Virus record (IMG/VR): IMGVR_UViG_3300035101_000063
Reading direction: 5' to 3' (one strand)
From: a virus
Length of the DNA: 26,943 nucleotides
Shown: positions 1 through 26,943 of the stretch, in pieces
Layout: each line of letters begins with the position of its first letter
Position numbering within the stretch: the first letter of the stretch is position 1
Notes under the pieces: generated by a model
What the model was told of the DNA's origin: nothing
What the model saw: the letters and a program-made list of their open reading frames with translations, nothing else
Databases searched by the model: none
Translations under genes and position numbers: made by a program

Positions 1-27
1 TGTTTCCCATCTAAACACATCCTTTCA

Positions 28-213
28 TCAAATCTCATCCAAAAATCTTATTTGGTCTCTTTTCAATTTTCTAAATGAATCCTTGATATTCAATTCTGGC
101 CAAAAGTCTACTATTATTTCATCTCCATAATTTTCTATTATACATCCAGTATATCCATAATAAACAGAAGCAAAATCTTTAACTTCAATTTTTTTATTTA
201 TTAAAATTGTCAT
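28..213 (-). CDS. hypothetical small protein (61 aa)
   Basis: Intact minus-strand ORF in the same orientation and packing as neighbours; overlaps next gene start by 4 nt. No recognisable motif. Confidence 0.35.
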   Translation of the reverse strand: MTILINKKIEVKDFASVYYGYTGCIIENYGDEIIVDFWPELNIKDSFRKLKRDQIRFLDEI

Positions 214-566
214 TCCATATTATACTTTCCCAAATATGCTTCCACACATCTTGGACAAGCACATGGACCATCAACACAATGTCCAGTTTCTATATTTTCA
301 GCAGCTTCAATTCTTTCTTGCTCCCAAGATTCCTCATCTTCATTTTCCATCACTTTATTATAAATCAAATTTTGTTCTGGATTTCCTTTCGATTTTTTAT
401 AAAGATATTCACATATATTTTCAACCTCCATTAAAATCTTCCTACATTCAACTTTTGAATAATCATGGCTACCCAATTCATTTGGTTCCCATCCAGCCTC
501 TAAAGTTGACTGTAAAATCAACCATGCTCTTCGATAAGCAATTTTTCTAGCTGTCTGTTTATTCAT
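210..566 (-). CDS. hypothetical protein with Cys cluster (GHCVDGPCACPRCVEAY)
   Basis: 118-aa minus ORF. Cys/His-rich segment near N-terminus suggests a small metal-binding domain. Purine-rich coding strand like neighbours. Confidence 0.45.
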   Translation of the reverse strand: MNKQTARKIAYRRAWLILQSTLEAGWEPNELGSHDYSKVECRKILMEVENICEYLYKKSKGNPEQNLIYNKVMENEDEESWEQERIEAAENIETGHCVDGPCACPRCVEAYLGKYNME

Positions 567-1029
567 ATTTCTTAATCCTATTTTTTAGAAATTTATCAAC
601 AATCTTATCAGATTCTTCTGTTCCAATATCTGGAGCAACAATATTGAAAGAAATCAATTCATAACCTGGTTGAACCTCCATCACCCCATCTCCACGGTCT
701 TTTAATGTCCCATAACCAGATGGAACACAAACAATCTCATCCATTGCCTCAACGATACCAACGGAAGGATTTATATTAGGGTCTCCAACTAACAAAATTT
801 TTCCTATAATTTCATCTCCTTCAATAACAGGAGGATTTTCAATACAATGAGTTACTTTTAACAAATTAATCTTTCCATCAAAAGTACTTCCAAGAACTCC
901 AAAAACAGATTTTCCATCCTTAAATTTATCTTCTATAGCTTTTTTCATAACCTCTTTTGGAATAACAAATCCATTTTTATTTGGTCTATCAACATAACCC
1001 ATTTTTACTGTTATCGTTTTTTTGTTCAT
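559..1029 (-). CDS. hypothetical protein (156 aa)
   Basis: Minus ORF; start overlaps stop of upstream gene as TAATG (translational coupling). No family recognised. Confidence 0.5.
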   Translation of the reverse strand: MNKKTITVKMGYVDRPNKNGFVIPKEVMKKAIEDKFKDGKSVFGVLGSTFDGKINLLKVTHCIENPPVIEGDEIIGKILLVGDPNINPSVGIVEAMDEIVCVPSGYGTLKDRGDGVMEVQPGYELISFNIVAPDIGTEESDKIVDKFLKNRIKKYE

Positions 1030-1466
1030 TATCTACCCATATCCCATAGTTTTTTAGAATCAACATCCAGTATTTGTTTACTAAAATACTCAAATCCTCT
1101 TTTGAAAAAATCGTATCCTATCTTAGCAACTTGTTCTTCAGCACTTTTTCTATCCTCAAAAACCCAATCTAAACATGCTGTAGAGGAATATTCTTCCGTG
1201 TCAAATGCTACTACATCTTCCCCCGAATATTCATGTTTCTCTATCCAATAACAATCACATTCAACTACACTAAGCATTTTGCTAAAATCAAAATTTCCAC
1301 TTTCCATCCCATAATAAATACCATCTATCAAATCAGAAAGACAACCTTTATCCCCCCCAAATGTAACTTCGATAAAAAACAATTTCTTCTGACATTCACA
1401 TTCATTTCCTTCTTCATCTGTCTCGATTTCTTCATCACAATATTTTCTTACTTTTTCAATATCCAT
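1029..1466 (-). CDS. hypothetical acidic Cys-containing protein (145 aa)
   Basis: Minus ORF tightly packed between neighbours. No family recognised. Confidence 0.5.
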   Translation of the reverse strand: MDIEKVRKYCDEEIETDEEGNECECQKKLFFIEVTFGGDKGCLSDLIDGIYYGMESGNFDFSKMLSVVECDCYWIEKHEYSGEDVVAFDTEEYSSTACLDWVFEDRKSAEEQVAKIGYDFFKRGFEYFSKQILDVDSKKLWDMGR

Positions 1467-1467
1467 C

Positions 1468-2097
1468 TCAACCCTCCATCAATAAATTCTTCTCAACCTT
1501 ACTATGCATCCAATGTTCATCAGTTTTGACATGATTTGACCTTACAAATTTGGCCACCCTTTTCTTGAATTCATCATATCGAAAGGAACAAGCATGTCTA
1601 ACAACATATCCCTCTTGTTTATCTTTATTAATTGATAAATCTTTCAGAACATCAACATCAAATTCCCCCCTATACAAAACTGGAACATGAACAATCCCTA
1701 AAAGTTCAAACCATTCAATAGTTTCATCCCAAGATAAGCAAACATTGTTCTCATTCCATATTGAAAACCCATAAAAATATGACTTCAAATTAAGATAACT
1801 TATAGAATGTTTTGCATACAAATTTTCTCCACAAATCCTCCAACCAACCGGTATATCATACCTAATATCAGCCCACATATTTTTTACCCATGCTCTACTA
1901 GGATGAGATAACCCATCAATGCTTCTGGCATGAATATGGTCTCTATACATAGTACAATTCTCACCGTCCATTTTCTCAGTAACAACAATTTCAGACCCAA
2001 CAAAACATGATATATCAGTCAACACCTTATCATCTGAAGCAACTGTCTCAGACCAAGGAAAATGAAATGTTCTAGGATATTTATATAACTTTTCCAT
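1468..2097 (-). CDS. ATP-dependent RNA ligase-like nucleotidyltransferase (Rnl2/Pab1020-like)
   Basis: Contains EKMDGEN, i.e. the KxDGxN lysine-adenylylation motif I of covalent nucleotidyltransferases, with the Asn typical of RNA ligases. N-terminal YPRTFHFPWS segment. GGGGA SD-like motif 8 nt upstream of ATG. Size (209 aa) fits minimal RNA ligases. Confidence 0.55.
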   Translation of the reverse strand: MEKLYKYPRTFHFPWSETVASDDKVLTDISCFVGSEIVVTEKMDGENCTMYRDHIHARSIDGLSHPSRAWVKNMWADIRYDIPVGWRICGENLYAKHSISYLNLKSYFYGFSIWNENNVCLSWDETIEWFELLGIVHVPVLYRGEFDVDVLKDLSINKDKQEGYVVRHACSFRYDEFKKRVAKFVRSNHVKTDEHWMHSKVEKNLLMEG

Positions 2098-2100
2098 CTA

Positions 2101-2316
2101 TCATCCCCATTGACGAATAATCTTAAACCATGTTATGGGGACACGCTCCACAGGCACCCAACCATCGACATATACCCACGCATAATGGGGGTCCGTATCC
2201 AAGCACGACACACGACCATTAGCACCGACAAGGTCCCTACCTGACCCGCTCTTTCCACGGCGAAACCGAATCACGGTATTGAATCGAATAGATTCTTTTT
2301 GTTTGGCTATAGTCAT
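2101..2316 (-). CDS. small hypothetical protein (71 aa) in a GC-rich island; horizontally acquired?
   Basis: Only stretch in the window with clearly elevated GC (Arg codons CGG/CGC, Gly GGC/GGT). Intact ORF with AAAGGA SD 9 nt upstream of ATG. Stop lies 3 nt before next gene start. Could alternatively be a structured RNA. Confidence 0.4.
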   Translation of the reverse strand: MTIAKQKESIRFNTVIRFRRGKSGSGRDLVGANGRVSCLDTDPHYAWVYVDGWVPVERVPITWFKIIRQWG

Positions 2317-2415
2317 TTTATCATCCTTTCATCAGCAACTGCCAACAATAGGTTGCATTCTTCATGCCAAATTTATGAGCACAAAATCATTAGTTTTTTT
2401 AGGACAGAATGGATA

Positions 2416-2504
2416 CTTTTTGCGTGAAAAAATTGCGTACCTTAAAAAACCCAATGATTTCAAATAGAAAAAATTGCGTACTTTATTGACATTTTTGCGT
2501 AAAA
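2416..2504. promoter_or_regulatory. array of four direct TTGCGT(A/G) motifs (cores at 2420, 2433, 2474, 2495), arranged as two 14-nt repeats AAAAAATTGCGTAC flanked by two TTTTTGCGT(G/A)AAA(A/T) copies
   Basis: Exact repeated words read directly in the 213-nt intergenic region immediately upstream (minus sense) of the GC-rich small gene. Plausible operator/iteron array. Confidence 0.45.
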
Positions 2505-2529
2505 TTAAAACCAAACTTATCAAATATTA

Positions 2530-3027
2530 TCAATAACCCAAGTCATAAGGATCCCATCCTATATTAATCTCTCTTTCTCTTTTTTGTAATACATTAACAG
2601 GCTTAACAGGCATTGGCTCAATCCTTACCTCTTGAGGAGAAAAACTATGCATAACTAGTGACCATTGAATAAAATCCAATTCTGACGTCCACCTTGTCTT
2701 AAGCAATTGAGGTGTCAATTTCCATGCCTCTCCTGTTCTTCGAAATGTTTCACGTGAAACATACTCAAGACACGGATAAACCCCACAATATTTTTCCACT
2801 TGTTCATTTGTTGGCCATTCCGGACAAAACTCTCTTTCAACTTTCTCATCTTCAATATCCAAAATTAAATCTTCAGCATTGTAAATACTTTTTAAATCGT
2901 ATTTTCTGTCACAATTTTGAATATGCATTCTCAAAGATTCTATAGCCTCATCACAATCTTTCATGTCATCAAGCCAATCAAATTCACAATTATCTCTCCA
3001 TGTTTCTTTCCATCTAAAAGCATTCAT
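2530..3027 (-). CDS. hypothetical protein (165 aa)
   Basis: Minus ORF preceded by strong SD (AAGAGGG, 8 nt upstream of ATG) and by a sigma70-like promoter plus palindrome. Confidence 0.5.
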   Translation of the reverse strand: MNAFRWKETWRDNCEFDWLDDMKDCDEAIESLRMHIQNCDRKYDLKSIYNAEDLILDIEDEKVEREFCPEWPTNEQVEKYCGVYPCLEYVSRETFRRTGEAWKLTPQLLKTRWTSELDFIQWSLVMHSFSPQEVRIEPMPVKPVNVLQKREREINIGWDPYDLGY

Positions 3028-3086
3028 TTTATTACCCTCTTTATTAAAAATATTTTCTTACATGAAAACCAACATTTTAAAAAAAT

Positions 3087-3101
3087 CTTGCATCTTGCAA
3101 G
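3087..3101. promoter_or_regulatory. palindromic operator-like site CTTGCA-TCT-TGCAAG
   Basis: 6-bp inverted repeat with 3-nt spacer located at about +5..+20 of the predicted promoter. Typical position for a repressor operator. Confidence 0.35.
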
Positions 3102-3113
3102 CCATCTTAATTA

Positions 3114-3141
3114 ATTTTAAGGCAATAACAGCGTTTGTCAA
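3114..3141 (-). promoter_or_regulatory. sigma70-like promoter TTGACA-16-TAAAAT on minus strand
   Basis: rc of 3136-3141 is TTGACA and rc of 3114-3119 is TAAAAT, with a 16-nt spacer. Lies just after the stop of the 3149..4066 gene and about 85 nt upstream of the 2530..3027 start. Confidence 0.45.
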
Positions 3142-3148
3142 CACTTTT

Positions 3149-4066
3149 TTATTCTTGACCAGAATCCCCTTCCGATTCAGAATCCCCTTCCGATTCATCA
3201 ACTAAATCTACCAGATATTCGTTACCGAATACAATTTGGTCCTTTTCTCCATCTACAGACTTAAACGCAATAATCCGATATCCCGTTATATCTTCCATGT
3301 GCCTAAATAAGGAAATCGTATCTATCAAATTTGTACTTGACGCTAAATAATCCATACATACTAGAGACAATGCATGACCATCTTTATCAGTCTCACCAAT
3401 ATCCTTGGCACGATTTATCGCATTTGTAACAACTTCATCTTGTCCACTATAGAGACTAAATGCCCTACGAACCAAAGTTTCTCCAGTAGATTGCTGTCCT
3501 TCTTGCCCATCTCCACCAGACCCATCTCCACCAGAAGTTATTCCTTTCTCTTCTTTTTTGGCTCGAGAAATCATTTCTTCTATTTGTTTAAATGTTTTAC
3601 CTTCCACACGCTTTTTCCAAGATTTAGCATTCTCCTTAACTACAAATCCCATCAGCAATCTGCATTTTGCCCATCCAATACCTCTGAAAAAAGCCTGCAT
3701 AGCAGGTGTCATATTTTCAAACCATGCTTGCAATTTTACAAGATATTGAGCCTTGCGAAGTGTAAAATCTAACTCTTGTTCAACATATTCTTTCCAAGAA
3801 TCAAAACCCCAAGAACGATATCTGTTATTAGTATAAACATCAGCTAAAACAACTCCTAACTCCCAATAATTTTCTTCAGCTTTATTTTTTAATTCCAACA
3901 CCTTTTCTCTGATATCAGCAAATTCAACATCAACAATATTGGCATTTTCTACATCACCTACCGAACCCGAACCATCATTGTTGTTAACAACGGTCAATCC
4001 TGCTTCGTTCACTTTTTGAATTCCTTGTTCATCGCTCATCGTACAGCCCTTTCTGTTGTCTGGCAC
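3149..4066 (-). CDS. hypothetical protein with DUF3102-like domain and acidic repeat C-terminus
   Basis: 305-aa minus ORF. Segment YWELGVVLADVYTNNRYRSWGFDSWKEYVEQEL is paralogous to a segment of the 25356..26057 product. Gly/Asp-rich linker. C-terminal ESEGDS x2 encoded by an 18-nt tandem repeat. Confidence 0.5.
   Translation of the reverse strand: MPDNRKGCTMSDEQGIQKVNEAGLTVVNNNDGSGSVGDVENANIVDVEFADIREKVLELKNKAEENYWELGVVLADVYTNNRYRSWGFDSWKEYVEQELDFTLRKAQYLVKLQAWFENMTPAMQAFFRGIGWAKCRLLMGFVVKENAKSWKKRVEGKTFKQIEEMISRAKKEEKGITSGGDGSGGDGQEGQQSTGETLVRRAFSLYSGQDEVVTNAINRAKDIGETDKDGHALSLVCMDYLASSTNLIDTISLFRHMEDITGYRIIAFKSVDGEKDQIVFGNEYLVDLVDESEGDSESEGDSGQE
3161..3196. repeat. 18-nt tandem repeat x2 (AGAATCCCCTTCCGATTC) encoding ESEGDS-ESEGDS
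   Basis: Direct reading; in-frame in the 3' end of the 3149..4066 gene. Confidence 0.8.
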
Positions 4067-4073
4067 AAAACCA

Positions 4074-4622
4074 TCATTTCTTTAAATTTTCTAACCCAGT
4101 TATCAAAACAGCAAGTGCCTGCCAACAATGACCCTTCACTCCATATAATGGACCAGGTTCTTTTTTGGTACCCACTTGCGGTATCTTACCTCCACCTAAT
4201 GGTAAAAATCTATCAATCACGGCACTTTTTATATTCGCATCAGTAACCGCTTTCCTACTACCAGTTTTAGGATTAACAAATGTTCTTGCTCCACACAATG
4301 TTATTTTTTCATCTCCCCTTAAAATTTCGATAGATTTTTTCATGGTGCTATATTCGTAAGCCTCAACGAATCTACCTATCCATTTTACCGTTTGGAAAGT
4401 TGACTTGCCAACCACCAAACCCATTGACTCAATGTCTTCAATAAAAAAAGCTTCCCATGTCTTAACATCAGGAATCCGAGGGAAATCACCTTCCACTCTT
4501 AATATGGAACGAACAATTTCATTTTCAAGTTCACTAGAAAAAATAATCTTATCATCTACATTATCAAATAACACAAATCCACTTTTGTTTGTACCAGGGT
4601 CAACACCACAAAAAACAGCCAC
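4074..4622 (-). CDS. RuvC-like Holliday junction resolvase (RNase H fold)
   Basis: N-terminus MAVFCGVDPGTNKSGFVLFD matches the RuvC/YqgF signature (GIDPG..xxG.A..) carrying the first catalytic Asp. Size 182 aa. Confidence 0.55.
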   Translation of the reverse strand: MAVFCGVDPGTNKSGFVLFDNVDDKIIFSSELENEIVRSILRVEGDFPRIPDVKTWEAFFIEDIESMGLVVGKSTFQTVKWIGRFVEAYEYSTMKKSIEILRGDEKITLCGARTFVNPKTGSRKAVTDANIKSAVIDRFLPLGGGKIPQVGTKKEPGPLYGVKGHCWQALAVLITGLENLKK

Positions 4623-4642
4623 AACTCAATCTCCCAACTATT

Positions 4643-5680
4643 TTATTTTTTACGTCTATATCCTTTAGGAAAACAAATATCTCTACCAGGACAATATTTA
4701 GGTCTACCCTTACTCTTTAACTGACAATCTTGAAGTCTATCGAATCTATCCTCTAACCATCCATACAAGGACGCCTCATCCTTGAAAAAAGGCTTACCGC
4801 CCTCTACCTCCATTTTATATTTATCGCACATCCTGACAGCTTCTACACACATCAACGCTAATCTTTTCAATCTCTCAACAATACTTTCATCATATAAAAT
4901 CTGATGTTCCATTAATGATGACTTAAAATATGGTACTTCTTTAAATTTATAACCTATACGTGACCTATGAATACCAGTAGCCCACATTCCTAATTGCACT
5001 TGATTAACATGATCTATCCTTGCAGCACCACCTAAACATGGGTCCAAGTCATCCCTTGCTGTTACTTTCTCTGTTTTGAGCTCAAAAACTTCTTCTTCAT
5101 CATCAATCAAAAGTATCGCATCCAATTTTGATACTATACGATACTTTAACATCCTGATTTTCACCTCATCATATTCCCAATCTTTACCTTCCGGCTTGGT
5201 ACCCCAACCCCTAACAATATGACGATCTTCATCATCATTTACTTGATTCCAAAAACTAGACCTAACAAGTTTAAAAATTTTATGCTCAAAATCTTTACCG
5301 ATTGGAACCTCTAGTGGAAAATATTTTTTCCATGCACCTAAAAATTTTACACCCAAACTGGGTAAAGCTGACTTTTGAAATACAGAATGAACGGCTTTAC
5401 CGTATTCCATATTCCAAAGTCCTTCAGCATTTACGATATCATTTATTTTAACAAAAGACTTAATAGCACATAATCTAGGACACCAATATTTTGTACCAGA
5501 AGCATAAAGCCAAAATTCTTTCCATGTTTCATCTTGTGGAACTAATGTCGCTAATCTACTATCAGAGTTATTCTTACTCCATTTTTCTAATAATAAATCT
5601 TGAACACTTGTAGAACGAACAATTGTAAAATTTTCTTTAGCTTCATCAATACTTTTTTTACATATAACATTTCCTAACAT
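4643..5680 (-). CDS. PD-(D/E)XK nuclease, Cas4/RecB-like with Cys cluster
   Basis: Segments ILLIDDEEEVFELKTEK (D...ExK) and QVQLGMW (QhxxY/W-like). One N-terminal Cys pair plus C-terminal Cys (CVEAVRMC ... CPGRDIC) resemble the Fe-S arrangement of Cas4/AddB nucleases. Strong GGAGG SD. Confidence 0.45.
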   Translation of the reverse strand: MLGNVICKKSIDEAKENFTIVRSTSVQDLLLEKWSKNNSDSRLATLVPQDETWKEFWLYASGTKYWCPRLCAIKSFVKINDIVNAEGLWNMEYGKAVHSVFQKSALPSLGVKFLGAWKKYFPLEVPIGKDFEHKIFKLVRSSFWNQVNDDEDRHIVRGWGTKPEGKDWEYDEVKIRMLKYRIVSKLDAILLIDDEEEVFELKTEKVTARDDLDPCLGGAARIDHVNQVQLGMWATGIHRSRIGYKFKEVPYFKSSLMEHQILYDESIVERLKRLALMCVEAVRMCDKYKMEVEGGKPFFKDEASLYGWLEDRFDRLQDCQLKSKGRPKYCPGRDICFPKGYRRKK

Positions 5681-5746
5681 TCAGCCTCCTGACAACAATC
5701 AGCATTTACACAATACTACACAAAAAATAGTTAGTAAACCAAAAAT

Positions 5747-6118
5747 TTAATTAATATCACCCCTTCTTCCGGCATCCTTGTCCATTTCCTTAATAAAAAA
5801 CTTTATATGAAAAACCTTATCCTCATTAGAAATACCAGGATAAAGCTGTCTCATCTGCCCCACCCAATGCTCACCATTGGCATATCCATCCATTTCTGAA
5901 ATAATCGGATCTCTCCTAAACATACCAACAGTACCGGGTCTAACCGTCTGCACTTCTATTTTAGCGAATGGCATATTTCTTTGACCATCTATAAATTTTG
6001 AAGTCAAAACAATTTCCCCTCCCCTAACATGTGGACAATTATCACCATATTTCCTAACAATACCACAAGCCTTACCATCCATAATCTGTTTTGTCTCAAA
6101 TCTTGTACATGCAAACAT
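5747..6118 (-). CDS. hypothetical protein (123 aa), possibly ASCH/PUA-like
   Basis: Minus ORF with AAAGGA SD; preceded 21 nt upstream by the CGAACTCGAGTTCG palindrome. Family assignment is weak. Confidence 0.4.
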   Translation of the reverse strand: MFACTRFETKQIMDGKACGIVRKYGDNCPHVRGGEIVLTSKFIDGQRNMPFAKIEVQTVRPGTVGMFRRDPIISEMDGYANGEHWVGQMRQLYPGISNEDKVFHIKFFIKEMDKDAGRRGDIN

Positions 6119-6139
6119 TTTTTATAATCCTTTCAACTA

Positions 6140-6153
6140 CGAACTCGAGTTCG
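6140..6153. repeat. perfect palindrome CGAACTCGAGTTCG (copy 1 of 3)
   Basis: Exact 14-mer; intergenic, between stop of 6189..6749 and start of 5747..6118. Confidence 0.9.
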
Positions 6154-6188
6154 CCTACTTTCCCTATTTACACAATATGAATCCAAAT

Positions 6189-6749
6189 TCAATTAAACTT
6201 CATATTTTTCTTTTTGCTACTACCATTATTATTAAATGATAAACAATTAACACATATATTATGATCTATAGAATTCAGATGCCCACACTTACAAACCCAT
6301 CCTTTTTCTCTAAACATTGAACTTAAATTTTTGCCAACACTAATAGGGTCATCCAATTTTTGTAAAAGCTTTTCCCTAATAACATTAGCAGCAATCTTAA
6401 AAGAATCAGCATAATGTTTATCACTAACCCATAATCTAATCATTAATACATGTATATTTTTAAAATCATCACCATCTTTAACTGATTCTATATTTCTACT
6501 TGCTATCAATTTCTTTGACCATTCAACATTTTCAATCCATTTTTGTAACAAACATATAAATTTCTCTGTATCATTATTACTTTCAAACAAATGAATCACA
6601 AAATCATATGCCTGAAATTTAATTAATTCTCCATTTTTATTGTCTAAAACCTCTTGTTCTACAGGCTCAATATTATCACCCAATTTTCTCAAACACAAAA
6701 TTGCCTTATCTCGAGGCATACCTATCAATATTTGATCATATTCACCCAT
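6189..6749 (-). CDS. hypothetical protein with C-terminal Zn-ribbon (CKCGHLNSIDHNICVNC)
   Basis: 186-aa minus ORF; CxC...CxxC motif at C-terminus. Confidence 0.45.
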   Translation of the reverse strand: MGEYDQILIGMPRDKAILCLRKLGDNIEPVEQEVLDNKNGELIKFQAYDFVIHLFESNNDTEKFICLLQKWIENVEWSKKLIASRNIESVKDGDDFKNIHVLMIRLWVSDKHYADSFKIAANVIREKLLQKLDDPISVGKNLSSMFREKGWVCKCGHLNSIDHNICVNCLSFNNNGSSKKKNMKFN

Positions 6750-6753
6750 AATA

Positions 6754-7290
6754 TCACCATAAATTCCCTTTCCTTCCCCCTAAATAATATGGGTCAAACA
6801 AAACAGATGGTTCTTTTTTCTTCAAATATTTTTCATCCAATTCAGCATTTTTATACTCATCAATACCATTCTCAATATGTTCCCACACATAACCTATACT
6901 AGGTTCTTTAACACCCAATAAAACCTGACGATAATAAATATTACCTTTTCTATCACGAAAATCACTACATATAAATTGAAAACCATTCCATCGTATATGC
7001 CTTCTTAATGTACTTAAAGCATTTATTTCATATCCTTCCTTCAAAACATAAACACCTAATTTTTCAGGAAATGGACATGGTCTTCTATGCTTATCTATCA
7101 AAAAATCCCAATGAAATATATCACATGTTGGTCGTGTCATCGGCTGAATAGGATTAAATAATAAATATTCATATTCATCCTGTTTCACGTAAGATGATTC
7201 ATTATCCTTACTCACTAACTCCTTTTGAATACCTAAAGCAGAATATAATTTGTCTGTAAAATATTTTATATCACTAAACTCTTCACTCAT
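6754..7290 (-). CDS. hypothetical protein (178 aa)
   Basis: Minus ORF; no family recognised. Confidence 0.45.
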   Translation of the reverse strand: MSEEFSDIKYFTDKLYSALGIQKELVSKDNESSYVKQDEYEYLLFNPIQPMTRPTCDIFHWDFLIDKHRRPCPFPEKLGVYVLKEGYEINALSTLRRHIRWNGFQFICSDFRDRKGNIYYRQVLLGVKEPSIGYVWEHIENGIDEYKNAELDEKYLKKKEPSVLFDPYYLGGRKGNLW

Positions 7291-7374
7291 TATACTTTTC
7301 CTTTCTTTGAAATCTCATCAAATATCAAAACATAACATTTATCTTGCAGCCTTCTTTTTGTTCATTATTATTTA

Positions 7375-8145
7375 TCAACATGGCATCTCTCTTATCCTGG
7401 CCCACATTGGCCATTCATCAACAATATCACCTTTTCTACTTTTAGAACCATTTTTCTTTGCCCAAACAGTCCCCATCTGCTTGAAAAAAACCCTACAACC
7501 AAGAAGTTTAGCATATGACACAATCTTCTCAGCATTATTTTCGTTCATTTCCCTTGCTTTTTGACCAGATTCTCCACCAATAATCACCCATTCAATCCCA
7601 CGAAGATTAAAAAAATCATCCTCTACTGGAGTAACATAAGGACTAAAAATATCACCAATTAATGGTTCAAAAGATACAAATTTATGTTCAACATTCGTAC
7701 CTCTCAAAATATTAATTCTATTAACTGTTTGTCTCAATCCAACAGATACACCGTACCAAACATGGTCAAGAAATCCATTCCTTTCTTGAAAATATCTATT
7801 CATTATCTGAGCTCTTTTTGTCAAAACAATATACTTATGATGATTATATTTATTCATTGCATCATGCATATCATCAATAAAACTAAATGGTACTTCAGAA
7901 TGAAAAGGGTCTCCCATCGAACATATAAAAACCCATCTAGGTCTAGTCCATTCACCTAATTTTTTAAGCACATCTGGATGACAACGAACATCAAATCCAT
8001 CCTCATAATTCTTTTGACCCATTGCTTTCAATCGCATAGCCATTTTTTCAGCATAACAATTATCACATTCTGGACTAATCTTTGAACAACCCGTCACTGG
8101 ATTTAATGTTGCATCAGTCCAATGAATCGCACTCTTATCTCCCAT
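7375..8145 (-). CDS. phage Gp37/Gp68 family protein (DUF5131)
   Basis: N-terminus IHWTDATLNPVTGCSKISPECDNCYAEKMAMRL matches the hallmark WTDATWNP..GC...S.GC.NCYA of the Gp37/Gp68 family. Confidence 0.6.
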   Translation of the reverse strand: MGDKSAIHWTDATLNPVTGCSKISPECDNCYAEKMAMRLKAMGQKNYEDGFDVRCHPDVLKKLGEWTRPRWVFICSMGDPFHSEVPFSFIDDMHDAMNKYNHHKYIVLTKRAQIMNRYFQERNGFLDHVWYGVSVGLRQTVNRINILRGTNVEHKFVSFEPLIGDIFSPYVTPVEDDFFNLRGIEWVIIGGESGQKAREMNENNAEKIVSYAKLLGCRVFFKQMGTVWAKKNGSKSRKGDIVDEWPMWARIREMPC

Positions 8146-8210
8146 AAAACCTTATCCTTTAATCTTTTCAACTATCTATATTTTAATACTCAAAAATCAA
8201 CTTAACTCTA

Positions 8211-8591
8211 TCAACTCTTCCATATACCCATTTCTATTTTTGTCTTTTTGTACTCTCTTTTTCTGTACTCTCTTTTTATTTTACTGTTCTTCTTTACAAC
8301 TTCAACTCTTGTTCTTTCATCACAAATCATAACTTTAATATCTTTACCATATAATTTCTTCAAATCATTAGATACTTTTCCAATTACAGATTCAGACAAA
8401 CGATTTGCTGGTAATCCTTCAGTATCAATATGAACAACCAACATATCACCAGGATTAATACTAACCCTTGTTACTTCTTTTATTTTTATAAAATCATCAC
8501 TTTTAGGCATATGATATGCCATTTCTGCAAATTCTTCACCACCAATATCCATACCTATTTTTTTGAAATCTTCTTCTAATGTAGTTCTCAT
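8211..8591 (-). CDS. hypothetical protein with basic C-terminal tail
   Basis: Minus ORF; ATGA start/stop overlap with upstream gene; AGAAGG SD. Lys/Arg-rich C-terminus. Confidence 0.45.
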   Translation of the reverse strand: MRTTLEEDFKKIGMDIGGEEFAEMAYHMPKSDDFIKIKEVTRVSINPGDMLVVHIDTEGLPANRLSESVIGKVSNDLKKLYGKDIKVMICDERTRVEVVKKNSKIKREYRKREYKKTKIEMGIWKS

Positions 8592-8962
8592 TTTGTCAAC
8601 CTTCTAAATTCCTCAAAAACCCTTGCTGGAATCATTACCCAATCCCTATCGGTGGTACTATCAAATTCCCCTCCCTTTATTTCTATAGCCAATGCAGGTT
8701 CGCAATTATTATCTTCTGCTTCTCTGGAAATTTTCTTTAACCAGTCCCATTTAACAGAAATACTTGCTTTTTTAGTTTGTTTTGCCTCAATCAAGAATTC
8801 TTTATCTCTCACATAAACATCCCTGACATCTCCTTTTGAATGATAATTAGCACCAGACCCACCAACACGCTTACCACCAAATCTTTTAGCTAACCGATTC
8901 TCTTGTTCTGTTGGACTTCCACCACTACTACCAATATATCTCCTAGGTTCATATTTTCCCAT
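8588..8962 (-). CDS. hypothetical protein, candidate small PD-(D/E)XK (VRR-NUC-like) nuclease
   Basis: GDVRD...FLIEAKQTKK resembles the D...ExK core; size about 120 aa is typical of VRR-NUC. Weak call. Confidence 0.3.
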   Translation of the reverse strand: MGKYEPRRYIGSSGGSPTEQENRLAKRFGGKRVGGSGANYHSKGDVRDVYVRDKEFLIEAKQTKKASISVKWDWLKKISREAEDNNCEPALAIEIKGGEFDSTTDRDWVMIPARVFEEFRRLTK

Positions 8963-10202
8963 CTAATATCCTATCCAATAAAATCTTCCTAAGCTTTTCG
9001 AAAGTAGCTGGTTCTTCTATTCTAGCCATAGCATCCTTTTTTCTAGTATATTTTTCATTACCAACATACCATGTCTTATTTGAACCATCTCCAACTTCTC
9101 TATACATATTTAATTTAGAAGCCATACCAATAACATATTTTAATTCATCTATTTTTCCAGCATTATCCCCTGCAATCCACATATAATAACTACCCATTTG
9201 TTTTGCAGGTGCCGTCTTGTTCTTTTCGGTCTTATAACTAACTTTCACTCTAGTACCAATTTCAGACATCAAATCCTTACCAAAAATATCCTTATCTTGT
9301 TCCTCTTTAGTCCATTTTGATGTCCAAAAATTTACAATTGTACTAGCAAAAAACAATTGTCCTTTTCCTGATGTCATCACACGATTATCACCGAATGATG
9401 ACCCACCAATTTTTTCCCTAAATTGATTTATCCAAATATGTGTTGGTGCTCTACCTTTTGACTTCATAACAGAAGTAATACTAGATAACACTTTCCTAAT
9501 AAACTTATTCATCAGTCTCGCTTGCAATCCTTGTTGCCATTCAGCTAAACTATTCTCAATTTCTGCAGATGGTGTCATAGCAGCAATAGAATCAAGCACA
9601 AACAAATCAATTTCTCCAGTTCTTACTAAACTCTCATATATATCACATACCTCCTCTGTTGTTTCAGCTTGAACATACAATAATCTACGAATATCAACAC
9701 CCAATTTTGCAGCCCATACCTTATCAAATGTCCCTTCTGGGTCAAAAAATACAACACTAAATTCTTCATACGAATTTTCTTTATATCTTTCTAATCGTTT
9801 TTTAAAATCAGATTCTTTTTCATCATCATACTTAATAGGCTTAAAAATCCCACGACTAAAACAATCACACTTTCCTTCTGCACTCCAGTATGTATCACCT
9901 TCTGAATCAACAACTTCTGAAACACTCAAATCTTTTACTGGCCTATAACAATTTGCACATATATTTTGAGCAAGTCCTATTACCCGTAAAGCATTTGTTG
10001 TCTTTCCAGATGATTCATCTCCAGCAAAAATAGTTGTTCTACCAACAGCAATACCACCACCTAATGCCCTATCAAAAGATAAACTACCTGTTGACAATCT
10101 AGGTATATTCTTAACAGAACCAGCACTACCAATTGTTCCAGAACCATGTTCTTTGTTGATCAATCTCTTAAGCACTGAAAGGCCAGGACGCTTTGTGTCC
10201 AT
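8949..10202 (-). CDS. recA: RecA-family recombinase with about 68-aa Cys4 insertion
   Basis: IPRLSTGSLSFDRALGGGIAVGRTTIFAGDESSGKTT aligns with E. coli RecA [35 protein letters not shown]. Later FFDPEGTFDKVWAAKLGVDIRRLLYVQAETTEE...LDSIAAMTPSAEIE aligns with RecA [24 protein letters not shown]...VDSVAALTPKAEIE. Between them lies a CANCYRP...GKCDC insertion. Confidence 0.8.
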   Translation of the reverse strand: MDTKRPGLSVLKRLINKEHGSGTIGSAGSVKNIPRLSTGSLSFDRALGGGIAVGRTTIFAGDESSGKTTNALRVIGLAQNICANCYRPVKDLSVSEVVDSEGDTYWSAEGKCDCFSRGIFKPIKYDDEKESDFKKRLERYKENSYEEFSVVFFDPEGTFDKVWAAKLGVDIRRLLYVQAETTEEVCDIYESLVRTGEIDLFVLDSIAAMTPSAEIENSLAEWQQGLQARLMNKFIRKVLSSITSVMKSKGRAPTHIWINQFREKIGGSSFGDNRVMTSGKGQLFFASTIVNFWTSKWTKEEQDKDIFGKDLMSEIGTRVKVSYKTEKNKTAPAKQMGSYYMWIAGDNAGKIDELKYVIGMASKLNMYREVGDGSNKTWYVGNEKYTRKKDAMARIEEPATFEKLRKILLDRILDGKI

Positions 10203-10203
10203 T

Positions 10204-10794
10204 TCATATCCCTTTGTCGCTTTCTAATGATTTAATTCTAGAAAATTGGTCTGCAATATCAGAAGCCATATCATCAGATATAACCTCAAATATTTCTACA
10301 ATATTATCATTATCAGAAATTGGTATCTCTTCCATTGTATCTACCTGATGAGATTCATATTCTTTAGCTCCCTTTAACGTCAAACCATATGAAATAAATA
10401 TATTCCTATCCATACAGGCATTCAAAATACCAATTGTATTTGCTTCAAATTGTGGCTTATATTCTTTTTCTTCAAGTCCATATTCCTCCCTTTTAAGCAT
10501 TTCCAAAATAAAATCTTTAACAGCTCTTTTAACAATAGAATAATCATCACTATTATCAAATTTCACTTTAACAGAAAGCTTAATCCTACCAAACTCATAT
10601 CTTCTAAGCGCAATTGTTCTTCCTGCACTAAATCCATAAGAAAACAAATCAGTGCGATTAGAATGAATACCTATCTTACCGCTTCCGTTATGAGAACCTG
10701 AATATCCTTTTGGTTCACCTTTGTATCTTACTAATTTAGACTTACAAACATTACCTTCATTTTCAATTTTCATCTTTTCCTCCTCATTCAACAA
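10204..10794 (-). CDS. hypothetical protein (196 aa)
   Basis: Minus ORF; TGAAATG coupling to RecA gene. Confidence 0.45.
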   Translation of the reverse strand: MLNEEEKMKIENEGNVCKSKLVRYKGEPKGYSGSHNGSGKIGIHSNRTDLFSYGFSAGRTIALRRYEFGRIKLSVKVKFDNSDDYSIVKRAVKDFILEMLKREEYGLEEKEYKPQFEANTIGILNACMDRNIFISYGLTLKGAKEYESHQVDTMEEIPISDNDNIVEIFEVISDDMASDIADQFSRIKSLESDKGI

Positions 10795-10827
10795 AACAAT
10801 ATATTTACAACCTAAAAAAACAGTTTA

Positions 10828-11340
10828 TCAACAAATATTTACACCTAACTTAATCCATTCTTTAACTATTTTATTATAAATTTCTGTATCAAGGAATAGA
10901 ATAATACCTCTTGATTGCAATACCATTTTAACAATTAAAATCATACCAATACTATACAATCTTTTTCCTCTACCAGTTTTAAATGGTGTATCAGGTATAA
11001 CACCCGATTTAATCCAATTTTTTACTGTAGATACAGGACGACCAATATTTTCAGCTAAATCATTAATTGAAAGACCAACACACTTTTTGCCATTAACAAT
11101 AATATAAATAGGACCATTATTACGTTTTCTTGGTTTAGATTTTGGTATTTTTCCTTCAGCTCTTAATTTATCCATCTCAGCTTTTTTTTTGGCCCTATTT
11201 AATCTTGCTAATTCCTTTGCACGCTCTCTCACCTTGGAATCATTTTGATATCTTTCTTTCTTTCGTTCTGAAATTTTTTCTCTGTTTGTTTCATAATACA
11301 TACGTTGATATTCTTTTCGACTATCGGAACTACTACTCAT
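10828..11340 (-). CDS. HTH DNA-binding protein (MerR/excisionase-like helix-turn-helix near C-terminus)
   Basis: LSINDLAENIGRPVSTVKNWIKSGVIP is a typical HTH_17/MerR-type motif. Track ORF extends to 11454 and overlaps the helicase gene by 80 nt. An internal ATG at 11340 (MSSSSDSRKEY), preceded by a GGAAGGAA SD-like motif, is the more likely start. Confidence 0.45.
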   Translation of the reverse strand: MSSSSDSRKEYQRMYYETNREKISERKKERYQNDSKVRERAKELARLNRAKKKAEMDKLRAEGKIPKSKPRKRNNGPIYIIVNGKKCVGLSINDLAENIGRPVSTVKNWIKSGVIPDTPFKTGRGKRLYSIGMILIVKMVLQSRGIILFLDTEIYNKIVKEWIKLGVNIC

Positions 11341-11374
11341 AAAACCATTCCTTCCATCCCCAATGTTCCGAAAA

Positions 11375-12889
11375 TCAAGACACCTCTGTTCCAATTTTCC
11401 TATAGAACTTCTGTCTGCGCCTCCATTTCGGTAAAAGCTGGGGAATATTCTCATCTACGACATCAACTATAATAGGTTTAGGTTTTTCTTTACAATTACC
11501 AACTCTCCATGGACAATAATGTTCGCATTTTTCCTTGTCTTGATAACACCACCTTCTAGCGCGACCAACTATTTGTTCTATATCTCCCATAGGCATCGAA
11601 AGAACCAACACATCAAGCGCTTCAACATCAAATCCTTCCTCGATGCTTTGCTTAGTTGCAAAAATTACATTAGCACGTTCTGCTTTATCAAAATCAGCTT
11701 CTGTTCTTTTGACCATTTTAGGGTCACCTTTTTTATGCCTACTATTTGATTCTTCCCATACTTCTCCAGAAAACCATTCACCAGTACAAAAATCAATAGT
11801 AGGTTCAAATGGCAAATCAAGGTCAAATAAAGAATTCATCAACATGTCACTCATAAGTTTCAAATGATAAAGTCTTTCACTAACAACTATTATTTTACGA
11901 CCATTTTGAACAGCCAATACTAATTGATCAACAATATCTTTTGCTCTAAACTGATCCTTTCCAAGCTGAGTTAAAATTTGAGCACTATTCAAATTATCAA
12001 CTGATACATAATAATTACCCCTTCTTATCGGTTTCAAACATGAATAAGTCTTTAACACTCTCAAACCAGGCACTTGCGCCTTAGTTTTAGCAGAATATGT
12101 AACATCACTTATATGATTAAAAAATACGTCCTGTGCACCATCTTTTCGTCTAGGAGTTGCTGTTAAACCAACTCTCCATGCAGCATTAAATCTAGGTAAA
12201 ACAAATGACCATGAAGAAGCAGCTATTCTATGACATTCATCACTAATAACAATTCCGAATTCCGATTTATATATCCTTTCTGGATACTTATGACTATCTT
12301 TATCCCTCACTAAAGATTGAAGCATTGCAATAACAAAATCACAATCCTCAAATTCACATTTATTCTGACGAATAATTCCAACTTTAGCATCTGGCATAAA
12401 TTTTTTTATTCTATTCTTCCATTGTTTTAAAAAAAACTCTTTATGAACAATAATTAATGTCTTACGGCCAACACGTCTAGCAAACTCCAATGAACACGCT
12501 GTTTTTCCAAAAGCGCATCCTGCTTTCAACAAAAAACCATCCCACTTTTTACCCTCCATTCTAGCAAGAAATGTTCTTATTACAGCTTCCTGTTCAATGA
12601 AATTTCCAGTTGCCTGATATCTAGTAGTAAAGGCTGACATTTTACTACCATATGATATTTTTAATATTTCATCATGTTCCTTTGTAACATTTTTCCTATA
12701 CCATGCTCTAGGAACACCAATGAAATCCTCCTTTTCATCATACATATAAATAGGCTTTGGATCTGCCTTTGTAGCAATATCTGTCGTCTTCTTAGGATAT
12801 ATCGTTAATAATTCTTTTATATTTAAAATCTGTTGAGCAGACAAATCATCAATTGGCAACCAAACATTTCCACTTACAACAACTTTCAT
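11375..12889 (-). CDS. SF2 DExH-box DNA helicase (UvsW/type III res-like)
   Basis: Walker A AGCAFGKTACS, DECH box (VISDECHRIAA), arginine finger QIVGRARR; length 504 aa comparable to T4 UvsW. C-terminal Cys cluster. Confidence 0.8.
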   Translation of the reverse strand: MKVVVSGNVWLPIDDLSAQQILNIKELLTIYPKKTTDIATKADPKPIYMYDEKEDFIGVPRAWYRKNVTKEHDEILKISYGSKMSAFTTRYQATGNFIEQEAVIRTFLARMEGKKWDGFLLKAGCAFGKTACSLEFARRVGRKTLIIVHKEFFLKQWKNRIKKFMPDAKVGIIRQNKCEFEDCDFVIAMLQSLVRDKDSHKYPERIYKSEFGIVISDECHRIAASSWSFVLPRFNAAWRVGLTATPRRKDGAQDVFFNHISDVTYSAKTKAQVPGLRVLKTYSCLKPIRRGNYYVSVDNLNSAQILTQLGKDQFRAKDIVDQLVLAVQNGRKIIVVSERLYHLKLMSDMLMNSLFDLDLPFEPTIDFCTGEWFSGEVWEESNSRHKKGDPKMVKRTEADFDKAERANVIFATKQSIEEGFDVEALDVLVLSMPMGDIEQIVGRARRWCYQDKEKCEHYCPWRVGNCKEKPKPIIVDVVDENIPQLLPKWRRRQKFYRKIGTEVS

Positions 12890-12898
12890 AATACAACC

Positions 12899-13909
12899 TC
12901 AAAACGGTATATCATCATCATTGGGACCATTAGGTCCTACATATTGACCACTATCACCAAAACCAACTCCATACGTTTTAGGAGGCTCTCTCATGCCAGT
13001 TTGCATATTACTACGTACCATCCCTTGTCTTTGTCCATCATGAAACGATTTATTACCTCTATTATCTCCCCATCCTACAAGCTCATCAAGTTTTGCCTGA
13101 TAATCATCAACATCAATATCAAATACCCCTTTTTTCGAATCTGGATCTGTATATACTGGTATATCCAATTTTAAATATTCTGGATCTGCACCCCATCTAA
13201 CAAGATATTCCTCAAAGTGTTCAGGTGAAATTCTATCTACAAAAGACCAATCATTACCTACAATAGGTTCTTTTTTTCCAGTTCTAGTTGTATCCCATAT
13301 TGTACCAGTCAAATCCTCAATACCATGTTGTTGCCTTATTTCTGCTAACCTTCTCTGTAATGTCTTCATAACACCTGGATTATCAACAGATCCTCTTTTA
13401 GCACCTAGTAAAACTCTCTGAAAAGACCTCTCAAATCGGTCACCATTATCATTCTCCCAATATTCATGATGCAATCTTACCCTATTTCCTCTCCGTTCAA
13501 CCTGTCCCATGTCAATAACTGGTAAAAATCCAATAAAATATGCAAAATCCTTTCCACCCTTTTTAGAACAAACAGGACATGGTATCTTTGAGATACCATT
13601 TTTTTCTAAACAAATTGCTGTAAATGCTTCAAAAATATTATAAGCATTTTTAAATCTCCATAAACTATGTTCATAAATATTAAAAGGAGAACCATCCAAA
13701 AAAAGCACTCGTTTAGTAGCAGATGAACCAGGATTTACTAAATTTGGTTTTTTATCCGTACCCTTTGGTGTTGGAATTGAAAATCTAAATCTATAGAGTC
13801 TTTCATTTTCAGTAATCTTATTCCCACTATCACTACTGTCATAATCGCTATCATAACTATCATATTCATCTGGGTCTCCCCATCCTTTACTATAAGTTCC
13901 AATGCCCAT
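12899..13909 (-). CDS. putative ssDNA-binding protein (gp32-like Zn site) with SSB-type C-terminal tip DDDIPF
   Basis: H-x19-C-x10-C-x2-C arrangement (YEH...AIC...PCPVC) resembles the T4 gp32 Zn site. Long Gly/Gln-rich disordered linker ends ...GPNGPNDDDIPF, like bacterial SSB. Track start 13966 lacks SD and abuts the palindrome. The ATG at 13909 has GGAGAAAAAATG, so it is preferred. Confidence 0.4.
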   Translation of the reverse strand: MGIGTYSKGWGDPDEYDSYDSDYDSSDSGNKITENERLYRFRFSIPTPKGTDKKPNLVNPGSSATKRVLFLDGSPFNIYEHSLWRFKNAYNIFEAFTAICLEKNGISKIPCPVCSKKGGKDFAYFIGFLPVIDMGQVERRGNRVRLHHEYWENDNGDRFERSFQRVLLGAKRGSVDNPGVMKTLQRRLAEIRQQHGIEDLTGTIWDTTRTGKKEPIVGNDWSFVDRISPEHFEEYLVRWGADPEYLKLDIPVYTDPDSKKGVFDIDVDDYQAKLDELVGWGDNRGNKSFHDGQRQGMVRSNMQTGMREPPKTYGVGFGDSGQYVGPNGPNDDDIPF

Positions 13910-13969
13910 TTTTTCTCCATTTCGTGATCCTATATCACCATCTTTTTCGTGCTCTATTAGCACCATTTA

Positions 13970-13985
13970 GCGAACTCGAGTTCGC
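13970..13985. repeat. perfect palindrome GCGAACTCGAGTTCGC (copy 2 of 3)
   Basis: Exact; intergenic between DnaB-like gene stop and SSB-like gene start. Confidence 0.9.
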
Positions 13986-14139
13986 CAATATTTTTCACGT
14001 CATATTAACTACTATGCCAAATAGACCAATTATAAATTATATCTTTAATAAAGAAATCAACTATTAACAAAATCATCATCAAAACTCTCTACAACAACCT
14101 TCCAAAATTGTAAATAACACCACCTTTAAAGTTTGTCAA

Positions 14140-15486
14140 CTAAAATGGTATCCCCTCTTCCTCTTCATTATTTTCCTCTTCTTCAATTTCACCAAACTCC
14201 ATTCTATCAAAATCCCAATGAACCTTTATCTCTGGTTTCTTATATTGACCTCTACGAAGTTTTAAATTTTTAAATTTCATTACTTTATCATCTTTATCAT
14301 CTTTATTTTGTATTAATGCATAAACAGCATGAACATCCTGCCCAATCTCATCAGCTAATGCAATTGTTCCAAGCCTTGCCCCTCCCCCCTTCTTCTCCGA
14401 AAGCTCAGCAGTCCTATTCTGCTGTGCAAAACCTATCGCAGCATAGCCAAGCTCCTTGCAACTTCGCTTCATCCATCCAAGAGCCTCCACGGCTCTTTCA
14501 CGACGATCCCCTTTAATATGTAGGTCATAAATCGAATCAACAGCAACAAGCTCAGCATTACAAGCACGAATTGCAGCATCTATACCACGCGGACTCAAAT
14601 CATCATCAGAATCCATAATCCACAATCCATCCTTACCAGCCTCACCATTAATTGTATTTACAAATTTTTGCTCCATAACAGTTGGAAGTTGACCAGTAAT
14701 AACACTATGGTAACTAACATCAGAATGGATAGTAAAAAATCTCTCAGCTATCTCATCTTTACTCATTTCTGGTGAAACAACCAAGACACGTTTATCTTTC
14801 ATCCAGGCATGTCTACCACATATAACACAGACGAACGTTTTCCCAACTGAAGGTCGAGCAACAAACATAGTAACAGTTTTGGGCCATGCACCTGCCGTCA
14901 TATCATCTATTGTTTTCCACGGAAATGGAATACCCCTATATCCATCAGCAGCCTTTCTATAATTCTCAAGAACCTTTCCTCCAATATCCAATAAATTATG
15001 TGGCATTCTATGCCTAGAAAGGTCCTGTGCTGCATTCAACAGGGATTCAAGACTAGGAGATAAAGAATCTATACCTTCTGCTTTAAATCCATCATAAACA
15101 ACTTTCTGAGCATTATAAATTACACGACGTATAGCACTAGCTTCCCTAACTATATTTGCATAATGACCCACATTTGATGGTGCAGATACAAAATCTGTCA
15201 ATTGCGATAATGCAATTGCACCACCTATATTTTTTAATTGACCTTGCTCTCTTAATCTATTTCCTAATGTGACATGATCAACAGGTATCCCAGCCTCGAA
15301 CAAAGAATACATGCCATAAAAAATTATTCTATTGGAATTTATATAAAAATCTTCTTCATTTACATTAGCAAAAACTTCACCCCAACAATCATTATTCAAA
15401 AGAACAGATCCAAGAACAGCATTTTCAGCTTCTTCATTGTATGGTGGTATATTAGGTCCACCTTTAGAATCGCAAATATTGCTCAT
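14140..15486 (-). CDS. dnaB: DnaB-like replicative DNA helicase with acidic ...EEEEGIPF C-terminal tip
   Basis: N-terminal domain (PPYNEEAENAVLGSVLLNNDCWGEV...NRIIFYGM...IPVDHVTLGNRL...GGAIALSQL), Walker A ARPSVGKTFVCV, RecA-like C-terminal domain. Appended EEEENNEEEEGIPF tail. Confidence 0.85.
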   Translation of the reverse strand: MSNICDSKGGPNIPPYNEEAENAVLGSVLLNNDCWGEVFANVNEEDFYINSNRIIFYGMYSLFEAGIPVDHVTLGNRLREQGQLKNIGGAIALSQLTDFVSAPSNVGHYANIVREASAIRRVIYNAQKVVYDGFKAEGIDSLSPSLESLLNAAQDLSRHRMPHNLLDIGGKVLENYRKAADGYRGIPFPWKTIDDMTAGAWPKTVTMFVARPSVGKTFVCVICGRHAWMKDKRVLVVSPEMSKDEIAERFFTIHSDVSYHSVITGQLPTVMEQKFVNTINGEAGKDGLWIMDSDDDLSPRGIDAAIRACNAELVAVDSIYDLHIKGDRRERAVEALGWMKRSCKELGYAAIGFAQQNRTAELSEKKGGGARLGTIALADEIGQDVHAVYALIQNKDDKDDKVMKFKNLKLRRGQYKKPEIKVHWDFDRMEFGEIEEEENNEEEEGIPF

Positions 15487-15633
15487 AATTATATTAAATA
15501 TCTGTAGGTAATTCTCTTCTTTTAATAAGAAATTCTAATTTTTGTGTTTTGATACTCATTACTGCCTCCATAATATTTTATTTCAAACAAGACTTATTCT
15601 AAAAAGAATACTATATTCAACTCAAAATACTCA

Positions 15634-16329
15634 TCAATTACCACTTAATATAGACTTTAATCTATCTACAGAGCCATCTCTCTTATTATCACCAATAACA
15701 GGAACAGGAATTGTACATTCTCCTAAAGCATGAATAGTAGATTTTTTCAAATCAAGTTCTTCTTGCCAACGTTTTGGAGAAATATTTGAAGTAATTATAG
15801 TAACTTTTTTATTTGCATTTCTAGACCTAATTAATTCATCAAAAATCGTTGCACCAAAACCAGTATTATCCATTATACCCTTTCCAAAATCATCAATTAC
15901 TAATACATCTACATCTTTAGAACGTTCCCAATATGTCTCATCATCATCAAAATATTCTTTACTAGCAACCAATCGTTTTAAATCAGCAGCTTCTATAAAT
16001 AAAACAGTATTACCACGTCTGCGAAATTCTTTTGCTAAAACAACAGAAGCACATGATTTCCCAGTTCCATTATCACCATAAAATATAAAACCACCACCTT
16101 CTTTTCTCATTTTAGCCATATTTAAAATATATTTTTCAACCATACTTTTAAGACTATCTTGTCCATCTACATAAATATCTGTAAGATTATAAAAACTTGC
16201 TTTCCAATAACGTTTAGGTATATGCATTCGCTCCAAATCATTAGCACATAAATCGCGCCGAAAAGGAACATTAGAAAACATTTTACCAGCCAATTTTTGT
16301 TGACCCATCAAGTTCTGGATCATATTCAC
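15634..16329 (-). CDS. DnaC/IstB-like AAA+ helicase loader
   Basis: Walker A GDNGTGKSCASVVLAKEF, Walker B VLVIDDFG, size 231 aa, located immediately downstream of DnaB-like gene. Confidence 0.7.
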   Translation of the reverse strand: MNMIQNLMGQQKLAGKMFSNVPFRRDLCANDLERMHIPKRYWKASFYNLTDIYVDGQDSLKSMVEKYILNMAKMRKEGGGFIFYGDNGTGKSCASVVLAKEFRRRGNTVLFIEAADLKRLVASKEYFDDDETYWERSKDVDVLVIDDFGKGIMDNTGFGATIFDELIRSRNANKKVTIITSNISPKRWQEELDLKKSTIHALGECTIPVPVIGDNKRDGSVDRLKSILSGN

Positions 16330-16903
16330 CTACCATATGTTTTTTCTTTTTGGGCTTTTTTCTACCAGGAACATTACCCAATTTAGCATCAACAAATATC
16401 CTATCTCTACCAACCCATAAAAATCTAACATTGGGTGCACCAGAAAGTCTTCCGTTACTATTATCAATCATAGCTTGCCAATTATCACAAAACCACTCAA
16501 CAGTTTTCTCTACAATCTCTGGCCCATAATGTTTCAATAACTTGTTGGCACATGTTATTTCTTCTATGCCCCACCAAGTCTGTTTTTTCTCACTAACATC
16601 ATCACCTTTATCTACCACAAGCCAATCAGAATTATTTTTTCTTATTCCTTTCACAAACCAACGCTGAACACAAAACCAATTTATCACGTCCTTTTTAGTT
16701 TGTCTATTATCTCCAGCAGATTTGTCAACTGTTGATTGAGTATAACAATCTTTAAAAGAAGGTGTTTCAGGTTTTAACTCTTGCTTTATTTTATTTTTTT
16801 CTTTACGTTTTTCTCTAGCTTTTTCTTCAAGCCTTAAAGTATTTTCTTTGATATCTTCAATTTTTTTTGAAAACTTTTTTCTCCAATTATTTCCCACTAT
16901 CAT
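16283..16903 (-). CDS. hypothetical basic protein (206 aa), possible replication initiation accessory
   Basis: Minus ORF overlapping loader gene; Lys-rich N-terminal coiled-coil-like segment. Function unknown. Confidence 0.4.
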   Translation of the reverse strand: MIVGNNWRKKFSKKIEDIKENTLRLEEKAREKRKEKNKIKQELKPETPSFKDCYTQSTVDKSAGDNRQTKKDVINWFCVQRWFVKGIRKNNSDWLVVDKGDDVSEKKQTWWGIEEITCANKLLKHYGPEIVEKTVEWFCDNWQAMIDNSNGRLSGAPNVRFLWVGRDRIFVDAKLGNVPGRKKPKKKKHMVGEYDPELDGSTKIGW

Positions 16904-17153
16904 ATTCTCTACCTTCCAACAAATTCACAGAAGATGCCTGTAAATCCTTCAGTGTTCCATTTATTTCAACCAATAATTCAACCCAATCCTCCTTATAATT
17001 GATACCACACAAACGTTTGCAGTCATTAGAAAAAGCAACCGCTTCAAAATCATTCATTTCAACAATACGGTCTCTCCAGGATGTTACTTTTCTAATCCAT
17101 CCGATACCATATTTTGTTTCGACTTTATCGCCGATGAAGTATTTTCGAGCCAT
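16887..17153 (-). CDS. hypothetical protein (88 aa)
   Basis: Minus ORF with AAGGGA SD at proper spacing; start lies 70 nt inside the upstream gene. Confidence 0.4.
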   Translation of the reverse strand: MARKYFIGDKVETKYGIGWIRKVTSWRDRIVEMNDFEAVAFSNDCKRLCGINYKEDWVELLVEINGTLKDLQASSVNLLEGREYDSGK

Positions 17154-17596
17154 TCTAATCCCTTAATTTTCCTAGCATCATCTACTAGAATCTCTCTATG
17201 GTCATTCATCCAAATTGGAGCACGAAAAATAACATCATTCCAAGACCAACCATCAAGCACTAACAACTCAGCAGCAATCACATTATATAATATATTATTT
17301 TGTTCAGATATTAATTTAGCACTATTTAATATATCTCTTAATCTATCATAAAATAATACAAAATGGTCTTCATTAGGTCTATTTAATATAATACTATTTC
17401 CATCATCTAATAAGATTTCAATAGAATTCACACCAAATGCTTCTGATAATTCAAAAACAACTTCACCCATTCCAAATAAAATTAAATCTTCTAAATCAAA
17501 TTTATCATTAAATTCATCATTAAATTCATCATTAAATTCATCATTAAATTCATCATTAACATGTTTTATAGGAAATAATAAATTATTTTCTTTCAT
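17084..17596 (-). CDS. hypothetical protein with N-terminal (NDEF)x4-5 tandem repeat
   Basis: Minus ORF; repeat encoded by 12-nt tandem array. Confidence 0.45.
   Translation of the reverse strand: MKENNLLFPIKHVNDEFNDEFNDEFNDEFNDKFDLEDLILFGMGEVVFELSEAFGVNSIEILLDDGNSIILNRPNEDHFVLFYDRLRDILNSAKLISEQNNILYNVIAAELLVLDGWSWNDVIFRAPIWMNDHREILVDDARKIKGLEWLENTSSAIKSKQNMVSDGLEK
17498..17557. repeat. 12-nt tandem repeat AAATTCATCATT x5 (first copy imperfect) encoding DEFN repeats
   Basis: Direct reading. Confidence 0.85.
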
Positions 17597-17654
17597 CTCA
17601 ACTATTCATCCAGCATCATACTGATATCAACATATATAAAAAAAATAAAATTTG

Positions 17655-17981
17655 TCAACCCATACGTTTTAGATAATTTCCTTTTTCATATTCTCTACGC
17701 TTATCTTCATCCGTAACATAATCCATAATAATTTGTATTTTATTTTTACCTTGAATTGCAGACAAAAATGAACGAATAGAATTAACTAAATGAGCATTCC
17801 TACCAATAACCTGACCAACATCTTTAGGATGTGTTCTTAAAGCCACAAGAGCACTATAACCATTACTCTCTATATCAACCTGAACATCCTCTGGATGATT
17901 TACAAAATGACGAACAAGCATTACTACTTCACGAATAGCATCTATTACCAATGGATCAATTTTACCTAAATTTTTACCCAT
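17655..17981 (-). CDS. KH-domain RNA-binding protein, KhpA/YlqC-like (KH_4)
   Basis: VNHPEDVQVDIESNGYSALVALRTHPKDVGQVIGRNAHLVNSIRSFL matches the KhpA pattern (hPEDV.V...l.l.v.p.DmGkVIGk.Gr...aiR.ll). Track start at 18014 is TTG and overlaps the upstream gene. ATG at 17981 (MGKNLGK) preferred. C-terminal extension of about 30 aa. Confidence 0.55.
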   Translation of the reverse strand: MGKNLGKIDPLVIDAIREVVMLVRHFVNHPEDVQVDIESNGYSALVALRTHPKDVGQVIGRNAHLVNSIRSFLSAIQGKNKIQIIMDYVTDEDKRREYEKGNYLKRMG

Positions 17982-17982
17982 A

Positions 17983-18297
17983 TCAAATACCCAAATCAGC
18001 CTTTCTGGTCGCAATTTCCGTATTACGACGTTCTACCAATATCTTAGCATCCTCCTCATTTATTCCTTCACGATGTTTCCAATTTGTCCTCATTGCCCGC
18101 TCTCTAGAAGCATGAAGTTCTTTAAATTGACGACTATATCTTCTCACCATACTTCTAATCTCATCCTGTGTTTTTATCGGCAAATATCCATTGTTTTGTA
18201 AAAAACATCTTGCTTCATTAATAAATTTACGTTTATCTATAGGTAACTTAATACTCACAAAATCATTCAATATTTCACATATACTCATCTGTTCCAT
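17983..18297 (-). CDS. hypothetical protein (104 aa)
   Basis: Minus ORF with GAGGTG SD and predicted promoter upstream. Confidence 0.45.
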   Translation of the reverse strand: MEQMSICEILNDFVSIKLPIDKRKFINEARCFLQNNGYLPIKTQDEIRSMVRRYSRQFKELHASRERAMRTNWKHREGINEEDAKILVERRNTEIATRKADLGI

Positions 18298-18325
18298 GCT
18301 TGCATCACCTCAGCATCTATATTAT

Positions 18326-18355
18326 TTTATAATAGATATTATTAATATATGTCAA
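18326..18355 (-). promoter_or_regulatory. sigma70-like promoter TTGACA-18-TATAAA on minus strand
   Basis: rc of 18350-18355 is TTGACA; rc of 18326-18331 is TATAAA. Sits in a 129-nt AT-rich intergenic region about 30 nt upstream of the 17983..18297 start. Confidence 0.4.
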
Positions 18356-18426
18356 AATATTTTTTTCTAACATATCATAACAAACTCGATTTCACCATAA
18401 ACATCTATCTCAAAAATATAAAATCA

Positions 18427-19014
18427 TCAAATTGGTGTTGTAGAAAGTATAAAAGAAATCAATATATTATCAGAATCTAACGGAATTTTAAAAACTTCAT
18501 TAGCAACTTTCACATTAACAATATATTCACCACAATCATCAACATCAACAAAACCAACCAATCCAATCATATCCAAAAATGGTTCATTTTCACTATCAAA
18601 TCTAAATTTTGTTCCGGTTAAAAATTTTAAACTTGAAATATTAGAATACCAATCAACTATCTCTTCTAAATTATCACCATATCCAGCAACAACCATATTA
18701 ACCATATGTCTCATAACAGATATTATCATATCATTGAAAAATTCAATACCACAAAACTCAACAAAATCATTATCTATTTTTACTATACCTGCACTTCTCA
18801 TCAAAGAGGGATAGTTAACTTTCCCAATAGGTCGTAACGATTCTATATTTCCATTCACATCATATAAAACAAAACTTCCATCAACAACCTTAGTGCGAAC
18901 CTGCCATAATAATTCAATTCCATCATCAACAATTTCAGCTTTTACCCACATCCCGTCTGGTGTTTTTGCATAATATTCCAAGACTCTTTCTTTGTTTCTC
19001 ATTAATTTCATCAT
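18427..19014 (-). CDS. hypothetical protein (195 aa)
   Basis: Minus ORF; no family recognised. Confidence 0.45.
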   Translation of the reverse strand: MMKLMRNKERVLEYYAKTPDGMWVKAEIVDDGIELLWQVRTKVVDGSFVLYDVNGNIESLRPIGKVNYPSLMRSAGIVKIDNDFVEFCGIEFFNDMIISVMRHMVNMVVAGYGDNLEEIVDWYSNISSLKFLTGTKFRFDSENEPFLDMIGLVGFVDVDDCGEYIVNVKVANEVFKIPLDSDNILISFILSTTPI

Positions 19015-19294
19015 ATTCTTTTTCGCTCAAAACATCTTCACGCCATACATATCTAACTATATCATCTAATTTTATAGCAACAGCTACTTTTCTTAAATGT
19101 TCATGCTTAAAATAATCATCCTCCATCCTATCAAGATAAAACTGTATTTTTTTTGTATATTTTATTTTTTTTGCCTTGGTATATTTCCTATAAATTTTAA
19201 TATTTAACCCTGGAGGATTATTAAATAACATATCCCTATTCAGCCACACATCAAAAGATGCCTTTATAACACGTGGGTCTCTTTTACTTGCCAT
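18935..19294 (-). CDS. hypothetical basic protein (119 aa)
   Basis: Minus ORF; overlaps downstream gene by about 80 nt. Confidence 0.4.
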   Translation of the reverse strand: MASKRDPRVIKASFDVWLNRDMLFNNPPGLNIKIYRKYTKAKKIKYTKKIQFYLDRMEDDYFKHEHLRKVAVAIKLDDIVRYVWREDVLSEKEYDEINEKQRKSLGILCKNTRRDVGKS

Positions 19295-19295
19295 A

Positions 19296-20267
19296 TTATT
19301 TTGGAATAATTATCTTTGGTTTTTCAGAAGCTACTTTCATAGCTTTAATATTGTCATCTGTTTTATCAGTAACTAATTTTGTAACTTCTTTTACACGTCT
19401 TGCTCTCTCATCAGCCTTATTACCAACAGCTTCTTTCATTGCTTCAGCAAGCGCTATATCTTCTTCAATTCCAACAGGATCACCATCATCACAATCCATT
19501 GGAATATCTGCATTGAAGATATCATCCTCTATTGTATCAGTTTCATTAAATAATTCTGGTACTTTGTTACCTTGCTGAATTTCAACAACCCTTTCACCTT
19601 TAGCTACTACATTTGCAAGCCTAGCCTTAGCTTTATCCGTCCATCCAACAGTTGGTGATTCCATAGGAATATTACCAATCAATTCTATTCCATAATTAGA
19701 TGTATCAGGAATATCTTTATCACCATATATACTTCTACATTCCTCTTCTGATTCAAAAACCTCTATTATTCCATCTTCAATATGACGAACAACAAATAAT
19801 TCAAGGTCTTCTTTAGTTATAACATTATCTCTACCACCAGCCATTTCAGACATAGCTTCTTCTATATCATTAGGAATAATCCCTATCGGAAAAGTAGCTC
19901 CTTGAAGCATGGCCCACAAATGCGTTTGACCAAAATTCTGTTCTCTCCAATCAGCCGGAAACAACTCAATAGCTTCAGATTGTTCACCACAAAGCTCTCT
20001 TTTAATCCTCTGCTTTAAACCATAAAAATAATCATCAGACCCTTTTAACCCTTTTGCCCATTGAATCATCAAATGAGCAATCTTCTGAGGAGCACCGTCT
20101 GGTGTAGTAAAAGCAGGAGATTCAACTTCCTTAATAAAAATTGTAACATGTCCATTTTGAAAGGCAGCCACAACATTAGATTCCTGTGCATCTGGTGGAA
20201 CTTGGAAAGGAATCAATGGTTTCCAAGGTTTATATTTTAAATTTCTATCAGATCCTTTTTTTTTCAT
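19296..20267 (-). CDS. hypothetical acidic protein (323 aa)
   Basis: Long minus ORF with coding-like composition, acidic C-terminal third. No family recognised. Confidence 0.5.
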   Translation of the reverse strand: MKKKGSDRNLKYKPWKPLIPFQVPPDAQESNVVAAFQNGHVTIFIKEVESPAFTTPDGAPQKIAHLMIQWAKGLKGSDDYFYGLKQRIKRELCGEQSEAIELFPADWREQNFGQTHLWAMLQGATFPIGIIPNDIEEAMSEMAGGRDNVITKEDLELFVVRHIEDGIIEVFESEEECRSIYGDKDIPDTSNYGIELIGNIPMESPTVGWTDKAKARLANVVAKGERVVEIQQGNKVPELFNETDTIEDDIFNADIPMDCDDGDPVGIEEDIALAEAMKEAVGNKADERARRVKEVTKLVTDKTDDNIKAMKVASEKPKIIIPK

Positions 20268-20572
20268 CTAAACCTCGCTTTCACCTCAATGGTAATATTT
20301 TTTCTTGGTATACCTCTCTTCAATACATGAACAATTGAAAATCCTTCATTCATGTAACACTCTGAAACTTCATCCGCACAATCAGACTGAGTTTCAAATC
20401 CCATGGTAAAATATTTACCATAATTATCTTTCATGATTAAAGCCCAAGGCTTTTTAAGATTTCGTAATGCTTCAATTTTAGAATTACATTCTTCAACATC
20501 CTCAACAATTTTTACAATATCTTCTATTGGAATCTTAACAATAAAAGTATCTTTTTCAACATTATCATTCAT
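20264..20572 (-). CDS. hypothetical protein (102 aa)
   Basis: Minus ORF; ATGA overlap with downstream gene. Confidence 0.45.
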   Translation of the reverse strand: MNDNVEKDTFIVKIPIEDIVKIVEDVEECNSKIEALRNLKKPWALIMKDNYGKYFTMGFETQSDCADEVSECYMNEGFSIVHVLKRGIPRKNITIEVKARFR

Positions 20573-20747
20573 CTTCTTGAAACCTTTCTTCTAATTCTGT
20601 TAAACGAGCAATCATATGCCTTTCATTATCATTACAAATAGCAATACGTTTAAACATAATACCCAACTTTCTTTTCATATAAAAATATGAACTTATGCTT
20701 CCAATGAAAAAAAATACTACTGCAACAAAAAACATACTCAATAACAT
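20565..20747 (-). CDS. small single-pass membrane protein (60 aa)
   Basis: N-terminal hydrophobic helix MLLSMFFVAVVFFFIGSISSYFYM followed by a charged cytoplasmic tail. Holin-like topology but no adjacent lysin. Confidence 0.4.
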   Translation of the reverse strand: MLLSMFFVAVVFFFIGSISSYFYMKRKLGIMFKRIAICNDNERHMIARLTELEERFQEDE

Positions 20748-20748
20748 A

Positions 20749-21102
20749 TCAAAAATCCACTATACCTAAATCATCAACTGTCAAGGATTCCTTGTCAATT
20801 GCTAAATCAACTTCTTCCTTCGACATTCCTTTTTTTATCAATATATTTTTAGCTGCTCTATATTTTTTATCCAAAGAAAAAACTAATTCTTGAATGGCAT
20901 CATGTCTAAATCGGTACCACTCTGCACGAAATTCATTTTCGATTGAAACACGAGCATCATCATATTTAAAACCAAAAAAATTAATCACATCTTTTGGCAT
21001 TTCTTTAAAACGCTCACGAACATATTCTTTTTGGTCCATACACAATGGATTCAATTTTATTTCATTAGTCATCTTCAAATTCATCAACAAACATTCTAGC
21101 AA
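20749..21102 (-). CDS. hypothetical protein (117 aa)
   Basis: Minus ORF; no family recognised. Confidence 0.4.
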   Translation of the reverse strand: MLECLLMNLKMTNEIKLNPLCMDQKEYVRERFKEMPKDVINFFGFKYDDARVSIENEFRAEWYRFRHDAIQELVFSLDKKYRAAKNILIKKGMSKEEVDLAIDKESLTVDDLGIVDF

Positions 21103-21355
21103 TAACAGCCTGATTGTTTAAAGCAGAACTCTCAACTGACATAGCTGTTTGATAAGCTATTCCAATCAAATCCTGAAACATTTTTGCCGATTGCATTCTT
21201 AAAACAATTTTTTCATATAAAGACTGTCTAGAATCACTTATTTCATTATCAATTGTACGTCTTTCCAAATAAGCATTGCTAGACAAATGCTCAAAAGCAT
21301 TAATTGCAGCCTGTGATTTCCAAACAATTTTTACATTTTCAACTTTTTCATCCAT
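21065..21355 (-). CDS. hypothetical protein (about 96 aa)
   Basis: Track start at 21361 is TTG; first ATG at 21355 has AAGG 6 nt upstream. Palindrome copy 3 lies 14 nt upstream of that ATG. Confidence 0.4.
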   Translation of the reverse strand: MDEKVENVKIVWKSQAAINAFEHLSSNAYLERRTIDNEISDSRQSLYEKIVLRMQSAKMFQDLIGIAYQTAMSVESSALNNQAVIARMFVDEFEDD

Positions 21356-21369
21356 TTTCAACCTTGCAA

Positions 21370-21383
21370 CGAACTCGAGTTCG
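21370..21383. repeat. perfect palindrome CGAACTCGAGTTCG (copy 3 of 3)
   Basis: Exact; intergenic between lysin-like gene stop (21387) and next start (21355). Confidence 0.9.
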
Positions 21384-21386
21384 CAA

Positions 21387-22037
21387 TTAATCCACTAAGA
21401 CAGGAGGTGCCCAAGGAGACCTATAAAATCTATTTCTAAATTTCATACCATTTGATGGAACAATCCTAACCCAATATCTCCCAGGTTTATCCATTTTGCC
21501 ACCGAAATGATCAGCACCTAACACAGGATTCGGTTTTCCACCTTTTGACCAGTCTTCTAAAGCAGATAAAATATCATTCCACATGTCTCTATGATTACTC
21601 CATTTAAGTCTATGTGGCCATCCAACCGGTTTCTTGCCTTTTAAATTCAAATTCAAAATCCATCTTCTGGTATGCGTGCTACGATACTTTATAGCAGCAG
21701 AATATTTCCTTACAACGTCAACAAATTTCATCTTTGAATTTTTAGCACCTTTCCATCTTGTAGCATATACCCAAGCAATTCCTATACATTCATCAACAGC
21801 ATCAAAACCAGCCTCACCAGCACAACTTCTAGCAACCCATAATTTTACACTATCATCCCATTCTGTCTTAGGAATCGGCCTATTCTTTGAAACAGAAACA
21901 TTAGAAATACCATCTATATTACTATCAGCATTAACAACAAAACTACAAACAAACATTGAAAAACAAAACAAAAACTTTATAAATTTCAAAAACATATATA
22001 TCCTCCTATTCAAAACTGCAACCAAAGTATAAAACAC
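21387..22037 (-). CDS. secreted SleB-like cell-wall hydrolase (Hydrolase_2 family); candidate lysin
   Basis: Hydrophobic signal-like N-terminus (MFLKFIKFLFCFSMFVCSFVVNA). LWVARSCAGEAGFDAVDECIGIAWVYATRW and KFVDVVRKYSAAI match the Hydrolase_2 motifs (L.AR.i..EA..E...gq.AVa.Vv.NR ... v..Vv.q..QFsa). True start may be the internal Met at about 21995. Confidence 0.5.
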   Translation of the reverse strand: MFYTLVAVLNRRIYMFLKFIKFLFCFSMFVCSFVVNADSNIDGISNVSVSKNRPIPKTEWDDSVKLWVARSCAGEAGFDAVDECIGIAWVYATRWKGAKNSKMKFVDVVRKYSAAIKYRSTHTRRWILNLNLKGKKPVGWPHRLKWSNHRDMWNDILSALEDWSKGGKPNPVLGADHFGGKMDKPGRYWVRIVPSNGMKFRNRFYRSPWAPPVLVD

Positions 22038-22058
22038 ATCAATTCTATCGTCAAATAA

Positions 22059-22403
22059 CTATCTTCTACGCTTTTTTCTACTCTCCATCAATTTTGATAC
22101 TTCAAACATAGCATTTTGGTCTTGATCATCAAAATCTATTTCATCACACTGATCAGACAAATACTTACTAACCATAATTTCGCATGCATGCTTTATTTTA
22201 TAATCCCATTCAATTGACTTCCATTTTGTCATTTGTTTCTTATGACAAGATGGACATAGGCGGAATCTGATAATTTCAGCCTTCTCATCCACTCCTTTCC
22301 CGTAAACAGTCATATTAGTAGAAATCATATCATCTCTAAGTACGTATTTTTCACACCCACGACAAAATCCATATACTTTATTATAATCTTTCATTTTACC
22401 CAC
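22059..22403 (-). CDS. Zn-ribbon protein (CRGC...CPSC), 114 aa, basic C-terminus
   Basis: Two CxxC pairs spaced about 35 aa apart; minus ORF. Confidence 0.45.
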   Translation of the reverse strand: MGKMKDYNKVYGFCRGCEKYVLRDDMISTNMTVYGKGVDEKAEIIRFRLCPSCHKKQMTKWKSIEWDYKIKHACEIMVSKYLSDQCDEIDFDDQDQNAMFEVSKLMESRKKRRR

Positions 22404-22619
22404 TTGTTAACCATACCAGTATAAAAAAAATAATAAGACCTATCACTATTCTAAATTGAAATGAAAAGTCCCTACTATTTGGCACTAATATTTTACCATC
22501 AAATCCACGTATCCAATTATCATCTTTCATTTTAACAACATTTCAATCTTTCCAAAACACATATACTTCGACTTGCATCCCGCAAAGTATCTATTTAATA
22601 GATAACCAAAACAACAAAA

Positions 22620-22967
22620 TTATTCTTTATCTTCAACTTCGTCTTCAACTTCGTCTTCAACTTCGTCTTCAACTTCGTCTTCAACTATACCTAAAATATC
22701 ACTCCAAGGTATAACAACACGTTTCTCACGACCAAAATTTATCTCTGTACCTGAATATCTTCCAATAAAAATCCTATCACCAACTTTTACATCAGGAATA
22801 ACAAGTGTTCCATCAGACATTACCCTACCAGGACCAACAGCCAAAACAACAGCAGTATCTGGAACTTCTTTAGTATTCAAAGGAAGTACAATACCACCAG
22901 GTGATTTCTTTTCCGCTGGTTCATCTCTCTCCACAAATACATTATCATGAAACGGTTTTATTTTCAT
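22620..22967 (-). CDS. groES: co-chaperonin GroES (Hsp10) homologue with (EDEV)n acidic repeat tail
   Basis: MKIKPFHDNVFVERDEPAEKKSPGGIVLP...AVVLAVGPGR...VKVGDRIFIGRYSGTEI...VIPWSDILGIV aligns along its whole length with GroES (MNIRPLHDRVIVKR.E.E.KSAGGIVL...GEVLAVGNGR...VKVGDIVIF..Y.G........ESDILAIV). AAGGA SD 8 nt upstream of the ATG at 22967; the track Met at 22982 lies inside the SD. Confidence 0.8.
   Translation of the reverse strand: MKIKPFHDNVFVERDEPAEKKSPGGIVLPLNTKEVPDTAVVLAVGPGRVMSDGTLVIPDVKVGDRIFIGRYSGTEINFGREKRVVIPWSDILGIVEDEVEDEVEDEVEDEVEDKE
22631..22686. repeat. 12-nt tandem repeat CTTCAACTTCGT x about 4.7 encoding the EDEV repeats of the GroES tail
   Basis: Direct reading. Confidence 0.85.
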
Positions 22968-23206
22968 CTTATATCCTTCCATTTCTTAATCAACTGTCCT
23001 ATTTCCATAACACGATTACTATCTTCAACAGTCAATCTTGACGAAATAGAACGACAACCTTTTTTCTTCTTTGCTCCTGCAACAAATATTACATCATCAA
23101 CAGAAATTACTCCATTATCAATTGCTTCTTTACCGAAATTTTCAACCAAACCAAATGACTCAAGCAACCCAACAGCCATATTATCACCAAAATCAATCCT
23201 CAACAT
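22964..23206 (-). CDS. hypothetical protein (80 aa)
   Basis: Minus ORF, ATGA-coupled to groES-like gene. Confidence 0.4.
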   Translation of the reverse strand: MLRIDFGDNMAVGLLESFGLVENFGKEAIDNGVISVDDVIFVAGAKKKKGCRSISSRLTVEDSNRVMEIGQLIKKWKDIR

Positions 23207-23420
23207 ATCCAGGATTCAACCATTCTTGAAGAACAACTTTATCCTGTGGAACATATTCTTTATCCAAAATAAGTTCTTTAACAATTGCATCATGTTTTAA
23301 TGCAATTCCATCTGCAAAAGAACTACTTGTAAAACATCCAAAACATCTAACACGTGCCTTCAACAAAACACCATCTGTACTTTTTTCATTAGCTTGAGAT
23401 GTAACCAAATAAAGTTTCAT
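23193..23420 (-). CDS. hypothetical protein (75 aa)
   Basis: Minus ORF; no family recognised. Confidence 0.4.
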   Translation of the reverse strand: MKLYLVTSQANEKSTDGVLLKARVRCFGCFTSSSFADGIALKHDAIVKELILDKEYVPQDKVVLQEWLNPGYVED

Positions 23421-23444
23421 GTATCAATATTACCTTTATAAAAC

Positions 23445-24593
23445 TCATACGTCAATATCATCAAATAATCGCATCTGTCTTTTTCTCATAGCTGCATTAA
23501 TCCTTGATTTTGCTAATTCAAAATACTCCCTATCAATTTCTATACCAACAAAATTAAATCCCTCCATCACTGCCCCTCTACCAGTCGACCCAGATCCCAT
23601 AAATGGGTCCAAAATAACCCCATCCATTTGAGTTACAAGCCTACACAAATATTTCATTAAATCTGTAGGCTTTACTGTTTCATGAAAATTCCCAATAAAT
23701 TCTCTATTTCTACAATCACTCAATAACATTCCATGTTTAAATTGTGGTCTACTACTATTCAACCCGTCATCACGGTCTTTTTTCTTGGCTTTTGAACAAT
23801 AAAAAAATCTAGCTTTATTGCCCATCAACCTAACTGGACATGCTGGATGACATTTCCAATCTTCTATCGTTTCAAATCCATTTTCATCACCATGTCTAAT
23901 CCAAGACCCTCTATAATCAAATTGAGAATATACATTTTTCCCTGGTTTAGATGGTTCAAGTCCAGATAATGAACCACTTTTATTTCTTACCTTTTTATAT
24001 CCTAAAAATTCACAATCAGGATGATGAGATAAAATAATGTTTGATGGCCATCTACCATCTTCATTTGGAATATATACTACTCCAGCCTTTTTCATAAATG
24101 TACCTATACCTATATAATCACTCTTTCTTTCTTTAAACTTAATATTATCATCAGTTAATATTCTAGAATCATCTATATTTAACCCACCAGTATTATAAAC
24201 TCCAATATTATCTTTAATAGAACCAATATATTTTTTCCTTGCCAAACAAATAGGTTCATTAGCTGGCTTTAAAGAATATTTGCTCTTAGGAAATCCATTA
24301 CCAAATATCCATTGAATTTGGTCCAATATTTCAAATCCAGCATCTTCTATATTCACAACAAGTCTGTGATATGTTCTGACACCACCAAATGAAAGTAAAT
24401 GTCCTCCAGGTTTTAATACTCTCAAACACTCTTTCCATATATCAACAGATGGAACACTATAATCCCATTTTTTTGACATAAATTTAATGCCATATGGTGG
24501 GTCTGTAACTATAGAATCTATACAATTATCTTCAAACTCTTTAATAACTGATAAACATTCACCACAAAACAAATCAACTGGTTTCTCAAACAT
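23445..24593 (-). CDS. DNA methyltransferase, beta-class N6-adenine/N4-cytosine (N6_N4_Mtase family), orphan
   Basis: Motif IV DPPYG near N-terminus (IDSIVTDPPYGIKF). Motif I FxGxG near C-terminus (LDPFMGSGSTGRGA). No restriction partner in view. Confidence 0.75.
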   Translation of the reverse strand: MFEKPVDLFCGECLSVIKEFEDNCIDSIVTDPPYGIKFMSKKWDYSVPSVDIWKECLRVLKPGGHLLSFGGVRTYHRLVVNIEDAGFEILDQIQWIFGNGFPKSKYSLKPANEPICLARKKYIGSIKDNIGVYNTGGLNIDDSRILTDDNIKFKERKSDYIGIGTFMKKAGVVYIPNEDGRWPSNIILSHHPDCEFLGYKKVRNKSGSLSGLEPSKPGKNVYSQFDYRGSWIRHGDENGFETIEDWKCHPACPVRLMGNKARFFYCSKAKKKDRDDGLNSSRPQFKHGMLLSDCRNREFIGNFHETVKPTDLMKYLCRLVTQMDGVILDPFMGSGSTGRGAVMEGFNFVGIEIDREYFELAKSRINAAMRKRQMRLFDDIDV

Positions 24594-24609
24594 ATAAATC
24601 CACCATAAT

Positions 24610-25356
24610 TCAAAATAAACCTAATTGCCTACCACCTTTATAACCATCTATTTGATAATAAACAACTTCACTACTTTTCCGCCTTTCTCCATCCTTGACA
24701 ATAGTACTATTAGAATCACACAAACGATTAAAATCAAGCCATTTAGCACCATAATTTTCACAAACTATAACTTGACCATGTCTTTCAATCGACCAATTAG
24801 CCAATTTTTCATAATTTAAACGACTAGAACCATAATGATAATATTTACCTGCATCAACATATGGTGGGTCTATAAACCATGTAGCATTTTCATTTTCTAT
24901 TTCAACATACGATTTATTAACTATTTTCCAATGTCTTATATACCTCAACTGACGTGCTATCCTATTCTTAATATATATACTCCAAAAAGATTTAGGTCGT
25001 GTACCACCTTTCATCCATTTAGATGGCAATTTACAAGGATGGTCAGACCCTTTACTCAACCAAAATCCTATCAAATATTTAGCACCTTCTGATACTGATA
25101 AATCATCAACATTATCAAAATCTGTAGGCAAAGAAAGAATATCTGATTCACTAGCATTAATCAAATAATCCCATAATATACAAATTTTTTCATCTAAATC
25201 ATAAAGAAGAACATCCTTATAATAATACCTAACTGAATACCCAGCAGAGCCAGCAAATGGTTCTATTATTCTATTATATAATGGAGCATCATATGATAAT
25301 GAAAGCCTCCATTTGCCACCATAATATGTAAAAAACGGAAACAAATTAGATGACAT
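24610..25356 (-). CDS. Dam-like N6-adenine DNA methyltransferase (D12 class, alpha group), orphan
   Basis: N-terminal YYGGKWRL (Dam YxGGK signature), motif I EPFAGSAG, then motif IV DPPY (TWFIDPPYVDAG). Confidence 0.75.
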   Translation of the reverse strand: MSSNLFPFFTYYGGKWRLSLSYDAPLYNRIIEPFAGSAGYSVRYYYKDVLLYDLDEKICILWDYLINASESDILSLPTDFDNVDDLSVSEGAKYLIGFWLSKGSDHPCKLPSKWMKGGTRPKSFWSIYIKNRIARQLRYIRHWKIVNKSYVEIENENATWFIDPPYVDAGKYYHYGSSRLNYEKLANWSIERHGQVIVCENYGAKWLDFNRLCDSNSTIVKDGERRKSSEVVYYQIDGYKGGRQLGLF

Positions 25357-26057
25357 TAAGAAACCCTATTTAATTTATCTTCTCCTCTATATAAAACCGT
25401 CAAAACATCAGATATTTCCTGACTTATTGTAACTCCAGATTCTTTTGACTTCTCAACTATCTTTAAATAAACATCAACTGGAATTGCACAACGTACGTAT
25501 TTAGTATTATTCCTAATATTACCAACATTTAAACCCAATTTATTAGAAACACTTTCATCATTTAATCTAATATTTCTCAAATACAAAATGGGGTCTTCTG
25601 TAAAATTCATCTCATCCATGAATTCATTTAACTCATCAACAGAAATACCTCTTTTTTTCAAACAATTTACCTTTTTAAGTTTCTGCTTATATTCAACCAT
25701 TACGTCATAAAATTTCTTTCCATTATTCATCTTATTATATTCATTTTTCCAATCTCTCCAGTTATCAGAATTTATAAGTTTGTAATACACATTCGTATAT
25801 GACCAAGGCATCGTTTCTATCCATTTTCTAGCAGCAACATTCTTAAATGACATTTTCCACTTATACAATACCATAGACATCTGCACTGTTCTACAAGTGC
25901 AGCGAAGTTCTCCACTACAAAAATCTTTAAACGAACTATACCCAATTTCTTCATATGTATTATTAGCCTTAATTTCTAATAAAACCTCCCCTAATTTCCA
26001 AAAAGAACGATTCATATCTTCTGATATTTTTTTAGCATATACTAACAATTTGTTCAT
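25356..26057 (-). CDS. hypothetical protein with DUF3102-like N-terminal domain (paralogous to the 3149..4066 product)
   Basis: SFWKLGEVLLEIKANNTYEEIGYSSFKDFCSGEL parallels YWELGVVLADVYTNNRYRSWGFDSWKEYVEQEL of the other gene. ATGA overlap with the Dam-like gene. Confidence 0.45.
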   Translation of the reverse strand: MNKLLVYAKKISEDMNRSFWKLGEVLLEIKANNTYEEIGYSSFKDFCSGELRCTCRTVQMSMVLYKWKMSFKNVAARKWIETMPWSYTNVYYKLINSDNWRDWKNEYNKMNNGKKFYDVMVEYKQKLKKVNCLKKRGISVDELNEFMDEMNFTEDPILYLRNIRLNDESVSNKLGLNVGNIRNNTKYVRCAIPVDVYLKIVEKSKESGVTISQEISDVLTVLYRGEDKLNRVS

Positions 26058-26097
26058 TTTTCAACCTTTTCATCTTTCCTAATTAGCATCCAACTAA

Positions 26098-26430
26098 TTA
26101 TCTTTTTCGCCAATATTGCTTTCTACTTTTCTTCTGAGTAGACATCCTCTTCAATGCAGTTTCTTTTCTCCAACCAAATCCAGTCCATTTAGCATATGGA
26201 TACTTATCCCGTATATTTGCCCATACAAACATACCCTTACTAGGGGCTCTCAAAAACCTATTATAAATTTGCTCTTGTACATTCGAATATCTATATACTG
26301 TACTACGTTGACCTTTCTCACTAGGCAAAAATTGAATATACAAATATCTCTTCTTTGGATCATATCCAACCGCTTCAACATTAGAGCTTTCTACAGAAAC
26401 TAAAGTTGGTACTGTTGCTGGAAGTTTCAT
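26098..26430 (-). CDS. KTSC-domain protein with basic C-terminal tail
   Basis: VSVESSNVEAVGYDPKKRYLYIQFLPSEKGQRSTVYRYSNVQEQIYNRFLRAPSKGMFVWANIRDKYPY matches the KTSC pattern (S.i..vgYd...l.v.F.......YrY.nVp...y..f..A.SkG.yf...Ir..Y). Weak TTTAAA-16-TATAAT promoter-like element just upstream (about 26449-26476). Confidence 0.55.
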   Translation of the reverse strand: MKLPATVPTLVSVESSNVEAVGYDPKKRYLYIQFLPSEKGQRSTVYRYSNVQEQIYNRFLRAPSKGMFVWANIRDKYPYAKWTGFGWRKETALKRMSTQKKSRKQYWRKR

Positions 26431-26943
26431 AACAAATATTATTACTCAATTATAATACAAAATCAACATTTTTAAAATCCAATTCCTTTTCTGCTCCAAT
26501 CCCTTCTATTCCTTTTCTGCTCTTCTACATTTTGCTCTGCAATGCTCTATTCTGTTCCATATCACTTCACATCAGTTCAATTCCTCTCGAATCCTTCTCT
26601 GCTCGAATCTATTCTCTTCCTATCTTTTCCTTTTCCTCTATAACCTATTCACTTCGACTCCGTTCTTCTCCACACCATTTCTTATCACTTCCGTTCCCAT
26701 CTAATCCTTTTCTAACTTTTCCAAACTGATCAACTCAACTCCATCTCCGCTCGACGCCTTTCCTTTCCCTTCCATTTTATTTCCATTCAATTCCAGTGTT
26801 CTCTATTCCTTTTCCTCTCTCAACCAATCGCCTCAACACAGATCCATTTCGTCTCATCTCAGTTCATGTCAGGACTAATCCTTATCCTTTCATCTCAACT
26901 AGCGTCTATTCCCTTCCTTTTCAGTTTAGCTCAAGTCCGTTCT
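26431..26943. repeat. roughly 500-nt ORF-free polypyrimidine (plus) / polypurine (minus) tract with degenerate short repeats ((A/T)TTCCTTTTC(T/C)(G/T)C at least 3 times); GGA/AGGA-dense on the minus strand
   Basis: Plus strand here is almost exclusively C/T with very few G. The only track ORF is an S/L/F/P junk frame. All neighbouring genes point away from it. Confidence 0.7.

Follow-up and report, generated by a model that had tools for sequence, protein, structure and literature searches.

Introduction

Morons have been described as extra DNA lying between otherwise adjacent phage genes and endowed with a promoter and a terminator of its own (PMC3594210). Another kind of intergenic element is represented by the PeSL (promoter-early stem-loop) cassettes of T4-type phages, of which about 50 are found per genome (PMC2839356, PMC4122927); these combine a strong sigma-70-like -35/-10 promoter with a stable stem-loop serving as terminator or attenuator (PMC2839356). 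On the side of transcription signals, the sigma-54 consensus mrNrYTGGCACG-N4-TTGCWNNw, as quoted in PMC2725144, is also of relevance for the locus analyzed in this work.

This locus belongs to a virus stretch of 26,943 nt (IMG/VR record IMGVR_UViG_3300035101_000063; the window, hereafter, is this whole stretch), from a phage that appears to be large and probably lytic, with contigs of at least 172 kb. In our opinion, the region is rather probably a moron-like accessory insertion consisting of two separable modules, that is, a portable non-coding cassette and the cargo gene behind it.

Results

A clade-specific insertion between two conserved genes

In the more distant syntenic relatives (L017/L018, L025, and L027) the gene of 165 aa and the RNA-ligase gene are separated by only 3-27 nt, and both the spacer and the 71-aa ORF are missing from these three relatives; thus, the unit of about 410-430 nt represents a clade-specific insertion (Table 1), as the first-pass annotation had supposed in speaking of an acquired island. 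The same annotation had considered the acquisition a recent one, which is not supported by the divergence at the third positions of the ORF (6-7/71), at least as high as that of the flanking genes (~6%); the island is, therefore, older than the split of these relatives. All the coordinates that it had given turned out to be correct. Neither terminal inverted repeats nor target-site duplications were found at the island ends, and a blastn search of the island against the phage collection returned no match. The relatives of the RNA ligase in IMG/VR, being not syntenic, were uninformative. The window also encodes replication genes, i.e., a DnaB-like helicase, a loader, a UvsX-like recombinase, and a resolvase.

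Table 1. Features of the insertion and of its surroundings (positions refer to the window)
Feature	Position	Strand	Remarks
RNA-ligase gene	1468-2097		other flank of the insertion
Clade-specific insertion (cassette plus cargo gene)	2098..2510	-	approximate boundaries; junctions compared by eye
GC-rich orphan gene, 71-aa basic, Trp-rich, beta-strand-rich protein	2101..2316	-	composition, coding signal
Portable non-coding 5' cassette, ~183-190 nt	2315..2497	-	repeat block, then SD, then start codon
Small hairpin (CCT.ATTGTTGG/CTGATGA.AGG)	2324..2353	-	overlaps SD GAAAGGA, 2324-2330
Candidate -24/-12 (sigma-54-type) element TGGCATGAAGAATGCA	2354..2369	-	GG 2369-2368, GC 2357-2356
18-nt inverted repeat bracketing R3 and R4	2384..2460		arms 2384-2401 and 2443-2460; 89% complementary
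Ultra-conserved 93-nt block with R2, R3, and R4	2405..2497	-	alignment of 12 copies
Repeat R4	2417..2429	-	sense TTTCACGCAAAAA; overlaps R3 end; invariant
Repeat R3	2426..2444	-	sense TAAGGTACGCAATTTTTTC; 41 nt from R2; core invariant
Repeat R2	2467..2485	-	sense TAAAGTACGCAATTTTTTC; invariant in 12/12 aligned copies
Repeat R1	2492..2504	-	sense TTTTACGCAAAAA, plus strand TTTTTGCGTAAAA
Neighbour gene of 165 aa	2530-3027		insertion lies between its stop and the RNA-ligase gene

The GC-rich orphan gene

The comparison of GC content and codon usage, which had been suggested together with the claim of a GC-rich island using G/C-ending codons, fully agrees with this claim. Indeed, the composition of the 71-aa ORF is clearly atypical, its GC content being 0.486 versus a mean of 0.326 (sd 0.031, maximum 0.377) in the 42 other ORFs of the window (z = 5.1) and its GC3 being 0.444 versus 0.212 in the same ORFs (z = 5.45). 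The 200-nt window 2101-2300 has a GC content of 0.495, and only one other equally GC-rich 216-nt stretch exists in the whole window, at about 14379, inside the DnaB-like helicase gene. That the GC3 of the cargo gene is double the phage value speaks for a foreign origin.

The proper Shine-Dalgarno sequence and the tight packing already noticed are also recognizable: GAAAGGA lies 7 nt before the ATG, and the stop codon (2101-2103) is followed after a mere 3 nt (2098-2100) by the ATG of the RNA ligase. Over codons 10-71, 9 of the 10 variable sites are synonymous third positions, the remaining one being an I/V exchange. As judged from this pattern of substitutions, the ORF is a real protein-coding gene, as proposed, and its product is under strong purifying selection.

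The predicted pI of the 71-aa protein is 10.3, and the profile and structure searches that had been recommended for it retrieved no significant family, sequence, or structure match. No family of Pfam, PHROGs, NCBIfam, or PADLOC was recognized; its sole sequence relatives among about 15 billion predicted proteins are those of its own 90% cluster; no homologue was found outside its own phage clade, and no relative or donor in IMG/VR or GTDB genomes. Twelve HMMER "hits" obtained among 1.8 billion representatives correspond to giant repeat proteins; several of them were examined and rejected, since their scores add up from 21-residue matches of strands to two unrelated kinds of repeat (MBG_2 and PKD). 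The matches with the designed propeller blades "Cake" of the PDB, also summed and under 3 bits per repeat, were discarded as well.

Two AF2 runs gave pLDDT values of 47 and 53. The latter model has five strands, ordered as in a barrel of five strands whose last one is preceded by a short helical turn. Foldseek retrieved nothing significant from PDB and BFVD (best E-value 0.15); KOW, Hfq, SH3, and Tudor folds are overrepresented in its lists, where all hits have E > 0.1 and TM < 0.5. On this low-confidence model, the protein would probably be a small SH3/KOW/Sm-like barrel binding nucleic acid, a weak assignment.

The repeat array and its conservation

The five occurrences of the hexamer TTGCGT in 26.9 kb are no more than chance predicts; however, four of the five copies are clustered at 2420, 2433, 2474, and 2495, the fifth one being isolated, on the minus strand, at 3265. 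The four-copy array of the first-pass annotation is thereby borne out, and a further array is present neither in the window nor in about 40 kb of flanking sequences of the relatives. The sequence AAAAAATTGCGTAC is found exactly at 2427 and 2468, within 19-nt extended copies (2426-2444 and 2467-2485), and TTTTTGCGT(G/A)AAA at 2417-2429 and 2492-2504. The cores are only 6-8 nt long and irregularly spaced (13, 41, and 21 nt). R1 is confined to locus 1, the equivalent sequence at the second locus (see below) being TGTATGAAAAAA. The 15-mer GTACGCAATTTTTTC, scanned in IMG/VR, gave only single matches per contig, consistent with chance.

The comparison of six locus-1 and six locus-2 copies revealed zero fixed differences in the 93-nt block (A4 columns 22-114), and the same polymorphisms segregate at the two loci; thus, the two cassette copies evolve in concert. 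The differences between loci are unevenly distributed, amounting to 0/93 in the repeat block, to roughly a third of the positions in the middle segment, and to 3-4/57 at the 3' end. In the spacer, substitutions reach 0.9-2.4% versus 5.7-7.7% at the third positions of the flanking genes (Fisher p 0.044 to 4e-5), i.e., it evolves 3-7 times more slowly, which suggests a function. The locus-2 cassette is conserved no better than most of its neighbouring genes, and the low divergence of the cassette could be due in part to gene conversion instead of selection.

A portable cassette at two loci

A nhmmer profile of the cassette matched the window at 2497..2315 (E = 1e-60) and copies from both loci in L100 and L102-L107 (E = 1e-57 to 1e-60), with no third copy in about 1 Mb of loci. 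The cassette is thus present at two loci in the same phage populations, and both loci were found in the same samples. At both of them it forms the 5' edge of clade-specific accessory DNA and, in every context, its 3' end falls exactly at the SD and ATG of a variable cargo. At locus 2 (L100, L102-L107) it follows a 169-aa gene and precedes either a 78-aa ORF or a pentapeptide-repeat gene (GC 0.53; PF00805, E = 8e-84). At locus 1, the 71-aa ORF is deleted in L101, where the cassette is kept and directly precedes the RNA ligase, and in L022/L023 a 76-aa gene and a hairpin are nested after codon 7, the 71-aa gene being kept with a new N-terminus. In L108 the cassette and the entire accessory block are missing. 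Overall, five different genes lie directly behind the cassette, and seven allelic states (four at locus 1 and three at locus 2) were detected in metagenomes.

Locus 2 also harbors a hypervariable gene near a contractile-tube-like gene, i.e., in a virion-gene-like territory. A 53-aa ORF starting with TTG across the spacer, as well as antisense ORFs, were rejected on the basis of substitutions devoid of codon periodicity; their frames are also broken by an 11-nt indel and by a different left edge at locus 2.

Transcription signals

No sigma-70 promoter was recognized in 2317-2529, and no terminator (a G/C-rich stem plus a T-run) either in the cassette or after the 71-aa ORF. The 165-aa neighbour gene has a strong sigma-70-like promoter (TTGACA-16-TAAAAT at 3141-3114), and no terminator lies between this gene and the 71-aa ORF. 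Together with a stem-loop, the same promoter makes up a PeSL-like unit of this phage at 3141-3087.

The candidate -24/-12 element TGGCATGAAGAATGCA matches TGGCACG-N4-TTGCW at 10/12 positions (chance expectation 0.42 per 27 kb, both strands), and most locus-2 copies (TGGCACGCGTAATGCA) match it at 11/12 (0.037 per 27 kb). The conserved form is TGGCA(T/C)G-N4-ATGCA, with conserved flanks and a variable N4, 40 nt upstream of the ATG. Several other promoter types had been tried before this match emerged, and 2-mismatch matches to the shorter sigma-54 consensus are at chance level for the whole window. The sigma-54 reading of the element is a tentative one; transcription would start near 2345 and, with a core of this type, the repeats would fall at about -72 to -159, at the distance of an enhancer. 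In the annotated parts of the contigs of these phages, neither a sigma-54 gene nor a gene for an enhancer-binding protein (PF00158-type) was found. A visual inspection for promoters of the Bacteroidota (-33/-7), ECF, FliA, and extended -10 types, and for sites of the ComK, CodY, and IHF types, gave no convincing fit.

Discussion

A probable two-module accessory insertion and its alternatives

If the region is organized in two modules, the first one, a cassette of about 190 nt (about 2315-2497), would provide any gene located behind it with signals for regulation and translation. Within the cassette, the ACGCAA repeats may represent binding sites for a transcription factor, and TGGCA(T/C)G-N4-ATGCA may act as the core of the promoter, which might belong to the sigma-54 -24/-12 type; in that case, the repeats would lie at positions where enhancer-binding activators act. 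The second module would be the cargo, which at locus 1 is the gene of the basic, beta-rich 71-aa orphan protein. Recombination between homologous copies of the cassette might add, delete, or swap the cargo. The gain or exchange of accessory genes by this route is fairly ordinary for phages.

The first-pass annotation had read the array as dedicated regulation of one gene, for instance (we may add) an operator by which the basic 71-aa protein regulates its own synthesis through the ACGCAA repeats. It is true that array and ORF were gained together relative to the outgroups, that the array is under constraint, that the protein is small and basic (pI 10.3), and that its weak structural neighbours are small barrels binding nucleic acids. 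However, the same array precedes the 78-aa ORF or the pentapeptide-repeat gene at locus 2, it is unchanged in front of the RNA ligase in L101 despite the deletion of the ORF, and in L022 it precedes the 76-aa gene, so that this other gene and a terminator-like hairpin separate it from the ORF. We regard such a dedicated operator as quite unlikely; in a variant of this idea, the 71-aa protein may regulate both cassette copies in trans. It is unlikely, too, that the cassette has no regulatory role whatsoever, being a duplicated 5' UTR or spacer kept alike by gene conversion, with the cargo co-transcribed from upstream promoters. The polymorphisms common to both loci would fit such a scenario, as would the strong promoter at 3141-3114 with no terminator before the ORF, the lack of a recognizable sigma-70 promoter within the cassette, and a conservation at locus 2 about equal to that of the neighbours. 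Conversion alone could hardly account for a conservation so uneven along the cassette, and the slow evolution of the orthologous spacer (3-7 times slower than synonymous sites) and the exact end at SD and ATG in every context also speak against this scenario.

Two further readings deserve much less credit. GC-rich islands of AT-rich phages are often RNA genes, and the conservation of the 93-nt block is extreme; a structured or small regulatory RNA, rather than protein or DNA signals, might therefore be encoded by the repeat block or by the GC-rich segment, for which a structured RNA had also been proposed. This appears very improbable. No tRNA or tmRNA was found in the window; the RNA-family search that had been advised for the region gave nothing significant, i.e., no Rfam match at gathering score and, in 1900-2700, only two chance-level ones (E = 4-7). 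The fold energies are ordinary (z = -0.78, 0.11, and -0.37 for the two strands of the spacer and the ORF), the synonymous sites of the ORF vary freely, with codon-periodic substitutions, and the block lacks a terminator. The 18-nt inverted repeat shows zero compensatory changes, and its pairs are broken in all locus-2 copies, so that a conserved RNA helix is unsupported; in the small hairpin overlapping the SD, 9 of 11 pairs are invariant and one GU became GC, with no covariation. Even harder to believe is an iteron-type replication origin within the replication module of the phage, an idea raised by the "iteron-like" aspect of the array, by its direct repeats with A/T tracts, and by the helicase, loader, recombinase, and resolvase genes of the window. 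It is largely refuted by the absence of the array from L017, L025, and L027, which share the replication genes, by its duplication beside the hypervariable gene near the contractile-tube-like gene, and by cores of 6-8 nt spaced irregularly.

A more daring version of the two-module reading, doubtful though worth stating, is that the cassette would be a mobile enhancer-dependent (sigma-54-type) promoter module, duplicated by the phage so that accessory genes obtained by horizontal transfer come under an AAA+ activator, of host or phage origin, binding the ACGCAA repeats; the 71-aa protein, in turn, may be a new small-barrel DNA-binding protein acting on the same repeats. If the cassette were indeed an enhancer-dependent promoter, accessory genes would be coupled by it to an activator responding to signals, in a way unusual for phages, and it would represent a compact portable regulatory part.

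The region offers a clear natural example of a large uncultured phage gaining, losing, and exchanging small accessory genes. By itself, a small phage gene that is an orphan and has an upstream region of its own is nothing rare; the 71-aa orphan, strongly conserved within its clade, is for this reason a candidate for a role in host interaction or anti-defence.

Comparison with known systems

A fixed 5' region for expression, with exchangeable cargo ORFs devoid of promoters behind it, recalls the integron platform (Pc promoter plus attI), from which the locus differs in that no integrase and no attC-like sites after the cargo were seen, and in that the cargo is joined at the ATG, or within the first codons, instead of at a recombination core site. 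The likeness to sigma-54 promoters concerns the GG and GC exactly 10 nt apart, with conserved flanks and a variable N4, and the repeated motifs at about -72 to -159 with A-tracts between them. Typical sigma-54 enhancer sites are inverted repeats, whereas the repeats described here are direct and irregularly spaced; moreover, no activator or rpoN gene was identified in the annotated phage loci, and no precedent for a portable sigma-54-type element in a phage genome was found in the literature.

As for the morons of lambdoid phages (e.g., HK97 gene 15), the locus shares with them the extra DNA between two conserved genes, a GC content differing from the surroundings, and a small accessory gene with its own upstream non-coding region. 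It differs in that no sigma-70 promoter is recognizable. A downstream terminator is also lacking, the gene abutting the RNA ligase (3 nt), and for want of this terminator the unit falls short of the transcriptional autonomy of a moron in the strict sense; the upstream region is, in addition, itself a repeated, portable element, and expression from a repressed prophage is inapplicable to an apparently large, probably lytic phage. Similar considerations can be made for the PeSL cassettes. These are also repeated intergenic cassettes, which stretch from the vicinity of the preceding stop codon as far as the SD and start codon of an ORFan and are located at sites of insertion, deletion, or replacement between close relatives, and their homology could mediate modular shuffling. 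However, a PeSL is a short promoter-plus-hairpin unit, while the cassette described here is about 190 nt long, has three to four ACGCAA direct repeats but neither a sigma-70 -35/-10 nor a G/C-rich terminator stem, and is known in two copies versus about 50 PeSLs per T4-type genome. On the whole, the region is probably a moron/PeSL-like accessory module, of a kind already known, which here would be endowed with an unusual promoter region.

Organization of the GC-rich ORF and its repeat array

All the genes of the window lie on the minus strand, and composition clearly separates the 71-aa ORF from the other 42 ORFs, both for GC content (0.486, z = 5.1, vs a mean of 0.326 and a maximum of 0.377) and for GC3 (0.444, z = 5.45, vs 0.212 and 0.315). 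Its SD, GAAAGGA, is placed 7 nt 5' of the ATG, and only 3 nt separate the ORF from the RNA-ligase gene. The window (26.9 kb) contains five copies of the hexanucleotide TTGCGT, the number expected by chance, and four of them fall in the repeats (R1-R4) upstream of the ORF. The GC-rich ORF, four-copy array, SD and tight packing described in the first-pass annotation were thus all confirmed. Only one other 216-nt stretch of the window reaches a GC content of ~0.50, and it probably represents a conserved Gly/Ala-rich core within the DnaB-like helicase gene rather than foreign DNA.

Coordinates of the features discussed (window positions, unless a contig of a related phage, L-number, is named)
Feature	Position	Strand	Remark
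71-aa ORF	2101-2316	minus
Inserted unit (island)	~2098-2510		~410-430 nt
Cassette, nhmmer match	2497..2315
93-nt block	2405-2497		R2, R3, R4
TTGCGT	2420, 2433, 2474, 2495
19-nt repeat (R3, R2)	2426-2444 and 2467-2485		41 nt apart
13-nt repeat (R4, R1)	2417-2429 and 2492-2504
Candidate promoter element	2369 to 2354		TGGCATGAAGAATGCA
Loss of ligase SD	2097-2103 vs L002 10214-10235		13 nt, AAGGAGTAAGGAA
Sigma-70-type promoter	3141-3114	minus	TTGACA-16-TAAAAT, 11/12, upstream of 165-aa gene
Stem-loop and T-run after it	3101-3087	minus
Similar promoters	~14139; L103; L108		GTTGACAAAC...TAAAAT
GC-rich stretch	~14379		within DnaB-like helicase ORF 14140-15486
Exact 14-nt palindrome	6140-6153, 13971-13984, 21370-21383; L022 7144		CGAACTCGAGTTCG
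Stop-containing stretch	26431-26943		~510 nt
Partial repeat copy	L101 780-800		TTTTACGCATTTACGCAAAAAGG
T4 endonuclease V-like gene	L005 ~8856-9266		PF03013, 136 aa
Its remnant	L022 5744-5989		81 aa
Ligase start codon	L025 3714		ATA
169-aa gene	L100 6318-6827; L104/L107 5001-5510
Second 5' element	L103 4972-5049, 5843-5994	minus	ends ...GGC(T/C)GATTCGGCCAGAAAAGGAG

A cassette shared by two loci

When metagenomes were scanned for the R3-R4 composite, five contigs were recovered (L099-L103). L099 harbors the full island; in L101 the spacer is kept, the 71-aa ORF and its SD are deleted and the cassette adjoins the ligase RBS; the other three (L100, L102, L103) possess the spacer only, with 84-85% identity and at another location (locus 2, locus 1 being the site in the window). 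There the cassette lies 3' of a 169-aa gene and directly 5' of a pentapeptide-repeat gene (PF00805, E = 8e-84; GC 0.53, GC3 0.57) or a 78-aa ORF. Four further contigs, found via the 169-aa protein (L104-L107), exhibit the same second locus, and their samples (3300076655, 3300076597, 3300056879) are sources of locus-1 contigs too. Both the cassette and the entire ~3 kb accessory block are missing from L108 (L017-like lineage), where the 168-aa gene is followed by a sigma-70-like promoter and an SNF2 helicase. At locus 1 of L022/L023, a nested insertion after codon 7 (a 76-aa acidic ORF and a CGAACTCGAGTTCG hairpin) is accompanied by a re-start of the 71-aa gene from a new RBS.

Both loci are hence polymorphic for gain, loss and replacement, and a repeated, constrained, non-coding 5' cassette is followed by variable cargo: five different genes stand directly behind it across the two loci, and its homology stops at the ATG in every case. 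In sum, the cassette forms an invariant 5' boundary of the accessory DNA at both places. The feature is real: an accessory insertion specific to the clade, with an "operator array" that is part of a portable, shared cassette. The earlier description was correct and its interpretation partly so; a regulation dedicated to this one gene is not supported.

The alignment of 12 copies covering both loci revealed that the 93-nt block has zero fixed differences between loci and that the loci share its polymorphisms, a sign of concerted evolution. In the next ~35 aligned nt about one third of the positions differ and an 11-nt indel is present; in the final 57 nt the differences are essentially confined to the middle of TGGCA(T/C)G-N4-ATGCA. 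R1 is found at locus 1 only. Divergence between orthologous spacers is 0.9-2.4%, vs 5.7-7.7% at the third positions of the flanking genes. No compensatory changes were seen in the SD hairpin or in the 18-nt inverted repeat that encloses R3 and R4, and several of their pairs are broken at locus 2. An additional partial repeat copy in L101 and a 9-nt duplication (TTTTAATGT) at the cassette left edge in L002 and L008 imply that this edge of the array is prone to small duplications.

The 169-aa gene is hypervariable (74-87% nucleotide identity, vs 94-99% for its neighbors between the same contigs), which suggests diversifying selection, e.g., on a surface protein or one used in host recognition. 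Two small genes of L103, in the accessory block that follows the locus-2 cassette, are preceded by a repeated 5' element of another, GC-rich type. The palindrome CGAACTCGAGTTCG is repeated between genes of the window and of L103 and several times in L001/L002. It bounds the nested insertion of L022 on the right and may act as a terminator or as a processing hairpin; the LexA (Cheo) box of Gram-positive bacteria also has the form GAAC-N4-GTTC.

Origin of the insertion

The window is part of the replication and recombination module (DnaB-like helicase, loader, UvsX-like recombinase, resolvase, RNA ligase, methyltransferases) of a large uncultured phage, with contigs of up to 172 kb; no close cultured relative was found. 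In the last stretch of the window, each of the three sense frames is interrupted by stops and the strand bias is extreme (A 40%, G 32%, T 21%, C 6% on the gene-sense strand), with many GGAA/GAAAGG-type motifs.

The island arrangement is the same in the close relatives L001-L009 and L099. Three more distant syntenic relatives lack both spacer and ORF: L017/L018 (neighbor gene 69% identical, 27 nt from its stop to the ligase ATG), L025 (73%, same junction) and L027 (51%, 3-nt gap to the ligase). The ancestral state is therefore "empty", and it was the ancestor of the window's clade that acquired the unit. A search of the island ends gave neither terminal inverted repeats nor target duplications. 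The presence (L005-L007, L009, upstream of the 165-aa-gene homologue), remnant (L022) or absence (window) of a T4 endonuclease V-like gene is a further indel plasticity of the locus. The window lineage has also lost the ligase's own SD; the 71-aa stop and the ligase ATG are now 3 nt apart, and the codons TGG GGA act as the ligase SD, which implies translational coupling of the two genes. In L025 the start codon of the ligase is ATA.

The 71-aa gene and its product

The first-pass annotation had left room for a structured RNA. However, searches for tRNA, tmRNA and Rfam families were negative, and fold energies are ordinary for the spacer (both strands) and the ORF (z = -0.78, 0.11, -0.37). Among the seven distinct DNA alleles recovered from relatives, codons 10-71 have 10 variable sites, nine being synonymous third positions and one a conservative I/V change; 6-7 of 71 third positions and 0 of 143 first and second positions differ from four relatives, and 7/66 and 1/131, respectively, from a fifth (L022). 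The ORF is thus translated and under strong purifying selection, a gene rather than an RNA. At synonymous sites it has diverged at least as much as the flanking genes (~6%); it was therefore resident before the split of these relatives, and on their scale it is not "recently acquired".

The protein (basic, pI 10.3, four Trp) matches nothing in Pfam, PHROGs, NCBIfam or PADLOC, and no relative was found in IMG/VR and GTDB genomes. A k-mer search returned only its own 90% cluster (seven members on ~30 contigs), and an exhaustive search of 1.84 billion representatives with HMMER added only giant repeat proteins. Those inspected (several) were rejected: they share a 21-residue strand motif with MBG_2 and PKD, two unrelated families of repeats, and summation over the repeats inflates the E-values; PDB matches to designed "Cake" propellers are an artefact of the same kind. 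In L022 the first nine residues are swapped and the rest retained, and therefore the functional core is residues 10-71. The low-confidence AF2 model (pLDDT 53) has five strands with a short turn before the last, ordered as in an SH3-like barrel; Foldseek gave no significant match, its weak lists being mostly KOW, Hfq, SH3, Tudor and integrase C-terminal barrels. A small nucleic-acid-binding barrel is only a lead.

Possible promoter and mechanism

No sigma-70-type promoter or terminator was detected in the cassette, and near-consensus promoters exist in other intergenic regions of this phage; the one upstream of the 165-aa gene forms, with its stem-loop, a PeSL-like unit (3087-3141). The cassette contains a conserved candidate element (TGGCACGCGTAATGCA in most locus-2 copies) that agrees with the sigma-54 consensus TGGCACG-N4-TTGCW, as quoted in PMC2725144, at 10-11 of 12 positions, with GG and GC in register. 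Chance would give 0.42 (score of at least 10) and 0.037 (at least 11) matches per 27 kb on both strands, and ~2e-3 and 1.5e-4 on one strand of the spacer, these values being uncorrected for the few promoter types that were tried. With a transcription start near 2345, the repeats would be at about -72 to -159, the usual enhancer distance. However, when 2 mismatches are allowed, matches occur at the frequency expected by chance, the repeats are direct, and neither an activator gene nor rpoN was seen in the annotated loci; we regard a sigma-54 promoter as unlikely.

More generally, the cassette might supply regulated transcription and translation signals, and homology between its copies might allow recombination to shuffle the cargo. 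This portable regulatory cassette plus cargo is, in our opinion, a rather probable reading.

Comparison with known systems

Under the moron definition (PMC3594210), the unit is extra DNA with respect to relatives and has a deviant GC content, but it has no terminator and, as a promoter, no sigma-70-type site, only the sigma-54-like candidate. Like the PeSLs of T4-type phages (PMC2839356), the cassette spans from stop codon to start codon, is repeated within the genome and is associated with ORFans and indels; unlike them, it is devoid of a sigma-70 promoter and terminator stem, is far longer and bears a repeat array. The unit is best described as a variant form of mobile regulatory cassette with moron-like cargo, outside both families.

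Follow-up and report, generated by a model that had tools for sequence, protein, structure and literature searches.

The window analysed here, 26,943 nucleotides of the IMG/VR record IMGVR_UViG_3300035101_000063, covers the replication and recombination module of a large AT-rich phage. Along its whole length, the 14-mer CGAACTCGAGTTCG occurs in three exact copies at 6140-6153, 13971-13984 and 21370-21383, as an earlier note on this DNA had described, and no further copies with up to two mismatches were found in the window. Chance does not account for them, because the mean in dinucleotide shuffles of the window was 0.02 and none of 100 shuffles reached three matches. Every copy is intergenic, and the flanking ORFs are all on the minus strand; the sites themselves were assigned no strand. 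Site S1 (6139..6154), the 16-bp dyad aCGAACTCGAGTTCGc as read on the plus strand, lies 35 nt past the stop codon of ORF 6189-6749, and the ATG of ORF 5747-6118 follows 21 nt further on. The product of the latter ORF starts with MFACTR and has a weak ASCH match. Site S2 (13970..13985) is the perfect 16-bp palindrome GCGAACTCGAGTTCGC and is located in the 173-nt gap between the DnaB gene (14140-15486) and ORF 12899-13966, where it heads a gene run of 12899-13966, a helicase, a MerR-like HTH protein, 10204-10794, UvsX and RusA. Site S3 (21369..21384), again aCGAACTCGAGTTCGc, is found 3 nt past the stop codon of ORF 21387-22037 and 14 nt ahead of the likely ATG of the 98-aa ORF 21065-21361.

The three copies are members of a genome-wide array of a 16-bp two-fold-symmetric dyad at gene junctions. 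Within 462 kb of lineage loci, we found 76 perfect-arm matches (67 unique) against 0.21 expected from composition, spanning at least 12 syntenic phage lineages with GC contents of 32-66%; the motif is thus present in related genomes, where the earlier note had proposed to look for it. A purine at position -1 and a pyrimidine at position +1 accompany all 67 unique sites, so the unit is 16 bp, RCGAAC-N4-GTTCGY, and not 14 bp, and this R/Y pair takes the place of the flank C(C/A)(T/A)A read previously from the window. Outside position +/-1, the information content is at background level. The arms are invariant over these lineages and the centre drifts only via CpG transitions, with the exception of lineage L124, in which the arms read CG[A/C]AC, half of the half-sites are CGCAC, and four of six sites are mismatched between their arms. 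The central tetramer is TCGA, TTGA, TTAA, CCAG or ACGT depending on the lineage, positions 6/9 being symmetric and lineage-specific (T..A, C..G or A..T), and asymmetric centres are found both ways round (TTGA 7 and TCAA 9; CCAG 4 and CTGG 2).

We extended the window via contigs with identical proteins (L117, L120 and L122), placing their sites at virtual window positions. These flanking contigs contribute five further copies, giving eight sites in about 46 kb at 33589, 30174, 27000, 21370, 13971, 6140, -58 and -7013, of which site 33589 is a one-mismatch variant and site 27000 is a variant in L120 and perfect in L122. The successive gaps of 3.4, 3.2, 5.6, 7.4, 7.8, 6.2 and 7.0 kb dispel the impression of regular spacing given by the window, as they range from 3.2 to 7.8 kb once the flanking contigs are added. 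One contig of the same lineage, 38.3 kb long, carries nine unique sites. The sites number about one per 4-7 kb and occur in the early as well as the late modules. We estimate 25-40 sites per genome of 130-176 kb. Most sites have a stop codon on one side and the next ribosome-binding site on the other, the usual layout being STOP-(0-16 nt)-dyad-(8-23 nt including the RBS)-ATG. When the complete IMG/VR collection was scanned with the R/Y flanks included, all multi-copy contigs belonged to the AT-rich, GC-skewed lineage; with the bare 14-mer, the matches listed were mostly single chance occurrences in GC-rich contigs. A megablast of 10 kb gave no match among GenBank phages, and tblastn with DnaB gave nothing above 29% identity, indicating that the phage has no cultured relative. 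A literature search for the 14-mer returned shRNA loop constructs only.

The site is kept at orthologous junctions despite deep divergence. The S1 junction is also occupied in L134, L170, L172 and L135, where the dyad forms an island of identity in a diverged spacer; the S2 junction, from DnaB to the next gene, is also occupied in L134, L123/L125, L170, L173, L174 and L131; and S3 is kept at L134:2230 and L120:15060. Such islands connect phages of 32-51% GC, and orthologous sites persist between lineages with 33-55% protein identity. We take the identity islands and the use of the same junctions in several lineages as signs of selection on the dyad. This persistence is difficult to reconcile with a selfish or mobile miniature palindrome (REP/MITE-like) spreading through intergenic DNA, which could explain why the sites are uniform in each genome and intergenic while synteny between lineages is partial, as well as a 28-nt identity between the non-orthologous junctions of window S3 and L041:7384-7411. 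Six of the ten shared upstream bases in the latter case, however, are the final Asp codon and stop of the upstream gene. Conservation ends at 16 bp, so the dyad is not part of a larger mobile repeat, a possibility that had been raised before; neither terminal repeats nor target duplications accompany it, and no RAYT/IS200-like gene or other cognate transposase was found in the Pfam calls over about 130 kb of context. We therefore regard mobility as highly improbable. The least probable of the readings that we weighed is a recognition site for a phage DNA enzyme, such as a restriction/modification enzyme, a nickase, or a packaging or replication-initiation nuclease. TCGA/CTCGAG does occur inside the dyad, two DNA methyltransferases are encoded in the window (23445-24593 and 24610-25356), and TCGA and GATC are under-represented, but the centre differs by lineage while the arms are constant, a specificity of 16 bp is atypical for R-M systems, and the window contains 34 other TCGA sites.

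Another reading is that the dyad acts as a hairpin in RNA or single-stranded DNA. The stop-to-RBS layout would suit termination or attenuation between cistrons, stabilisation of a 3' end, processing, or translational control by an operator just upstream of the RBS. Copies with extended stems or T-runs are found at gene-block ends and convergent junctions: L117:11088 is a 24-nt perfect palindrome (-14.5 kcal/mol), and L029:11430 and L081:1238 are further examples. In L174, CTTTT(T) comes directly after each of the four sites, and T-runs also occur in L081. At the window copies, the core stem of 5-6 bp has a folding energy of only -3.3 kcal/mol, or -5.8 to -11 kcal/mol with flanks, and the 3' sequences (uaguug, cuaaau and uugcaa) contain no U-run on the coding strand, in agreement with the previous view that these are not intrinsic terminators, which combine a stable GC-rich hairpin with a U-tract. 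The sole terminator-like call, in S2, is on the non-coding strand, and no Rfam family matched in the window. RNase III processing, suggested earlier, would call for about 20 bp or more of (imperfect) double-stranded RNA; the stem is far too short for this, and the flank complementarity stays within the marginal expectation. Selection on structure alone predicts compensatory changes, yet the sequence is wholly invariant. The flank pairs do not covary, 6 of 67 sites having A..C, and pairing in the flanks does not exceed what marginal base frequencies predict. These observations, together with the non-covarying arm mismatches of L124 and the weak hairpin, speak against a cruciform or hairpin, and we consider a hairpin function improbable. 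The GC-rich palindromes of L001 (66% GC) were also tried as covarying hairpins and rejected, because they represent one motif with non-covarying A/C arms. Since the R/Y flanks lack excess pairing and the centres, and thus the loops, occur in both orientations, we favour a dyad that would be recognised in double-stranded form by a dimeric protein of two-fold symmetry. The first option of the earlier note, a site bound by a dimeric regulator of phage or host origin, is the best-supported reading.

The arms and spacing of the dyad are identical to the published Gram-positive LexA/SOS (Cheo) box, a point that the earlier note had missed. The LexA consensus of B. subtilis is CGAAC(N4)GTTCG (PMC4551915, PMC9700832); the three window copies and the 67 unique sites of relatives agree with it at all ten specified positions. 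Firmicutes and Actinobacteria share the core GAAC-N4-GTTC, of which Chloroflexi have variants (PMC4951493). Because of this identity of arms and spacing with the box of Firmicutes, Actinobacteria and Chloroflexi, we tentatively take binding by host LexA as the best reading. A reader making its contacts in the arms, with little demand on the spacer, would be expected to leave constant arms and a drifting centre, and tolerance of spacer and flanks has been reported for a LexA. Temperate phages with LexA boxes have been described, namely GIL01 (dinBox1), pBtic235 and SPbeta. The metagenomic bins of relatives are labelled Dehalococcoidales for L135 and 'uncultured archaeon' for L134; we counted the former in favour of LexA. 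The same genome as the array also contains a perfect canonical parS-like site, judged against the parS consensus, and this fits a phage that exploits host DNA-binding proteins.

If LexA is the reader, its dimers would sit at gene junctions and close to promoters all through the early and late modules. At sites abutting a -35 element or inside a 5' leader, LexA would act by ordinary operator binding, whereas sites within operons could serve as stoperator-like elongation roadblocks and/or as a high-affinity LexA sink. RecA-stimulated LexA cleavage would then release the entire phage genome at once. A generic sigma-70 scan was uninformative in this AT-rich DNA (120 matches against 91 in shuffles), and the promoter search was then based on the lineage's own -35 signature TTGACAAAC, which recurs in intergenic regions of all relatives. 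A sigma-70-like promoter candidate, TTGACAaactttaaaggtggtgtTATTTA, was recognised from its sequence on the minus strand at 14111..14139, about 125 nt upstream of S2, and would put S2 in a 5' leader. TTGACW lies 4-46 nt downstream of 9 of 51 sites, compared with a background of about 5% per 80 nt, a point that we count for LexA, and TTGACWA lies within 250 nt upstream of 6 of the 51. The remaining approximately 36 of 51 sites have no recognisable sigma-70 promoter nearby, a point that we count against it.

Several other features also argue against LexA. Real LexA regulons are degenerate; the LexA boxes of SPbeta have 3-5 mismatches, and the LexA operators of C. difficile vary at positions 1 and 14 and in their flanks. 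Here the arms are perfect, the window contains no variants with 1-2 mismatches, and regulon-like degeneracy with a free spacer and flanks is not seen: the R/Y flank accompanies all 67 sites, and positions 6/9 are symmetric and lineage-specific although spacer and flanks have been reported as tolerant for a LexA. The actinobacterial LexA box tCGAAC...GNNCGa has flanks opposite to the R/Y found here. We know of no LexA preference for a strict R/Y flank. The CGCAC half-sites of L124 break the GAAC core. In their uniformity, in their strict flanks and in lying mostly away from promoters, the sites have no parallel among known LexA regulons. A tblastn search of 440 kb of lineage DNA for a phage-borne LexA homologue gave nothing below E=0.6. 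A weak LexA-like stretch in the 10204-10794 family was dropped after a PDB profile search gave no meaningful match.

A clade-specific MerR/RacA-like protein would be an equally natural reader, and this is a further argument against LexA. The 170-aa product of the minus-strand ORF 10828..11340 has two long basic helices at its N terminus and a winged helix-turn-helix of the MerR type. It matches Pfam HTH_17/MerR_1 at scores below the curated cut-offs and the PDB profile of MerR 4ua1 (E=8e-4), and its AF2 model, built on an alignment of database homologues, has a pLDDT of 91. Its top fold matches are the DNA complex of the RacA DNA-binding domain (5i44) and DNA complexes of the MerR family. A homologue exists in every syntenic relative, and 43 database homologues were found, some with precomputed MerR Pfam matches, so the clade as a whole has kept the HTH product singled out by the earlier note, a winged-helix protein of the MerR type. 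Pfam and PHROG scans of the 30 window ORFs gave no other DNA-binding candidate. We infer from these data that the product may read the dyad. The main rival to host LexA, quite conceivable but doubtful, is accordingly the same double-stranded array read by this phage protein at clade-specific operators or 'ram'-like architectural sites. These would serve to control transcription globally, to compact or anchor the genome, or in replication/recombination, and their identity with the LexA box would be coincidence or deliberate mimicry. One conserved phage protein could account for the R/Y flank, the perfect arms, the symmetric positions 6/9 and the CG[A/C]AC drift of L124, and S2 heads its gene run in at least seven lineages, resembling autoregulation. 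The recognition helix and wing are most divergent in L129 and L131, both without CGAAC arrays, and L129 carries three copies of GTGCAR-N5-YTGCAC in equivalent contexts. In nine of ten lineages, positions 6/9 go with the helix motif (RSV versus RSK), a correlation confounded with phylogeny. De novo repeats in the distant relatives L126-L133 were noisy, and only the GTGCA-type dyads of L129 and L126 stand out. On the other hand, we roughly estimate at below 1% the chance of an exact match in arms and spacing to a famous host operator. The window protein deviates at two near-invariant positions of the recognition helix with the arms unchanged, L126, despite a typical helix, lacks CGAAC sites over 11 kb in which its relatives carry 2-3, and the structural matches are weak (E ~1e-2) and confined to the winged-helix part.

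Among known systems, the dyad shares with the LexA operator its arms, 4-bp spacing, symmetry and tolerant centre, and some dyads abut candidate -35 elements or would fall in leaders. It differs in being perfect and uniform with a strict R/Y flank at about one per 4-7 kb, mostly inside operons from stop to RBS and not over promoters, and in the CG[A/C]AC arms of one lineage. RacA of Bacillus subtilis, a MerR-like winged-helix protein with a coiled coil, binds about 25 dispersed 14-bp GC-rich inverted repeats, the ram sites TGACGCCGGCGTCA. The phage resembles this system in having a GC-rich palindrome of 14-16 bp dispersed in AT-rich DNA and in encoding a long-helix MerR-type winged-helix protein that matches the RacA-DNA complex best in fold, but the site sequence is another one, the domain order is reversed (phage helices N-terminal), and the structural similarity is weak; that the phage array anchors a chromosome would be pure conjecture. 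KorB OB operators of IncP-1 plasmids and C1 operators of phage P1 occur in a dozen or more copies over replicons of 60-90 kb, some of them distant from promoters. They are alike in that one scattered operator gives one protein global control, but a ParB/KorB- or C1-type protein was not found here, and P1 operators are asymmetric. Cluster A mycobacteriophages carry more than 20 stoperators (L5 gp71-type) in short intergenic spaces and promoters, for which a stop to elongation has been proposed (PMC9283540). Both arrays repeat a single short site many times over the genome in narrow intergenic gaps. A stoperator is an asymmetric 13-mer that a monomer binds and that points along transcription, whereas the dyad is palindromic and orientation-free, and the immunity repressor of those phages has no identified counterpart here. 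With intrinsic terminators and REP elements, the dyad shares a GC-rich inverted repeat right after stops and, in some relatives, a T-run, but its stem is too short, its sequence is invariant, and it has neither a U-tract in the window nor a larger repeat.

The array probably lets a single DNA-binding protein control or organise the genome as a whole. A bolder and rather unlikely proposal is that this uncultivated clade of 130-176 kb phages is studded with dozens of maximal-affinity LexA boxes. Host LexA might then be a genome-wide silencer with SOS-triggered release (a 'LexA stoperator'), perhaps with plasmid-like carriage given the parS-like site; or phage DNA might soak up LexA and induce SOS without DNA damage; or a RacA/MerR-like protein with LexA-box specificity might compete with LexA on phage and host DNA. 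The hosts of the clade are taken to span 32-66% GC. GIL01, CTX and SPbeta have one or two promoter LexA boxes, not an array of perfect operators. Should LexA boxes be what these sites are, we would know of no earlier large phage that ties practically all of its transcription units, the early ones as well as the late, to the SOS repressor of its host. A simple testable model would follow for the way in which uncultivated jumbo-class phages detect DNA damage in their hosts, or provoke SOS by LexA titration. If the reader is instead the phage MerR/RacA-like protein, the array would represent a new clade-wide cis/trans system with a site as conserved as parS. Under either reading, the 16-mer is a sharp sequence marker for the clade and a ready handle for DAP-seq or EMSA.

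In the window, exact matches to the 14-mer core CGAACTCGAGTTCG start at 6140, 13971 and 21370, whereas shuffled windows contain 0.02 matches on average, confirming the claim of the earlier note that the three copies are non-random. No further match with up to two mismatches was found in the window. Each copy forms the core of a 16-bp dyad, RCGAAC-N4-GTTCGY (S1, 6139-6154; S2, 13970-13985; S3, 21369-21384), and the second copy is a perfect 16-mer palindrome. All three lie between two minus-strand genes, as described before, and no U-run follows them on the coding strand, on which ground an intrinsic terminator was rejected. The regular spacing of about 7.5 kb did not hold up when the window was extended. 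Neighbouring contigs encoding identical window proteins add ~9 kb per side, with three more exact copies and two one-mismatch variants, and the gaps between sites then range from 3.2 to 7.8 kb.

GC content is 32% in the window, and the minus strand carries essentially all long ORFs and all real genes. The GC skew is close to -0.4 and stays between -0.3 and -0.55 in each 1-kb bin, an extreme strand asymmetry. The coding strand is G-rich with about 10-12% C, and syntenic relatives at 50-66% GC keep the positive coding-strand skew. The window encodes a phage replication/recombination module consisting of DnaB (14140-15486, minus), an SF2 helicase (11375-12889, minus), a UvsX/RecA-like recombinase (8949-10202, minus), a DnaC-like loader, Holliday-junction resolvases (RusA-like and others), a Cas4-like nuclease, two DNA methyltransferases, an RNA-ligase-like protein and a small HTH protein. 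Two phrog_17202 paralogues with no assigned function (3149-4066 and 25356-26057) are kept in relatives, and one of them adjoins the methyltransferase pair. Replication genes are interrupted in relatives: gaps of 1-1.3 kb divide the matches to DnaB and the SF2 helicase in the related contigs L003/L127, L135 and L131/L132, and the helicase at L173:7217-10000 carries Intein_splicing and LAGLIDADG_3 domains.

An IMG/VR scan with RCGAACTCGAGTTCGY, run to completion, returned 63 stretches, among which the multi-copy contigs were all AT-rich and GC-skewed like the window, and the single matches fell on unrelated GC-rich contigs. We collected 35 unique sites from the AT-rich lineage, one 38.3-kb contig of which carries nine dyads. 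The usual layout is a stop codon, 0-16 nt, the dyad, 8-23 nt including the RBS, and an ATG. As exceptions, a few dyads overlap the last codons of a gene, one conserved dyad is intragenic, and several stand at the ends of gene blocks. The sites are not limited to replication genes, dyads being found also upstream of a tail-assembly chaperone, a tape-measure protein, a baseplate wedge protein and the terminase region.

Several individual junctions deserve description. The dyad at L147:8015 lies at the stop of a 329-codon frame (ending NSSS) and also within a 1169-codon frame that is open in another phase; this overlap may reflect ambiguous annotation or a recoding site. At 7 of the 35 AT-rich-lineage sites, the preceding gene closes with Asp-stop (GAT-TAA/TAG) versus 1 of 44 window ORF ends, an excess that is marginal because some of the seven are orthologues. 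Window positions 21367-21394 are identical over 28 nt to L041:7384-7411 (GGATTAATTG, dyad and TTG), at non-orthologous junctions. A TnpB/Cas12f1-like gene (L174:2281-3648) is inserted directly after a dyad, and a ParB_N-N6_N4 methyltransferase fusion (L174:12475-13740) comes after the post-UvsX dyad. Seven clustered tRNA genes (L120:2635-3889; 4 Ser, 2 Leu, 1 Phe) lie upstream of the window, and the variant dyad TGAACTCGAGTTCG (L120:2842) stands directly after the first two of them (tRNA-Ser ends at 2817). A small gene preceded by a GGAGG RBS comes next, and this genome also codes for a CCA-adding-enzyme-like protein (L117:13735-15072).

Searches guided by protein sequence brought up syntenic relatives that are 130-176 kb long and have 34-66% GC. 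The search of related genomes proposed in the earlier note revealed arrays with the same arms and differing centres in at least 12 lineages. The centre is TCGA in the window, L134 and L170; TTGA, TCAA or TTAA in L127, L135, L169 and L171-L173; CCAG or CTGG in L123, L125 and L130; and ACGT or ATGT in L124 and L174. Unique perfect-arm sites number 67 (76 matches) in 462 kb, where base composition predicts 0.21 matches. Just outside the arms, position -1 is a purine and position +1 a pyrimidine at 67/67 sites; positions 6 and 9, flanking the central dinucleotide, are always complementary, and the dinucleotide itself is always pyrimidine-purine. Transitions within the central CpG (CG to TG/CA to TA) link the centre variants, and asymmetric centres occur in both orientations. 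The flanks past +/-1 carry no information, for which reason a MITE was rejected, and their complementarity is not above that predicted from marginal base frequencies.

Orthologous junctions retain the dyad despite deep divergence. The junction upstream of the 'MFACTR' gene is occupied in the window (S1), L134, L170, L172 and L135, and that between DnaB and the next gene in the window (S2), L134, L123, L170, L173, L174 and L131; other subsets of lineages have a dyad before or after UvsX and upstream of the homologue of 17983-18297. The spacer in the S1 alignment has diverged around the dyad, which stands out as an island of identity. The distant syntenic relatives L129 and L126 lack CGAAC arrays and have other recurrent dyads, GTGCAR-N5-YTGCAC three times in L129 (4252, 6588 and 16870, adjoining promoters) and GTGCAA-CCAA-TTGCAC twice in L126 (2477 and about 9120), which may be functional counterparts with different specificity.

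Is the dyad recognized as duplex DNA or as RNA? Extended stems or T-runs at the ends of transcription units (L117:11088, L029:11430, L081:1238 and all four L174 sites) would suit a structure-selected RNA hairpin, but we consider this improbable. The predicted core hairpin is weak, at -3.3 kcal/mol (-5.8 to -11 with flanks), the sequence is invariant without compensatory change, and the loop is found in both orientations. Moreover, the arms of the 66%-GC lineage L124, CG(A/C)AC...GT(T/G)CG, mismatch each other in 4/6 sites, the flank rule is symmetric (R...Y) but permits the non-pairing A..C, and Rfam gave no match in the window. An RNase III site was also rejected, given the weak hairpin and flank complementarity at background. 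Judged from sequence, the features fit independent recognition of two 5'-RCGAACN half-sites on duplex DNA by a symmetric dimer.

As the reader of the dyads we tentatively prefer host LexA, with rather more doubt than confidence. The arms and spacing are exactly those of the published B. subtilis LexA operator, CGAAC(N4)GTTCG (PMC4551915, PMC9700832). Firmicutes and Actinobacteria share this motif, variants of it occur in Chloroflexi, and mutation in spacer and flanks has been reported as tolerated for a LexA (PMC4951493); such breadth and tolerance would explain why the arms are fixed and the centre drifts across phages that differ widely in base composition and, presumably, in host. Temperate phages known to have LexA boxes are GIL01, pBtic235 (PMC4551915, PMC9700832) and SPbeta. 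One relative, L135 (CAYRYW010000002.1, 'uncultured Dehalococcoidales bacterium'), was binned with a Dehalococcoidales MAG. The 'uncultured archaeon' label of L134 (CAYUTF010000026.1) is probably a binning artefact because of the bacterial-type promoters, SD sites, DnaB/DnaC and sigma factor. Against LexA, true regulons (SPbeta, C. difficile) are degenerate, the R/Y flank is no known LexA preference and is the reverse of the actinobacterial t...a, positions 6 and 9 vary in concert within lineages, and the GAAC core is broken in half of the L124 half-sites. A -35 element abuts only 9/51 sites, with a nearby promoter upstream of 6/51. Because the dyads, despite their LexA-box sequence, do not show the degeneracy of a regulon, we do not class them as proven LexA boxes.

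Another possible reader, near parity with LexA though somewhat doubtful, is the phage's own 170-aa protein (10828-11340). Profile searches and the predicted structure gave a MerR-type winged helix after two long basic helices, and the best structural matches of the prediction were the RacA DNA-binding domain on DNA and MerR-family-DNA complexes. The protein is found in every syntenic relative, S2 heads the gene run encoding it, and L129 and L131, with the most divergent helix and wing, are without CGAAC arrays, L129 having a different dyad in equivalent contexts. However, L126 has a typical helix and yet no CGAAC site in 11 kb, and the window's own atypical helix is paired with standard arms. 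LexA remains our preference because perfect boxes would be occupied in vivo anyway if the hosts have a Gram-positive-type LexA.

Dimers bound at the junctions could occlude adjacent promoters, as exemplified by TTGACA beginning 3-4 nt past the dyad at L123:8452 and two L174 sites, or could block elongating RNA polymerase within operons; alternatively, bound dyads might merely sequester the protein. If LexA is the reader, its RecA-stimulated cleavage would lift repression from the early and the late modules at the same time, or replicating phage DNA might titrate LexA and induce the SOS response. Stoperators have been proposed to block elongation inside operons of mycobacteriophage Cluster A (PMC9283540); the dyad array would behave alike, but the dyad is symmetric and orientation-free. 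RacA/ram and KorB/OB arrays follow a similar logic, but the dyad array shares neither their sequence nor a demonstrated protein. We found no description of such a dyad array in the searchable literature.

The window also contains TGTTTCACGTGAAACA (2746-2761, within the minus-strand ORF 2530-3027), part of an 18-nt perfect palindrome, which matches the canonical parS (ParB/Spo0J) site of bacteria. L117/L118 share it, and L134, a relative of 87% identity, has it with one mismatch; it was not seen in the other lineages examined. This 16-mer hints that the phage segregates like a plasmid or recruits host ParB/SMC, and its perfect match suggests that the phage exploits host DNA-binding proteins. 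A clade-wide intergenic promoter signature, (A-rich)-GTTGACAAAC-N16-18-TAnnnT, is present in the window (14134-14139, 3136-3141 and 17653-17658) and in L001, L002, L003, L117 and L120. It is conserved across relatives of 32% to 66% GC, and a gene for a sigma-70 r3/r4 protein is present in the phage genome as well (L117:13013-13648). Finally, an ORF-free, strongly purine-rich region of ~900 nt (window 26470-26943, continuing to about L120:9040-9990) lies upstream of a KTSC-domain gene (26098-26430). This region, which could serve as an origin or encode a non-coding RNA, shows loose repeats of GAAAAGGAA/GGAATAGA-type units and holds one dyad, variant in L120:9431 and perfect in L122:5034.

Follow-up and report, generated by a model that had tools for sequence, protein, structure and literature searches.

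An inserted Cys4 module in the ATPase core of RecA-type recombinases from a clade of large uncultivated phages

RecA-family recombinases and their accessory elements

RecA/Rad51 recombinases are among the most studied of all DNA enzymes, and their regulation normally proceeds through separate mediator proteins or terminal tails. Bacterial RecA, represented here by the structures 3CMU, 7JY6 and 8TRG, is built of an N-terminal polymerisation helix, an ATPase core and a C-terminal domain. All three parts are shared by the 417-aa phage protein described in this article, and so are the Walker A and B motifs, the catalytic Glu, the equivalent of Q194, the L1 and L2 loops, and the trans-acting lysines of the KNK motif. 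The solved RecA structures are about 26% identical to the phage protein by fold alignment. Bacterial RecA lacks the Cys4 module that is our subject, and the phage protein lacks the acidic C-terminal tail of its bacterial counterpart. Phage recombinases of PHROG 97, including gp71 of Clostridium phage phiCTP1, the protein of Vibrio phage vB_VhaS-a and gp80 of Streptomyces phage BRock, are likewise members of the RecA family encoded within replication/recombination modules. In this group the loop leading from the P-loop helix to strand beta2 varies in length, and in some members it holds inserts of 45–50 aa.

In human RAD51 the same topological position is occupied by the Schellman loop (P147-G152). 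[quoted passage not shown] It differs from the phage module in having only six residues and no metal site, and in belonging to the eukaryotic Rad51 lineage.

Conserved enzymes have often acquired inserted zinc knuckles in the course of evolution. RadA/Sms is a RecA-superfamily recombination ATPase with a Cys4 zinc finger, which forms a separate N-terminal domain in that protein, unlike the core insertion of the phage protein; it is furthermore a helicase that forms hexamers and has a KNRFG motif together with a Lon-like domain at its C terminus. Small structural zinc sites also occur in T4 gp32, RecR and RecO, which serve as precedents in phage and bacterial recombination proteins. These are, however, other proteins with other folds, in which the zinc site does not lie within a recombinase ATPase core, and searches of PDB and Pfam detected no sequence similarity between these sites and the module. 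Full-text literature searches turned up no account of a RecA-type recombinase that carries a Cys4 or zinc module internally, and neither a comparative overview of jumbo phages nor a 2026 paper on phage UvsX structures mentions one.

The recombinase gene and its Cys4 module

The gene lies in a stretch of 26,943 nucleotides from the IMG/VR virus record IMGVR_UViG_3300035101_000063, here called the window. The region is one of phage replication and recombination, with all genes on the minus strand. The parts of the gene that delimit the insertion are as follows.

8949..10202, minus strand: RecA-family recombinase gene, 417 aa, bearing the insertion (from the open reading frame, Pfam, PHROG, AF2 and Foldseek)
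9999..10022, minus strand: Walker A/P-loop, G61-DESSGK67-T68, aligned to E. coli GPESSGKT; G61 and K67 invariant
9759..9962, minus strand: inserted Cys4 module, residues 81-148, without a RecA counterpart (from translation and AF2)
9735..9755, minus strand: RecA strand beta2 with the catalytic Glu, V150-VFFDP-E156, aligned to E. coli CAFIDAE; E156 invariant

The 417-aa protein matches Pfam RecA (PF00154, E=7.7e-44, 150.5 bits against a cutoff of 27) and PHROG 97, "UvsX-like recombinase" (E=5e-49), each in two stretches, which in the Pfam match are split by the insertion. A phmmer search of all PDB sequences gave the same picture: residues 32-84 matched the E. coli RecA sequence as far as ...AAQREGKT, residues 150-320 matched it from CAFIDAEH onward, and the roughly 65 residues between these blocks had no match. 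Translation of 9759-9962 on the minus strand gives ICANCYRPVKDLSVSEVVDSEGDTYWSAEGKCDCFSRGIFKPIKYDDEKESDFKKRLERYKENSYEEF, which is residues 81-148 of the open reading frame and falls between the helix following Walker A and strand beta2. The initial annotation of this DNA, made from the letters alone, had proposed a RecA homologue with an insertion of about 68 aa at residues 81-148 that has no counterpart in RecA; the Pfam and phmmer matches and the translation agree with it on both points. A smaller expansion relative to E. coli RecA is seen at residues ~296-312.

The catalytic and DNA-binding residues of RecA are all present, among them the Walker A Lys, the Walker B Asp, the catalytic Glu, the gamma-phosphate sensor Gln, the L2 Gly and the trans-acting KNK. 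Using mature numbering for E. coli RecA, the invariant residues K67, E156 and D204 of the phage protein correspond to K72, E96 and D144; N259, Q260 and R262 to N193, Q194 and R196; and G279 to G212, again all invariant. F284 (F217) is near-invariant, and so is K327-N328-K329 (K248-N249-K250), which is kept in at least 90% of the relatives. The score against the NCBIfam recA equivalog TIGR02012 stayed below its cutoff (164.6 against 325.3 bits), and by these profile comparisons the protein is best classed as a divergent member of the RecA family and not as an orthologue of cellular RecA. Models of RadA/Sms, archaeal RadA and Dmc1 match the P-loop region only. An identity as RadA/Sms was rejected on this ground, with 23.4 bits for TIGR00416 where the cutoff is 403.

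An AF2 model of the whole protein was computed with A1, a cleaned alignment of 114 sequences with a mean column identity of 41%, and reached a pLDDT of 94.7 and a pTM of 0.92. It comprises an N-terminal helix (residues 6-19), the ATPase core and a C-terminal domain (340-413). The top matches of the model in a Foldseek search of the PDB are the RecA filaments 7jy6, 8trg, 8s70 and 3cmu, with E of ~1e-28 to 1e-25. For the single-subunit chains (7jy6, 8trg and 8s70), TM normalised to the target is 0.81-0.84 over alignments of 412-415 columns, gaps counted, and TM normalised to the query is only ~0.66 because the insert is not covered by any solved structure. The gene is best explained as coding for a strand-exchange ATPase of the RecA type, divergent yet with its catalytic residues complete, in a large uncultivated tailed phage.

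Within the insertion itself the following elements can be told apart.

9948..9959, minus strand: first Cys pair, C82-A-N-C85; C82 and C85 invariant, N84 kept in at least 90% of relatives
9876..9926, minus strand: acidic beta-hairpin, residues 93-109 (strands 93-98 and 104-109; DSSP on the model)
9861..9869, minus strand: second Cys pair, C112-D-C114; both Cys in 119 of 119 relatives and invariant in A1
9777..9815, minus strand: module helix, residues 130-142, with conserved F133, R136 and Y140 (DSSP on the model)
9768..9776, minus strand: N143-S144-Y145, conserved return into the RecA core (alignment of 119 relatives)

Among 5.8 billion clustered proteins there were 3417 matches to the phage protein, and the module segment is present in all of the best 120 of them (37-100% identity, mostly 400-450 aa long). 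In a MAFFT alignment of 119 relatives with 37-81% identity, C112 and C114 are kept in every row and C82 and C85 in 117, the remaining two rows being gaps in truncated sequences. Across all full-length members, down to 36% identity, the four Cys are invariant. They also stand among the only 20 invariant columns of A1, alongside the catalytic residues of RecA. Other positions of the module kept in at least 90% of the 119 relatives are N84, R87, G118, E128, R136 (114), N143 (116) and S144 (118); D113 is found in 105, and position 145 is Y or F in all of them. The most frequent forms of the first motif are CANCLR and CANCYR. Because the Cys4 set is kept across relatives in spite of a mean column identity of 41%, we regard the insertion as confirmed to be a real feature and not a product of chance. 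The initial annotation had read a CxxC...CxC pattern in this segment and had named poor conservation of the Cys positions as the outcome that would speak against its reading; the pattern is there, with each Cys kept in 117-119 of the 119 relatives and none lost in a full-length one.

In a set of 158 members, the stretch from one Cys pair to the other spans 13-108 aa, with a median of 27; its net charge is negative in 149 of them, with a median of -4, or -0.14 per residue. The segment following the CxC pair measures from 15 to ~60 aa; its charge per residue is +0.03, and that of the rest of the protein is +0.01. The last 25 residues of the protein have a median charge of +1 in the family, against -7 in E. 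coli RecA. Insertions and deletions are tolerated at the hairpin tip and behind the CxC pair, which would fit an exposed and permissive position.

In the full-length model the module has a block-mean pLDDT of ~93-97, about 96, and when its 72 aa are modelled in isolation they still reach a pLDDT of 94 with a pTM of 0.73. The chain runs from the P-loop helix (67-78) through C82-A-N-C85 and the hairpin to C112-D-C114, and from there through a well-ordered loop (115-129, block pLDDT 93-97) and the helix 130-142 into beta2 (150-153), so that in sequence one Cys pair flanks the modelled hairpin at each end. The models show, at the level of prediction, a confidently folded and clade-specific Cys4 hairpin-and-helix. 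The ligand set of a Cys4 zinc knuckle is present in it as two short pairs, C82xxC85 and C112xC114, invariant in full-length members. Since the four invariant Cys have a CxxC/CxC arrangement at the two ends of the hairpin, they probably bind one structural Zn2+, and we hold such a metal site to be likely. The label "zinc-ribbon-like", used in the initial annotation, stands as a description of the conserved Cys pattern, but as a fold assignment it was not confirmed: fold searches with the isolated module returned neither a zinc ribbon nor any other analogue.

Distribution of the module and its gene neighbourhood

A2, a profile built from just the module, was used with no word filter to search 1.84 billion representatives of 50%-identity clusters. 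In this search for relatives with the same insertion, which had been suggested from the outset, it found 67 proteins at E<=1e-3, one for each of 67 clusters. All are RecA-like except P0162, a repeat protein whose match is limited to the helix of the module. Where a full-length member has neither an N-terminal extension nor an intein, the module occupies residues ~80-160, starting near 80. Each full-length one among the 67 has all four Cys, and the seeming exceptions are either fragments or proteins in which the NS[FY] motif varies. Judged by these matches, the module appears to be confined to a single clade of phage RecA proteins, which it defines, and its occurrence only in this clade suggests a single acquisition.

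No known domain seems to resemble it among those compared. A2 found nothing significant in PDB sequences (the best match, E=0.72, is noise), Pfam gave zero matches to the module segment alone at E<=10, and a tblastn search of 50,697 GenBank phage records returned only a capsid match at E=2. The module occurs in none of the solved structures, Pfam families or cultured phages. The contigs of its members are 90-197 kb long and also encode DnaB, a DnaC-like loader, a DnaG-type primase and a T4-type portal; they come from large tailed phages. Single-protein scans added one IMG/VR contig (157 kb, with a RecA 50% identical) and two GTDB MAG contigs. Among the GTDB species genomes the module RecA occurs only on these MAG contigs, which bear the names "uncultured archaeon" (81% identity) and "Dehalococcoidales" and are probably mis-binned phage contigs.

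The insertion site itself is not peculiar to this clade. At the same junction the loop is short in E. coli, Pseudomonas phage SM1 and Streptomyces phage BRock, phiCTP1 gp71 has an insert of ~50 aa without Cys, and a RecA-like protein of the faecal phage MT835482 has one of ~45 aa. Homology of these two inserts to the module was rejected, as both obtained negative scores in hmmsearch with the filters off and have no Cys4 set. By these comparisons the site is a variable loop in the RecA family at large, and the unusual part is the strictly conserved Cys4 module. From the Rad51 loop at the same position and the tolerance of the site to indels, we infer that the module would be displayed on the outer surface of the filament, and such exposure is quite probable.

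The neighbouring genes in the window, in the direction of transcription, are as follows.

15634-16329, minus strand: DnaC-like loader
14140-15486, minus strand: DnaB-like helicase
11375..12889, minus strand: SF2 (ResIII) DNA helicase, first gene of the cassette (Pfam ResIII E=5.5e-24; phrog_16 E=1.6e-39)
10828..11454, minus strand: 208-aa protein with an HTH, the second of the conserved upstream neighbours (HTH_17 E=5.6e-5, short of the gathering cutoff)
10204..10794, minus strand: 196-aa protein, conserved upstream neighbour, ending 1 nt before the recA start
8588..8962, minus strand: PD-(D/E)xK/Hjc-like Holliday-junction resolvase (phrog_2002 E=2.3e-23; weak Pfam Hjc and PDDEXK_15), overlapping the recA stop by 14 nt

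Eight distinct neighbourhoods were compared, the window and the loci L001 and L004-L009, and a resolvase lies near the module RecA gene in all eight. Such a co-location is expected for any recombinase. The ResIII helicase is found upstream in L001, L004, L007, L008 and L009. Homologues of the 208-aa protein occur in L001, L004, L007 and L008, and weakly in L009. Those of the 196-aa protein lie directly upstream of the module RecA gene in L001, L007 and L008 (E=1e-13 to 1e-107), with an indirect link to L009 via L007 (E=5e-10). The order of helicase, 208-aa family, 196-aa family, RecA and resolvase recurs in L004, L007, L008 and L009, whose RecA proteins are only 39-47% identical; as a tight operon of helicase, HTH protein, 196-aa protein, RecA and resolvase it is kept in most of the loci compared, at RecA identities of 39-80%. 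The 196-aa protein has no match in PHROGs, Pfam, NCBIfam or, by profile search, the PDB, and only five close homologues were found by word search. In L005 and L006 the module is present and the upstream 196-aa and 208-aa proteins are absent; there the upstream genes differ (a 538-aa protein and an ARPP-1 protein), and the module has a Lys-rich expansion. The proteins of the cassette can be regarded as candidate partners of the module.

Possible roles of the module

The explanation that we prefer, with a probability of about 0.55 for the composite as a whole, is that of a zinc-stabilised module on the outer surface that serves partner binding or regulation. The RecA core would perform filament formation and strand exchange as usual, and the four Cys would bind one structural Zn2+. 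In the presynaptic filament the module would face outward, at a distance from ATP, from DNA and from the contacts between subunits, as the Rad51 loop and the tolerance of the site to indels suggest. There it may act as a lineage-specific docking or regulatory surface for the recombination and replication partners of the phage. The parts of this explanation are not equally firm, and a specific partner or regulatory role of the module, taken for itself, has somewhat less than an even chance. A further idea, which we think rather unlikely, is that the zinc-clamped acidic hairpin forms an integrated control element, be it a flap that mimics DNA or the tail of SSB, a docking site or a shield of the filament. 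As a docking site it could recruit the helicase, the resolvase or the uncharacterised proteins of the cassette straight onto the exterior of the presynaptic filament; as a shield it could protect against host anti-recombinases or defence sensors aimed at phage recombinases.

Zinc-knuckle decorations on permissive loops can be functionally neutral, and the module may be a decoration of this kind, stabilising and with neither a specific partner nor a regulatory role: a small metal-clamped excursion from a permissive surface loop that became fixed in a single lineage of phages. The same site takes unrelated inserts in phiCTP1 gp71 and MT835482, the hairpin and the segment behind it vary widely in length, and the partner is still only a candidate, all of which would agree with neutrality. 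Residues of a surface type are nevertheless kept across about 36-81% identity (R87, E128 and R136 in at least 90% of relatives, D113 in 105 of 119), the hairpin charge is negative in 149 of 158 members and no Cys-less member of the clade appears among the 67 clusters, and on balance we consider a neutral decoration unlikely. The acidity of the hairpin could also be read in another way, as an autoregulatory or DNA-mimicking flap that assumes the role played in bacterial RecA by the acidic tail at the C terminus; it might, for example, gate the binding of DNA or the nucleation of filaments, or make contact with SSB. The family does lack such a tail (+1 in the last 25 residues, against -7 in E. 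coli RecA), and the hairpin, at a median of -4 or -0.14 per residue, stands out from the +0.01 of the rest of the protein. The argument is however one of charge correlation, and placement on the outer surface would leave the hairpin far from the DNA sites; we regard such a flap as quite unlikely. The same acidity, present in 94% of members, weighs against a secondary DNA-binding zinc finger that would capture duplex or single-stranded DNA during homology search, and the segment behind the CxC pair is about neutral. Many zinc ribbons do bind nucleic acids, and Lys-rich expansions follow the CxC pair in some members (P0055, P0024 and P0068), but no similarity to any DNA-binding zinc domain was found and this role is very improbable.

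The nature of the metal bears on a different proposal, in which the four Cys bind iron, either in a rubredoxin-type Fe(Cys)4 site or as part of an Fe-S cluster, and make the recombinase responsive to redox state or oxygen. A CxxC...CxC set at the ends of a hairpin would also suit rubredoxin-like sites, the contigs come from probably anoxic samples, and relatives were binned with Dehalococcoidales, Anaerolineaceae and an uncultured archaeon. Pfam, on the other hand, matched no Fe-S family and the fold searches returned no rubredoxin. CxxC/CxC spacing and a small knuckle geometry are typical of single-ion Cys4 sites and not of cubane clusters, and both features point to a single-ion Cys4 site here, so that iron appears improbable to us. 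An intein has a Hint fold with blocks A, B, F and G, among whose marks are a Cys or Ser at the N terminus, TxxH, and a final HN followed by a nucleophile, and it has at least ~130 aa. One might suspect that the segment is a degenerate mini-intein or a footprint left by a mobile element, since the conserved C82 at its start and N143-S144 at its end resemble splice junctions (C...N/S) and inteins are frequent in this RecA family. From C82 to N143 there are just 62 residues, however, and they contain neither a His nor a TxxH block; Hint and intein families are not matched in Pfam at E<=10, the model is a hairpin and a helix instead of a Hint fold, and the recognisable inteins of the family stand at the P-loop or past RecA profile position ~167, never at the module site. 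The judgement in the initial annotation that the segment is too short for an intein and has no Hint motifs therefore held, and an intein remnant is effectively refuted by its size, the lack of His and of a Hint match, the non-Hint model and the location of inteins elsewhere.

In a whole clade of large phages from the environment, the ATPase core of the recombinase thus has a fixed module that probably binds metal, at the position which in Rad51 forms the outer filament surface. It offers a natural handle on the question of how the exterior of a recombinase filament is put to use for the recruitment of partners or for self-control. Its location at a Rad51-like outer filament face of a well-studied enzyme gives it some experimental appeal. 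The comparison also flags a conserved five-gene recombination cassette with two uncharacterised proteins. Should the module prove dispensable, it would still mark a place where RecA tolerates engineered insertions, for instance tags or fusions for use in recombinase-based amplification. Should it instead be an integrated control element, this would be the first RecA/Rad51-type protein regulated via a metal-binding module within its ATPase core.

Insertion sites in phage RecAs

The RecAs of two other phages, Clostridium phage phiCTP1 (gp71; locus L018) and MT835482 (locus L016), carry independent inserts of approximately 45–50 aa at the same junction as the Cys4 module, between the P-loop helix and strand beta2, but without the Cys4 set: the phiCTP1 gp71 insert has no Cys at all, while isolated Cys is present in that of MT835482. 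These independent inserts make the P-loop helix/beta2 junction of phage RecAs a hot spot for insertion. The RecA studied here has a further family-specific expansion, smaller than the module, in one of the beta-hairpins of its core, where residues ~296–312 read SKWTKEEQDKDIFGKDLMSEIG vs RRIGAVKEGENVVGSE in E. coli RecA.

9267-9317, minus strand: second RecA expansion, residues ~296–312

True inteins are also common in the phage group possessing the Cys4-module RecA. Those in the RecAs of P0038 (with HNH) and P0129 are sited at the P-loop, and those of P0124 and P0136 after RecA profile position ~167; the P0124 intein gives Hint and LAGLIDADG matches and the P0136 intein a LAGLIDADG match only. 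In locus L007, inteins also occur in the ResIII helicase and in the T4-type portal (L007 3984-6776 and, in a gene truncated where the locus ends, 17272-17317).

The module profile also matched a non-RecA protein of 652 aa, P0162 (E=4.9e-7), which is built with six tandem repeats, each ~KPVKQEGEKTADYRARVEAWK. The similarity is confined to the module's helix, with the pattern E-K-x-x-D-[YF]-x-x-R-[VL]-x-x-[YW], and could reflect a peptide motif present in both or coincidence.

Window composition and relatives

Every substantial ORF in window 1-26943 is on the minus strand, GC content is 29–37%, and GC skew is strongly negative over the full length (-0.29 to -0.55). tRNA genes were looked for across the whole window and none were found. 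The accessory genes are as follows.

1468-2097, minus strand: RNA ligase (phrog_24030 / phrog_34045)
7375-8145, minus strand: DUF5131 protein (E=3e-69)
22620-22982, minus strand: GroES-like co-chaperonin (phrog_3188)
23445-25356, minus strand: two adjacent DNA methyltransferases

Close relatives are encoded on two contigs from MAG bins, L011 (CAYUTF010000026.1; 81% identity) from a bin named 'uncultured archaeon' and L012 (CAYRYW010000002.1; 50% identity) from one named 'uncultured Dehalococcoidales'. Judging by gene content (DnaB, DnaC, and T4-type portal in relatives), both may well be mis-binned phage contigs.

Genes around recA

Two different Holliday-junction-resolvase-like genes are found less than 5 kb apart, and two genes are conserved upstream of recA.

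4074-4622, minus strand: Holliday-junction-resolvase-like (phrog_1770, E=1.3e-11)
8588-8962, minus strand: Holliday-junction-resolvase-like, Hjc-like (phrog_2002, E=2.3e-23)
10204-10794, minus strand: 196-aa protein directly upstream of recA, with 1 nt between its stop and the recA ATG
10828-11454, minus strand: 208-aa protein, weak HTH match

With the start as called, the gene for the 208-aa protein shares 80 nt with the helicase gene; since homologues of this protein are 172–182 aa in length, an internal Met is probably the true start. Searches of PHROGs, Pfam, NCBIfam, and PDB with the 196-aa protein, a profile search among them, gave no match. Its position relative to recA is kept in the distant loci L001, L007, and L008, with L009 linked only indirectly, via L007. 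The protein may have an accessory role in recombination.

Follow-up and report, generated by a model that had tools for sequence, protein, structure and literature searches.

In phage T7, the hexameric replicative helicase gp4 (ending ..WSNDTDF) and the phage SSB (single-stranded DNA-binding protein) gp2.5 (ending ..EADEDGDF) both have a tail that is disordered and acidic and whose last residue is Phe, and the two tails, gp4 through its tail peptide DTDF, dock on the same basic patch at the front of the polymerase gp5 (PMC12339929). Phage SPP1 encodes its own helicase, loader, origin binder and SSB but depends on the host for PolC, DnaE, the clamp loader and DnaG; its SSB is required with the C-tail, in which Pro-Phe is the critical pair (PMC3561973). 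In HK620, the last six residues of the SSB (NDYPPF, which is SSB-Ct-like) are needed to stimulate the phage RecA-like protein Sak4, so phage SSB tails can serve phage partners (PMC5928155). The HK620 case concerns the SSB alone, a distant homologue of the classical SSB, with no tail on a helicase.

The DNA analyzed here (the window) is a stretch of 26,943 nucleotides from a virus, with a replication module on its minus strand. An SSB candidate (12899..13909) is flanked by a DnaC-like loader and a DnaB-like helicase (14140..15486) and by an SF2 helicase and a RecA-like gene. The loader (15634..16329, minus strand; IstB_IS21 2e-9; phrog_50, DnaC-like loader, 2e-31; also supported by synteny) lies directly upstream of the helicase, and loader, helicase and SSB were invariably adjacent across the loci that we compared. 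Upstream of the loader there is a 206-aa protein (16283..16903, minus strand) that has no family match and whose relatives end in ..GW; it occupies the position of the SPP1 origin-binding protein and by this analogy might be an initiator. This C-terminal ...GW tip is itself conserved. The module thus resembles SPP1 (G38P, G39P, G40P, G36P) in having an uncharacterized protein, a loader, a DnaB-type helicase and an SSB-Ct-tailed SSB, with no primase or polymerase nearby. It differs in that the SPP1 SSB is a classical SSB homologue and in that the phages studied here are far larger and may encode more elsewhere. To our knowledge, no SSB-type tail has been reported for the SPP1 helicase G40P.

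The longest form of the SSB-candidate ORF (12899..13966, minus strand) encodes 355 aa. We prefer the start at 13909 (M20 of the 355-aa form), which was also chosen in an earlier, sequence-only reading of this DNA, because homologues open with MG[IL]G at M20; GGAG is present 6 nt upstream. The resulting protein has 336 aa. In the AlphaFold2 (AF2) model, the core (residues 50-303) was predicted with pLDDT >90, and its best fold matches were to gp32 and not to gp2.5, a difference from T7. A putative zinc site consists of H100, C119, C130 and C133 (355-aa numbering; codons within 13568..13669, minus strand), which were invariant in 37 sequences and at least 90% conserved among 70 divergent members of the family. 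In hhalign, C119, C130 and C133 fell on C77, C87 and C90 of gp32, at a profile-profile probability of only 2-3%. These four residues may ligate zinc, and the protein would be expected to bind ssDNA.

The sequence itself gave no link to gp32 or SSB in Pfam, NCBIfam or the PDB (phmmer and hmmsearch); PHROGs returned only phrog_17226, a family of uncharacterized function, and hhalign against gp32 gave probabilities of 2.7% and 1.8%. The OB-fold SSB family PF00436 matched neither the candidate nor the 70 family members, and the Pfam library used does recognize classical SSBs from other loci. The gp32-like SSB proposed in the sequence-only reading is supported by the invariant His/Cys set with its three Cys placed on gp32, by the predicted disorder of the linker and by the gene neighborhood, but sequence membership of the gp32 or SSB families does not hold: the HMM search suggested there, of the 12899..13909 product against these families, found no match. 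In contrast to T4/RB69 gp32, with which it shares no detectable sequence homology, the SSB candidate has an acidic, Gly-rich N-terminus (MGIGTYSKGWGDPDEYDSYDSDYDSSDSG..), and a gp32-style basic N-terminal cooperativity domain is not present. A search of 417 kb of DNA from the crown clade, the clade that holds the window, turned up no classical SSB. Searched at the DNA and protein levels, the locus and the SSB candidate had no match in a cultured-phage collection. The SSB-candidate family comprises 390 clusters at 50% identity, with relatives in Pseudomonas phage SM1 and the Bacillus phages BCD7 and SP-15, and its broad alignment proved too divergent as a seed for finding loci.

The core of the SSB candidate is followed by a Gly/Gln/Asn-rich linker (residues 304-349) and then by the tip DDDIPF (linker and tip 12902..13057, tip 12902..12919, stop codon 12899..12901, all on the minus strand). 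The protein ends in ...YVGPNGPNDDDIPF, that is, in ...NDDDIPF, and the pLDDT of <50 for residues 304-355 predicts a disordered linker. A protein with a zinc site and a Gly/Gln linker ending in DDDIPF had been noticed from the letters alone; the linker and the tip were borne out, and the four invariant His/Cys residues form a putative zinc site. The hexapeptide is identical to that of bacterial SSB, stands at the extreme C-terminus with a free carboxylate and is likewise preceded by a disordered Gly-rich linker. Thirty-four of 36 homologues end in IPF, and the family conserves D352, I353, P354 and F355 to at least 90%, while the linkers vary in length and sequence. A wider profile search gave 145 representatives, of which 90 ended in [ILVMT]PF and 126 in an aromatic residue. 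Nine true gp32 proteins (T4 and eight cultured phages) differ in this respect, as they end in unrelated amphipathic acidic tails and none of them in IPF.

The helicase (14140..15486, minus strand, 448 aa) belongs to the DnaB family of replicative helicases (DnaB N-terminal domain PF00772, 2e-28; DnaB_C PF03796, 1.7e-19; phrog_19, 8e-61). Its Walker A residues G215 and K216 are invariant, as expected of this family, and its AF2 model had a pLDDT of 88; no cultured relative exceeded 29% identity. Pfam detected no primase domain but instead the DnaB N-terminal domain, so that, unlike the primase-helicase fusion gp4 of T7, this is a DnaB-type helicase with a separate DnaC-like loader. Its C-terminus reads ...HWDFDRMEFGEIEEEENNEEEEGIPF, of which the last 14 residues (EEEENNEEEEGIPF, residues 435-448; 14143..14184, minus strand) lie beyond the last conserved block. 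There is no secondary structure after residue 433, and residues 441-448 had a pLDDT of 47. Alignment agreed with the earlier suggestion that the tail is an appendage: hWDFdxMxFxEI, the final conserved element, precedes it, and it is missing from the nearest cellular DnaBs. The tip, E-E-E-E-G-I-P-F, has Gly at position -4 (Asp in SSB) and acidic residues from -5 to -8, and thereby keeps the Pro-Phe-COOH and the upstream acidic residues of the bacterial SSB-Ct, where Pro-Phe is the critical pair (PMC3632105, PMC3561973).

The tip consensus of the helicase clade was [DE]-[DE]-x-[IV]-P-F. Among 83 clade members, 77 ended in F, 69 in PF and 68 in [ILVMT]PF, position -5 was D or E in 65, and the last 20 residues had a net acidic charge of +7.0 on average. 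In a cellular DnaB outgroup (n=36), one sequence ended in [ILVMT]PF and the mean net charge was +0.5. The closest relative of the helicase (91% identical) has another linker, yet ends in ...DDIGF. Both tips, on the helicase and on the SSB candidate, thus appear to be under purifying selection while the linkers vary freely.

The two acidic ...IPF tails were present where they had first been noticed. Minus-strand ORFs of 60 aa or longer number 45, and of these only the SSB candidate and the helicase end in IPF. Given the amino-acid frequencies of the window itself, such an end has a probability of 1.1e-4 per ORF, 0.005 are expected, and two or more would occur with a probability of 1.2e-5. Moreover, the pair of tails recurs in syntenic loci that range from 33% to 52% GC. 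The twin tails are best read, by analogy, as a bacterial-SSB version of the T7 gp4/gp2.5 arrangement. We put at roughly one half the probability that both are a shared SSB-Ct-type docking peptide, most likely for host replisome proteins, a partner that we infer, as we do every protein-protein contact of the tails. Each tail, a disordered acidic stretch followed by hydrophobic-Pro-Phe with a free carboxylate, would be equivalent to an SSB-Ct; the tip would be displayed on a gp32-fold zinc SSB with a bacterial-style linker and six times on each helicase ring, and both fork proteins could engage the same SSB-Ct-binding pockets and pass partners to each other. The most likely partners would be host replisome proteins that recognize this tip anyway, for instance the primase DnaG, subunits of the clamp loader or polymerase, and proteins of the PriA type. 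Such a phage would be SPP1-like: it would supply an initiator-like protein, a loader, a helicase and an SSB and would borrow the priming and elongation enzymes of the host. The carriers of the peptide nevertheless differ from those in bacteria: they are not OB-fold SSB tetramers, and one of them is a helicase, a protein that bears such an end in only 1 of 36 cellular DnaBs.

The same kind of tip was also observed on proteins outside this pair. In clade relatives, unrelated small proteins end in ..EDDGIPF or ..DDDIPW, and in other phage loci similar tips are found on unrelated DnaBs (..SSNNDIPF), on a GIY-YIG nuclease (..DEIQKLPF) and on small proteins without a Pfam family (..DDIPF, ..DDLPF). 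As judged from these sequences, the tip is modular, since it is found on unrelated proteins. This distribution bears on a different explanation, in which the acidic tails are DNA mimics that fold onto the basic DNA-binding surface of their own protein, tuning ssDNA binding or cooperativity of the SSB and ATPase or loading of the helicase, with the likeness of the tips being incidental. The acidic C-tails of E. coli SSB and T7 gp2.5 do compete with ssDNA (PMC9917605), the C-terminal tail of Twinkle, a helicase of the gp4 family, lowers its ATPase (bioRxiv 10.1101/2024.11.14.623559), and both tails here are highly acidic. However, charge alone leaves the near-invariant hydrophobic-Pro-Phe unexplained when the acidic part varies freely, and it accounts neither for the same tip on unrelated proteins nor for the joint switch of the two tips described below; in addition, AF2 did not confidently place either tail against the protein that bears it. 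We therefore regard internal regulation as very unlikely to be the main role of the tails, although it could coexist with recruitment as an added function.

An interaction within the phage module is a further alternative: either the SSB candidate or the DnaC-like loader would receive the helicase tail, for loading onto SSB-coated ssDNA, and the SSB tail would bind the same loader, as gp32 does with gp59 in T4. In its favor we count that T4 gp32 contacts the gp59 loader through its C-terminal domain and that it is the C-terminal face of DnaB to which loaders bind, together with the constant adjacency of the three genes and the presence among the solved structures of gp32 in complex with Dda and of a complex with a gp32 C-terminal peptide. 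Nothing points to an SSB-Ct pocket on the loader or the SSB candidate, however, and such a contact would leave the match of the tip to the bacterial consensus unexplained. In our view this is an improbable explanation of the tails. Phage-encoded clients of a different kind are possible. The XPB/Rad25-like SF2 helicase (11375..12889, minus strand; ResIII 5e-24; XPB-type PDB chains; synteny), directly downstream of the SSB candidate, might be a client of the tails. The RecA/UvsX-like recombinase (8949..10202, minus strand; RecA 8e-44; phrog_97), a conserved member of the module encoded three genes downstream of the SSB candidate, might be a client of the SSB tail, similarly to Sak4 in HK620.

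We then compared the tips of the two proteins within individual genomes. In two of them the tips have switched together: the helicase ends in ..SDDVKY and the SSB in ..DEEVKY in L138, and the corresponding ends are ..DPDVKY and ..DDVIKY in L139, while KY is absent from the other 83 helicase tails and the 181 SSB-family tails listed. Elsewhere the tips are discordant, with a helicase VPF end accompanied by an SSB ending in ..RGGPGxxW (L008, L106, L113) or in ..DDDVDY (L013). A strict one-to-one match between helicase and SSB tips within a genome was therefore rejected, and because the tips are discordant in several genomes, one shared pocket is not obligatory.

The joint VKY switch is what would be expected from co-evolution with a phage-encoded receptor, and it points to coupling of the T7 type. 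The target of both tails would then be a basic patch of a DNA polymerase, or of another replisome protein, that the phage encodes elsewhere in a genome of 130-200 kb. This would keep the leading-strand polymerase attached to the helicase and aid SSB displacement; the likeness to the SSB tip would reflect convergence or ancestry rather than mimicry of the host. Besides the T7 tails themselves, several observations agree with this explanation: the lineage ancestrally combines a phage primase with acidic tails that end in an aromatic residue, the genome size is sufficient to encode a polymerase, and in established structures the C-terminal face of gp4/DnaB-type helicases points to the fork, the site of the leading-strand polymerase. 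On the other hand, a private interface needs no exact DDDIPF, and the crown-clade SSB tip stays exactly at this bacterial consensus across GC contents of 33-52%; neither T7 nor T4 has it, and the T7 tips are ..DxDF rather than hydrophobic-Pro-Phe. Furthermore, no polymerase gene was found in any locus fetched, and in this, too, the phage locus differs from T7. We searched within ~47 kb of the phage and ±10 kb in ~25 relatives without finding a polymerase. The left and right extensions of the phage contain a sigma-70-like factor, a CCA/polyA polymerase, NYN, a peptidase and methylases; L010 and L011 have only small ORFs downstream, and L009 has NAD-salvage genes, a kinase and a phosphatase upstream. 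The genomes of the relatives are 125-197 kb, of which we saw ~20-47 kb per genome, and a phage polymerase or a non-DnaG primase may lie elsewhere in the genome. One crown-clade contig, Ga0316578_10000008 (44,960 bp), is 97% identical over the helicase. Taken together, we consider T7-type coupling unlikely but worth serious consideration. A scan of species-representative genomes for the host returned only phage-sized MAG contigs, one of them binned as 'uncultured archaeon' and another as Dehalococcoidales; we took both as binning artefacts.

Can the tails be related to priming? In sister lineages, the helicase and SSB genes are separated by a gene for a DnaG-type primase of ~350 aa that has no helicase-binding domain, and the tips of these lineages drift, up to the joint change to VKY in two genomes. 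No DnaG-type primase was found in any of the crown-clade DNA fetched, including five crown contigs of 125-169 kb, and the crown clade therefore appears to have lost the primase of its sister lineages while retaining strict SSB-type tips. Strict tips were present in 14 of 18 crown genomes versus 3 of 23 primase-bearing genomes (Fisher p 7e-5, kinship ignored). The association between primase and tip rests on essentially one evolutionary event. As L013 and L116 carry both a helicase PF tip and the primase, the helicase tip did not arise to replace the primase; we rejected an origin of the tip through primase loss, because the PF tip is older than the loss. Recruitment of the host primase, which the sequence-only reading gave as an example of what SSB-Ct mimicry on the helicase might achieve, receives circumstantial support from the distribution of the primase gene. 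The C-terminal face of DnaB/gp4-type helicases is the seat of the leading-strand polymerase and the loader, and DnaG binds the N-terminal collar. This location of DnaG, like the greater age of the PF tip, counts against the host-primase idea for the C-terminal tail of the helicase. In DnaG, the C-terminal domain has an SSB-Ct pocket that is distinct from its DnaB site (PMC3632105).

A broader scenario that extends our main reading is possible but rather doubtful. The helicase ring would be an SSB mimic with six SSB-Ct tips that, together with the same-tipped SSB, wires the fork into the host SSB interactome and so replaces the lost phage primase. In lineages that keep the primase, the tips would drift and co-switch (VKY/VKY) with a private partner, and unrelated phage DnaBs, small accessory proteins and a nuclease would have acquired the host SSB tip independently, as a transferable plug.

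If the helicase tail does read SSB-Ct pockets, natural multivalent SSB-Ct mimics would be useful probes of these pockets, which are under study as antibacterial targets. A large protein family that is listed as uncharacterized in databases gains a probable function as an ssDNA-binding protein. For the phages themselves, a tail of this type would be a simple and evolvable way of coupling a foreign helicase to the host replisome, and would spare the phage the co-evolution of the usual DnaB-primase or DnaB-clamp-loader interfaces. The twin-tail principle of T7 would then reach DnaB-type systems, and more proteins would be known to use the SSB-Ct code.

The DnaB-family helicase (ORF 14140..15486, minus strand; Pfam DnaB N-terminal domain 2e-28, DnaB_C 1.7e-19, PHROG 19 8e-61) and the SSB candidate (ORF 12899..13966, minus strand) are encoded by adjacent genes, and their translated C-termini read ...HWDFDRMEFGEIEEEENNEEEEGIPF and ...YVGPNGPNDDDIPF, respectively. 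Judging from the sequence, the true start of the SSB candidate is almost certainly M20 at 13909, because all homologues begin with MG[IL]G there and a GGAG lies 6 nt upstream. The sequence-only reading had noticed that both proteins carry the acidic ..IPF tip of bacterial SSB (SSB-Ct; DDDIPF in E. coli), and the ORF ends confirm this: among 45 minus-strand ORFs these two alone have an IPF end, when 0.005 are expected from the window's own amino-acid composition (probability of at least two, 1.2e-5). The window has a GC content of 30-37% and a GC skew of -0.29 to -0.55 across 1..26943, with all credible genes read from the minus strand. An AT-rich gap (13967..14139) separates the two genes, with TTGACA directly past the helicase stop, TATAAT-like boxes and a GCGAACTCGAGTTCGC hairpin at 13970-13985.

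Among relatives drawn from a search of 5.8 billion proteins, the helicase belongs to a clade of ~80 clusters (40-91% identity) that is well separated from other matches; below it, at <35% identity, lie cellular DnaBs, mostly Patescibacteria-type. The tail follows directly on hWDFdxMxFxEI, the last conserved block, and apart from its end it differs in length and sequence between clade members (..EEDEGNNYNDDIGF in the 91%-identical relative). While 77 of 83 clade members end in F, 69 in PF and 68 in [ILVMT]PF, with a net acidic charge of +7.0 over the last 20 residues, the corresponding values for 36 outgroup cellular DnaBs were 10, 1 and 1, with a charge of +0.5. By this alignment the tail is a conserved appendage, as had been proposed, and not a feature of ordinary DnaBs. 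In the AF2 model (pLDDT 88) there is no secondary structure past residue 433, and the tip is of low confidence. No close helicase relative was found in cultured phages (best match 29% identical). Some Patescibacteria-type DnaBs (P0124, P0126, P0127, P0138 and P0151, from the same search) end in ..EEPPIY, ..EEIPEF, ..EEPPIF or ..APPEF, short Pro-aromatic ends distinct from the acidic IPF tail.

The SSB candidate has no sequence match in Pfam, NCBIfam or PDB, and its sole PHROG is of unknown function. In 36 homologues H100, C119, C130 and C133 are invariant and the D-I-P-F end is near-invariant; AF2 models residues 50-303 at pLDDT >90 and residues 304-355 as disordered. When 1.84 billion representatives were searched with a profile, 390 clusters of this family came up at E<=1e-3; among 145 new representatives the end is [ILVMT]PF in 90 and an aromatic residue in 126. 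Among 70 members tested, the His/Cys3 set was at least 90% conserved and none matched Pfam gp32 or SSB; two family members contain inteins. An hhalign comparison with T4 gp32 (gp32 sequence identical to PDB 8gme_A) was not significant, and in its single aligned segment C119, C130 and C133 fall on C77, C87 and C90, the zinc ligands of gp32. In contrast to the candidate, none of nine genuine gp32 proteins ends in IPF; their acidic, amphipathic tails (for example ..DDLLNDL, ..LSYFAKLAEED and ..DDFEAFLKQN) are unrelated. From the missing sequence match together with the fold, zinc-ligand and tail comparisons, we conclude that the protein probably has a gp32-like fold and lies by sequence outside the gp32 family. 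Of the proposed phage SSB with a zinc site, the invariant putative ligands are borne out, but not membership of a gp32 or SSB family by sequence, and we infer zinc and ssDNA binding. A bacterial-style linker, predicted to be disordered, and the bacterial SSB tip would here be joined to the gp32-like fold. The 417 kb of clade DNA searched yielded no classical SSB.

Structure-based relatives exist in cultured phages, namely Pseudomonas phage SM1 (gp042) and Bacillus phages BCD7 and SP-15, all labelled 'uncharacterized'; the SM1 gene series is DnaB, PolA, primase, gp042, then RecA, resolvase and exonuclease. In SM1 (L100, NC_041877: 32155-40132) PolA (..SRIRRSR), gp042 (..EALRRR) and gp043 (..PRLRRR) have basic Arg-rich tips, perhaps another code of shared tails; comparable ends are found in P0277, P0286, P0295 and P0301. 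Another end of the SSB family, ..D[FWY]RGGPG-x(2-4)-W, occurs in the related loci L008:11399-12358, L106:1971-2918 and L113:1106-2173, each paired with a helicase still ending in VPF, and in P0170 and P0222.

As a module, the tip recurs on other proteins. Small proteins of clade relatives, unrelated to SSB or helicase, end in ..VVVEDDGIPF (102 aa, Cys/His-rich; L010:5286-5594, L011:114-449) or ..FSDDDIPW (166 aa; L013:568-1068), none with a Pfam match. In a set of 74 distant phage DnaB loci, one DnaB from a gut phage, belonging to another lineage, ends in ..SSNNDIPF and others in ..DFDEDEPF and ..DKETPF; acidic-[ILV]PF ends also occur there on classical SSBs, a GIY-YIG nuclease and several 83-122-aa proteins without Pfam family.

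In distant relatives a ~350-aa protein with DnaG zinc ribbon, DNAG_N and Toprim domains, too short for a C-terminal helicase-binding domain, is encoded between helicase and SSB candidate. A primase HMM matched the loci of 24 metagenomic relatives and SM1 but gave no match in the window or its extensions, nor at any locus of the crown clade to which the window belongs, in line with the earlier remark that no primase gene is visible in the window; a collection-wide scan recovered primases on sister-lineage contigs and none on five 125-169 kb crown-clade contigs. Genomes that carry the primase appear in the helicase tree as a grade, whose acidic/aromatic tips differ from one to the next (..TAF, ..VVF, ..FIY or ..VKY) or are missing altogether. 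The helicase ends in [ILVMT]P[FY] in 14/18 primase-less crown genomes versus 3/23 of the grade (Fisher p 7e-5, ignoring phylogeny), and SSB ends in IPF in most crown genomes. Primase and PF tip occur together in L013 and L116, the immediate sisters; the tip is therefore older than primase loss. In L138 (9650-10921 and 13864-14598) and L139 (9575-10915 and 13806-14501) helicase and SSB-like protein both end in [VI]KY, in place of IPF, a tip found nowhere else among the listed tails of either family. This joint change in two unrelated proteins points to a receptor common to both. Several genomes have discordant tips, e.g. helicase VPF with SSB ..RGGPGxxW.

The conserved gene order, which holds in relatives from GC 33% to 67%, is 206-aa unknown protein, DnaC-like loader, DnaB-like helicase, SSB candidate, XPB-like SF2 helicase, MerR-like protein, unknown protein and RecA-like protein. 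The 206-aa protein (16283..16903, minus strand), directly upstream of the loader, has no family match; it has a conserved ..GW tip of its own (DGSTKIGW, DDAVGHGW, SPDAGW, SPEIGW, DPALGW; relatives L001:8756-9322, L012:6874-7452, L116:9-545, L138:8036-8914, L122:8441-8998), which may be a second tail code within the module. Relatives of a 104-aa protein (17983..18297, minus strand) in L001 and L008-L013 end in D[VL]GF (KNDVGF, NDLGF, QDVGF, MDVGF, TDLGF); the window copy ends in ADLGI. A ~60-aa Cys-rich insertion (..CANCYRP..GKCDC..) splits the RecA domain match of the RecA-like protein (8949..10202, minus strand) in two. Inteins or intein-sized inserts occur in XPB-like helicase, DnaB-like helicase and SSB-like protein in different relatives (L001:12409-15261, L012:8114-10723, L115, L121, L128, P0234, P0243). 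A 91%-identical relative, L101 (CAYUTF010000026.1, 34-kb contig), is binned as 'uncultured archaeon' and L102 (CAYRYW010000002.1, 150 kb) as Dehalococcoidales; both bins are probably wrong, because the gene content is bacterial-type (DnaB, DnaC, RecA, sigma-70-like).

SSB-Ct pockets read the terminal Phe carboxylate, Pro at -2, a hydrophobic residue at -3, upstream acidic residues and a flexible linker (PMC3632105, PMC3561973), exactly the features that are conserved in the tails. The most economical reading is that helicase hexamer and SSB would offer the same plug to the same pocket(s): the tails may be one docking peptide of SSB-Ct type, common to both proteins and most likely directed at host replisome proteins (probability about 0.5). 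Host partners are favoured because the SSB tip keeps to the pan-bacterial consensus in genomes of very different GC content, because the crown clade lacks the primase gene of its lineage and because the module resembles the self-supplied replication set of SPP1, whose initiator, loader, helicase and SSB work with the PolC, DnaE, clamp loader and DnaG of the host (PMC3561973). In E. coli DnaG the helicase-binding domain holds an SSB-Ct pocket apart from the site that binds DnaB (PMC3632105). Recruitment of host primase by the helicase tail, as the sequence-only reading suggested, would thus be mechanistically possible.

In replisome structures the C-terminal helicase face meets fork, loader and leading-strand polymerase, and DnaG sits on the N-terminal collar. 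By analogy, exit of the tail from the ring's C-terminal face would count against primase specifically. In T7, gp4 ends in ..DTDF and gp2.5 in ..DGDF, and both tails bind the basic patch of gp5 (PMC12339929), a precedent that by analogy points to polymerase coupling and speaks for a phage-encoded partner, which we consider rather unlikely here. Contacts from helicase to SSB or to loader seem improbable, as does purely internal regulation by the tails. The ~47 kb around the two genes and the +-10 kb flanks in ~25 relatives showed no DNA polymerase, a search that covered a minor part of each 125-197 kb genome. With the T7 precedent and the C-terminal face taken into account, docking to host replisome proteins remains the preferred reading, at about even odds. 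Twin acidic Phe-ended tails are already known from T7, and SSB-Ct hubs from bacteria and phage SSB homologues; for a DnaB-family helicase or a gp32-fold protein bearing an SSB-Ct tip, literature searches turned up no published precedent. The twin-tail finding is solid as an observation and directly testable.

Follow-up and report, generated by a model that had tools for sequence, protein, structure and literature searches.

A divergent KhpA-like KH-domain protein predicted in the replication module of uncultured large phages

What would a KhpA-like protein do in a phage? It is only lately that KhpA and KhpB have come to be seen as global RNA binders, in bacteria where Hfq or ProQ is usually missing. 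The question is raised by a viral DNA sequence of 26,943 nucleotides, referred to here as the window, in which an earlier note had placed a KhpA/YlqC-like KH-domain gene among phage replication genes. The note had further tied this gene to an RNA-ligase-like gene and to a putative GGA-rich RNA at the end of the window, as parts of an RNA-centred takeover of the host.

The gene lies on the minus strand at 17655..17981 (ATG 17981-17979, TGA 17657-17655) and encodes a protein of 108 amino acids. The reading frame is as first described, and the motifs quoted from it, HPEDVQV ... DVGQVIGRNAHLVNSIR, are both found in the translation. A start at a TTG codon at 18014, which would give 119 amino acids, is an artefactual extension, since the added stretch runs into the conserved C-terminus of the upstream gene, and all homologues align at the methionine at 17981. 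The proposed KH_4 domain was recovered by an HMM search: residues 21-83 match Pfam PF13083, the former KH_4 and present KH_KhpA-B, with an E-value of 8.6e-11 and 42 bits, against a gathering cutoff of 32.1. At the sequence level this match is far beyond chance, and the same family is precomputed on all of the homologues listed. M. tuberculosis KhpA (7xqc) is the sole phmmer match in the PDB (3.2e-8) and also heads a PDB profile search with the KH subfamily (2.8e-16), followed by KhpB and uS3 KH domains.

Structure prediction points the same way. The AF2 model (pLDDT 81.6) has the a-b-b-a-a-b topology of a type II KH domain, with helices at residues 10-25, 52-61 and 63-80 and strands at residues 34-40, 43-49 and 83-89. 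Foldseek aligns this model with the KH-II domains of uS3, KhpB and Era at a probability of ~1.0, while the BFVD viral structures gave weak matches alone (E >=0.015), all of them to uncharacterised proteins. As modelled, the protein is a single type II KH domain of approximately residues 10-89. The assignment to KhpA/YlqC-type KH homologues is therefore borne out by Pfam, by PDB sequence and profile matches, by predicted topology, and by Foldseek.

Nevertheless, 'KhpA-like' is not the same as 'KhpA'. The NCBIfam KhpA models PRK02821, PRK00468 and PRK01064 give 51.8, 39.3 and 32.2 bits, respectively, against equivalog cutoffs of 106, 106 and 85; the canonical rpsP-khpA-(rimM)-trmD context is replaced by a phage replication module; and the loop reads GRNA. 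Judged by these features, the protein is not an orthologue of cellular KhpA, for which the comparison loci show rpsP-khpA-trmD (L013), khpA-trmD (L014) and ffh-rpsP-khpA (L022). What it shares with bacterial KhpA (YlqC/UPF0109) is a single type II KH domain of ~75 residues with a-b-b-a-a-b topology, top sequence matches in Pfam and the PDB (e.g. Mtb 7xqc and S. pneumoniae KhpA), a G-x-x-I-G-x-x loop with basic and polar variable residues, and an N-terminal 'V(D/N)(H/N)P(E/D)DV' motif. In contrast to KhpA, it has an N-terminal extension of ~10-20 amino acids, an LDYVTE motif and an Arg-rich tail; its clade carries Ala as the last GXXG residue and Phe for the aliphatic residue of helix alpha3; and its gene is paired with a dedicated phage gene for a helical partner, not with KhpB.

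The other KH proteins recovered are more loosely comparable. KhpB (Jag/EloR; KH + R3H; 3gku, 9lrg) belongs to the same Pfam KH family and is matched by profile (1.7e-3) and by Foldseek, and a HMMER alignment pairs the C-terminal phage segment 'LDYVTEE.NRRR' with the post-KH segment 'kvkldTEnYReRRke' of KhpB. However, the phage protein lacks both a Jag-N and an R3H domain, and it scores 21.5 bits against KhpB, far less than the 62.6 bits against KhpA. The KH domains of uS3 and Era share the type II fold and are the top structural matches (TM 0.45-0.53 over ~80 residues), but their sequence similarity is marginal (profile E ~2e-3), and both belong to multidomain, ribosome-bound proteins.

By sequence and gene context, the KH protein belongs to a distinct subfamily that is phage-only and metagenome-only. 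The phage-type subfamily is defined here by the signature DVGQVIGRx(G/A), a C-terminal (L/F)DY(V/I)T(E/D) and a basic tail, together with an upstream helical partner gene ending in DLG[IF] and a position upstream of a DnaC-like loader and DnaB. Alignments, scores and synteny reveal all of these features in the protein and its locus. The subfamily comprises ~57 clusters at 90% identity, which score 96-137 bits, whereas cellular KhpA reaches at most 83 bits, leaving a gap between the two. None of its contigs is longer than 188 kb, and relatives occur in IMG/VR. The gene is under purifying selection (dN/dS 0.18 against locus L012, and 0.23). CPR KhpAs are among the best-scoring cellular matches, and were not treated as evidence of the host; a genome-contig scan with the shared peptide pattern also returned two Patescibacteria khpA loci.

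Catalogues of known phages agree that this is not a standard phage gene. With the KH protein as query, PHROGs v4 returned no match at E up to 1, and 42 subfamily members found no relevant PHROG family, the one head-tail adaptor match (E = 0.0028) being spurious. A tblastn search of 50,697 phage records (INPHARED) gave no genuine phage match; its two matches were bacterial chromosome fragments labelled 'UNVERIFIED' phage, one with ffh-rpsP-khpA and the other with Listeria khpA. Nothing was found in the same 50,697 records by a nucleotide search with the 8-kb neighbourhood, and the window's DnaB reached at most 29% identity there by tblastn, to proteins annotated as replicative DNA helicases. 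These searches offered no cultured relative from which annotation could be transferred. Full-text searches found no paper describing a phage-encoded version of KhpA or KhpB, and no tRNA genes were found in the window.

One relative, L012, is binned in a MAG labelled 'uncultured archaeon'. Its bacterial-type genes and sigma-70-like promoter make it likely that this is a phage contig placed in the wrong bin. This label and the bacterial origin of both INPHARED matches are what could suggest that the gene is an ordinary cellular khpA and that the contig is a bacterial one, misassembled or misclassified. Such an origin is scarcely credible and has effectively been refuted: the gene has no rpsP, rimM or trmD neighbours and sits in a one-strand phage replication/recombination module, the NCBIfam equivalog cutoffs are missed by ~50 bits or more, and the separation in scores (>=96 against <=83 bits), the contigs of up to 188 kb and the IMG/VR relatives all speak against it. 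Identical gene order also recurs in many independent assemblies.

A constant neighbour of the KH gene is the gene immediately upstream of it (17983..18297, minus strand), which encodes an all-helical ORFan of 104 amino acids ending in ...KADLGI. Its TGA lies 1 nt before the KH ATG, and translational coupling of the two genes is therefore probable. Homologues of the partner, ~100 amino acids long and ending in DLG[IF], are found 1-16 nt upstream of the KH gene in L001-L007, L010, L011, L012, L015, L017 and L019. The partner has no match in Pfam, PHROG or NCBIfam. Its AF2 model (pLDDT 83) has five helices, and a Foldseek search of the PDB with this model returned nothing below E = 2.5. A KhpB-like (KH+R3H) identity was considered for the partner and rejected, as the all-helical model is unrelated to KhpB.

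Sequence elements upstream suggest that the pair forms a transcriptional unit. A Shine-Dalgarno-like GAGGTGA (18305..18311, minus strand) is located 7 nt upstream of the partner ATG (18297), and a putative sigma-70-like promoter precedes the pair at 18326..18355 on the same strand, being a consensus match with TTGACA at 18355-18350, an 18-nt spacer and TATAAA at 18331-18326. Both hexamers are kept in L012 despite divergence of the intergenic sequence around them. Such a promoter would predict that the genes are expressed early. A search around the KH gene gave no intrinsic terminator.

The wider setting confirms a location among phage replication genes. On the same strand, the window encodes a DnaC-like loader, DnaB, a ResIII/SNF2 helicase, RecA, a RuvC-like resolvase, two DNA methylases and GroES. 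In loci of nine lineages, the order is fixed as partner, KH, three ORFans, DnaC-like loader and DnaB, and this synteny holds in all of the loci listed above for the partner and in L020. Loci with the conserved pairing span a GC content of 32-58%, and KH identity among them falls to ~43%. The KH gene is present wherever checked in this uncultured large-phage lineage, where it is vertically inherited within the early/replication module.

The three intervening genes are all on the minus strand. ORFan X (17084..17596, 170 amino acids), recognised by synteny and alignment, carries the motif LLVLDGWSW...FRAPIWM.DHRE, and its N-terminus has an NDEF tetrapeptide repeat derived from a 12-nt x 5.2 tandem array (17498-17559). 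It found nothing significant in Pfam, NCBIfam or PDB sequence and profile searches, and a sub-threshold match in PHROG (phrog_690, E 0.004). The small ORFan Y (16887..17153, 88 amino acids) has no family match in Pfam, PHROG or NCBIfam; in L001, L007, L011 and L012, X is followed by an ORF that resembles Y in size and start sequence. ORFan Z (16283..16903, 206 amino acids, C-terminus ...GW) is directly upstream of the helicase loader gene and overlaps it. It has 18 invariant columns across an 8-locus alignment, matches nothing in Pfam, PHROG, NCBIfam or a PDB profile search, and from its position could be an origin-binding or initiator protein. The DnaC/IstB-like helicase loader follows at 15634..16329 on the minus strand (PF01695, 2.3e-9; phrog_50 'DnaC-like helicase loader', 2.3e-31), and then a DnaB-type replicative helicase at 14140..15486, also on the minus strand, for which the near-identical contig L001 has a 448-aa ORF at the same position with PF00772/PF03796. 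Further along, a 355-aa protein (12899..13966) is a candidate SSB, as read from its SSB-like tip DDDIPF. A resemblance to T4 gp32 found no support in a PDB sequence search.

This arrangement invites the suggestion that the KH protein and its partner act in replication itself. Together, they might bind at the phage origin to ssDNA, an RNA primer or an R-loop, and in this way aid the DnaC-like loader, DnaB and the initiator, which may be the 206-aa protein Z. At every locus examined, and across wide divergence, the DnaC-like loader and DnaB come after the KH gene with three genes between, all of them lineage-specific ORFans of no assigned function; and KH domains as a class bind both RNA and ssDNA (PMC11261784). 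However, the whole module is collinear, which makes position alone a weak argument, and the conserved placement may reflect mere vertical inheritance of that module instead of a functional link. The module also already holds a candidate SSB, and the closest characterised relatives, KhpA and KhpB, bind RNA. No KhpA-family protein is known to have a replication role. On balance, an accessory role in replication is unlikely, though it deserves serious consideration. We likewise see a small but real chance that the KH protein and its DLG[IF] partner make up a two-protein part of the replication-initiation apparatus that has so far gone unnoticed in a widespread lineage of uncultured large phages, acting before DnaC/DnaB loading.

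A possible bearing on what the protein binds comes from its extended GXXIGXXG loop, read from the sequence as G56-Q-V-I-G60-R-N-A63 (17793..17816, minus strand). The last Gly is replaced by Ala, and the loop GQVIGRNA therefore departs from the canonical GXXIGXXG. In the KH alignment, G56, V58 and G60 are invariant, and I59, R61, N62, A63 and H64 nearly so, compared with a mean column identity of 54%. Close homologues have GRNA in 18 of 20 cases, the two most divergent having GRNG or GRHG. Across the 86 subfamily sequences, the last loop position is Gly in 57 and Ala in 28, with one Thr, while Gly is found in 165 of 168 KhpA homologues from outside the subfamily. A small residue thus appears to be required here.

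The variable loop positions of the KH protein are basic and polar (RN), as they are in C. jejuni KhpA, which binds RNA with the loop GKNG (PMC13015501). Loop mutations have had differing effects: the AKNA variant of C. jejuni KhpA loses RNA binding and homodimerisation but heterodimerises with KhpB at the wild-type level (PMC13015501), while binding by T. thermophilus KhpB is unaffected by G83D (PMC12408800). The laboratory change from GKNG to AKNA differs from the single replacement of the last Gly by Ala seen in the window.

The loss of the canonical GXXG in the window's clade could mean that this clade no longer binds nucleic acid, and that its KH fold instead docks proteins, such as the DLG[IF] tip of the partner. 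Atypical KH domains with an altered GXXG loop do exist (PMC11261784), and the pairing with a partner that bears an invariant C-terminal DLG[IF] is strict. Yet conservation extends to the R-N-A-H loop and to the Arg-rich tail, and distant members with the same partner keep GxxG (GRSG in L010, GRQG in L011 and GKNG in L015). The pairing therefore predates the change from Gly to Ala and is independent of it. A purely adaptor role is improbable.

A second substitution falls in helix alpha3, where F72 (codon at 17766..17768, minus strand) is found opposite an aliphatic residue of the KhpA dimer interface, I61 in S. pneumoniae and Leu in Mtb. In the alignment with Mtb KhpA, R-T-L stands opposite R70-S71-F72. 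The protein thus lacks the aliphatic interface residue of KhpA, through which KhpA forms both its homodimer and its heterodimer with KhpB. Phe occupies this position in 34 of the 86 phage-type sequences and in 2 of the 168 KhpA homologues outside the subfamily, and it occurs together with the last-loop Ala in 21 of the 86. The correspondence of F72 to S. pneumoniae I61 is presumed, with numbering that fits the residues named in PMC6403258. In S. pneumoniae, KhpA I61F does not homodimerise but still binds EloR/KhpB (PMC6403258).

Taken together, these two substitutions raise the idea of a decoy. The phage protein could heterodimerise with the KH domain of host KhpB (Jag/EloR), displace host KhpA, and so rewire or disable KhpAB-dependent RNA regulation in the host, for example in the control of division or elongation. 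In favour of this idea, the window's clade joins two derived features that cellular KhpA almost never shows, and both the AKNA and the I61F variants retain their KhpB interaction (PMC13015501, PMC6403258). Nonetheless, Ala and Phe are specific to a clade, and most members keep GxxG and the aliphatic residue, so that capture of KhpB cannot be what the subfamily originally evolved to do. The loop residues remain highly conserved, which would be needless in a mere decoy; the conserved phage-encoded partner suggests an interaction within the phage; and the I61 mapping is itself presumptive. Such hijacking of host KhpB is decidedly unlikely.

A further feature bearing on substrate binding is the C-terminal extension (17658..17723, minus strand), in which the signature (L/M)DYVT(D/E)ED is followed by a basic tail, DKRREYEKGNYLKRMG, with a pI of 9.8. 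The tail is predicted at low confidence (pLDDT ~50, residues 91-108). Subfamily tails are 23% Arg, with a mean net charge of +2.6.

Our tentative preference is for a single-stranded nucleic-acid binder, most likely of RNA, that controls or chaperones the phage's early and replication transcripts at the post-transcriptional level. The open reading frame encodes a divergent, phage-specific member of the KhpA/KhpB family, with one type II KH domain, the LDYVTE motif and an Arg/Lys-rich disordered tail, and is probably co-transcribed with its coupled ~100-aa helical partner from the sigma-70-type promoter. Its GxxIGxx(G/A) loop, alpha3/beta3 cleft and basic tail would together grip short single-stranded nucleic acid. 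With RNA as the most likely substrate, the protein would then regulate or chaperone early and replication-gene transcripts post-transcriptionally, possibly together with the partner.

Nucleic-acid binding is favoured by the fold, the conservation of the loop, the Arg-rich, net-positive tails, and the documented RNA binding of KhpA and KhpB (PMC11261784, PMC13015501, PMC12408800). Purifying selection, the conserved pairing and position, and the conserved -35 and -10 hexamers also count in favour of this explanation. The replacement of the last GXXG Gly by Ala in the window and its close relatives counts against nucleic-acid binding. In addition, ssDNA is a live alternative substrate, because KH domains bind it too and the gene lies within a DNA replication module.

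An RNA-binding protein encoded in such a module has a precedent in T4 RegA, a translational repressor of early and replication mRNAs that binds RNA and is encoded inside the replication gene cluster. A RegA-like role is offered here as a functional analogy: both proteins are small (~100-120 amino acids) and encoded within a phage DNA-replication cluster, but RegA is not a KH protein and has no sequence or fold relationship to the phage KH protein.

The broader scheme of RNA-centred host takeover, by comparison, is unsupported. The RNA ligase (PF09414, 2e-34) is 15.5 kb from the KH gene. The purine-rich region at the end of the window is real, non-coding and 75% purine, but it matched no Rfam family, and a scan of the whole window found none at gathering thresholds. 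No preference of KhpA or KhpB for purine-rich targets is reported in PMC12408800. A link between the KH protein and this region was considered and then dropped as unsupported.

The locus defines a coherent, phage-only subfamily of KhpA-like proteins that has its own signature, comes with a dedicated partner gene and keeps the same position in the replication module. Should the KH protein prove to bind RNA, phages would have in it a candidate for a new type of post-transcriptional regulator. Binding of ssDNA at the origin, or capture of host KhpB, would widen what KhpA-family proteins are known to do: the replication-initiation reading, if true, would make it the first KhpA-family protein recruited to DNA replication, and capture of host KhpB by the GxxA/Phe clade would make it a phage-encoded KhpA mimic. 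The AXXA and I61F laboratory mutations separate RNA binding, homodimerisation and heterodimerisation in KhpA. Since the natural GxxA and Phe-for-Ile variants overlap the sites of these mutations, they may serve as natural probes of the same functions.

The KH gene of the window is a 108-aa open reading frame on the minus strand (ATG at 17981, TGA at 17655). A longer version starting at a TTG (18014) was rejected: it runs into the conserved C-terminal part of the gene upstream, and the family-wide alignment of the Met at 17981 gives it no support among homologues. Residues 21–83 of the product match PF13083 (KH_KhpA-B, formerly KH_4) in Pfam (E 8.6e-11; 42 bits against a gathering cutoff of 32.1 bits), and the sole phmmer match among all PDB sequences is M. 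tuberculosis KhpA (7xqc, 3.2e-8). An AlphaFold2 model (20 homologues; pLDDT 81.6, pTM 0.70) contains the elements H10-25, E34-40, E43-49, H52-61, H63-80 and E83-89, followed by a C-terminal helix of low confidence. Foldseek searches of the PDB with this model retrieve the KH domains of uS3, KhpB/EloR and Era at probabilities of ~1.0, with the modest E-values to be expected of a domain of ~80 residues. The proposal of an earlier note, that a KhpA-type KH-domain protein is encoded here, is thus borne out by profile, PDB match and fold. NCBIfam KhpA equivalogs score the protein at 52, 39 and 32 bits, below their cutoffs of 106, 106 and 85, making it a KhpA homologue, not an orthologue. The gene is real and well supported, but it does not encode a KhpA orthologue.

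A word-indexed search with the KH protein returned 20 clusters at 50–100% identity. A profile of these clusters, run exhaustively with HMMER over 1.84 billion representatives, yielded 3115 proteins at E ≤1e-3, and the full family length is common to ~45 of the best-scoring matches. In a second profile search, 57 clusters scored 96–137 bits and the next scores were ≤83 bits, the level at which the first cellular KhpAs appear (from MAGs of Parcubacteria/Paceibacterota and Actinomycetia). Subfamily members occur only on contigs of ≤188 kb; lower-scoring matches lie on contigs of 0.5–1 Mb. The subfamily signature comprises DVGQVIGRx(G/A), a C-terminal (L/F)DY(V/I)T(E/D), where cellular KhpA instead ends in LDI(I/V)E, and a tail of ~15 residues that is 23% Arg, with a net charge of +2.6 on average.

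The KhpAs of CPR bacteria (Patescibacteria) rank with the best-scoring cellular matches to the subfamily profile. Those of two loci (L013, 7965..8342; L014, 7977..8309) are 110–125 aa long, have C-terminal extensions and share the motif RH(I/L)VN(N/H)PDDV with the phage subfamily. Their surroundings are canonical, being rpsP-khpA-trmD in L013 and khpA-trmD in L014.

PHROGs gave zero matches to the window KH protein even at E up to 1, and no relevant family for 42 diverse subfamily members. Two tblastn matches in INPHARED, a collection of 50,697 phage records, were not accepted as phage KhpAs: both are 'UNVERIFIED' records of 4.5–5.1 kb that are actually bacterial chromosome fragments, one (MT839141.1) carrying ffh-rpsP-khpA and the other (OR847145.1) a 76-aa KhpA of Listeria type with a glutamine amidotransferase after it. 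Full-text searches of the literature found no description of phage-encoded KhpA or YlqC proteins.

The window has a GC content of 33%, and every substantial ORF in its 26.9 kb lies on the minus strand. Families recognised on that strand are a KTSC-domain protein, two DNA methyltransferases, GroES (Cpn10), a DnaC/IstB-like helicase loader (15634..16329), DnaB (14140..15486), a ResIII/SNF2 helicase, an HTH protein, RecA, an Hjc-like nuclease, a DUF5131 protein, a RuvC-like resolvase, a Cas4-like exonuclease and an RNA ligase (PF09414, 2e-34). Megablast found no close cultured phage, and the tblastn identity of DnaB peaks at 29%. Metagenomic contigs also encode a protein (P0001) that is 100% identical to the window KH protein, whose relatives are encoded on contigs of 113–188 kb and on two IMG/VR viral contigs. 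Amid these viral contigs and replication genes, cellular contamination as the source of a gene with cellular homologues is effectively excluded. One 34-kb contig (L012, CAYUTF010000026.1), with a KH protein 83% identical and the same gene order, was deposited in an 'uncultured archaeon' MAG; its DnaB, DnaC-like loader and conserved TTGACA/TATAAA promoter are of bacterial or phage type, and the contig probably comes from a phage and was mis-binned.

Directly 5' of the KH gene lies a partner gene of ~100–120 aa (17983..18297, minus strand, in the window). This holds in every locus with enough flank, namely the window, L001–L007, L010, L011, L012, L015, L017, L019 and L020, down to a pairwise KH identity of ~43% with the window and at GC contents of 57% (L010), 54% (L011), 32% (L012), 48% (L015) and 58% (L017, L019 and L020). 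In L019 the partner was uncalled as a gene, yet it is found in frame. Partner stop and KH start are 1–16 nt apart. The partner products are homologous, with an ARERAR helix in common and, without exception, a DLG[IF] end. Structure prediction makes the protein a purely helical one of five helices (pLDDT 83), and it has no match in Pfam, PHROG, NCBIfam or, by fold, the PDB.

The pair is preceded by a putative sigma-70-like promoter on the minus strand (TTGACA, 18355-18350; 18-nt spacer; TATAAA, 18331-18326), whose -35 hexamer is a perfect match, and by a GAGGTGA Shine-Dalgarno sequence. L012 keeps both hexamers in otherwise diverged intergenic DNA. Judged from sequence, this conservation points to the host's sigma-70 RNA polymerase as the transcribing enzyme, and expression would then probably be early. 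The dN/dS of the KH gene is 0.18 (window and L012) and 0.23 (L010 and L011), synonymous sites being saturated in remoter pairs, and these values indicate purifying selection.

On the 3' side of the KH gene are three lineage-specific ORFans, then the DnaC-like loader and DnaB; in most relatives a primase follows, then a candidate SSB and a ResIII helicase, and DUF932 is frequently 5' of the pair. The window ORFans, all on the minus strand, are X (17084..17596, 170 aa), Y (16887..17153, 88 aa) and Z (16283..16903, 206 aa). Profile searches against the PDB detected no relatives of known structure for X and Z. Z overlaps the start of the loader and has 18 invariant columns over all eight loci compared, among them W and C residues and the ...GW tip at its C-terminus; Pfam, PHROG, NCBIfam and structure searches returned no match to it. 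An origin-binding initiator is otherwise missing from the module, and by position Z is the strongest candidate for it. The same setting would suit the KH protein as an accessory factor for origin firing that binds ssDNA, a primer or an R-loop. This is unlikely, if not negligibly so.

Near-perfect 12-nt tandem arrays of ~5 copies each lie in coding regions at 17498..17559 and 22630..22686. The first gives X an N-terminal NDEF x4 repeat and the second gives GroES a C-terminal VEDE x4 repeat, both made of acidic tetrapeptides. In the otherwise near-identical L001, X has two D(E/D)F units (NDEFDDEF) and 158 aa rather than 170, so array length appears to differ between strains. Bacterial SSBs have an acidic-hydrophobic C-terminal tip, of the classic DDDIPF type. 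A 355-aa ORFan 3' of DnaB (12899..13966, minus strand), assigned to phrog_17226 of unknown function, has the tip ...NDDDIPF and a Cys-rich segment (CPVC), and its position is kept in relatives. A search of PDB sequences with it came up empty, and it is a candidate atypical SSB. The DnaB C-terminus (...EEEEGIPF) also resembles an SSB-like tip. In L017, a 158-kb relative, DnaB (11022..13562) has an intein including LAGLIDADG, and the module also encodes a Tad6-family protein (15250..15765) and a 117-aa RRM_1-domain protein (15785..16138), the latter adding to the lineage a second RNA-binding domain of eukaryote type.

KhpA has the extended motif GXXIGXXG (PMC13015501). The window loop reads G56-Q-V-I-G60-R-N-A63, with Ala where the last Gly is expected. 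GRNA is present in 18 of 20 close homologues, and GRNG and GRHG in the two most divergent. Divergent loci have GRSG (L010), GRQG (L011 and L019), GKNG (L015) and GQGG (L017), so the canonical GxxG is probably ancestral. At the last position, 57 of 86 phage-type sequences have G, 28 have A and 1 has T, compared with G in 165 of 168 other KhpA homologues. F72 aligns with an aliphatic alpha3 residue of Mtb KhpA, and presumably also stands opposite I61 of S. pneumoniae KhpA, a mapping whose numbering fits R53, R59, T60, I61, Y63 and S64 as named in PMC6403258. Phe occupies position 72 in 34/86 phage-type sequences and 2/168 others, and occurs together with Ala63 in 21 sequences.

In S. pneumoniae, KhpA I61F is without homodimerisation and retains EloR/KhpB binding (PMC6403258); in C. 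jejuni, KhpA AXXA and GDDG lose RNA binding and homodimerisation and keep KhpB heterodimerisation (PMC13015501). The Ala and Phe combination accordingly suggests that the protein might mimic KhpA and capture the KhpB of the host, but it is limited to one clade, and such a role is distinctly improbable. The GXXG loop of T. thermophilus KhpB contacts RNA loosely, and G83D is without effect on binding (PMC12408800). Collectively, these mutant data make Ala63 compatible with either kept or lost RNA binding. R61, N62, A63 and H64 are nearly invariant and position 63 is restricted to Gly or Ala, and both observations argue that the loop is still under functional constraint. The protein could also be a pure docking module that receives the invariable DLG[IF] tip of the partner, which is less probable still.

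The homology and KH fold of the protein, its membership of the subfamily, the selection on its gene, and the gene's pairing and position are established. The protein would bind short single-stranded nucleic acid via its loop and cleft, aided by the Arg-rich tail; RNA is the favoured substrate, since it is what members of the KhpA family are documented to bind. We tentatively prefer a post-transcriptional function that acts on the early and replication transcripts of the phage, perhaps as a complex with the partner; this is a realistic possibility. T4 RegA, a small RNA-binding translational repressor encoded within a replication gene cluster, is a precedent by analogy alone.

The earlier note had joined the KH protein, the RNA ligase and a putative GGA-rich RNA at the window end into an RNA-centred layer of host takeover. 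The ligase is real and the window end purine-rich, but nothing ties either to the KH gene, and the takeover itself is speculation. The region (~26470..26943, minus strand, running off the edge) is >470 nt of non-coding, 75% purine sequence (A 194, G 159, T 88, C 32 on the transcribed strand), in which GGAA/GAAAAGGAA-like words recur and stop codons fall in every frame. It lies upstream of the KTSC gene; 175 nt of it recur at 100% identity in L001, in which an inserted R2K ATP-grasp gene separates the region from KTSC. An Rfam scan of the whole window found no RNA family anywhere, and no KhpA/KhpB preference for purine-rich RNA is reported in PMC12408800. The RRM_1-domain protein of L017, whose gene sits a few kb further downstream in that module, is one small point in favour of the RNA-centred reading, as RNA-binding domains may recur in the lineage. 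A 123-aa protein (5747..6118, minus strand) has a sub-threshold ASCH match (E 0.0032; 18.6 bits against a 21.2-bit cutoff). The ASCH domain is a putative RNA-binding fold, and the match is too weak to back an RNA-related gene set.

The phage-type KH subfamily is absent from the phage catalogues and literature searched. The window KH protein is its founding example here: a phage-specific subfamily with its own signature, its own partner gene and a fixed place in the replication module.

Follow-up and report, generated by a model that had tools for sequence, protein, structure and literature searches.

The phage T4 protein gp31 serves phage folding on the GroEL of E. coli. Both gp31 and CocO of phage RB49 are phage-encoded lids for a GroEL-type chaperonin, and both are without a roof hairpin (PMC5649160). 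The preliminary description of the locus discussed here started from the premise that phages mostly encode non-homologous substitutes of this kind. That premise reflects the history of T4 gp31 and CocO and not current knowledge; stand-alone true GroES is common, as is evident from PHROG 3188, from viromes (PMC5649160) and from the phages BcepSaruman, RAS14 and UE-S1. The full-length viral GroES sequences that Marine et al. (2017) gathered from viromes number 1479, and GroES-only viruses were found to be common (PMC5649160). Their alignment corresponds to E. coli positions 5-72, so the C-terminal end of the protein lies outside it (PMC5649160). For many marine GroES-only viruses host GroEL is the supposed partner. 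The pelagiphages HTVC023P and HTVC027P carry GroES, and the cultured phages BcepSaruman, RAS14 and UE-S1 (Asteriusvirus) have an annotated GroES with no groEL within 3 kb on either side. A GroES core that carries a C-terminal extension is known from H. pylori HspA, for which SAXS revealed seven extruded structures that correspond to the 27-residue C-terminal domain (PMC5116745).

The window, by which is meant the whole 26.9-kb stretch of viral DNA that was analysed, contains a gene that is most likely an ordinary member of a recognised class, the stand-alone phage GroES, in a previously uncharacterised and uncultured lineage. The gene and the features at its 5' end are as follows.

22620-22967, minus strand: GroES/Cpn10 gene, 115 amino acids plus stop (open reading frame, PF00166, PHROG 3188, PDB sequence and fold matches, core dN/dS)
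22974-22978, minus strand: Shine-Dalgarno-like AAGGA, 6 nt 5' of the ATG at 22967 (read from the sequence)
22964-23206, minus strand: 80-amino-acid gene 5' of GroES, function unassigned, its TGA overlapping the GroES ATG as ATGA (open reading frame list)

The open reading frame runs from the ATG at 22967 to a stop at 22620-22622, and the translated protein of 115 residues is MKIKPFHDNVFVERDEPAEKKSPGGIVLPLNTKEVPDTAVVLAVGPGRVMSDGTLVIPDVKVGDRIFIGRYSGTEINFGREKRVVIPWSDILGIVEDEVEDEVEDEVEDEVEDKE. The preliminary description gave no strand for the gene; it lies on the minus strand. Its claim that this is a bona fide phage GroES is borne out by profile, sequence and fold matches alike. The protein matches the Cpn10 profile PF00166 over the whole length of the profile, from position 1 to position 93 of 93, with E=2.1e-24 and a score of 85.8 bits where the curated cut-off is 21.1 bits. 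PHROG 3188, co-chaperonin GroES, matches with E=9e-23, compared to E=0.003 for PHROG 931, the gp31-type family annotated as head morphogenesis, and a sequence search of the solved GroES/Cpn10 chains in the PDB gave a best E of 5e-20. An alternative in-frame ATG at 22982 would prepend MEGYK and is used by one public gene call. The ATG at 22967 is the better-supported start in the sequence since it has AAGGA 6 nt upstream, overlaps the preceding stop as ATGA, and is where the relatives and the Pfam model begin. The ATGA overlap suggests that GroES is translationally coupled to the upstream 80-amino-acid gene, and the same 4-nt stop/start overlap, together with the gene order of the window, is found in three relatives (L002, L008 and L012). 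Neither the 80-amino-acid gene nor the neighbouring small genes matched a Pfam or PHROG family.

The core of the protein contains the elements that are expected of a GroES.

22683-22967, minus strand: Cpn10 beta-barrel core, residues 1-95 (AlphaFold pLDDT 87-95 outside the mobile loop; Foldseek TM 0.8-0.86)
22863-22922, minus strand: mobile loop, residues 16-35, EPAEKKSPGGIVLPLNTKEV (low pLDDT; aligned to GroES of E. coli and to 16 homologues)
22884-22898, minus strand: GroEL-binding glycine and IVL tripeptide, residues 24-28, within the mobile loop (alignment)
22791-22835, minus strand: roof beta-hairpin, residues 45-59, GPGRVMSDGTLVIPD (aligned to E. coli GroES without deletion)

The mobile-loop motif has been defined as a glycine and then three small, hydrophobic residues in contact with GroEL (PMC5649160). 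In the window protein G24-G25-I26-V27-L28 aligns with G23-G24-I25-V26-L27 of E. coli, and in an alignment of E. coli GroES and 16 homologues the second glycine (G25) is invariant and I26 nearly so. The position equivalent to Tyr71 is also conserved in the alignment. The preliminary description was right that the mobile loop and the C-terminal strand are both present, although the strand reads SDILGIV and not the SDILAIV that it had given, a trivial slip. A monomer model built by AlphaFold on 117 homologues has pLDDT values of 87-95 in the core, about 57 in the mobile loop and below 50 in the C-terminal tail; the value for the loop is as expected of a flexible loop. When the model was compared to the PDB with Foldseek, the top 29 matches were all GroES or Hsp10 chains from chaperonin complexes, with TM 0.8-0.86 and E about 3e-9.

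The protein resembles E. coli GroES (1AON chain O) in its GGIVL loop, its roof hairpin, its SDIL(G/A)IV strand and its overall fold (TM about 0.8), with an identity of approximately 41% when the structures are aligned and 42% when the sequences are. It differs in that there is no groES-groEL operon, in having one extra residue before the loop and the signatures PFHDN, PDT and PW, and in carrying 20 added acidic residues where E. coli GroES stops two residues past the last strand. With T4 gp31 and RB49 CocO the likeness is a functional analogy; in structure gp31 is only distantly related (Foldseek E=1.7e-3, 18% identity), and the window protein is not of the gp31/CocO type, as its roof hairpin and its strong GroES sequence match indicate. 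Like the stand-alone viral GroES proteins already described (PMC5649160, HTVC023P and HTVC027P, PHROG 3188), it is a Cpn10 protein with a canonical loop, a roof hairpin, no adjacent groEL and a presumed partner in host GroEL. Unlike those proteins it belongs to a separate family of uncultured phages and ends in a polyacidic C-terminal tail of polymorphic length. Heptamer formation and binding to GroEL would be expected of the phage protein by analogy with known GroES.

All credible genes of the window lie on the minus strand, and the coding strand is strongly skewed towards G over C; the G+C content is 30-36%. The other recognisable products are listed below.

14140-15486, minus strand: DnaB-type helicase
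15634-16329, minus strand: DnaC-like loader
8949-10202, minus strand: UvsX/RecA-like recombinase
11375-12889, minus strand: superfamily-2 helicase
23445-25356, minus strand: two DNA methyltransferases, a short way upstream of GroES
also on the minus strand: Holliday-junction resolvase-like protein, RNA ligase, DUF5131 protein and KH-domain protein

This gene content identifies the surroundings of GroES as the early/replication module of a tailed phage. Relatives of this phage are plentiful in metagenomes. Strain L007 (JGI sample 3300036647) is 97.9% identical to the window over 6.9 kb, and a near-identical relative with the same GroES core as L007 is found on a contig of 165,799 bp (ENA ERZ27251469 k141_2770145). 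DnaB homologues at 50-60% identity occur on contigs of 133-195 kb. The phage thus belongs to an uncultured family, the longest related contigs of which are about 133-195 kb. There is no cultured relative and no clue to the host, since a GenBank megablast with 25 kb of the window returned no close relative and searches with the DnaB and RecA-like proteins gave matches to cultured phages at 25-36% identity only. The GroES proteins of GenBank phages are at most approximately 44% identical to that of the window. In IMG/VR the sole GroES match is 36% identical and lies on an unrelated 158-kb contig, and no GroES was seen in the fetched flanks of the IMG/VR DnaB relatives (51-64% identity). No tRNA and no Rfam family was detected in the window, and no terminator-like site near the GroES gene. 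Promoter-like matches occur at only about twice the shuffled expectation.

Twelve metagenomic proteins with 55-99% identity to the window GroES form a clade apart from cellular GroES. Its signatures are PFHDN, the extra residue before the loop, PDT after the loop and PW near the end. Outside the clade, identity over the full core is no higher than approximately 55% among the matches listed. The order of the genes around GroES has been retained along with the protein: a KTSC-domain gene comes first, next (in the closer relatives) the methyltransferases, then a pair of small genes and GroES, and after several further small genes the DnaC-like loader and DnaB. This order from KTSC to DnaB is kept at GroES identities of 99%, 75% (L002-L004, L008), 61% (L005), 59% (the P0280 contig) and 55% (L018). 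GroES is therefore old in this phage lineage, where it has stayed in the same neighbourhood under selection. By the method of Nei and Gojobori, applied to a core of 95 codons, comparisons among the relatives give dN/dS values of 0.06-0.20, and dS reaches about 0.9. On these values the core is under purifying selection and the gene is a working gene and not a relic; judged by evolutionary criteria it is clearly a functional phage-encoded GroES.

It could be argued that the gene is a host groES that was captured recently and is decaying or unexpressed, with the tail as read-through junk. Its nearest counterparts among cellular GroES proteins share about 50% identity with it, which makes it plausible that the gene once came from a cell. 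However, the dN/dS values, taken together with a dS that reaches about 0.9, rule out a decaying and recently captured host gene. The gene also has a ribosome-binding site and apparent translational coupling, it has been retained vertically in a conserved gene order down to 55% identity, its clade is distinct from cellular sequences, and its tail alleles are all in frame with the same EDK[EK] end. We find this reading hardly credible.

The preliminary description also reported no groEL in view, and this held when the search was extended beyond the window. No GroEL-like sequence was found in the window or in the related loci by tblastn with the GroEL of phage DAC16 as the query, over a span that reaches from approximately 14 kb upstream to 22 kb downstream of GroES. 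The loci of the relatives extend 10 kb further upstream than the window, and the span searched amounts to about 37 kb, where the whole genome is roughly 166 kb long. GroES is flanked by small unassigned genes and methyltransferases and not by groEL, an arrangement different from the bacterial groES-groEL operon. Some viruses do carry both genes. In the viral contigs of this kind the two genes lie side by side, either as GroES followed by GroEL or in the reverse order (PMC5649160), and in Bacteroides phage DAC16 GroES is directly followed by GroEL. The GroES proteins from the GroES-then-GroEL contigs of the survey have the glycine of the loop mostly replaced by Asn or Ser (PMC5649160). The pairs in the survey and in DAC16 are adjacent, no such pair is found in the span searched, and the window GroES keeps GGIVL, which together make host GroEL the partner with good likelihood. 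A phage GroEL encoded elsewhere in the genome would fit with the existence of viruses that have both genes, DAC16 among them, and with the portion of the genome that the search covered. It is nevertheless very unlikely given the side-by-side position of the known pairs, the negative result over 22 kb downstream and 14 kb upstream, and the canonical loop of the window protein. A re-tasking of host GroEL for phage proteins is a reasonable supposition by analogy.

The explanation that we consider probable overall is a functional phage GroES that has host GroEL as its partner and carries an external, slippage-prone acidic tail. In this scheme GroES would be expressed alongside the early/replication genes, coupled in translation to the small upstream gene, and would assemble as a heptameric lid as known GroES does. 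Its GGIVL mobile loops would dock on host GroEL, no phage groEL being nearby. Host GroES would be supplemented or replaced, and chaperonin capacity would come to serve phage proteins in infection. Replication slippage of units of 12 and 15 nt would make and resize the tail, with selection acting on its acidic, soluble character and on its presence and not on its exact sequence or length. The probable role of the tail is to adjust solubility or electrostatics, and the tail may be close to neutral. The phage adds one more lineage to the list of those that bring their own GroES and supports the view that the supply of lids limits the use of the chaperonin in infection.

The tail is the one unusual feature of the protein. 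It is a variant specific to this clade, and no description of acidic GroES tails was found in the searchable literature, but the understanding of how phages hijack chaperonins is left unchanged by it.

22623-22682, minus strand: polyacidic C-terminal tail, residues 96-115, (EDEV)4-EDKE, 15 of 20 residues Asp or Glu (translation; pLDDT below 50)
22630-22686, no strand assigned: perfect 12-nt tandem repeat of 4.8 copies, plus-strand unit TCTTCAACTTCG, coding-strand unit GAAGACGAAGTT (TRF score 114, 100% matches)

As the preliminary description had observed, the tail is encoded by a 12-nt tandem repeat, which Tandem Repeats Finder returned with period 12, 4.8 copies and 100% matches and which ranks second in strength among the repeats of the window. 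The tail is predicted by the model to be intrinsically disordered. Between the window and strain L007 there are 97 substitutions and three indel events over 6.9 kb. The GroES tail accounts for two of the indels, one of 3 nt and one of 9 nt, and the third, of 36 nt, is in another perfect 12-nt repeat at 17498-17559 that encodes (NDEF)n. The variation in repeat number among related phages, which had been proposed as a check, is thus readily seen, with at least eight alleles that differ in length or sequence and range from 11 to 20 amino acids. They come from a cluster of 13 sequences at more than 90% identity, from several sources, in which the cores are nearly invariant; the eight include that of the window.

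EDEDDIVEDKK, 11 amino acids
EDEVEDDIVEDKE, 13 amino acids
EDEDEVEDDIVEDKE, 15 amino acids
EDEDDIVEDDIVEDKK, 16 amino acids
EDEVEDEVENEVEDKE, 16 amino acids
EDEVEDEVEDDIVEDKE, 17 amino acids
EDEDDIVEDEVEDDIVEDKK, 20 amino acids
EDEVEDEVEDEVEDEVEDKE (the window), 20 amino acids

The alleles differ by the gain or loss of EDEV units (12 nt) and DDIVE units (15 nt), and every one of them is in frame and ends in EDK[EK]. The longest pure EDEV array is that of the window, and because its units are identical at the nucleotide level the expansion must be recent. An assembly error is unlikely, since a number of the alleles were met on more than one contig and a single sequencing read is longer than the tract.

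It has to be asked whether the repeat acts as DNA, for example as iteron-like binding sites close to the replication genes, with the acidic coding being incidental. The repeats of the origin lie inside coding sequence in some phages, for example in phage lambda, and here five perfect direct 12-mers are found in a region of replication genes. Such a role is scarcely tenable, however, when the repeat DNA differs even in the strain that is 97.9% identical, which has another unit at this place, and when the tail is non-repetitive at 75% identity; the feature that is conserved is the acidic composition of the protein. The 12-nt repeat does not overlap an RNA family, a tRNA or a terminator-like site, and a role of the repeat at the level of DNA or RNA was rejected as unlikely on the ground that the repeat DNA is not conserved among close relatives.

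Elsewhere in the clade the tails are acidic but unrelated in sequence. Two members (P0002 and P0003) have tails of 31-32 amino acids that are not repetitive, the tail of P0004 is ENDVVEND and that of P0121 is DRESESE, and P0125 and P0280 have acidic tails of 31 amino acids. Six members (P0005 and P0007-P0011) end two to four residues past the core, and the tail of P0006 is basic. The tail is therefore not essential to co-chaperonin function, since members with no tail or a basic one exist. Among 282 Cpn10 homologues sampled, tails of at least 7 amino acids with at least 40% Asp and Glu are confined to this clade apart from one case of 10 amino acids, and the common extension of cellular GroES is one of roughly 10 mildly basic residues ending in KKKAA. 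The long apparent tails in the library of representatives at 50% identity were discounted, since most of them were artefacts of frameshift or read-through, or were fused to the N-terminus of GroEL. The proteome of the window contains 15.1% Asp plus Glu, and the tails are enriched over that background with P from 3e-9 to 2e-2. Depending on the allele, 6-14 different single-base changes in a tail would create a stop codon, and the rough neutral probability that a tail would persist along a path with dS of about 0.8 is 0.02-0.2. Selection to keep a tail is suggested by these values but not decided by them. Taken with the return of acidic tails in several branches, this persistence hints at something beyond a by-product, which may be a specific role.

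The preliminary description had the tail possibly altering the properties of the folding cage, which is unlikely: the extensions of HspA point outward (PMC5116745), and covalent head-to-tail concatamers of GroES still work with GroEL (PMC5780408). The function of the concatamers means that the C-terminus is near the N-terminus of the next subunit at the periphery of the ring. The tail most likely projects outside the lid and not into the cage, by analogy with these proteins. GroES is in routine use with C-terminal tags or with a cysteine label added at the C-terminus, and it stays functional. The tails would bring approximately 100 more negative charges per heptamer close to the GroEL-GroES rim, and these could plausibly influence the electrostatics of binding and release, solubility or contacts with basic proteins. 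That the tail is disordered and external, made and resized by slippage, and constrained by its composition and not by its sequence or length is a description for which the chances appear even or slightly better.

HspA shares with the phage protein a GroES core and a C-terminal extension of roughly 20-30 residues, in HspA as seven copies that extrude from the ring (PMC5116745). The extension of HspA has many His and Cys residues, is held in shape by disulfides and binds nickel, whereas the phage tail consists almost exclusively of Asp, Glu and Val, is predicted to be disordered and varies in length between strains. The tail of the window, EDEVEDEVEDEVEDEVEDKE, has no His and no Cys and is not a metal-binding extension of the HspA type. 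The nickel-binding domain B of HspA is nonetheless a precedent for a functional tail on GroES (PMC5116745), and the phage tail might likewise be a selected module with a second function displayed seven-fold, as an electrostatic decoy that mimics an SSB tail or DNA (the latter also proposed in the preliminary description), a binder of divalent cations or a recruiter of basic clients, with its length reflecting tuning or an arms race. Unrelated acidic tails recur in at least four branches of the clade and are seen almost nowhere else among the 282 homologues, the excess of Asp and Glu is far above the background of the proteome, the ends EDE... and ...VEDK are common to lineages at dS of about 0.8, and the tail has outlasted many one-step opportunities for nonsense. 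This reading is still rather unlikely. There is no conserved motif in the tail, nor a hydrophobic tip like the IPF that ends SSB-like tails in the window, and no partner of the tail has been identified. Moreover, the length ranges over 11-20 amino acids among near-identical strains, the clade includes tail-less members and one basic tail, and slippage suffices for the polymorphism, the unrelated 12-nt repeat in the window behaving alike. The narrower form of the idea, a tunable selected module displayed seven-fold outside the lid that acts as a decoy for host proteins which bind DNA or SSB tails, or as an electrostatic device that gives an edge over host GroES on GroEL, with adaptive changes in length, is more doubtful again. 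Should the tail have a specific target, this would be the second case, after H. pylori HspA, of GroES serving as a scaffold for an added function.

What the clade does indicate is that a ring co-chaperonin tolerates, and perhaps benefits from, 11-32 extra acidic residues per subunit. The natural alleles of the disordered, external and slippage-prone tail that we favour are a ready length series for studies of GroEL binding kinetics, solubility and phage fitness. Acidic C-termini as a habit of the whole genome were considered and mostly rejected; strongly acidic C-termini occur in 3 of 42 open reading frames of the window, GroES having the most acidic of them, and the slippage of 12-nt units is shared with one other gene.

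Chaperonin genes are also found in other phages, and both members of one such locus have been annotated as 'hypothetical protein'. These genes, and one gene of another type from a relative's GroES locus, are the following:

L017 (Bacteroides phage DAC16, MT074137.1) 3001-3264: DAC16_261, a GroES homologue
L017 3278-4900: DAC16_262, 540 aa, with an N-terminus typical of GroEL
L018 (the relative with 55% GroES identity) 4707-5984: gene with an IS605 OrfB (TnpB-type) domain
L001 (IMGVR_UViG_3300029288_007060, a 158-kb viral contig) 9986-10294: divergent GroES, 36% identity

The DAC16_261 and DAC16_262 genes adjoin, and the GroES homology of the first together with the GroEL N-terminus of the second shows that this cultured phage has an unannotated groES-groEL pair. 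The L001 GroES has other residues in place of the mobile-loop glycines (…DKDNVFYLP…), and the ORFs listed for the roughly 3 kb to each side of it include none of GroEL size. In L018, the TnpB-type gene lies about 2.5 kb upstream of GroES, within an early-region gene order that is conserved apart from it.

Two genes are located near GroES in the window:

22396-22530, minus strand: 44-aa ORF directly downstream of GroES
21387-22037, minus strand: 216-aa protein with a signal-peptide-like N-terminus

The C-terminal half of the 44-aa product is hydrophobic (IVIGLIIFFILVWLTSG), and four related loci (L002, L007, L012 and L013) have a gene of 44-45 aa called at this position. The product is probably a small, conserved membrane protein. 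The 216-aa protein has no match in Pfam or PHROG; a WVARSCAGEAG...IAWVY stretch, compared by eye, recalls SleB-type cell-wall hydrolases.

Repeats and acidic termini are not restricted to GroES, and several other proteins of the window carry them:

17498-17559, in ORF 17084-17596 on the minus strand: second 12-nt tandem repeat, near-perfect, 5.2 copies, encoding (NDEF)n
3160-3197, in ORF 3149-4066 on the minus strand: 18-nt repeat encoding SEGDSE twice
25356-26057, minus strand: 233-aa protein, listed for the PHROG that it shares with the preceding entry
14140-15486, minus strand: DnaB-type replicative helicase ending in an acidic stretch and GIPF (EEEENNEEEEGIPF)
12899-13966, minus strand: 355-aa protein in which a CPVC motif resembles a zinc ribbon, the N-terminal region is acidic and Ser-rich, and the C-terminus reads ...NDDDIPF

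The unknown protein that contains the (NDEF)n repeat close to its N-terminus is 170 aa long. Relative to strain L007, which is 97.9% identical, the repeat shows a length difference of exactly three units (36 nt), the sole indel between the window and L007 besides those in the GroES tail. The SEGDSE units lie at the acidic C-terminal end of a protein of 305 aa; this protein and the 233-aa protein, encoded about 22 kb apart, may be paralogues because both match PHROG 17202 (unknown function).

Bacterial SSB docks on many proteins of replication and repair through its C-terminal tip (DDDIPF), and the C-terminal endings of the helicase family resemble this tip. In 10 of the 12 helicase homologues inspected (46-91% identity; P0284-P0353), the C-terminal end consists of an acidic run and then [IV]PF, with endings such as DDIPF, DEIPF, DDDIPF and PVPF, while the two closest homologues end in ...DIGF and ...DTGF instead. 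An SSB-type tip on a helicase looks unusual. The 355-aa protein has no match in Pfam and, among PHROGs, matches only weakly one whose function is unknown; its C-terminus is identical to the bacterial SSB tip, and it is probably the single-strand DNA-binding protein of the phage.

What the first reader, a model, noticed from the sequence alone, without database searches (positions are those of the whole stretch)
26431..26943. 500-nt non-coding polypyrimidine/polypurine tract: GGA-dense RNA (CsrA/RsmA-sponge-like?) or genome-terminus/origin element
Seen directly: the last roughly 510 nt are about 85-90% C+T on the plus strand, contain no credible ORF in any frame, and carry degenerate copies of TTCCTTTTC(T/C)GC. 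On the minus strand (the transcribed strand everywhere else in this window) the region would read as an A/G-rich RNA with several dozen GGA / AGGA / AAGGAA motifs, far denser than anywhere else in the window. CsrB/RsmZ-family sponge RNAs are defined by 10-20 GGA motifs in a few hundred nt, so a phage-encoded CsrA/RsmA decoy is one hypothesis. Alternatives: (a) a genome-terminal region, since every gene points away and the adjacent genes (KTSC, two anti-restriction MTases, GroES) look like first-injected early genes; (b) an origin or H-DNA-prone purine-pyrimidine structure; (c) a long SD-rich leader. No checklist feature type explains it.
Basis: partly seen in the sequence, partly recalled or inferred. 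Interest (0 to 1): 0.75.

Follow-up and report, generated by a model that had tools for sequence, protein, structure and literature searches.

The report
Phage VIPR guide-RNA repeat array
The pyrimidine-rich end of the window is the last half of a roughly 1-kb array of five-base repeats which, read on the gene strand, most likely encodes the guide RNAs of a VIPR system, a phage RNA-guided DNA-recognition system first described in 2026, whose Cas7-like protein gene lies just beyond the window's end.

Summary
The tract is real, but less extreme than reported: 75% C+T, not 85-90%. It is not a genome end. In near-identical contigs it continues for 0.9-1.0 kb (up to 1.45 kb in relatives) to the stop codon of a 243-aa gene outside the window.

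On the minus strand, 26942-26475 is one phase-coherent run of 91 units of 5 or 6 nt. Of these, 74 start with GA or GGA. The Fourier peak lies at about 5.1 nt; no dinucleotide shuffle reaches it, and nothing else in the window comes close. Hexamers recur every 36 nt, which gives modules of about seven units.

The upstream protein models as a Cas7/Csm3-type RAMP with the G-loop GLGQWRNSGKG. Every homologue context examined, at 32-63% GC, has a 5.1-nt periodic array next to the gene (GANNN or GCNNN). The G and A positions are conserved, while the N positions diverge like four-fold degenerate sites.

This matches VIPR (bioRxiv 10.64898/2026.04.26.720920): a phage RAMP protein that polymerises on pentanucleotide-repeat guide RNAs to recognise DNA of competing phages.

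The CsrA-sponge, terminus, origin, H-DNA and leader readings are not supported. I rate it a new member of a known kind, with a GA/NNN consensus and a tail-less 36-nt modular layout that differ from the tested type II. Expression and targets are untested.

The parts
26480..26943 (-). The 3' half of a pentanucleotide-repeat array, read as a putative vrRNA array. It holds 91 units of 5 or 6 nt with consensus (G)G-A-N-N-N, and the window edge cuts it at its 5' side. In the near-identical contigs the full array runs on for about another 460-550 nt to the stop codon of a Cas7-like (vipr-like) gene that is not in the window.
   Evidence: A Viterbi parse gives 74 of 91 units starting GA or GGA, with no phase break. 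A second parse gives 76 pentamers and 14 hexamers. Fourier power at ~5.1 nt is 15.95, against at most 3.1 elsewhere in the window. None of 1000 dinucleotide shuffles reaches the peak. Continuation is shown in L001-L009.
26774..26917 (-). Four consecutive 36-nt modules. Each is one hexamer GGAnnn followed by six pentamers GAnnn and ends in a conserved GA(A/T)A(A/T) pentamer. Each is a candidate individual guide unit of about seven protomer-binding repeats.
   Evidence: Hexamers start at 26917, 26881, 26845, 26809 and 26773, i.e. exactly 36 nt apart. A spacing of 36 is the commonest in the window, L003 and L246. Autocorrelation peaks fall at lags 5, 36, 41, 72 and 77.
26559..26630 (-). Two further consecutive 36-nt modules.
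   Evidence: Hexamers at 26630, 26594 and 26558.
26482..26522 (-). The last short module of the array.
   Evidence: Exact copies at 26482-26496 and 26508-26522. The junction consensus GAAAA|GGAAT is shown.
26449..26476 (-). A sigma-70-like promoter (TTTAAA-16-TATAAT) for the downstream KTSC-methyltransferase gene block. It marks the 3' boundary of the array and is not part of the repeat element itself.
   Evidence: the same site is found in L001 at 9955-9982.

Best explanation
The tract is the distal part of a vrRNA-type guide array of a VIPR (Viral Interference Programmable Repeat) system.

Inferred mechanism, by analogy with the published system:
- The array is transcribed on the minus strand, together with or just after the adjacent Cas7-like 'vipr' gene. 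That gene lies outside the window, immediately 5' of the array.
- The RAMP protein polymerises along the RNA, one protomer per 5-nt repeat. It sequesters the conserved G-A (G-C in high-GC relatives) and exposes the variable N positions.
- The exposed N positions read a gapped sequence in double-stranded DNA of competing phages, satellites or prophages, and silence it.
- Conserved GAAA(A/T)|GGA junctions every ~36 nt probably delimit individual guides of about seven repeats.

Shown here: the repeat anatomy, its conservation pattern, the RAMP fold of the neighbouring protein, and the invariable gene-array linkage.

Inferred only: transcription, processing, RNP assembly, DNA targeting and the identity of the targets.
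For: 1. Anatomy. A phase-coherent 5.1-nt periodicity is confined to the tract. The cyclic HMM unit is G (81-91%) - A (85-87%) - N - N - N, and 12-15% of units carry one extra G. In the window, 74 of 91 units fit with no phase break.

2. Partner protein. The gene that abuts the array (L001 8303-9034) gives an AF2 model with pLDDT 82 and pTM 0.77. Its 50 best PDB matches are Cas7-family RAMP backbone subunits, chiefly type VII Cas7 and type III-A Csm3, plus chains of the same Csm and Cmr complexes (E down to 2.8e-7, prob 1.00). The best viral match is annotated 'Cas system-associated RAMP superfamily protein'. It carries an almost invariant G-loop, GLGQWRNSGKG, which aligns with GVGDWRPRFGRF of the validated SUSP1 Vipr. 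The W and R that contact the second guanine and the third base in SUSP1 are conserved (PDB-independent description in 10.64898/2026.04.26.720927).

3. Linkage. All eleven homologue lineages examined have a 5.1-nt periodic array directly next to the gene. It is on the sense strand and downstream in all but one. The lineages span virulent and temperate phages at 32-63% GC. The one relative that lacks the gene (L247) also lacks the array.

4. Evolution. Between L246 and the window's lineage, the G and A positions differ by 12-15% and the three N positions by 31-37%. Four-fold degenerate sites of the flanking genes differ by 32%. Strains also differ by block indels.

5. Transcription. In L258 the array ends at a canonical intrinsic terminator on the sense strand. 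The RNA is predicted to be unstructured (z = +0.66), as expected for a protein-coated guide.

6. Literature. VIPR is defined as a phage-encoded ancestral RAMP plus RNAs of tandem pentanucleotide repeats in the long intergenic regions flanking vipr. Alternative consensus forms NNNGG, YNNNG and NNNNG and 'staggered' arrays are described. SUSP1's own GGTNN arrays were re-found with the same approach.
Against: - There are no expression, processing or binding data for this locus.
- Sequence homology to the experimentally validated type II Vipr is weak. hhalign gives probability 12-24%, and in the profile-profile comparison only the 36-column G-loop region aligns.
- The repeat consensus differs. It has A where type II has a pyrimidine. 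In SUSP1 a GGY>GGA substitution was among the GGY perturbations reported to abolish silencing, and the Y pocket sterically excludes purines.
- Only one G per unit is strongly conserved.
- There is no conserved structured 3' tail or pseudoknot and no ribozyme.
- The array is 10-20 times longer than a type II vrRNA.
- No targets were found in the small local sequence set.
- The vipr-like gene is inferred for the window's own molecule from contigs that are identical or near-identical in the overlap. It is not seen in the window.
Confidence: 0.85

Rival explanations
1. The array RNA binds the Cas7-like protein but is not a set of DNA-targeting guides. It could be a scaffold for a long RNP filament, or a decoy that soaks up the Vipr or Cas7 proteins of competitors or of host type III/I CRISPR systems (an RNA anti-defence element).
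For: The array is a continuous run of 170-280 repeats with no tails. The N positions evolve at the neutral rate, which fits 'unconstrained' as well as 'hypervariable guide'. No targets were found. [quoted passage not shown]
Against: Regular junction motifs every ~36 nt suggest discrete processed units. The same protein-plus-array pairing is what the VIPR papers show to be a guide system. A decoy would not need hundreds of different N combinations.
Confidence: 0.08
2. CsrA/RsmA (or other host RNA-binding protein) sponge RNA.
For: There are 31 GGA in 464 nt on the minus strand. The tract is non-coding and on the sense strand.
Against: GGA is only about 1.4 times its composition expectation. The RNA is no more structured than shuffles (z = +0.66), so it has no hairpin loops to present GGA. 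No Rfam Csr/Rsm family matches. The conserved feature is G-A at a strict 5-nt period. It becomes G-C in high-GC relatives and always accompanies a phage RAMP gene.
Confidence: 0.02
3. A DNA-level element: genome terminus or packaging site, replication origin, iteron array or H-DNA-forming tract.
For: It is a long non-coding region upstream of an early/replication gene block. Strand composition is strongly asymmetric. In the temperate relative L254 it sits just after replication-initiator genes.
Against: The tract is internal in 22 contigs. It has no inverted or mirror repeats. A 5.14-nt period is not a helical repeat. Every examined array adjoins the RAMP gene, downstream on its sense strand in all but one context, whatever the neighbouring module is. 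One array is closed by an intrinsic terminator, which implies transcription.
Confidence: 0.03
4. Functionless degenerate satellite or decayed sequence.
For: There is block indel variation between strains, and scaffold gaps fall inside it in two assemblies.
Against: The G and A positions are conserved 2-3 times better than four-fold degenerate sites across lineages. The same periodic architecture is kept from 32% to 63% GC with a different sequence.
Confidence: 0.02

Closest known systems
VIPR systems (Vipr RAMP protein + vrRNA), type II as characterised in Escherichia phage SUSP1 and a Pseudomonas fulva prophage (bioRxiv 10.64898/2026.04.26.720920 and 10.64898/2026.04.26.720927)
   Same: - It is phage-encoded.
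- It has a small stand-alone RAMP with an RRM core, a G-loop (GxGxWR...G) and a long beta-hairpin 'thumb'.
- There are no cas genes and no CRISPR array nearby.
- A long intergenic region flanks the gene and is filled with tandem 5-nt repeats, in which fixed positions alternate with hypervariable ones.
- The array is on the same strand as the gene.
   Different: - The repeat is (G)G-A-N-N-N rather than G-G-Y-N-N. A replaces the pyrimidine, only one G is strongly fixed, and three positions per unit are free rather than two.
- There is no ~100-nt vrRNA with 9-16 repeats plus a pseudoknotted tail. Instead there is a continuous 0.9-1.45 kb array of ~36-nt modules.
- The protein is 243-256 aa rather than 195 aa.
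- Sequence similarity is limited to the G-loop (hhalign probability 24%).
Other VIPR types in the same preprint: alternative repeat consensus forms (NNNGG, YNNNG, NNNNG) and 'staggered arrays with overlapping vrRNAs'
   Same: The high-GC relatives of this protein family (L254, L258) have G-C-N-N-N units, i.e. YNNNG. A head-to-tail array in which the end of one unit is the start of the next fits the description of staggered arrays.
   Different: The low-GC lineage in the window has A at 85-87% in the Y position ('ANNNG'), which is not among the consensus forms listed in the text. The figures and data tables that define the seven types were not available, so the type could not be assigned.
Class 1 CRISPR effector backbones (Cas7/Csm3/Cmr4 on crRNA)
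   Same: The protein has the same fold (Foldseek E 3e-7 to 1e-4), and by inference the same mode of one protomer per short RNA segment.
   Different: The period is 5 nt (with occasional 6) rather than 6 nt. There are no repeat-spacer units, no Cas5/Cas6/Cas10/Cas11 partners and no adaptation genes. The element is encoded by phages.
CsrB/RsmZ-type sponge RNAs
   Same: Both are non-coding RNAs with many copies of a short purine motif that contains GGA.
   Different: Csr/Rsm sponges present GGA in hairpin loops and have no fixed period. This RNA is unstructured and strictly 5-nt periodic, and its motif co-varies with a phage RAMP protein.
TRAP-binding sites in the Bacillus trp leader: (G/U)AG triplets spaced by 2-3 nt (from general knowledge, not tested here)
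   Same: Both have a 5-6-nt period of a short G/A motif that is read by one protein subunit per repeat.
   Different: TRAP reads 11 repeats on a closed ring. Here 170-280 repeats lie next to a RAMP gene, and the protein family is unrelated.

Membership tests
VIPR system | The Vipr protein is a minimal RAMP with a single RRM core, a glycine-rich loop and a thumb. | tested here: met
   The AF2 model has pLDDT 82. Its 50 best PDB matches are Cas7-family RAMP backbone subunits or chains of the same Csm/Cmr complexes. The G-loop GLGQWRNSGKG is invariant or nearly so in 40 family members. A long beta-hairpin spans residues 145-169 of the model. The gene lies outside the window, at L001 8303-9034.
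VIPR system | Detectable sequence homology to validated Vipr proteins (the SUSP1 clade and the seed X1U2U4). | tested here: inconclusive
   hhalign of the family profile against the single SUSP1 Vipr gives a full-length colinear alignment with E 0.0024 and probability 12%. The profile-profile comparison against 34 SUSP1-clade proteins aligns only the 36-column G-loop region, with E 8e-4 and probability 24%. The preprint itself notes that RAMPs share little sequence similarity.
VIPR system | A non-CRISPR context, encoded by a virus or provirus. | tested here: met
   No cas genes or CRISPR repeats occur within ±10 kb in any locus. The neighbours are phage replication, methylase and tRNA genes, or integrase/repressor modules.
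VIPR system | RNA genes made of tandem pentanucleotide repeats lie in the intergenic region flanking vipr. | tested here: met
   A 5.12-5.18-nt Fourier peak is found in six independent arrays. The HMM unit is 5 nt with 12-22% hexamers. The array is adjacent to the gene in all 11 lineages examined. In the window, 74 of 91 units are in phase.
VIPR system | Conserved GGY alternates with hypervariable NN, 'or a related consensus'. | tested here: inconclusive
   Fixed and variable positions do alternate: the G and A positions diverge 12-15% and the N positions 31-37%. However, the consensus is (G)GA/NNN in this lineage and (G)GC/NNN in high-GC relatives. YNNNG is listed in the preprint; ANNNG is not.
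VIPR system | The type II vrRNA architecture: 9-16 repeats followed by a conserved structured 3' tail. | tested here: not met
   The array is continuous, with ~36-nt modules of about 7 units. The RNA has no predicted structure (z = +0.66), and no Rfam family or ribozyme matches. Other architectures are allowed by the family definition.
VIPR system | An accessory vap gene lies next to vipr. | tested here: inconclusive
   A 60-66-aa basic protein with a CxxC...CxxC pattern directly precedes the gene in the low-GC lineage. It is missing together with the gene and the array in L247. It has no family match and no clear homologue in the other lineages.
VIPR system | vrRNA expression, co-purification with Vipr, and gapped recognition of dsDNA targets. 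| not testable with these tools
   The only indirect evidence is a sense-strand intrinsic terminator closing the array in L258. A local gapped target search gave no signal above shuffles.
CsrB/RsmZ-type CsrA sponge RNA | Multiple GGA motifs are presented in the loops of stem-loops, with a match to a Csr/Rsm covariance model. | tested here: not met
   The MFE z-score is +0.66, and 77 of 100 shuffles fold at least as well. There is no Rfam hit even at E<=10. GGA is about 1.4 times its composition expectation.
Genome terminus / terminal repeat | The sequence lies at a physical end of the genome. | tested here: not met
   The locus is internal in contigs of up to 40 kb shown here, with longer ones on record. 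Co-directional genes lie on both sides.

The most novel reading that the evidence does not exclude
This lineage may be a distinct VIPR variant with its own code.
- A purine (A) occupies the pocket that excludes purines in the characterised Vipr.
- Only one guanine is fixed, and three bases per repeat are free.
- Guides are ~36-nt head-to-tail modules of seven protomers without any structured tail, and up to ~40 of them are packed into a single array of up to 1.45 kb.

If so, the pairing rule (bases read and bases skipped per repeat), the processing mechanism and possibly the filament geometry differ from the published 'NN + 1-nt skip' rule.
Probability: 0.35. Interest if true: 0.7.

Novelty: new member of a known kind. 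Interest (0 to 1): 0.6.

Why it matters
VIPR was described only in 2026. It is proposed to be the ancestor of CRISPR RAMP effectors and a minimal programmable DNA-binding platform. This locus matters for four reasons.

- The protein family behind it is very large: 6,403 database proteins at E<=1e-3, with no Pfam domain among the 120 best listed and no Pfam or PHROG match for the query.
- It is only marginally similar in sequence to the tested type II Vipr.
- It carries far larger arrays, with hundreds of repeats.
- It uses a different fixed dinucleotide: GA in AT-rich phages and GC in GC-rich ones.

Together these give a natural series for working out how the protein pocket sets the repeat consensus, and how many bases per repeat are read.

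There is also a practical point. The analysis shows that such arrays can be found from sequence alone, by a sharp ~5.1-nt Fourier peak. It also shows that gene callers mis-annotate them as antisense ORFs, and that assemblers break inside them.

Tried and rejected
- DNA similarity to GenBank phages, near and distant: no match.
- Relatives through the KTSC protein in viral contigs: none.
- The exact motif ATTCCTTTTCTGCTC in viral contigs: 116 single chance hits, uninformative.
- The gapped motif GAAAAGGA x3 in viral contigs: the 19 most purine-rich hit regions inspected were open reading frames consistent with E/K-rich coding repeats, many from giant-virus bins, not analogues.
- Rfam at permissive and gathering thresholds: nothing in any array, and no hammerhead.
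- Coding hypotheses. The minus strand has stops in all frames. The + strand ORF is not conserved. The 3-nt periodicity power is about 0.35-0.8 in windows that lie mainly within the tract.
- SD-sponge / anti-SD idea: dropped once the motif proved to be a 5-nt G-A (or G-C) period rather than AAGGA.
- R-loop origin and Chi-cluster ideas: considered from composition only. They were dropped because of the strict linkage to the RAMP gene and the terminator-closed array.
- My first pairwise identity for the tract (89%) was inflated by free gap placement. MAFFT blocks give 75% identity.
- A 6-nt (Cas7-like) period was expected but not found. The period is 5.12-5.18 nt.
- Target search with spaced seeds under seven pairing rules, against 160 kb of related and unrelated phage loci: no excess over shuffled guides. 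A larger attempt timed out.
- afdb50 fold search, intended to reach the preprint's seed proteins, was unavailable.
- The preprint's supplementary tables and figures are not held, so the VIPR type could not be assigned.

Full report
**1. The observation**

The tract exists but is less extreme than described. Positions 26480-26943 are 75.0% C+T on the + strand (A 84, C 158, G 32, T 190). The window mean is 58.1% with sd 4.6% in 200-nt windows, and the window maximum of 78% lies inside the tract.

All three minus-strand frames are closed by stop codons. One + strand frame is open from about 26728 to the window end. TCC, which is GGA on the minus strand, occurs 32 times: 62 per kb against 21 per kb elsewhere. 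There are no inverted repeats, no Rfam match even at E<=10, and no DNA match to GenBank phages.

**2. It is not a genome end**

The protein of the adjacent KTSC gene (26098-26430, minus strand) is encoded on 22 read contigs. In all ten places listed (nine with DNA, L001-L009) the sequence continues past the window's last base.

The purine-rich region on the gene strand spans 0.9-1.0 kb. In L001 it runs from 9035 to 10000, between a 243-aa gene and KTSC, and the genes on both sides point the same way. Where it overlaps L003, the window is identical to it. Strains differ by block insertions and deletions of 56 to about 70 nt. The window therefore holds only the 3' half of the element.

A sigma-70-like promoter for KTSC (26476..26449) lies downstream of the tract. 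This rules out a long leader.

**3. More distant relatives**

Homologues of the downstream 233-aa protein led to three further groups of contigs.

- L246 is a relative at 67% protein identity. The tract is about 1.45 kb and stays attached to the 3' end of the upstream gene, while R2K and KTSC genes follow it.
- L250 and L251 carry 1.2-kb tracts with scaffold gaps inside them.
- L247 is a relative at 46% identity. It lacks the tract, the upstream gene and a small ORF before that gene, all together.

This pointed to the upstream gene as the tract's partner.

**4. The partner protein**

The 243-aa protein has no Pfam, PHROG or PDB sequence match. It nevertheless has 6,403 database homologues of about 200 aa at E<=1e-3. 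Its C-terminal motif GLGQWRNSGKG is invariant or nearly so across the 40 aligned members.

An AlphaFold model built on that 40-sequence alignment has pLDDT 82 and pTM 0.77. Its 50 best PDB matches are Cas7-family RAMP backbone subunits or chains of the same complexes: type VII Cas7, type III-A Csm3 and a III-B Cmr chain. E-values run from 2.8e-7 to about 1e-4, with probability 1.00. The best viral structure match is annotated 'Cas system-associated RAMP superfamily protein'.

**5. Linkage of gene and array**

I examined homologues at 38-66% identity in unrelated genomes:

- a 63%-GC temperate phage (L254/L255);
- a 56%-GC phage (L258);
- a TARA ocean contig (L256);
- L252 and L257;
- four uncultured human-gut phage records in GenBank.

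Every one has a gene-free or mis-annotated region directly next to the gene. In L258 that region ends in a canonical intrinsic terminator on the sense strand, followed by a promoter. This implies that the region is transcribed.

**6. The hidden signal**

All these regions, whatever their GC content, show a sharp Fourier peak at 5.12-5.18 nt and its harmonic at 2.57. Power is 11-19 in five of the six arrays against a 95% shuffle maximum of about 3.6; L252 is weaker, with only its 2.56-nt harmonic (5.6) above that level. Autocorrelation maxima fall at 5, 10, 26, 31, 36, 41, 72 and 77 nt, which are multiples of 36/7.

A cyclic HMM gives the unit:

- G-A-N-N-N in the low-GC phages (G 81-91%, A 85-87%);
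- G-C-N-N-N in the high-GC phages (G 85-92%, C 67-73%);
- 12-22% of units carry one extra G.

In the window, the minus strand from 26942 to 26475 parses into 91 units without a single phase break, and 74 of them start with GA or GGA. The periodic power is 15.95 in 26501-26900, against at most 3.1 in any other 400-nt window. None of 1000 dinucleotide-preserving shuffles reaches the peak.

Hexamers recur mostly every 36 nt: 26917, 26881, 26845, 26809 and 26773, then 26630, 26594 and 26558. The pentamer before each hexamer is conserved. The junction reads GAAA(A/T)|GGA here and GCAA(A)|GGC or GCGAA|GGA in high-GC relatives. The array is therefore built of modules of about seven units.

Between L246 and the window's lineage, the fixed G and A positions differ by 12-15% and the three N positions by 31-37%. 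The latter equals the 32% divergence at four-fold degenerate sites of the flanking genes.

The RNA is predicted to be no more structured than shuffles, with z = +0.66.

**7. Identification**

A full-text search for pentanucleotide repeats together with Cas7 found bioRxiv 10.64898/2026.04.26.720920. The preprint describes VIPR systems as follows:

- They consist of a phage-encoded ancestral RAMP ('Vipr', about 20 kDa, with an RRM, a G-loop and a thumb) and vrRNAs.
- The vrRNAs are built of tandem YNNGG pentanucleotide repeats and are encoded in the long intergenic regions flanking vipr.
- The conserved GGY is bound by the protein. The NN dinucleotides pair with double-stranded DNA under a one-nucleotide-skip rule.
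- Natural targets are competing phages, satellites and prophages.
- Seven types are described, with alternative consensus forms (NNNGG, YNNNG, NNNNG), staggered arrays, ribozyme-interspersed arrays and single-vrRNA loci.

The companion structural preprint shows one protomer per repeat in a helical filament. The G-loop Asp-Trp-Arg contacts the two guanines and the pyrimidine, and the pyrimidine pocket excludes purines.

Using the same approach I re-found the SUSP1 locus. vipr is KT454805.2 28474-29061 on the minus strand, with GGTNN arrays in both flanking intergenic regions. Its G-loop GVGDWRPRFGRF aligns with GLGQWRNSGKG(I/R)(Y/F) of the present family.

**8. How well it fits**

Four defining features are met (section 5):

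- a RAMP fold with a G-loop and a thumb;
- a viral, non-CRISPR context;
- a pentanucleotide array flanking the gene;
- alternation of fixed and hypervariable positions.

Sequence homology to the validated type II proteins is weak. Probability is 12% against SUSP1 alone and 24% profile-to-profile, and only the G-loop aligns in the latter.

The consensus also differs. The position after the fixed G is A here and C in the high-GC relatives, so only the latter fit the listed YNNNG form. The first G of GGY is weakly kept, which matches the Asp-to-Gln change in the G-loop position that reads that guanine in SUSP1. Three positions per unit vary, not two.

There is no structured tail, and no ribozyme was detected. 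The head-to-tail 36-nt modules resemble the 'staggered arrays' mentioned in the preprint. The figures and tables that define the types were not available. I therefore file it as a new member of the VIPR kind and leave the type open.

**9. Most likely mechanism**

This section is inference by analogy.

- The array is transcribed on the minus strand with or after vipr.
- The RAMP coats it, one protomer per repeat.
- The transcript is cut, or simply read, in modules of about seven repeats.
- The N positions recognise gapped sequences in the DNA of competitors and repress them.

None of these steps is shown for this locus. A gapped target search in the 160 kb of sequence at hand gave nothing above shuffled controls, which is uninformative given the size of that database.

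**10.

- CsrA sponge: not supported. The RNA has no predicted hairpins and no Rfam match. The motif is a 5-nt G-A period that co-varies with a phage protein.
- Terminus: refuted.
- Origin or H-DNA: no support.
- SD-rich leader: refuted by the promoter position.

**11. Verdict**

The finding is real and biologically interesting. It is explained by a system published in 2026. Its added value lies in three things: the different fixed dinucleotide, the very long tail-less modular array, and the size of the protein family.

Noticed in passing
window 6141-6152, 13972-13983, 21371-21382 (and L001 ~9430-9445, inside the array but outside the window): The perfect palindrome GAACTCGAGTTC, extended to GCGAACTCGAGTTCG, occurs three times in the window against 0 expected by chance. 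Each copy lies in a short intergenic gap 8-30 nt upstream of a start codon and has no T-run after it. A fourth copy sits in the non-periodic middle of the repeat array. It may be an operator or an RNA-processing hairpin.
   Followed up: partly
L001 8101-8301; L246 6379-6564; L250 6349-6531; L252 4918-5109: A 60-66-aa lysine/arginine-rich ORF with a CxxCG...CxxCT (zinc-ribbon-like) pattern directly precedes the Cas7-like gene in three of the four loci (in L252 an R2K gene lies between them). It is absent together with the gene and the array in the relative L247. It is a candidate accessory (vap-like) gene. It has no family match, and no clear homologue was found next to the distant family members.
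   Followed up: partly
window 26728-26943 (+), continuing outside; L001 9221-9691 (-), L250 7522-7992 (-), L252 7470-8087 (-): Gene callers annotate 156-205-aa ORFs on the pyrimidine-rich antisense strand of the array, and 30-76-aa ORFs on the sense strand. These are composition artefacts: stops are rare on a strand poor in purines. The calls are not conserved between near-identical strains.
   Followed up: yes
L250 and L251, inside the array: Both scaffolds contain runs of 100 N inside the array, and the window itself ends inside it. Assemblers evidently break in this repeat, so array lengths taken from short-read assemblies are lower bounds.
   Followed up: no
L246 373-1632: The relative carries a cluster of ten tRNA genes, one of them scored as tRNA-Sec at threshold, about 6 kb upstream of the array. 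This probably explains the other gene-free gaps seen upstream in L001 and L247.
   Followed up: no
L001 9058-9080 (just after the Cas7-like gene's stop codon; outside the window): A strong stem-loop, CGCCCCAT-TAA-ATGGGGCG, without a T-run lies between the gene and the first repeats. It carries substitutions in the other strains and is deleted in L007, so it is not essential.
   Followed up: no
whole window: All credible genes are on the minus strand. GC skew is strong and uniform, at -0.2 to -0.75 on the + strand. The gene content is that of an early/replication module: KTSC, two DNA methyltransferases, Cpn10, DnaB and UvsX in the window, plus a KH-domain protein and an IstB-like loader called at the syntenic positions of near-identical and related contigs. 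The phage has no close relative in GenBank, with DnaB at most 29% identical. Longest contigs on record for relatives' proteins (149-188 kb) suggest a large genome.
   Followed up: partly
L247 8187-9574 compared with L001 7593-10000: The small ORF, the Cas7-like gene and the array behave as one insertion/deletion cassette, lying between the phosphoesterase gene and the R2K/KTSC genes. Its position relative to the R2K gene differs between L246 and L252, which suggests that the cassette moves.
   Followed up: partly
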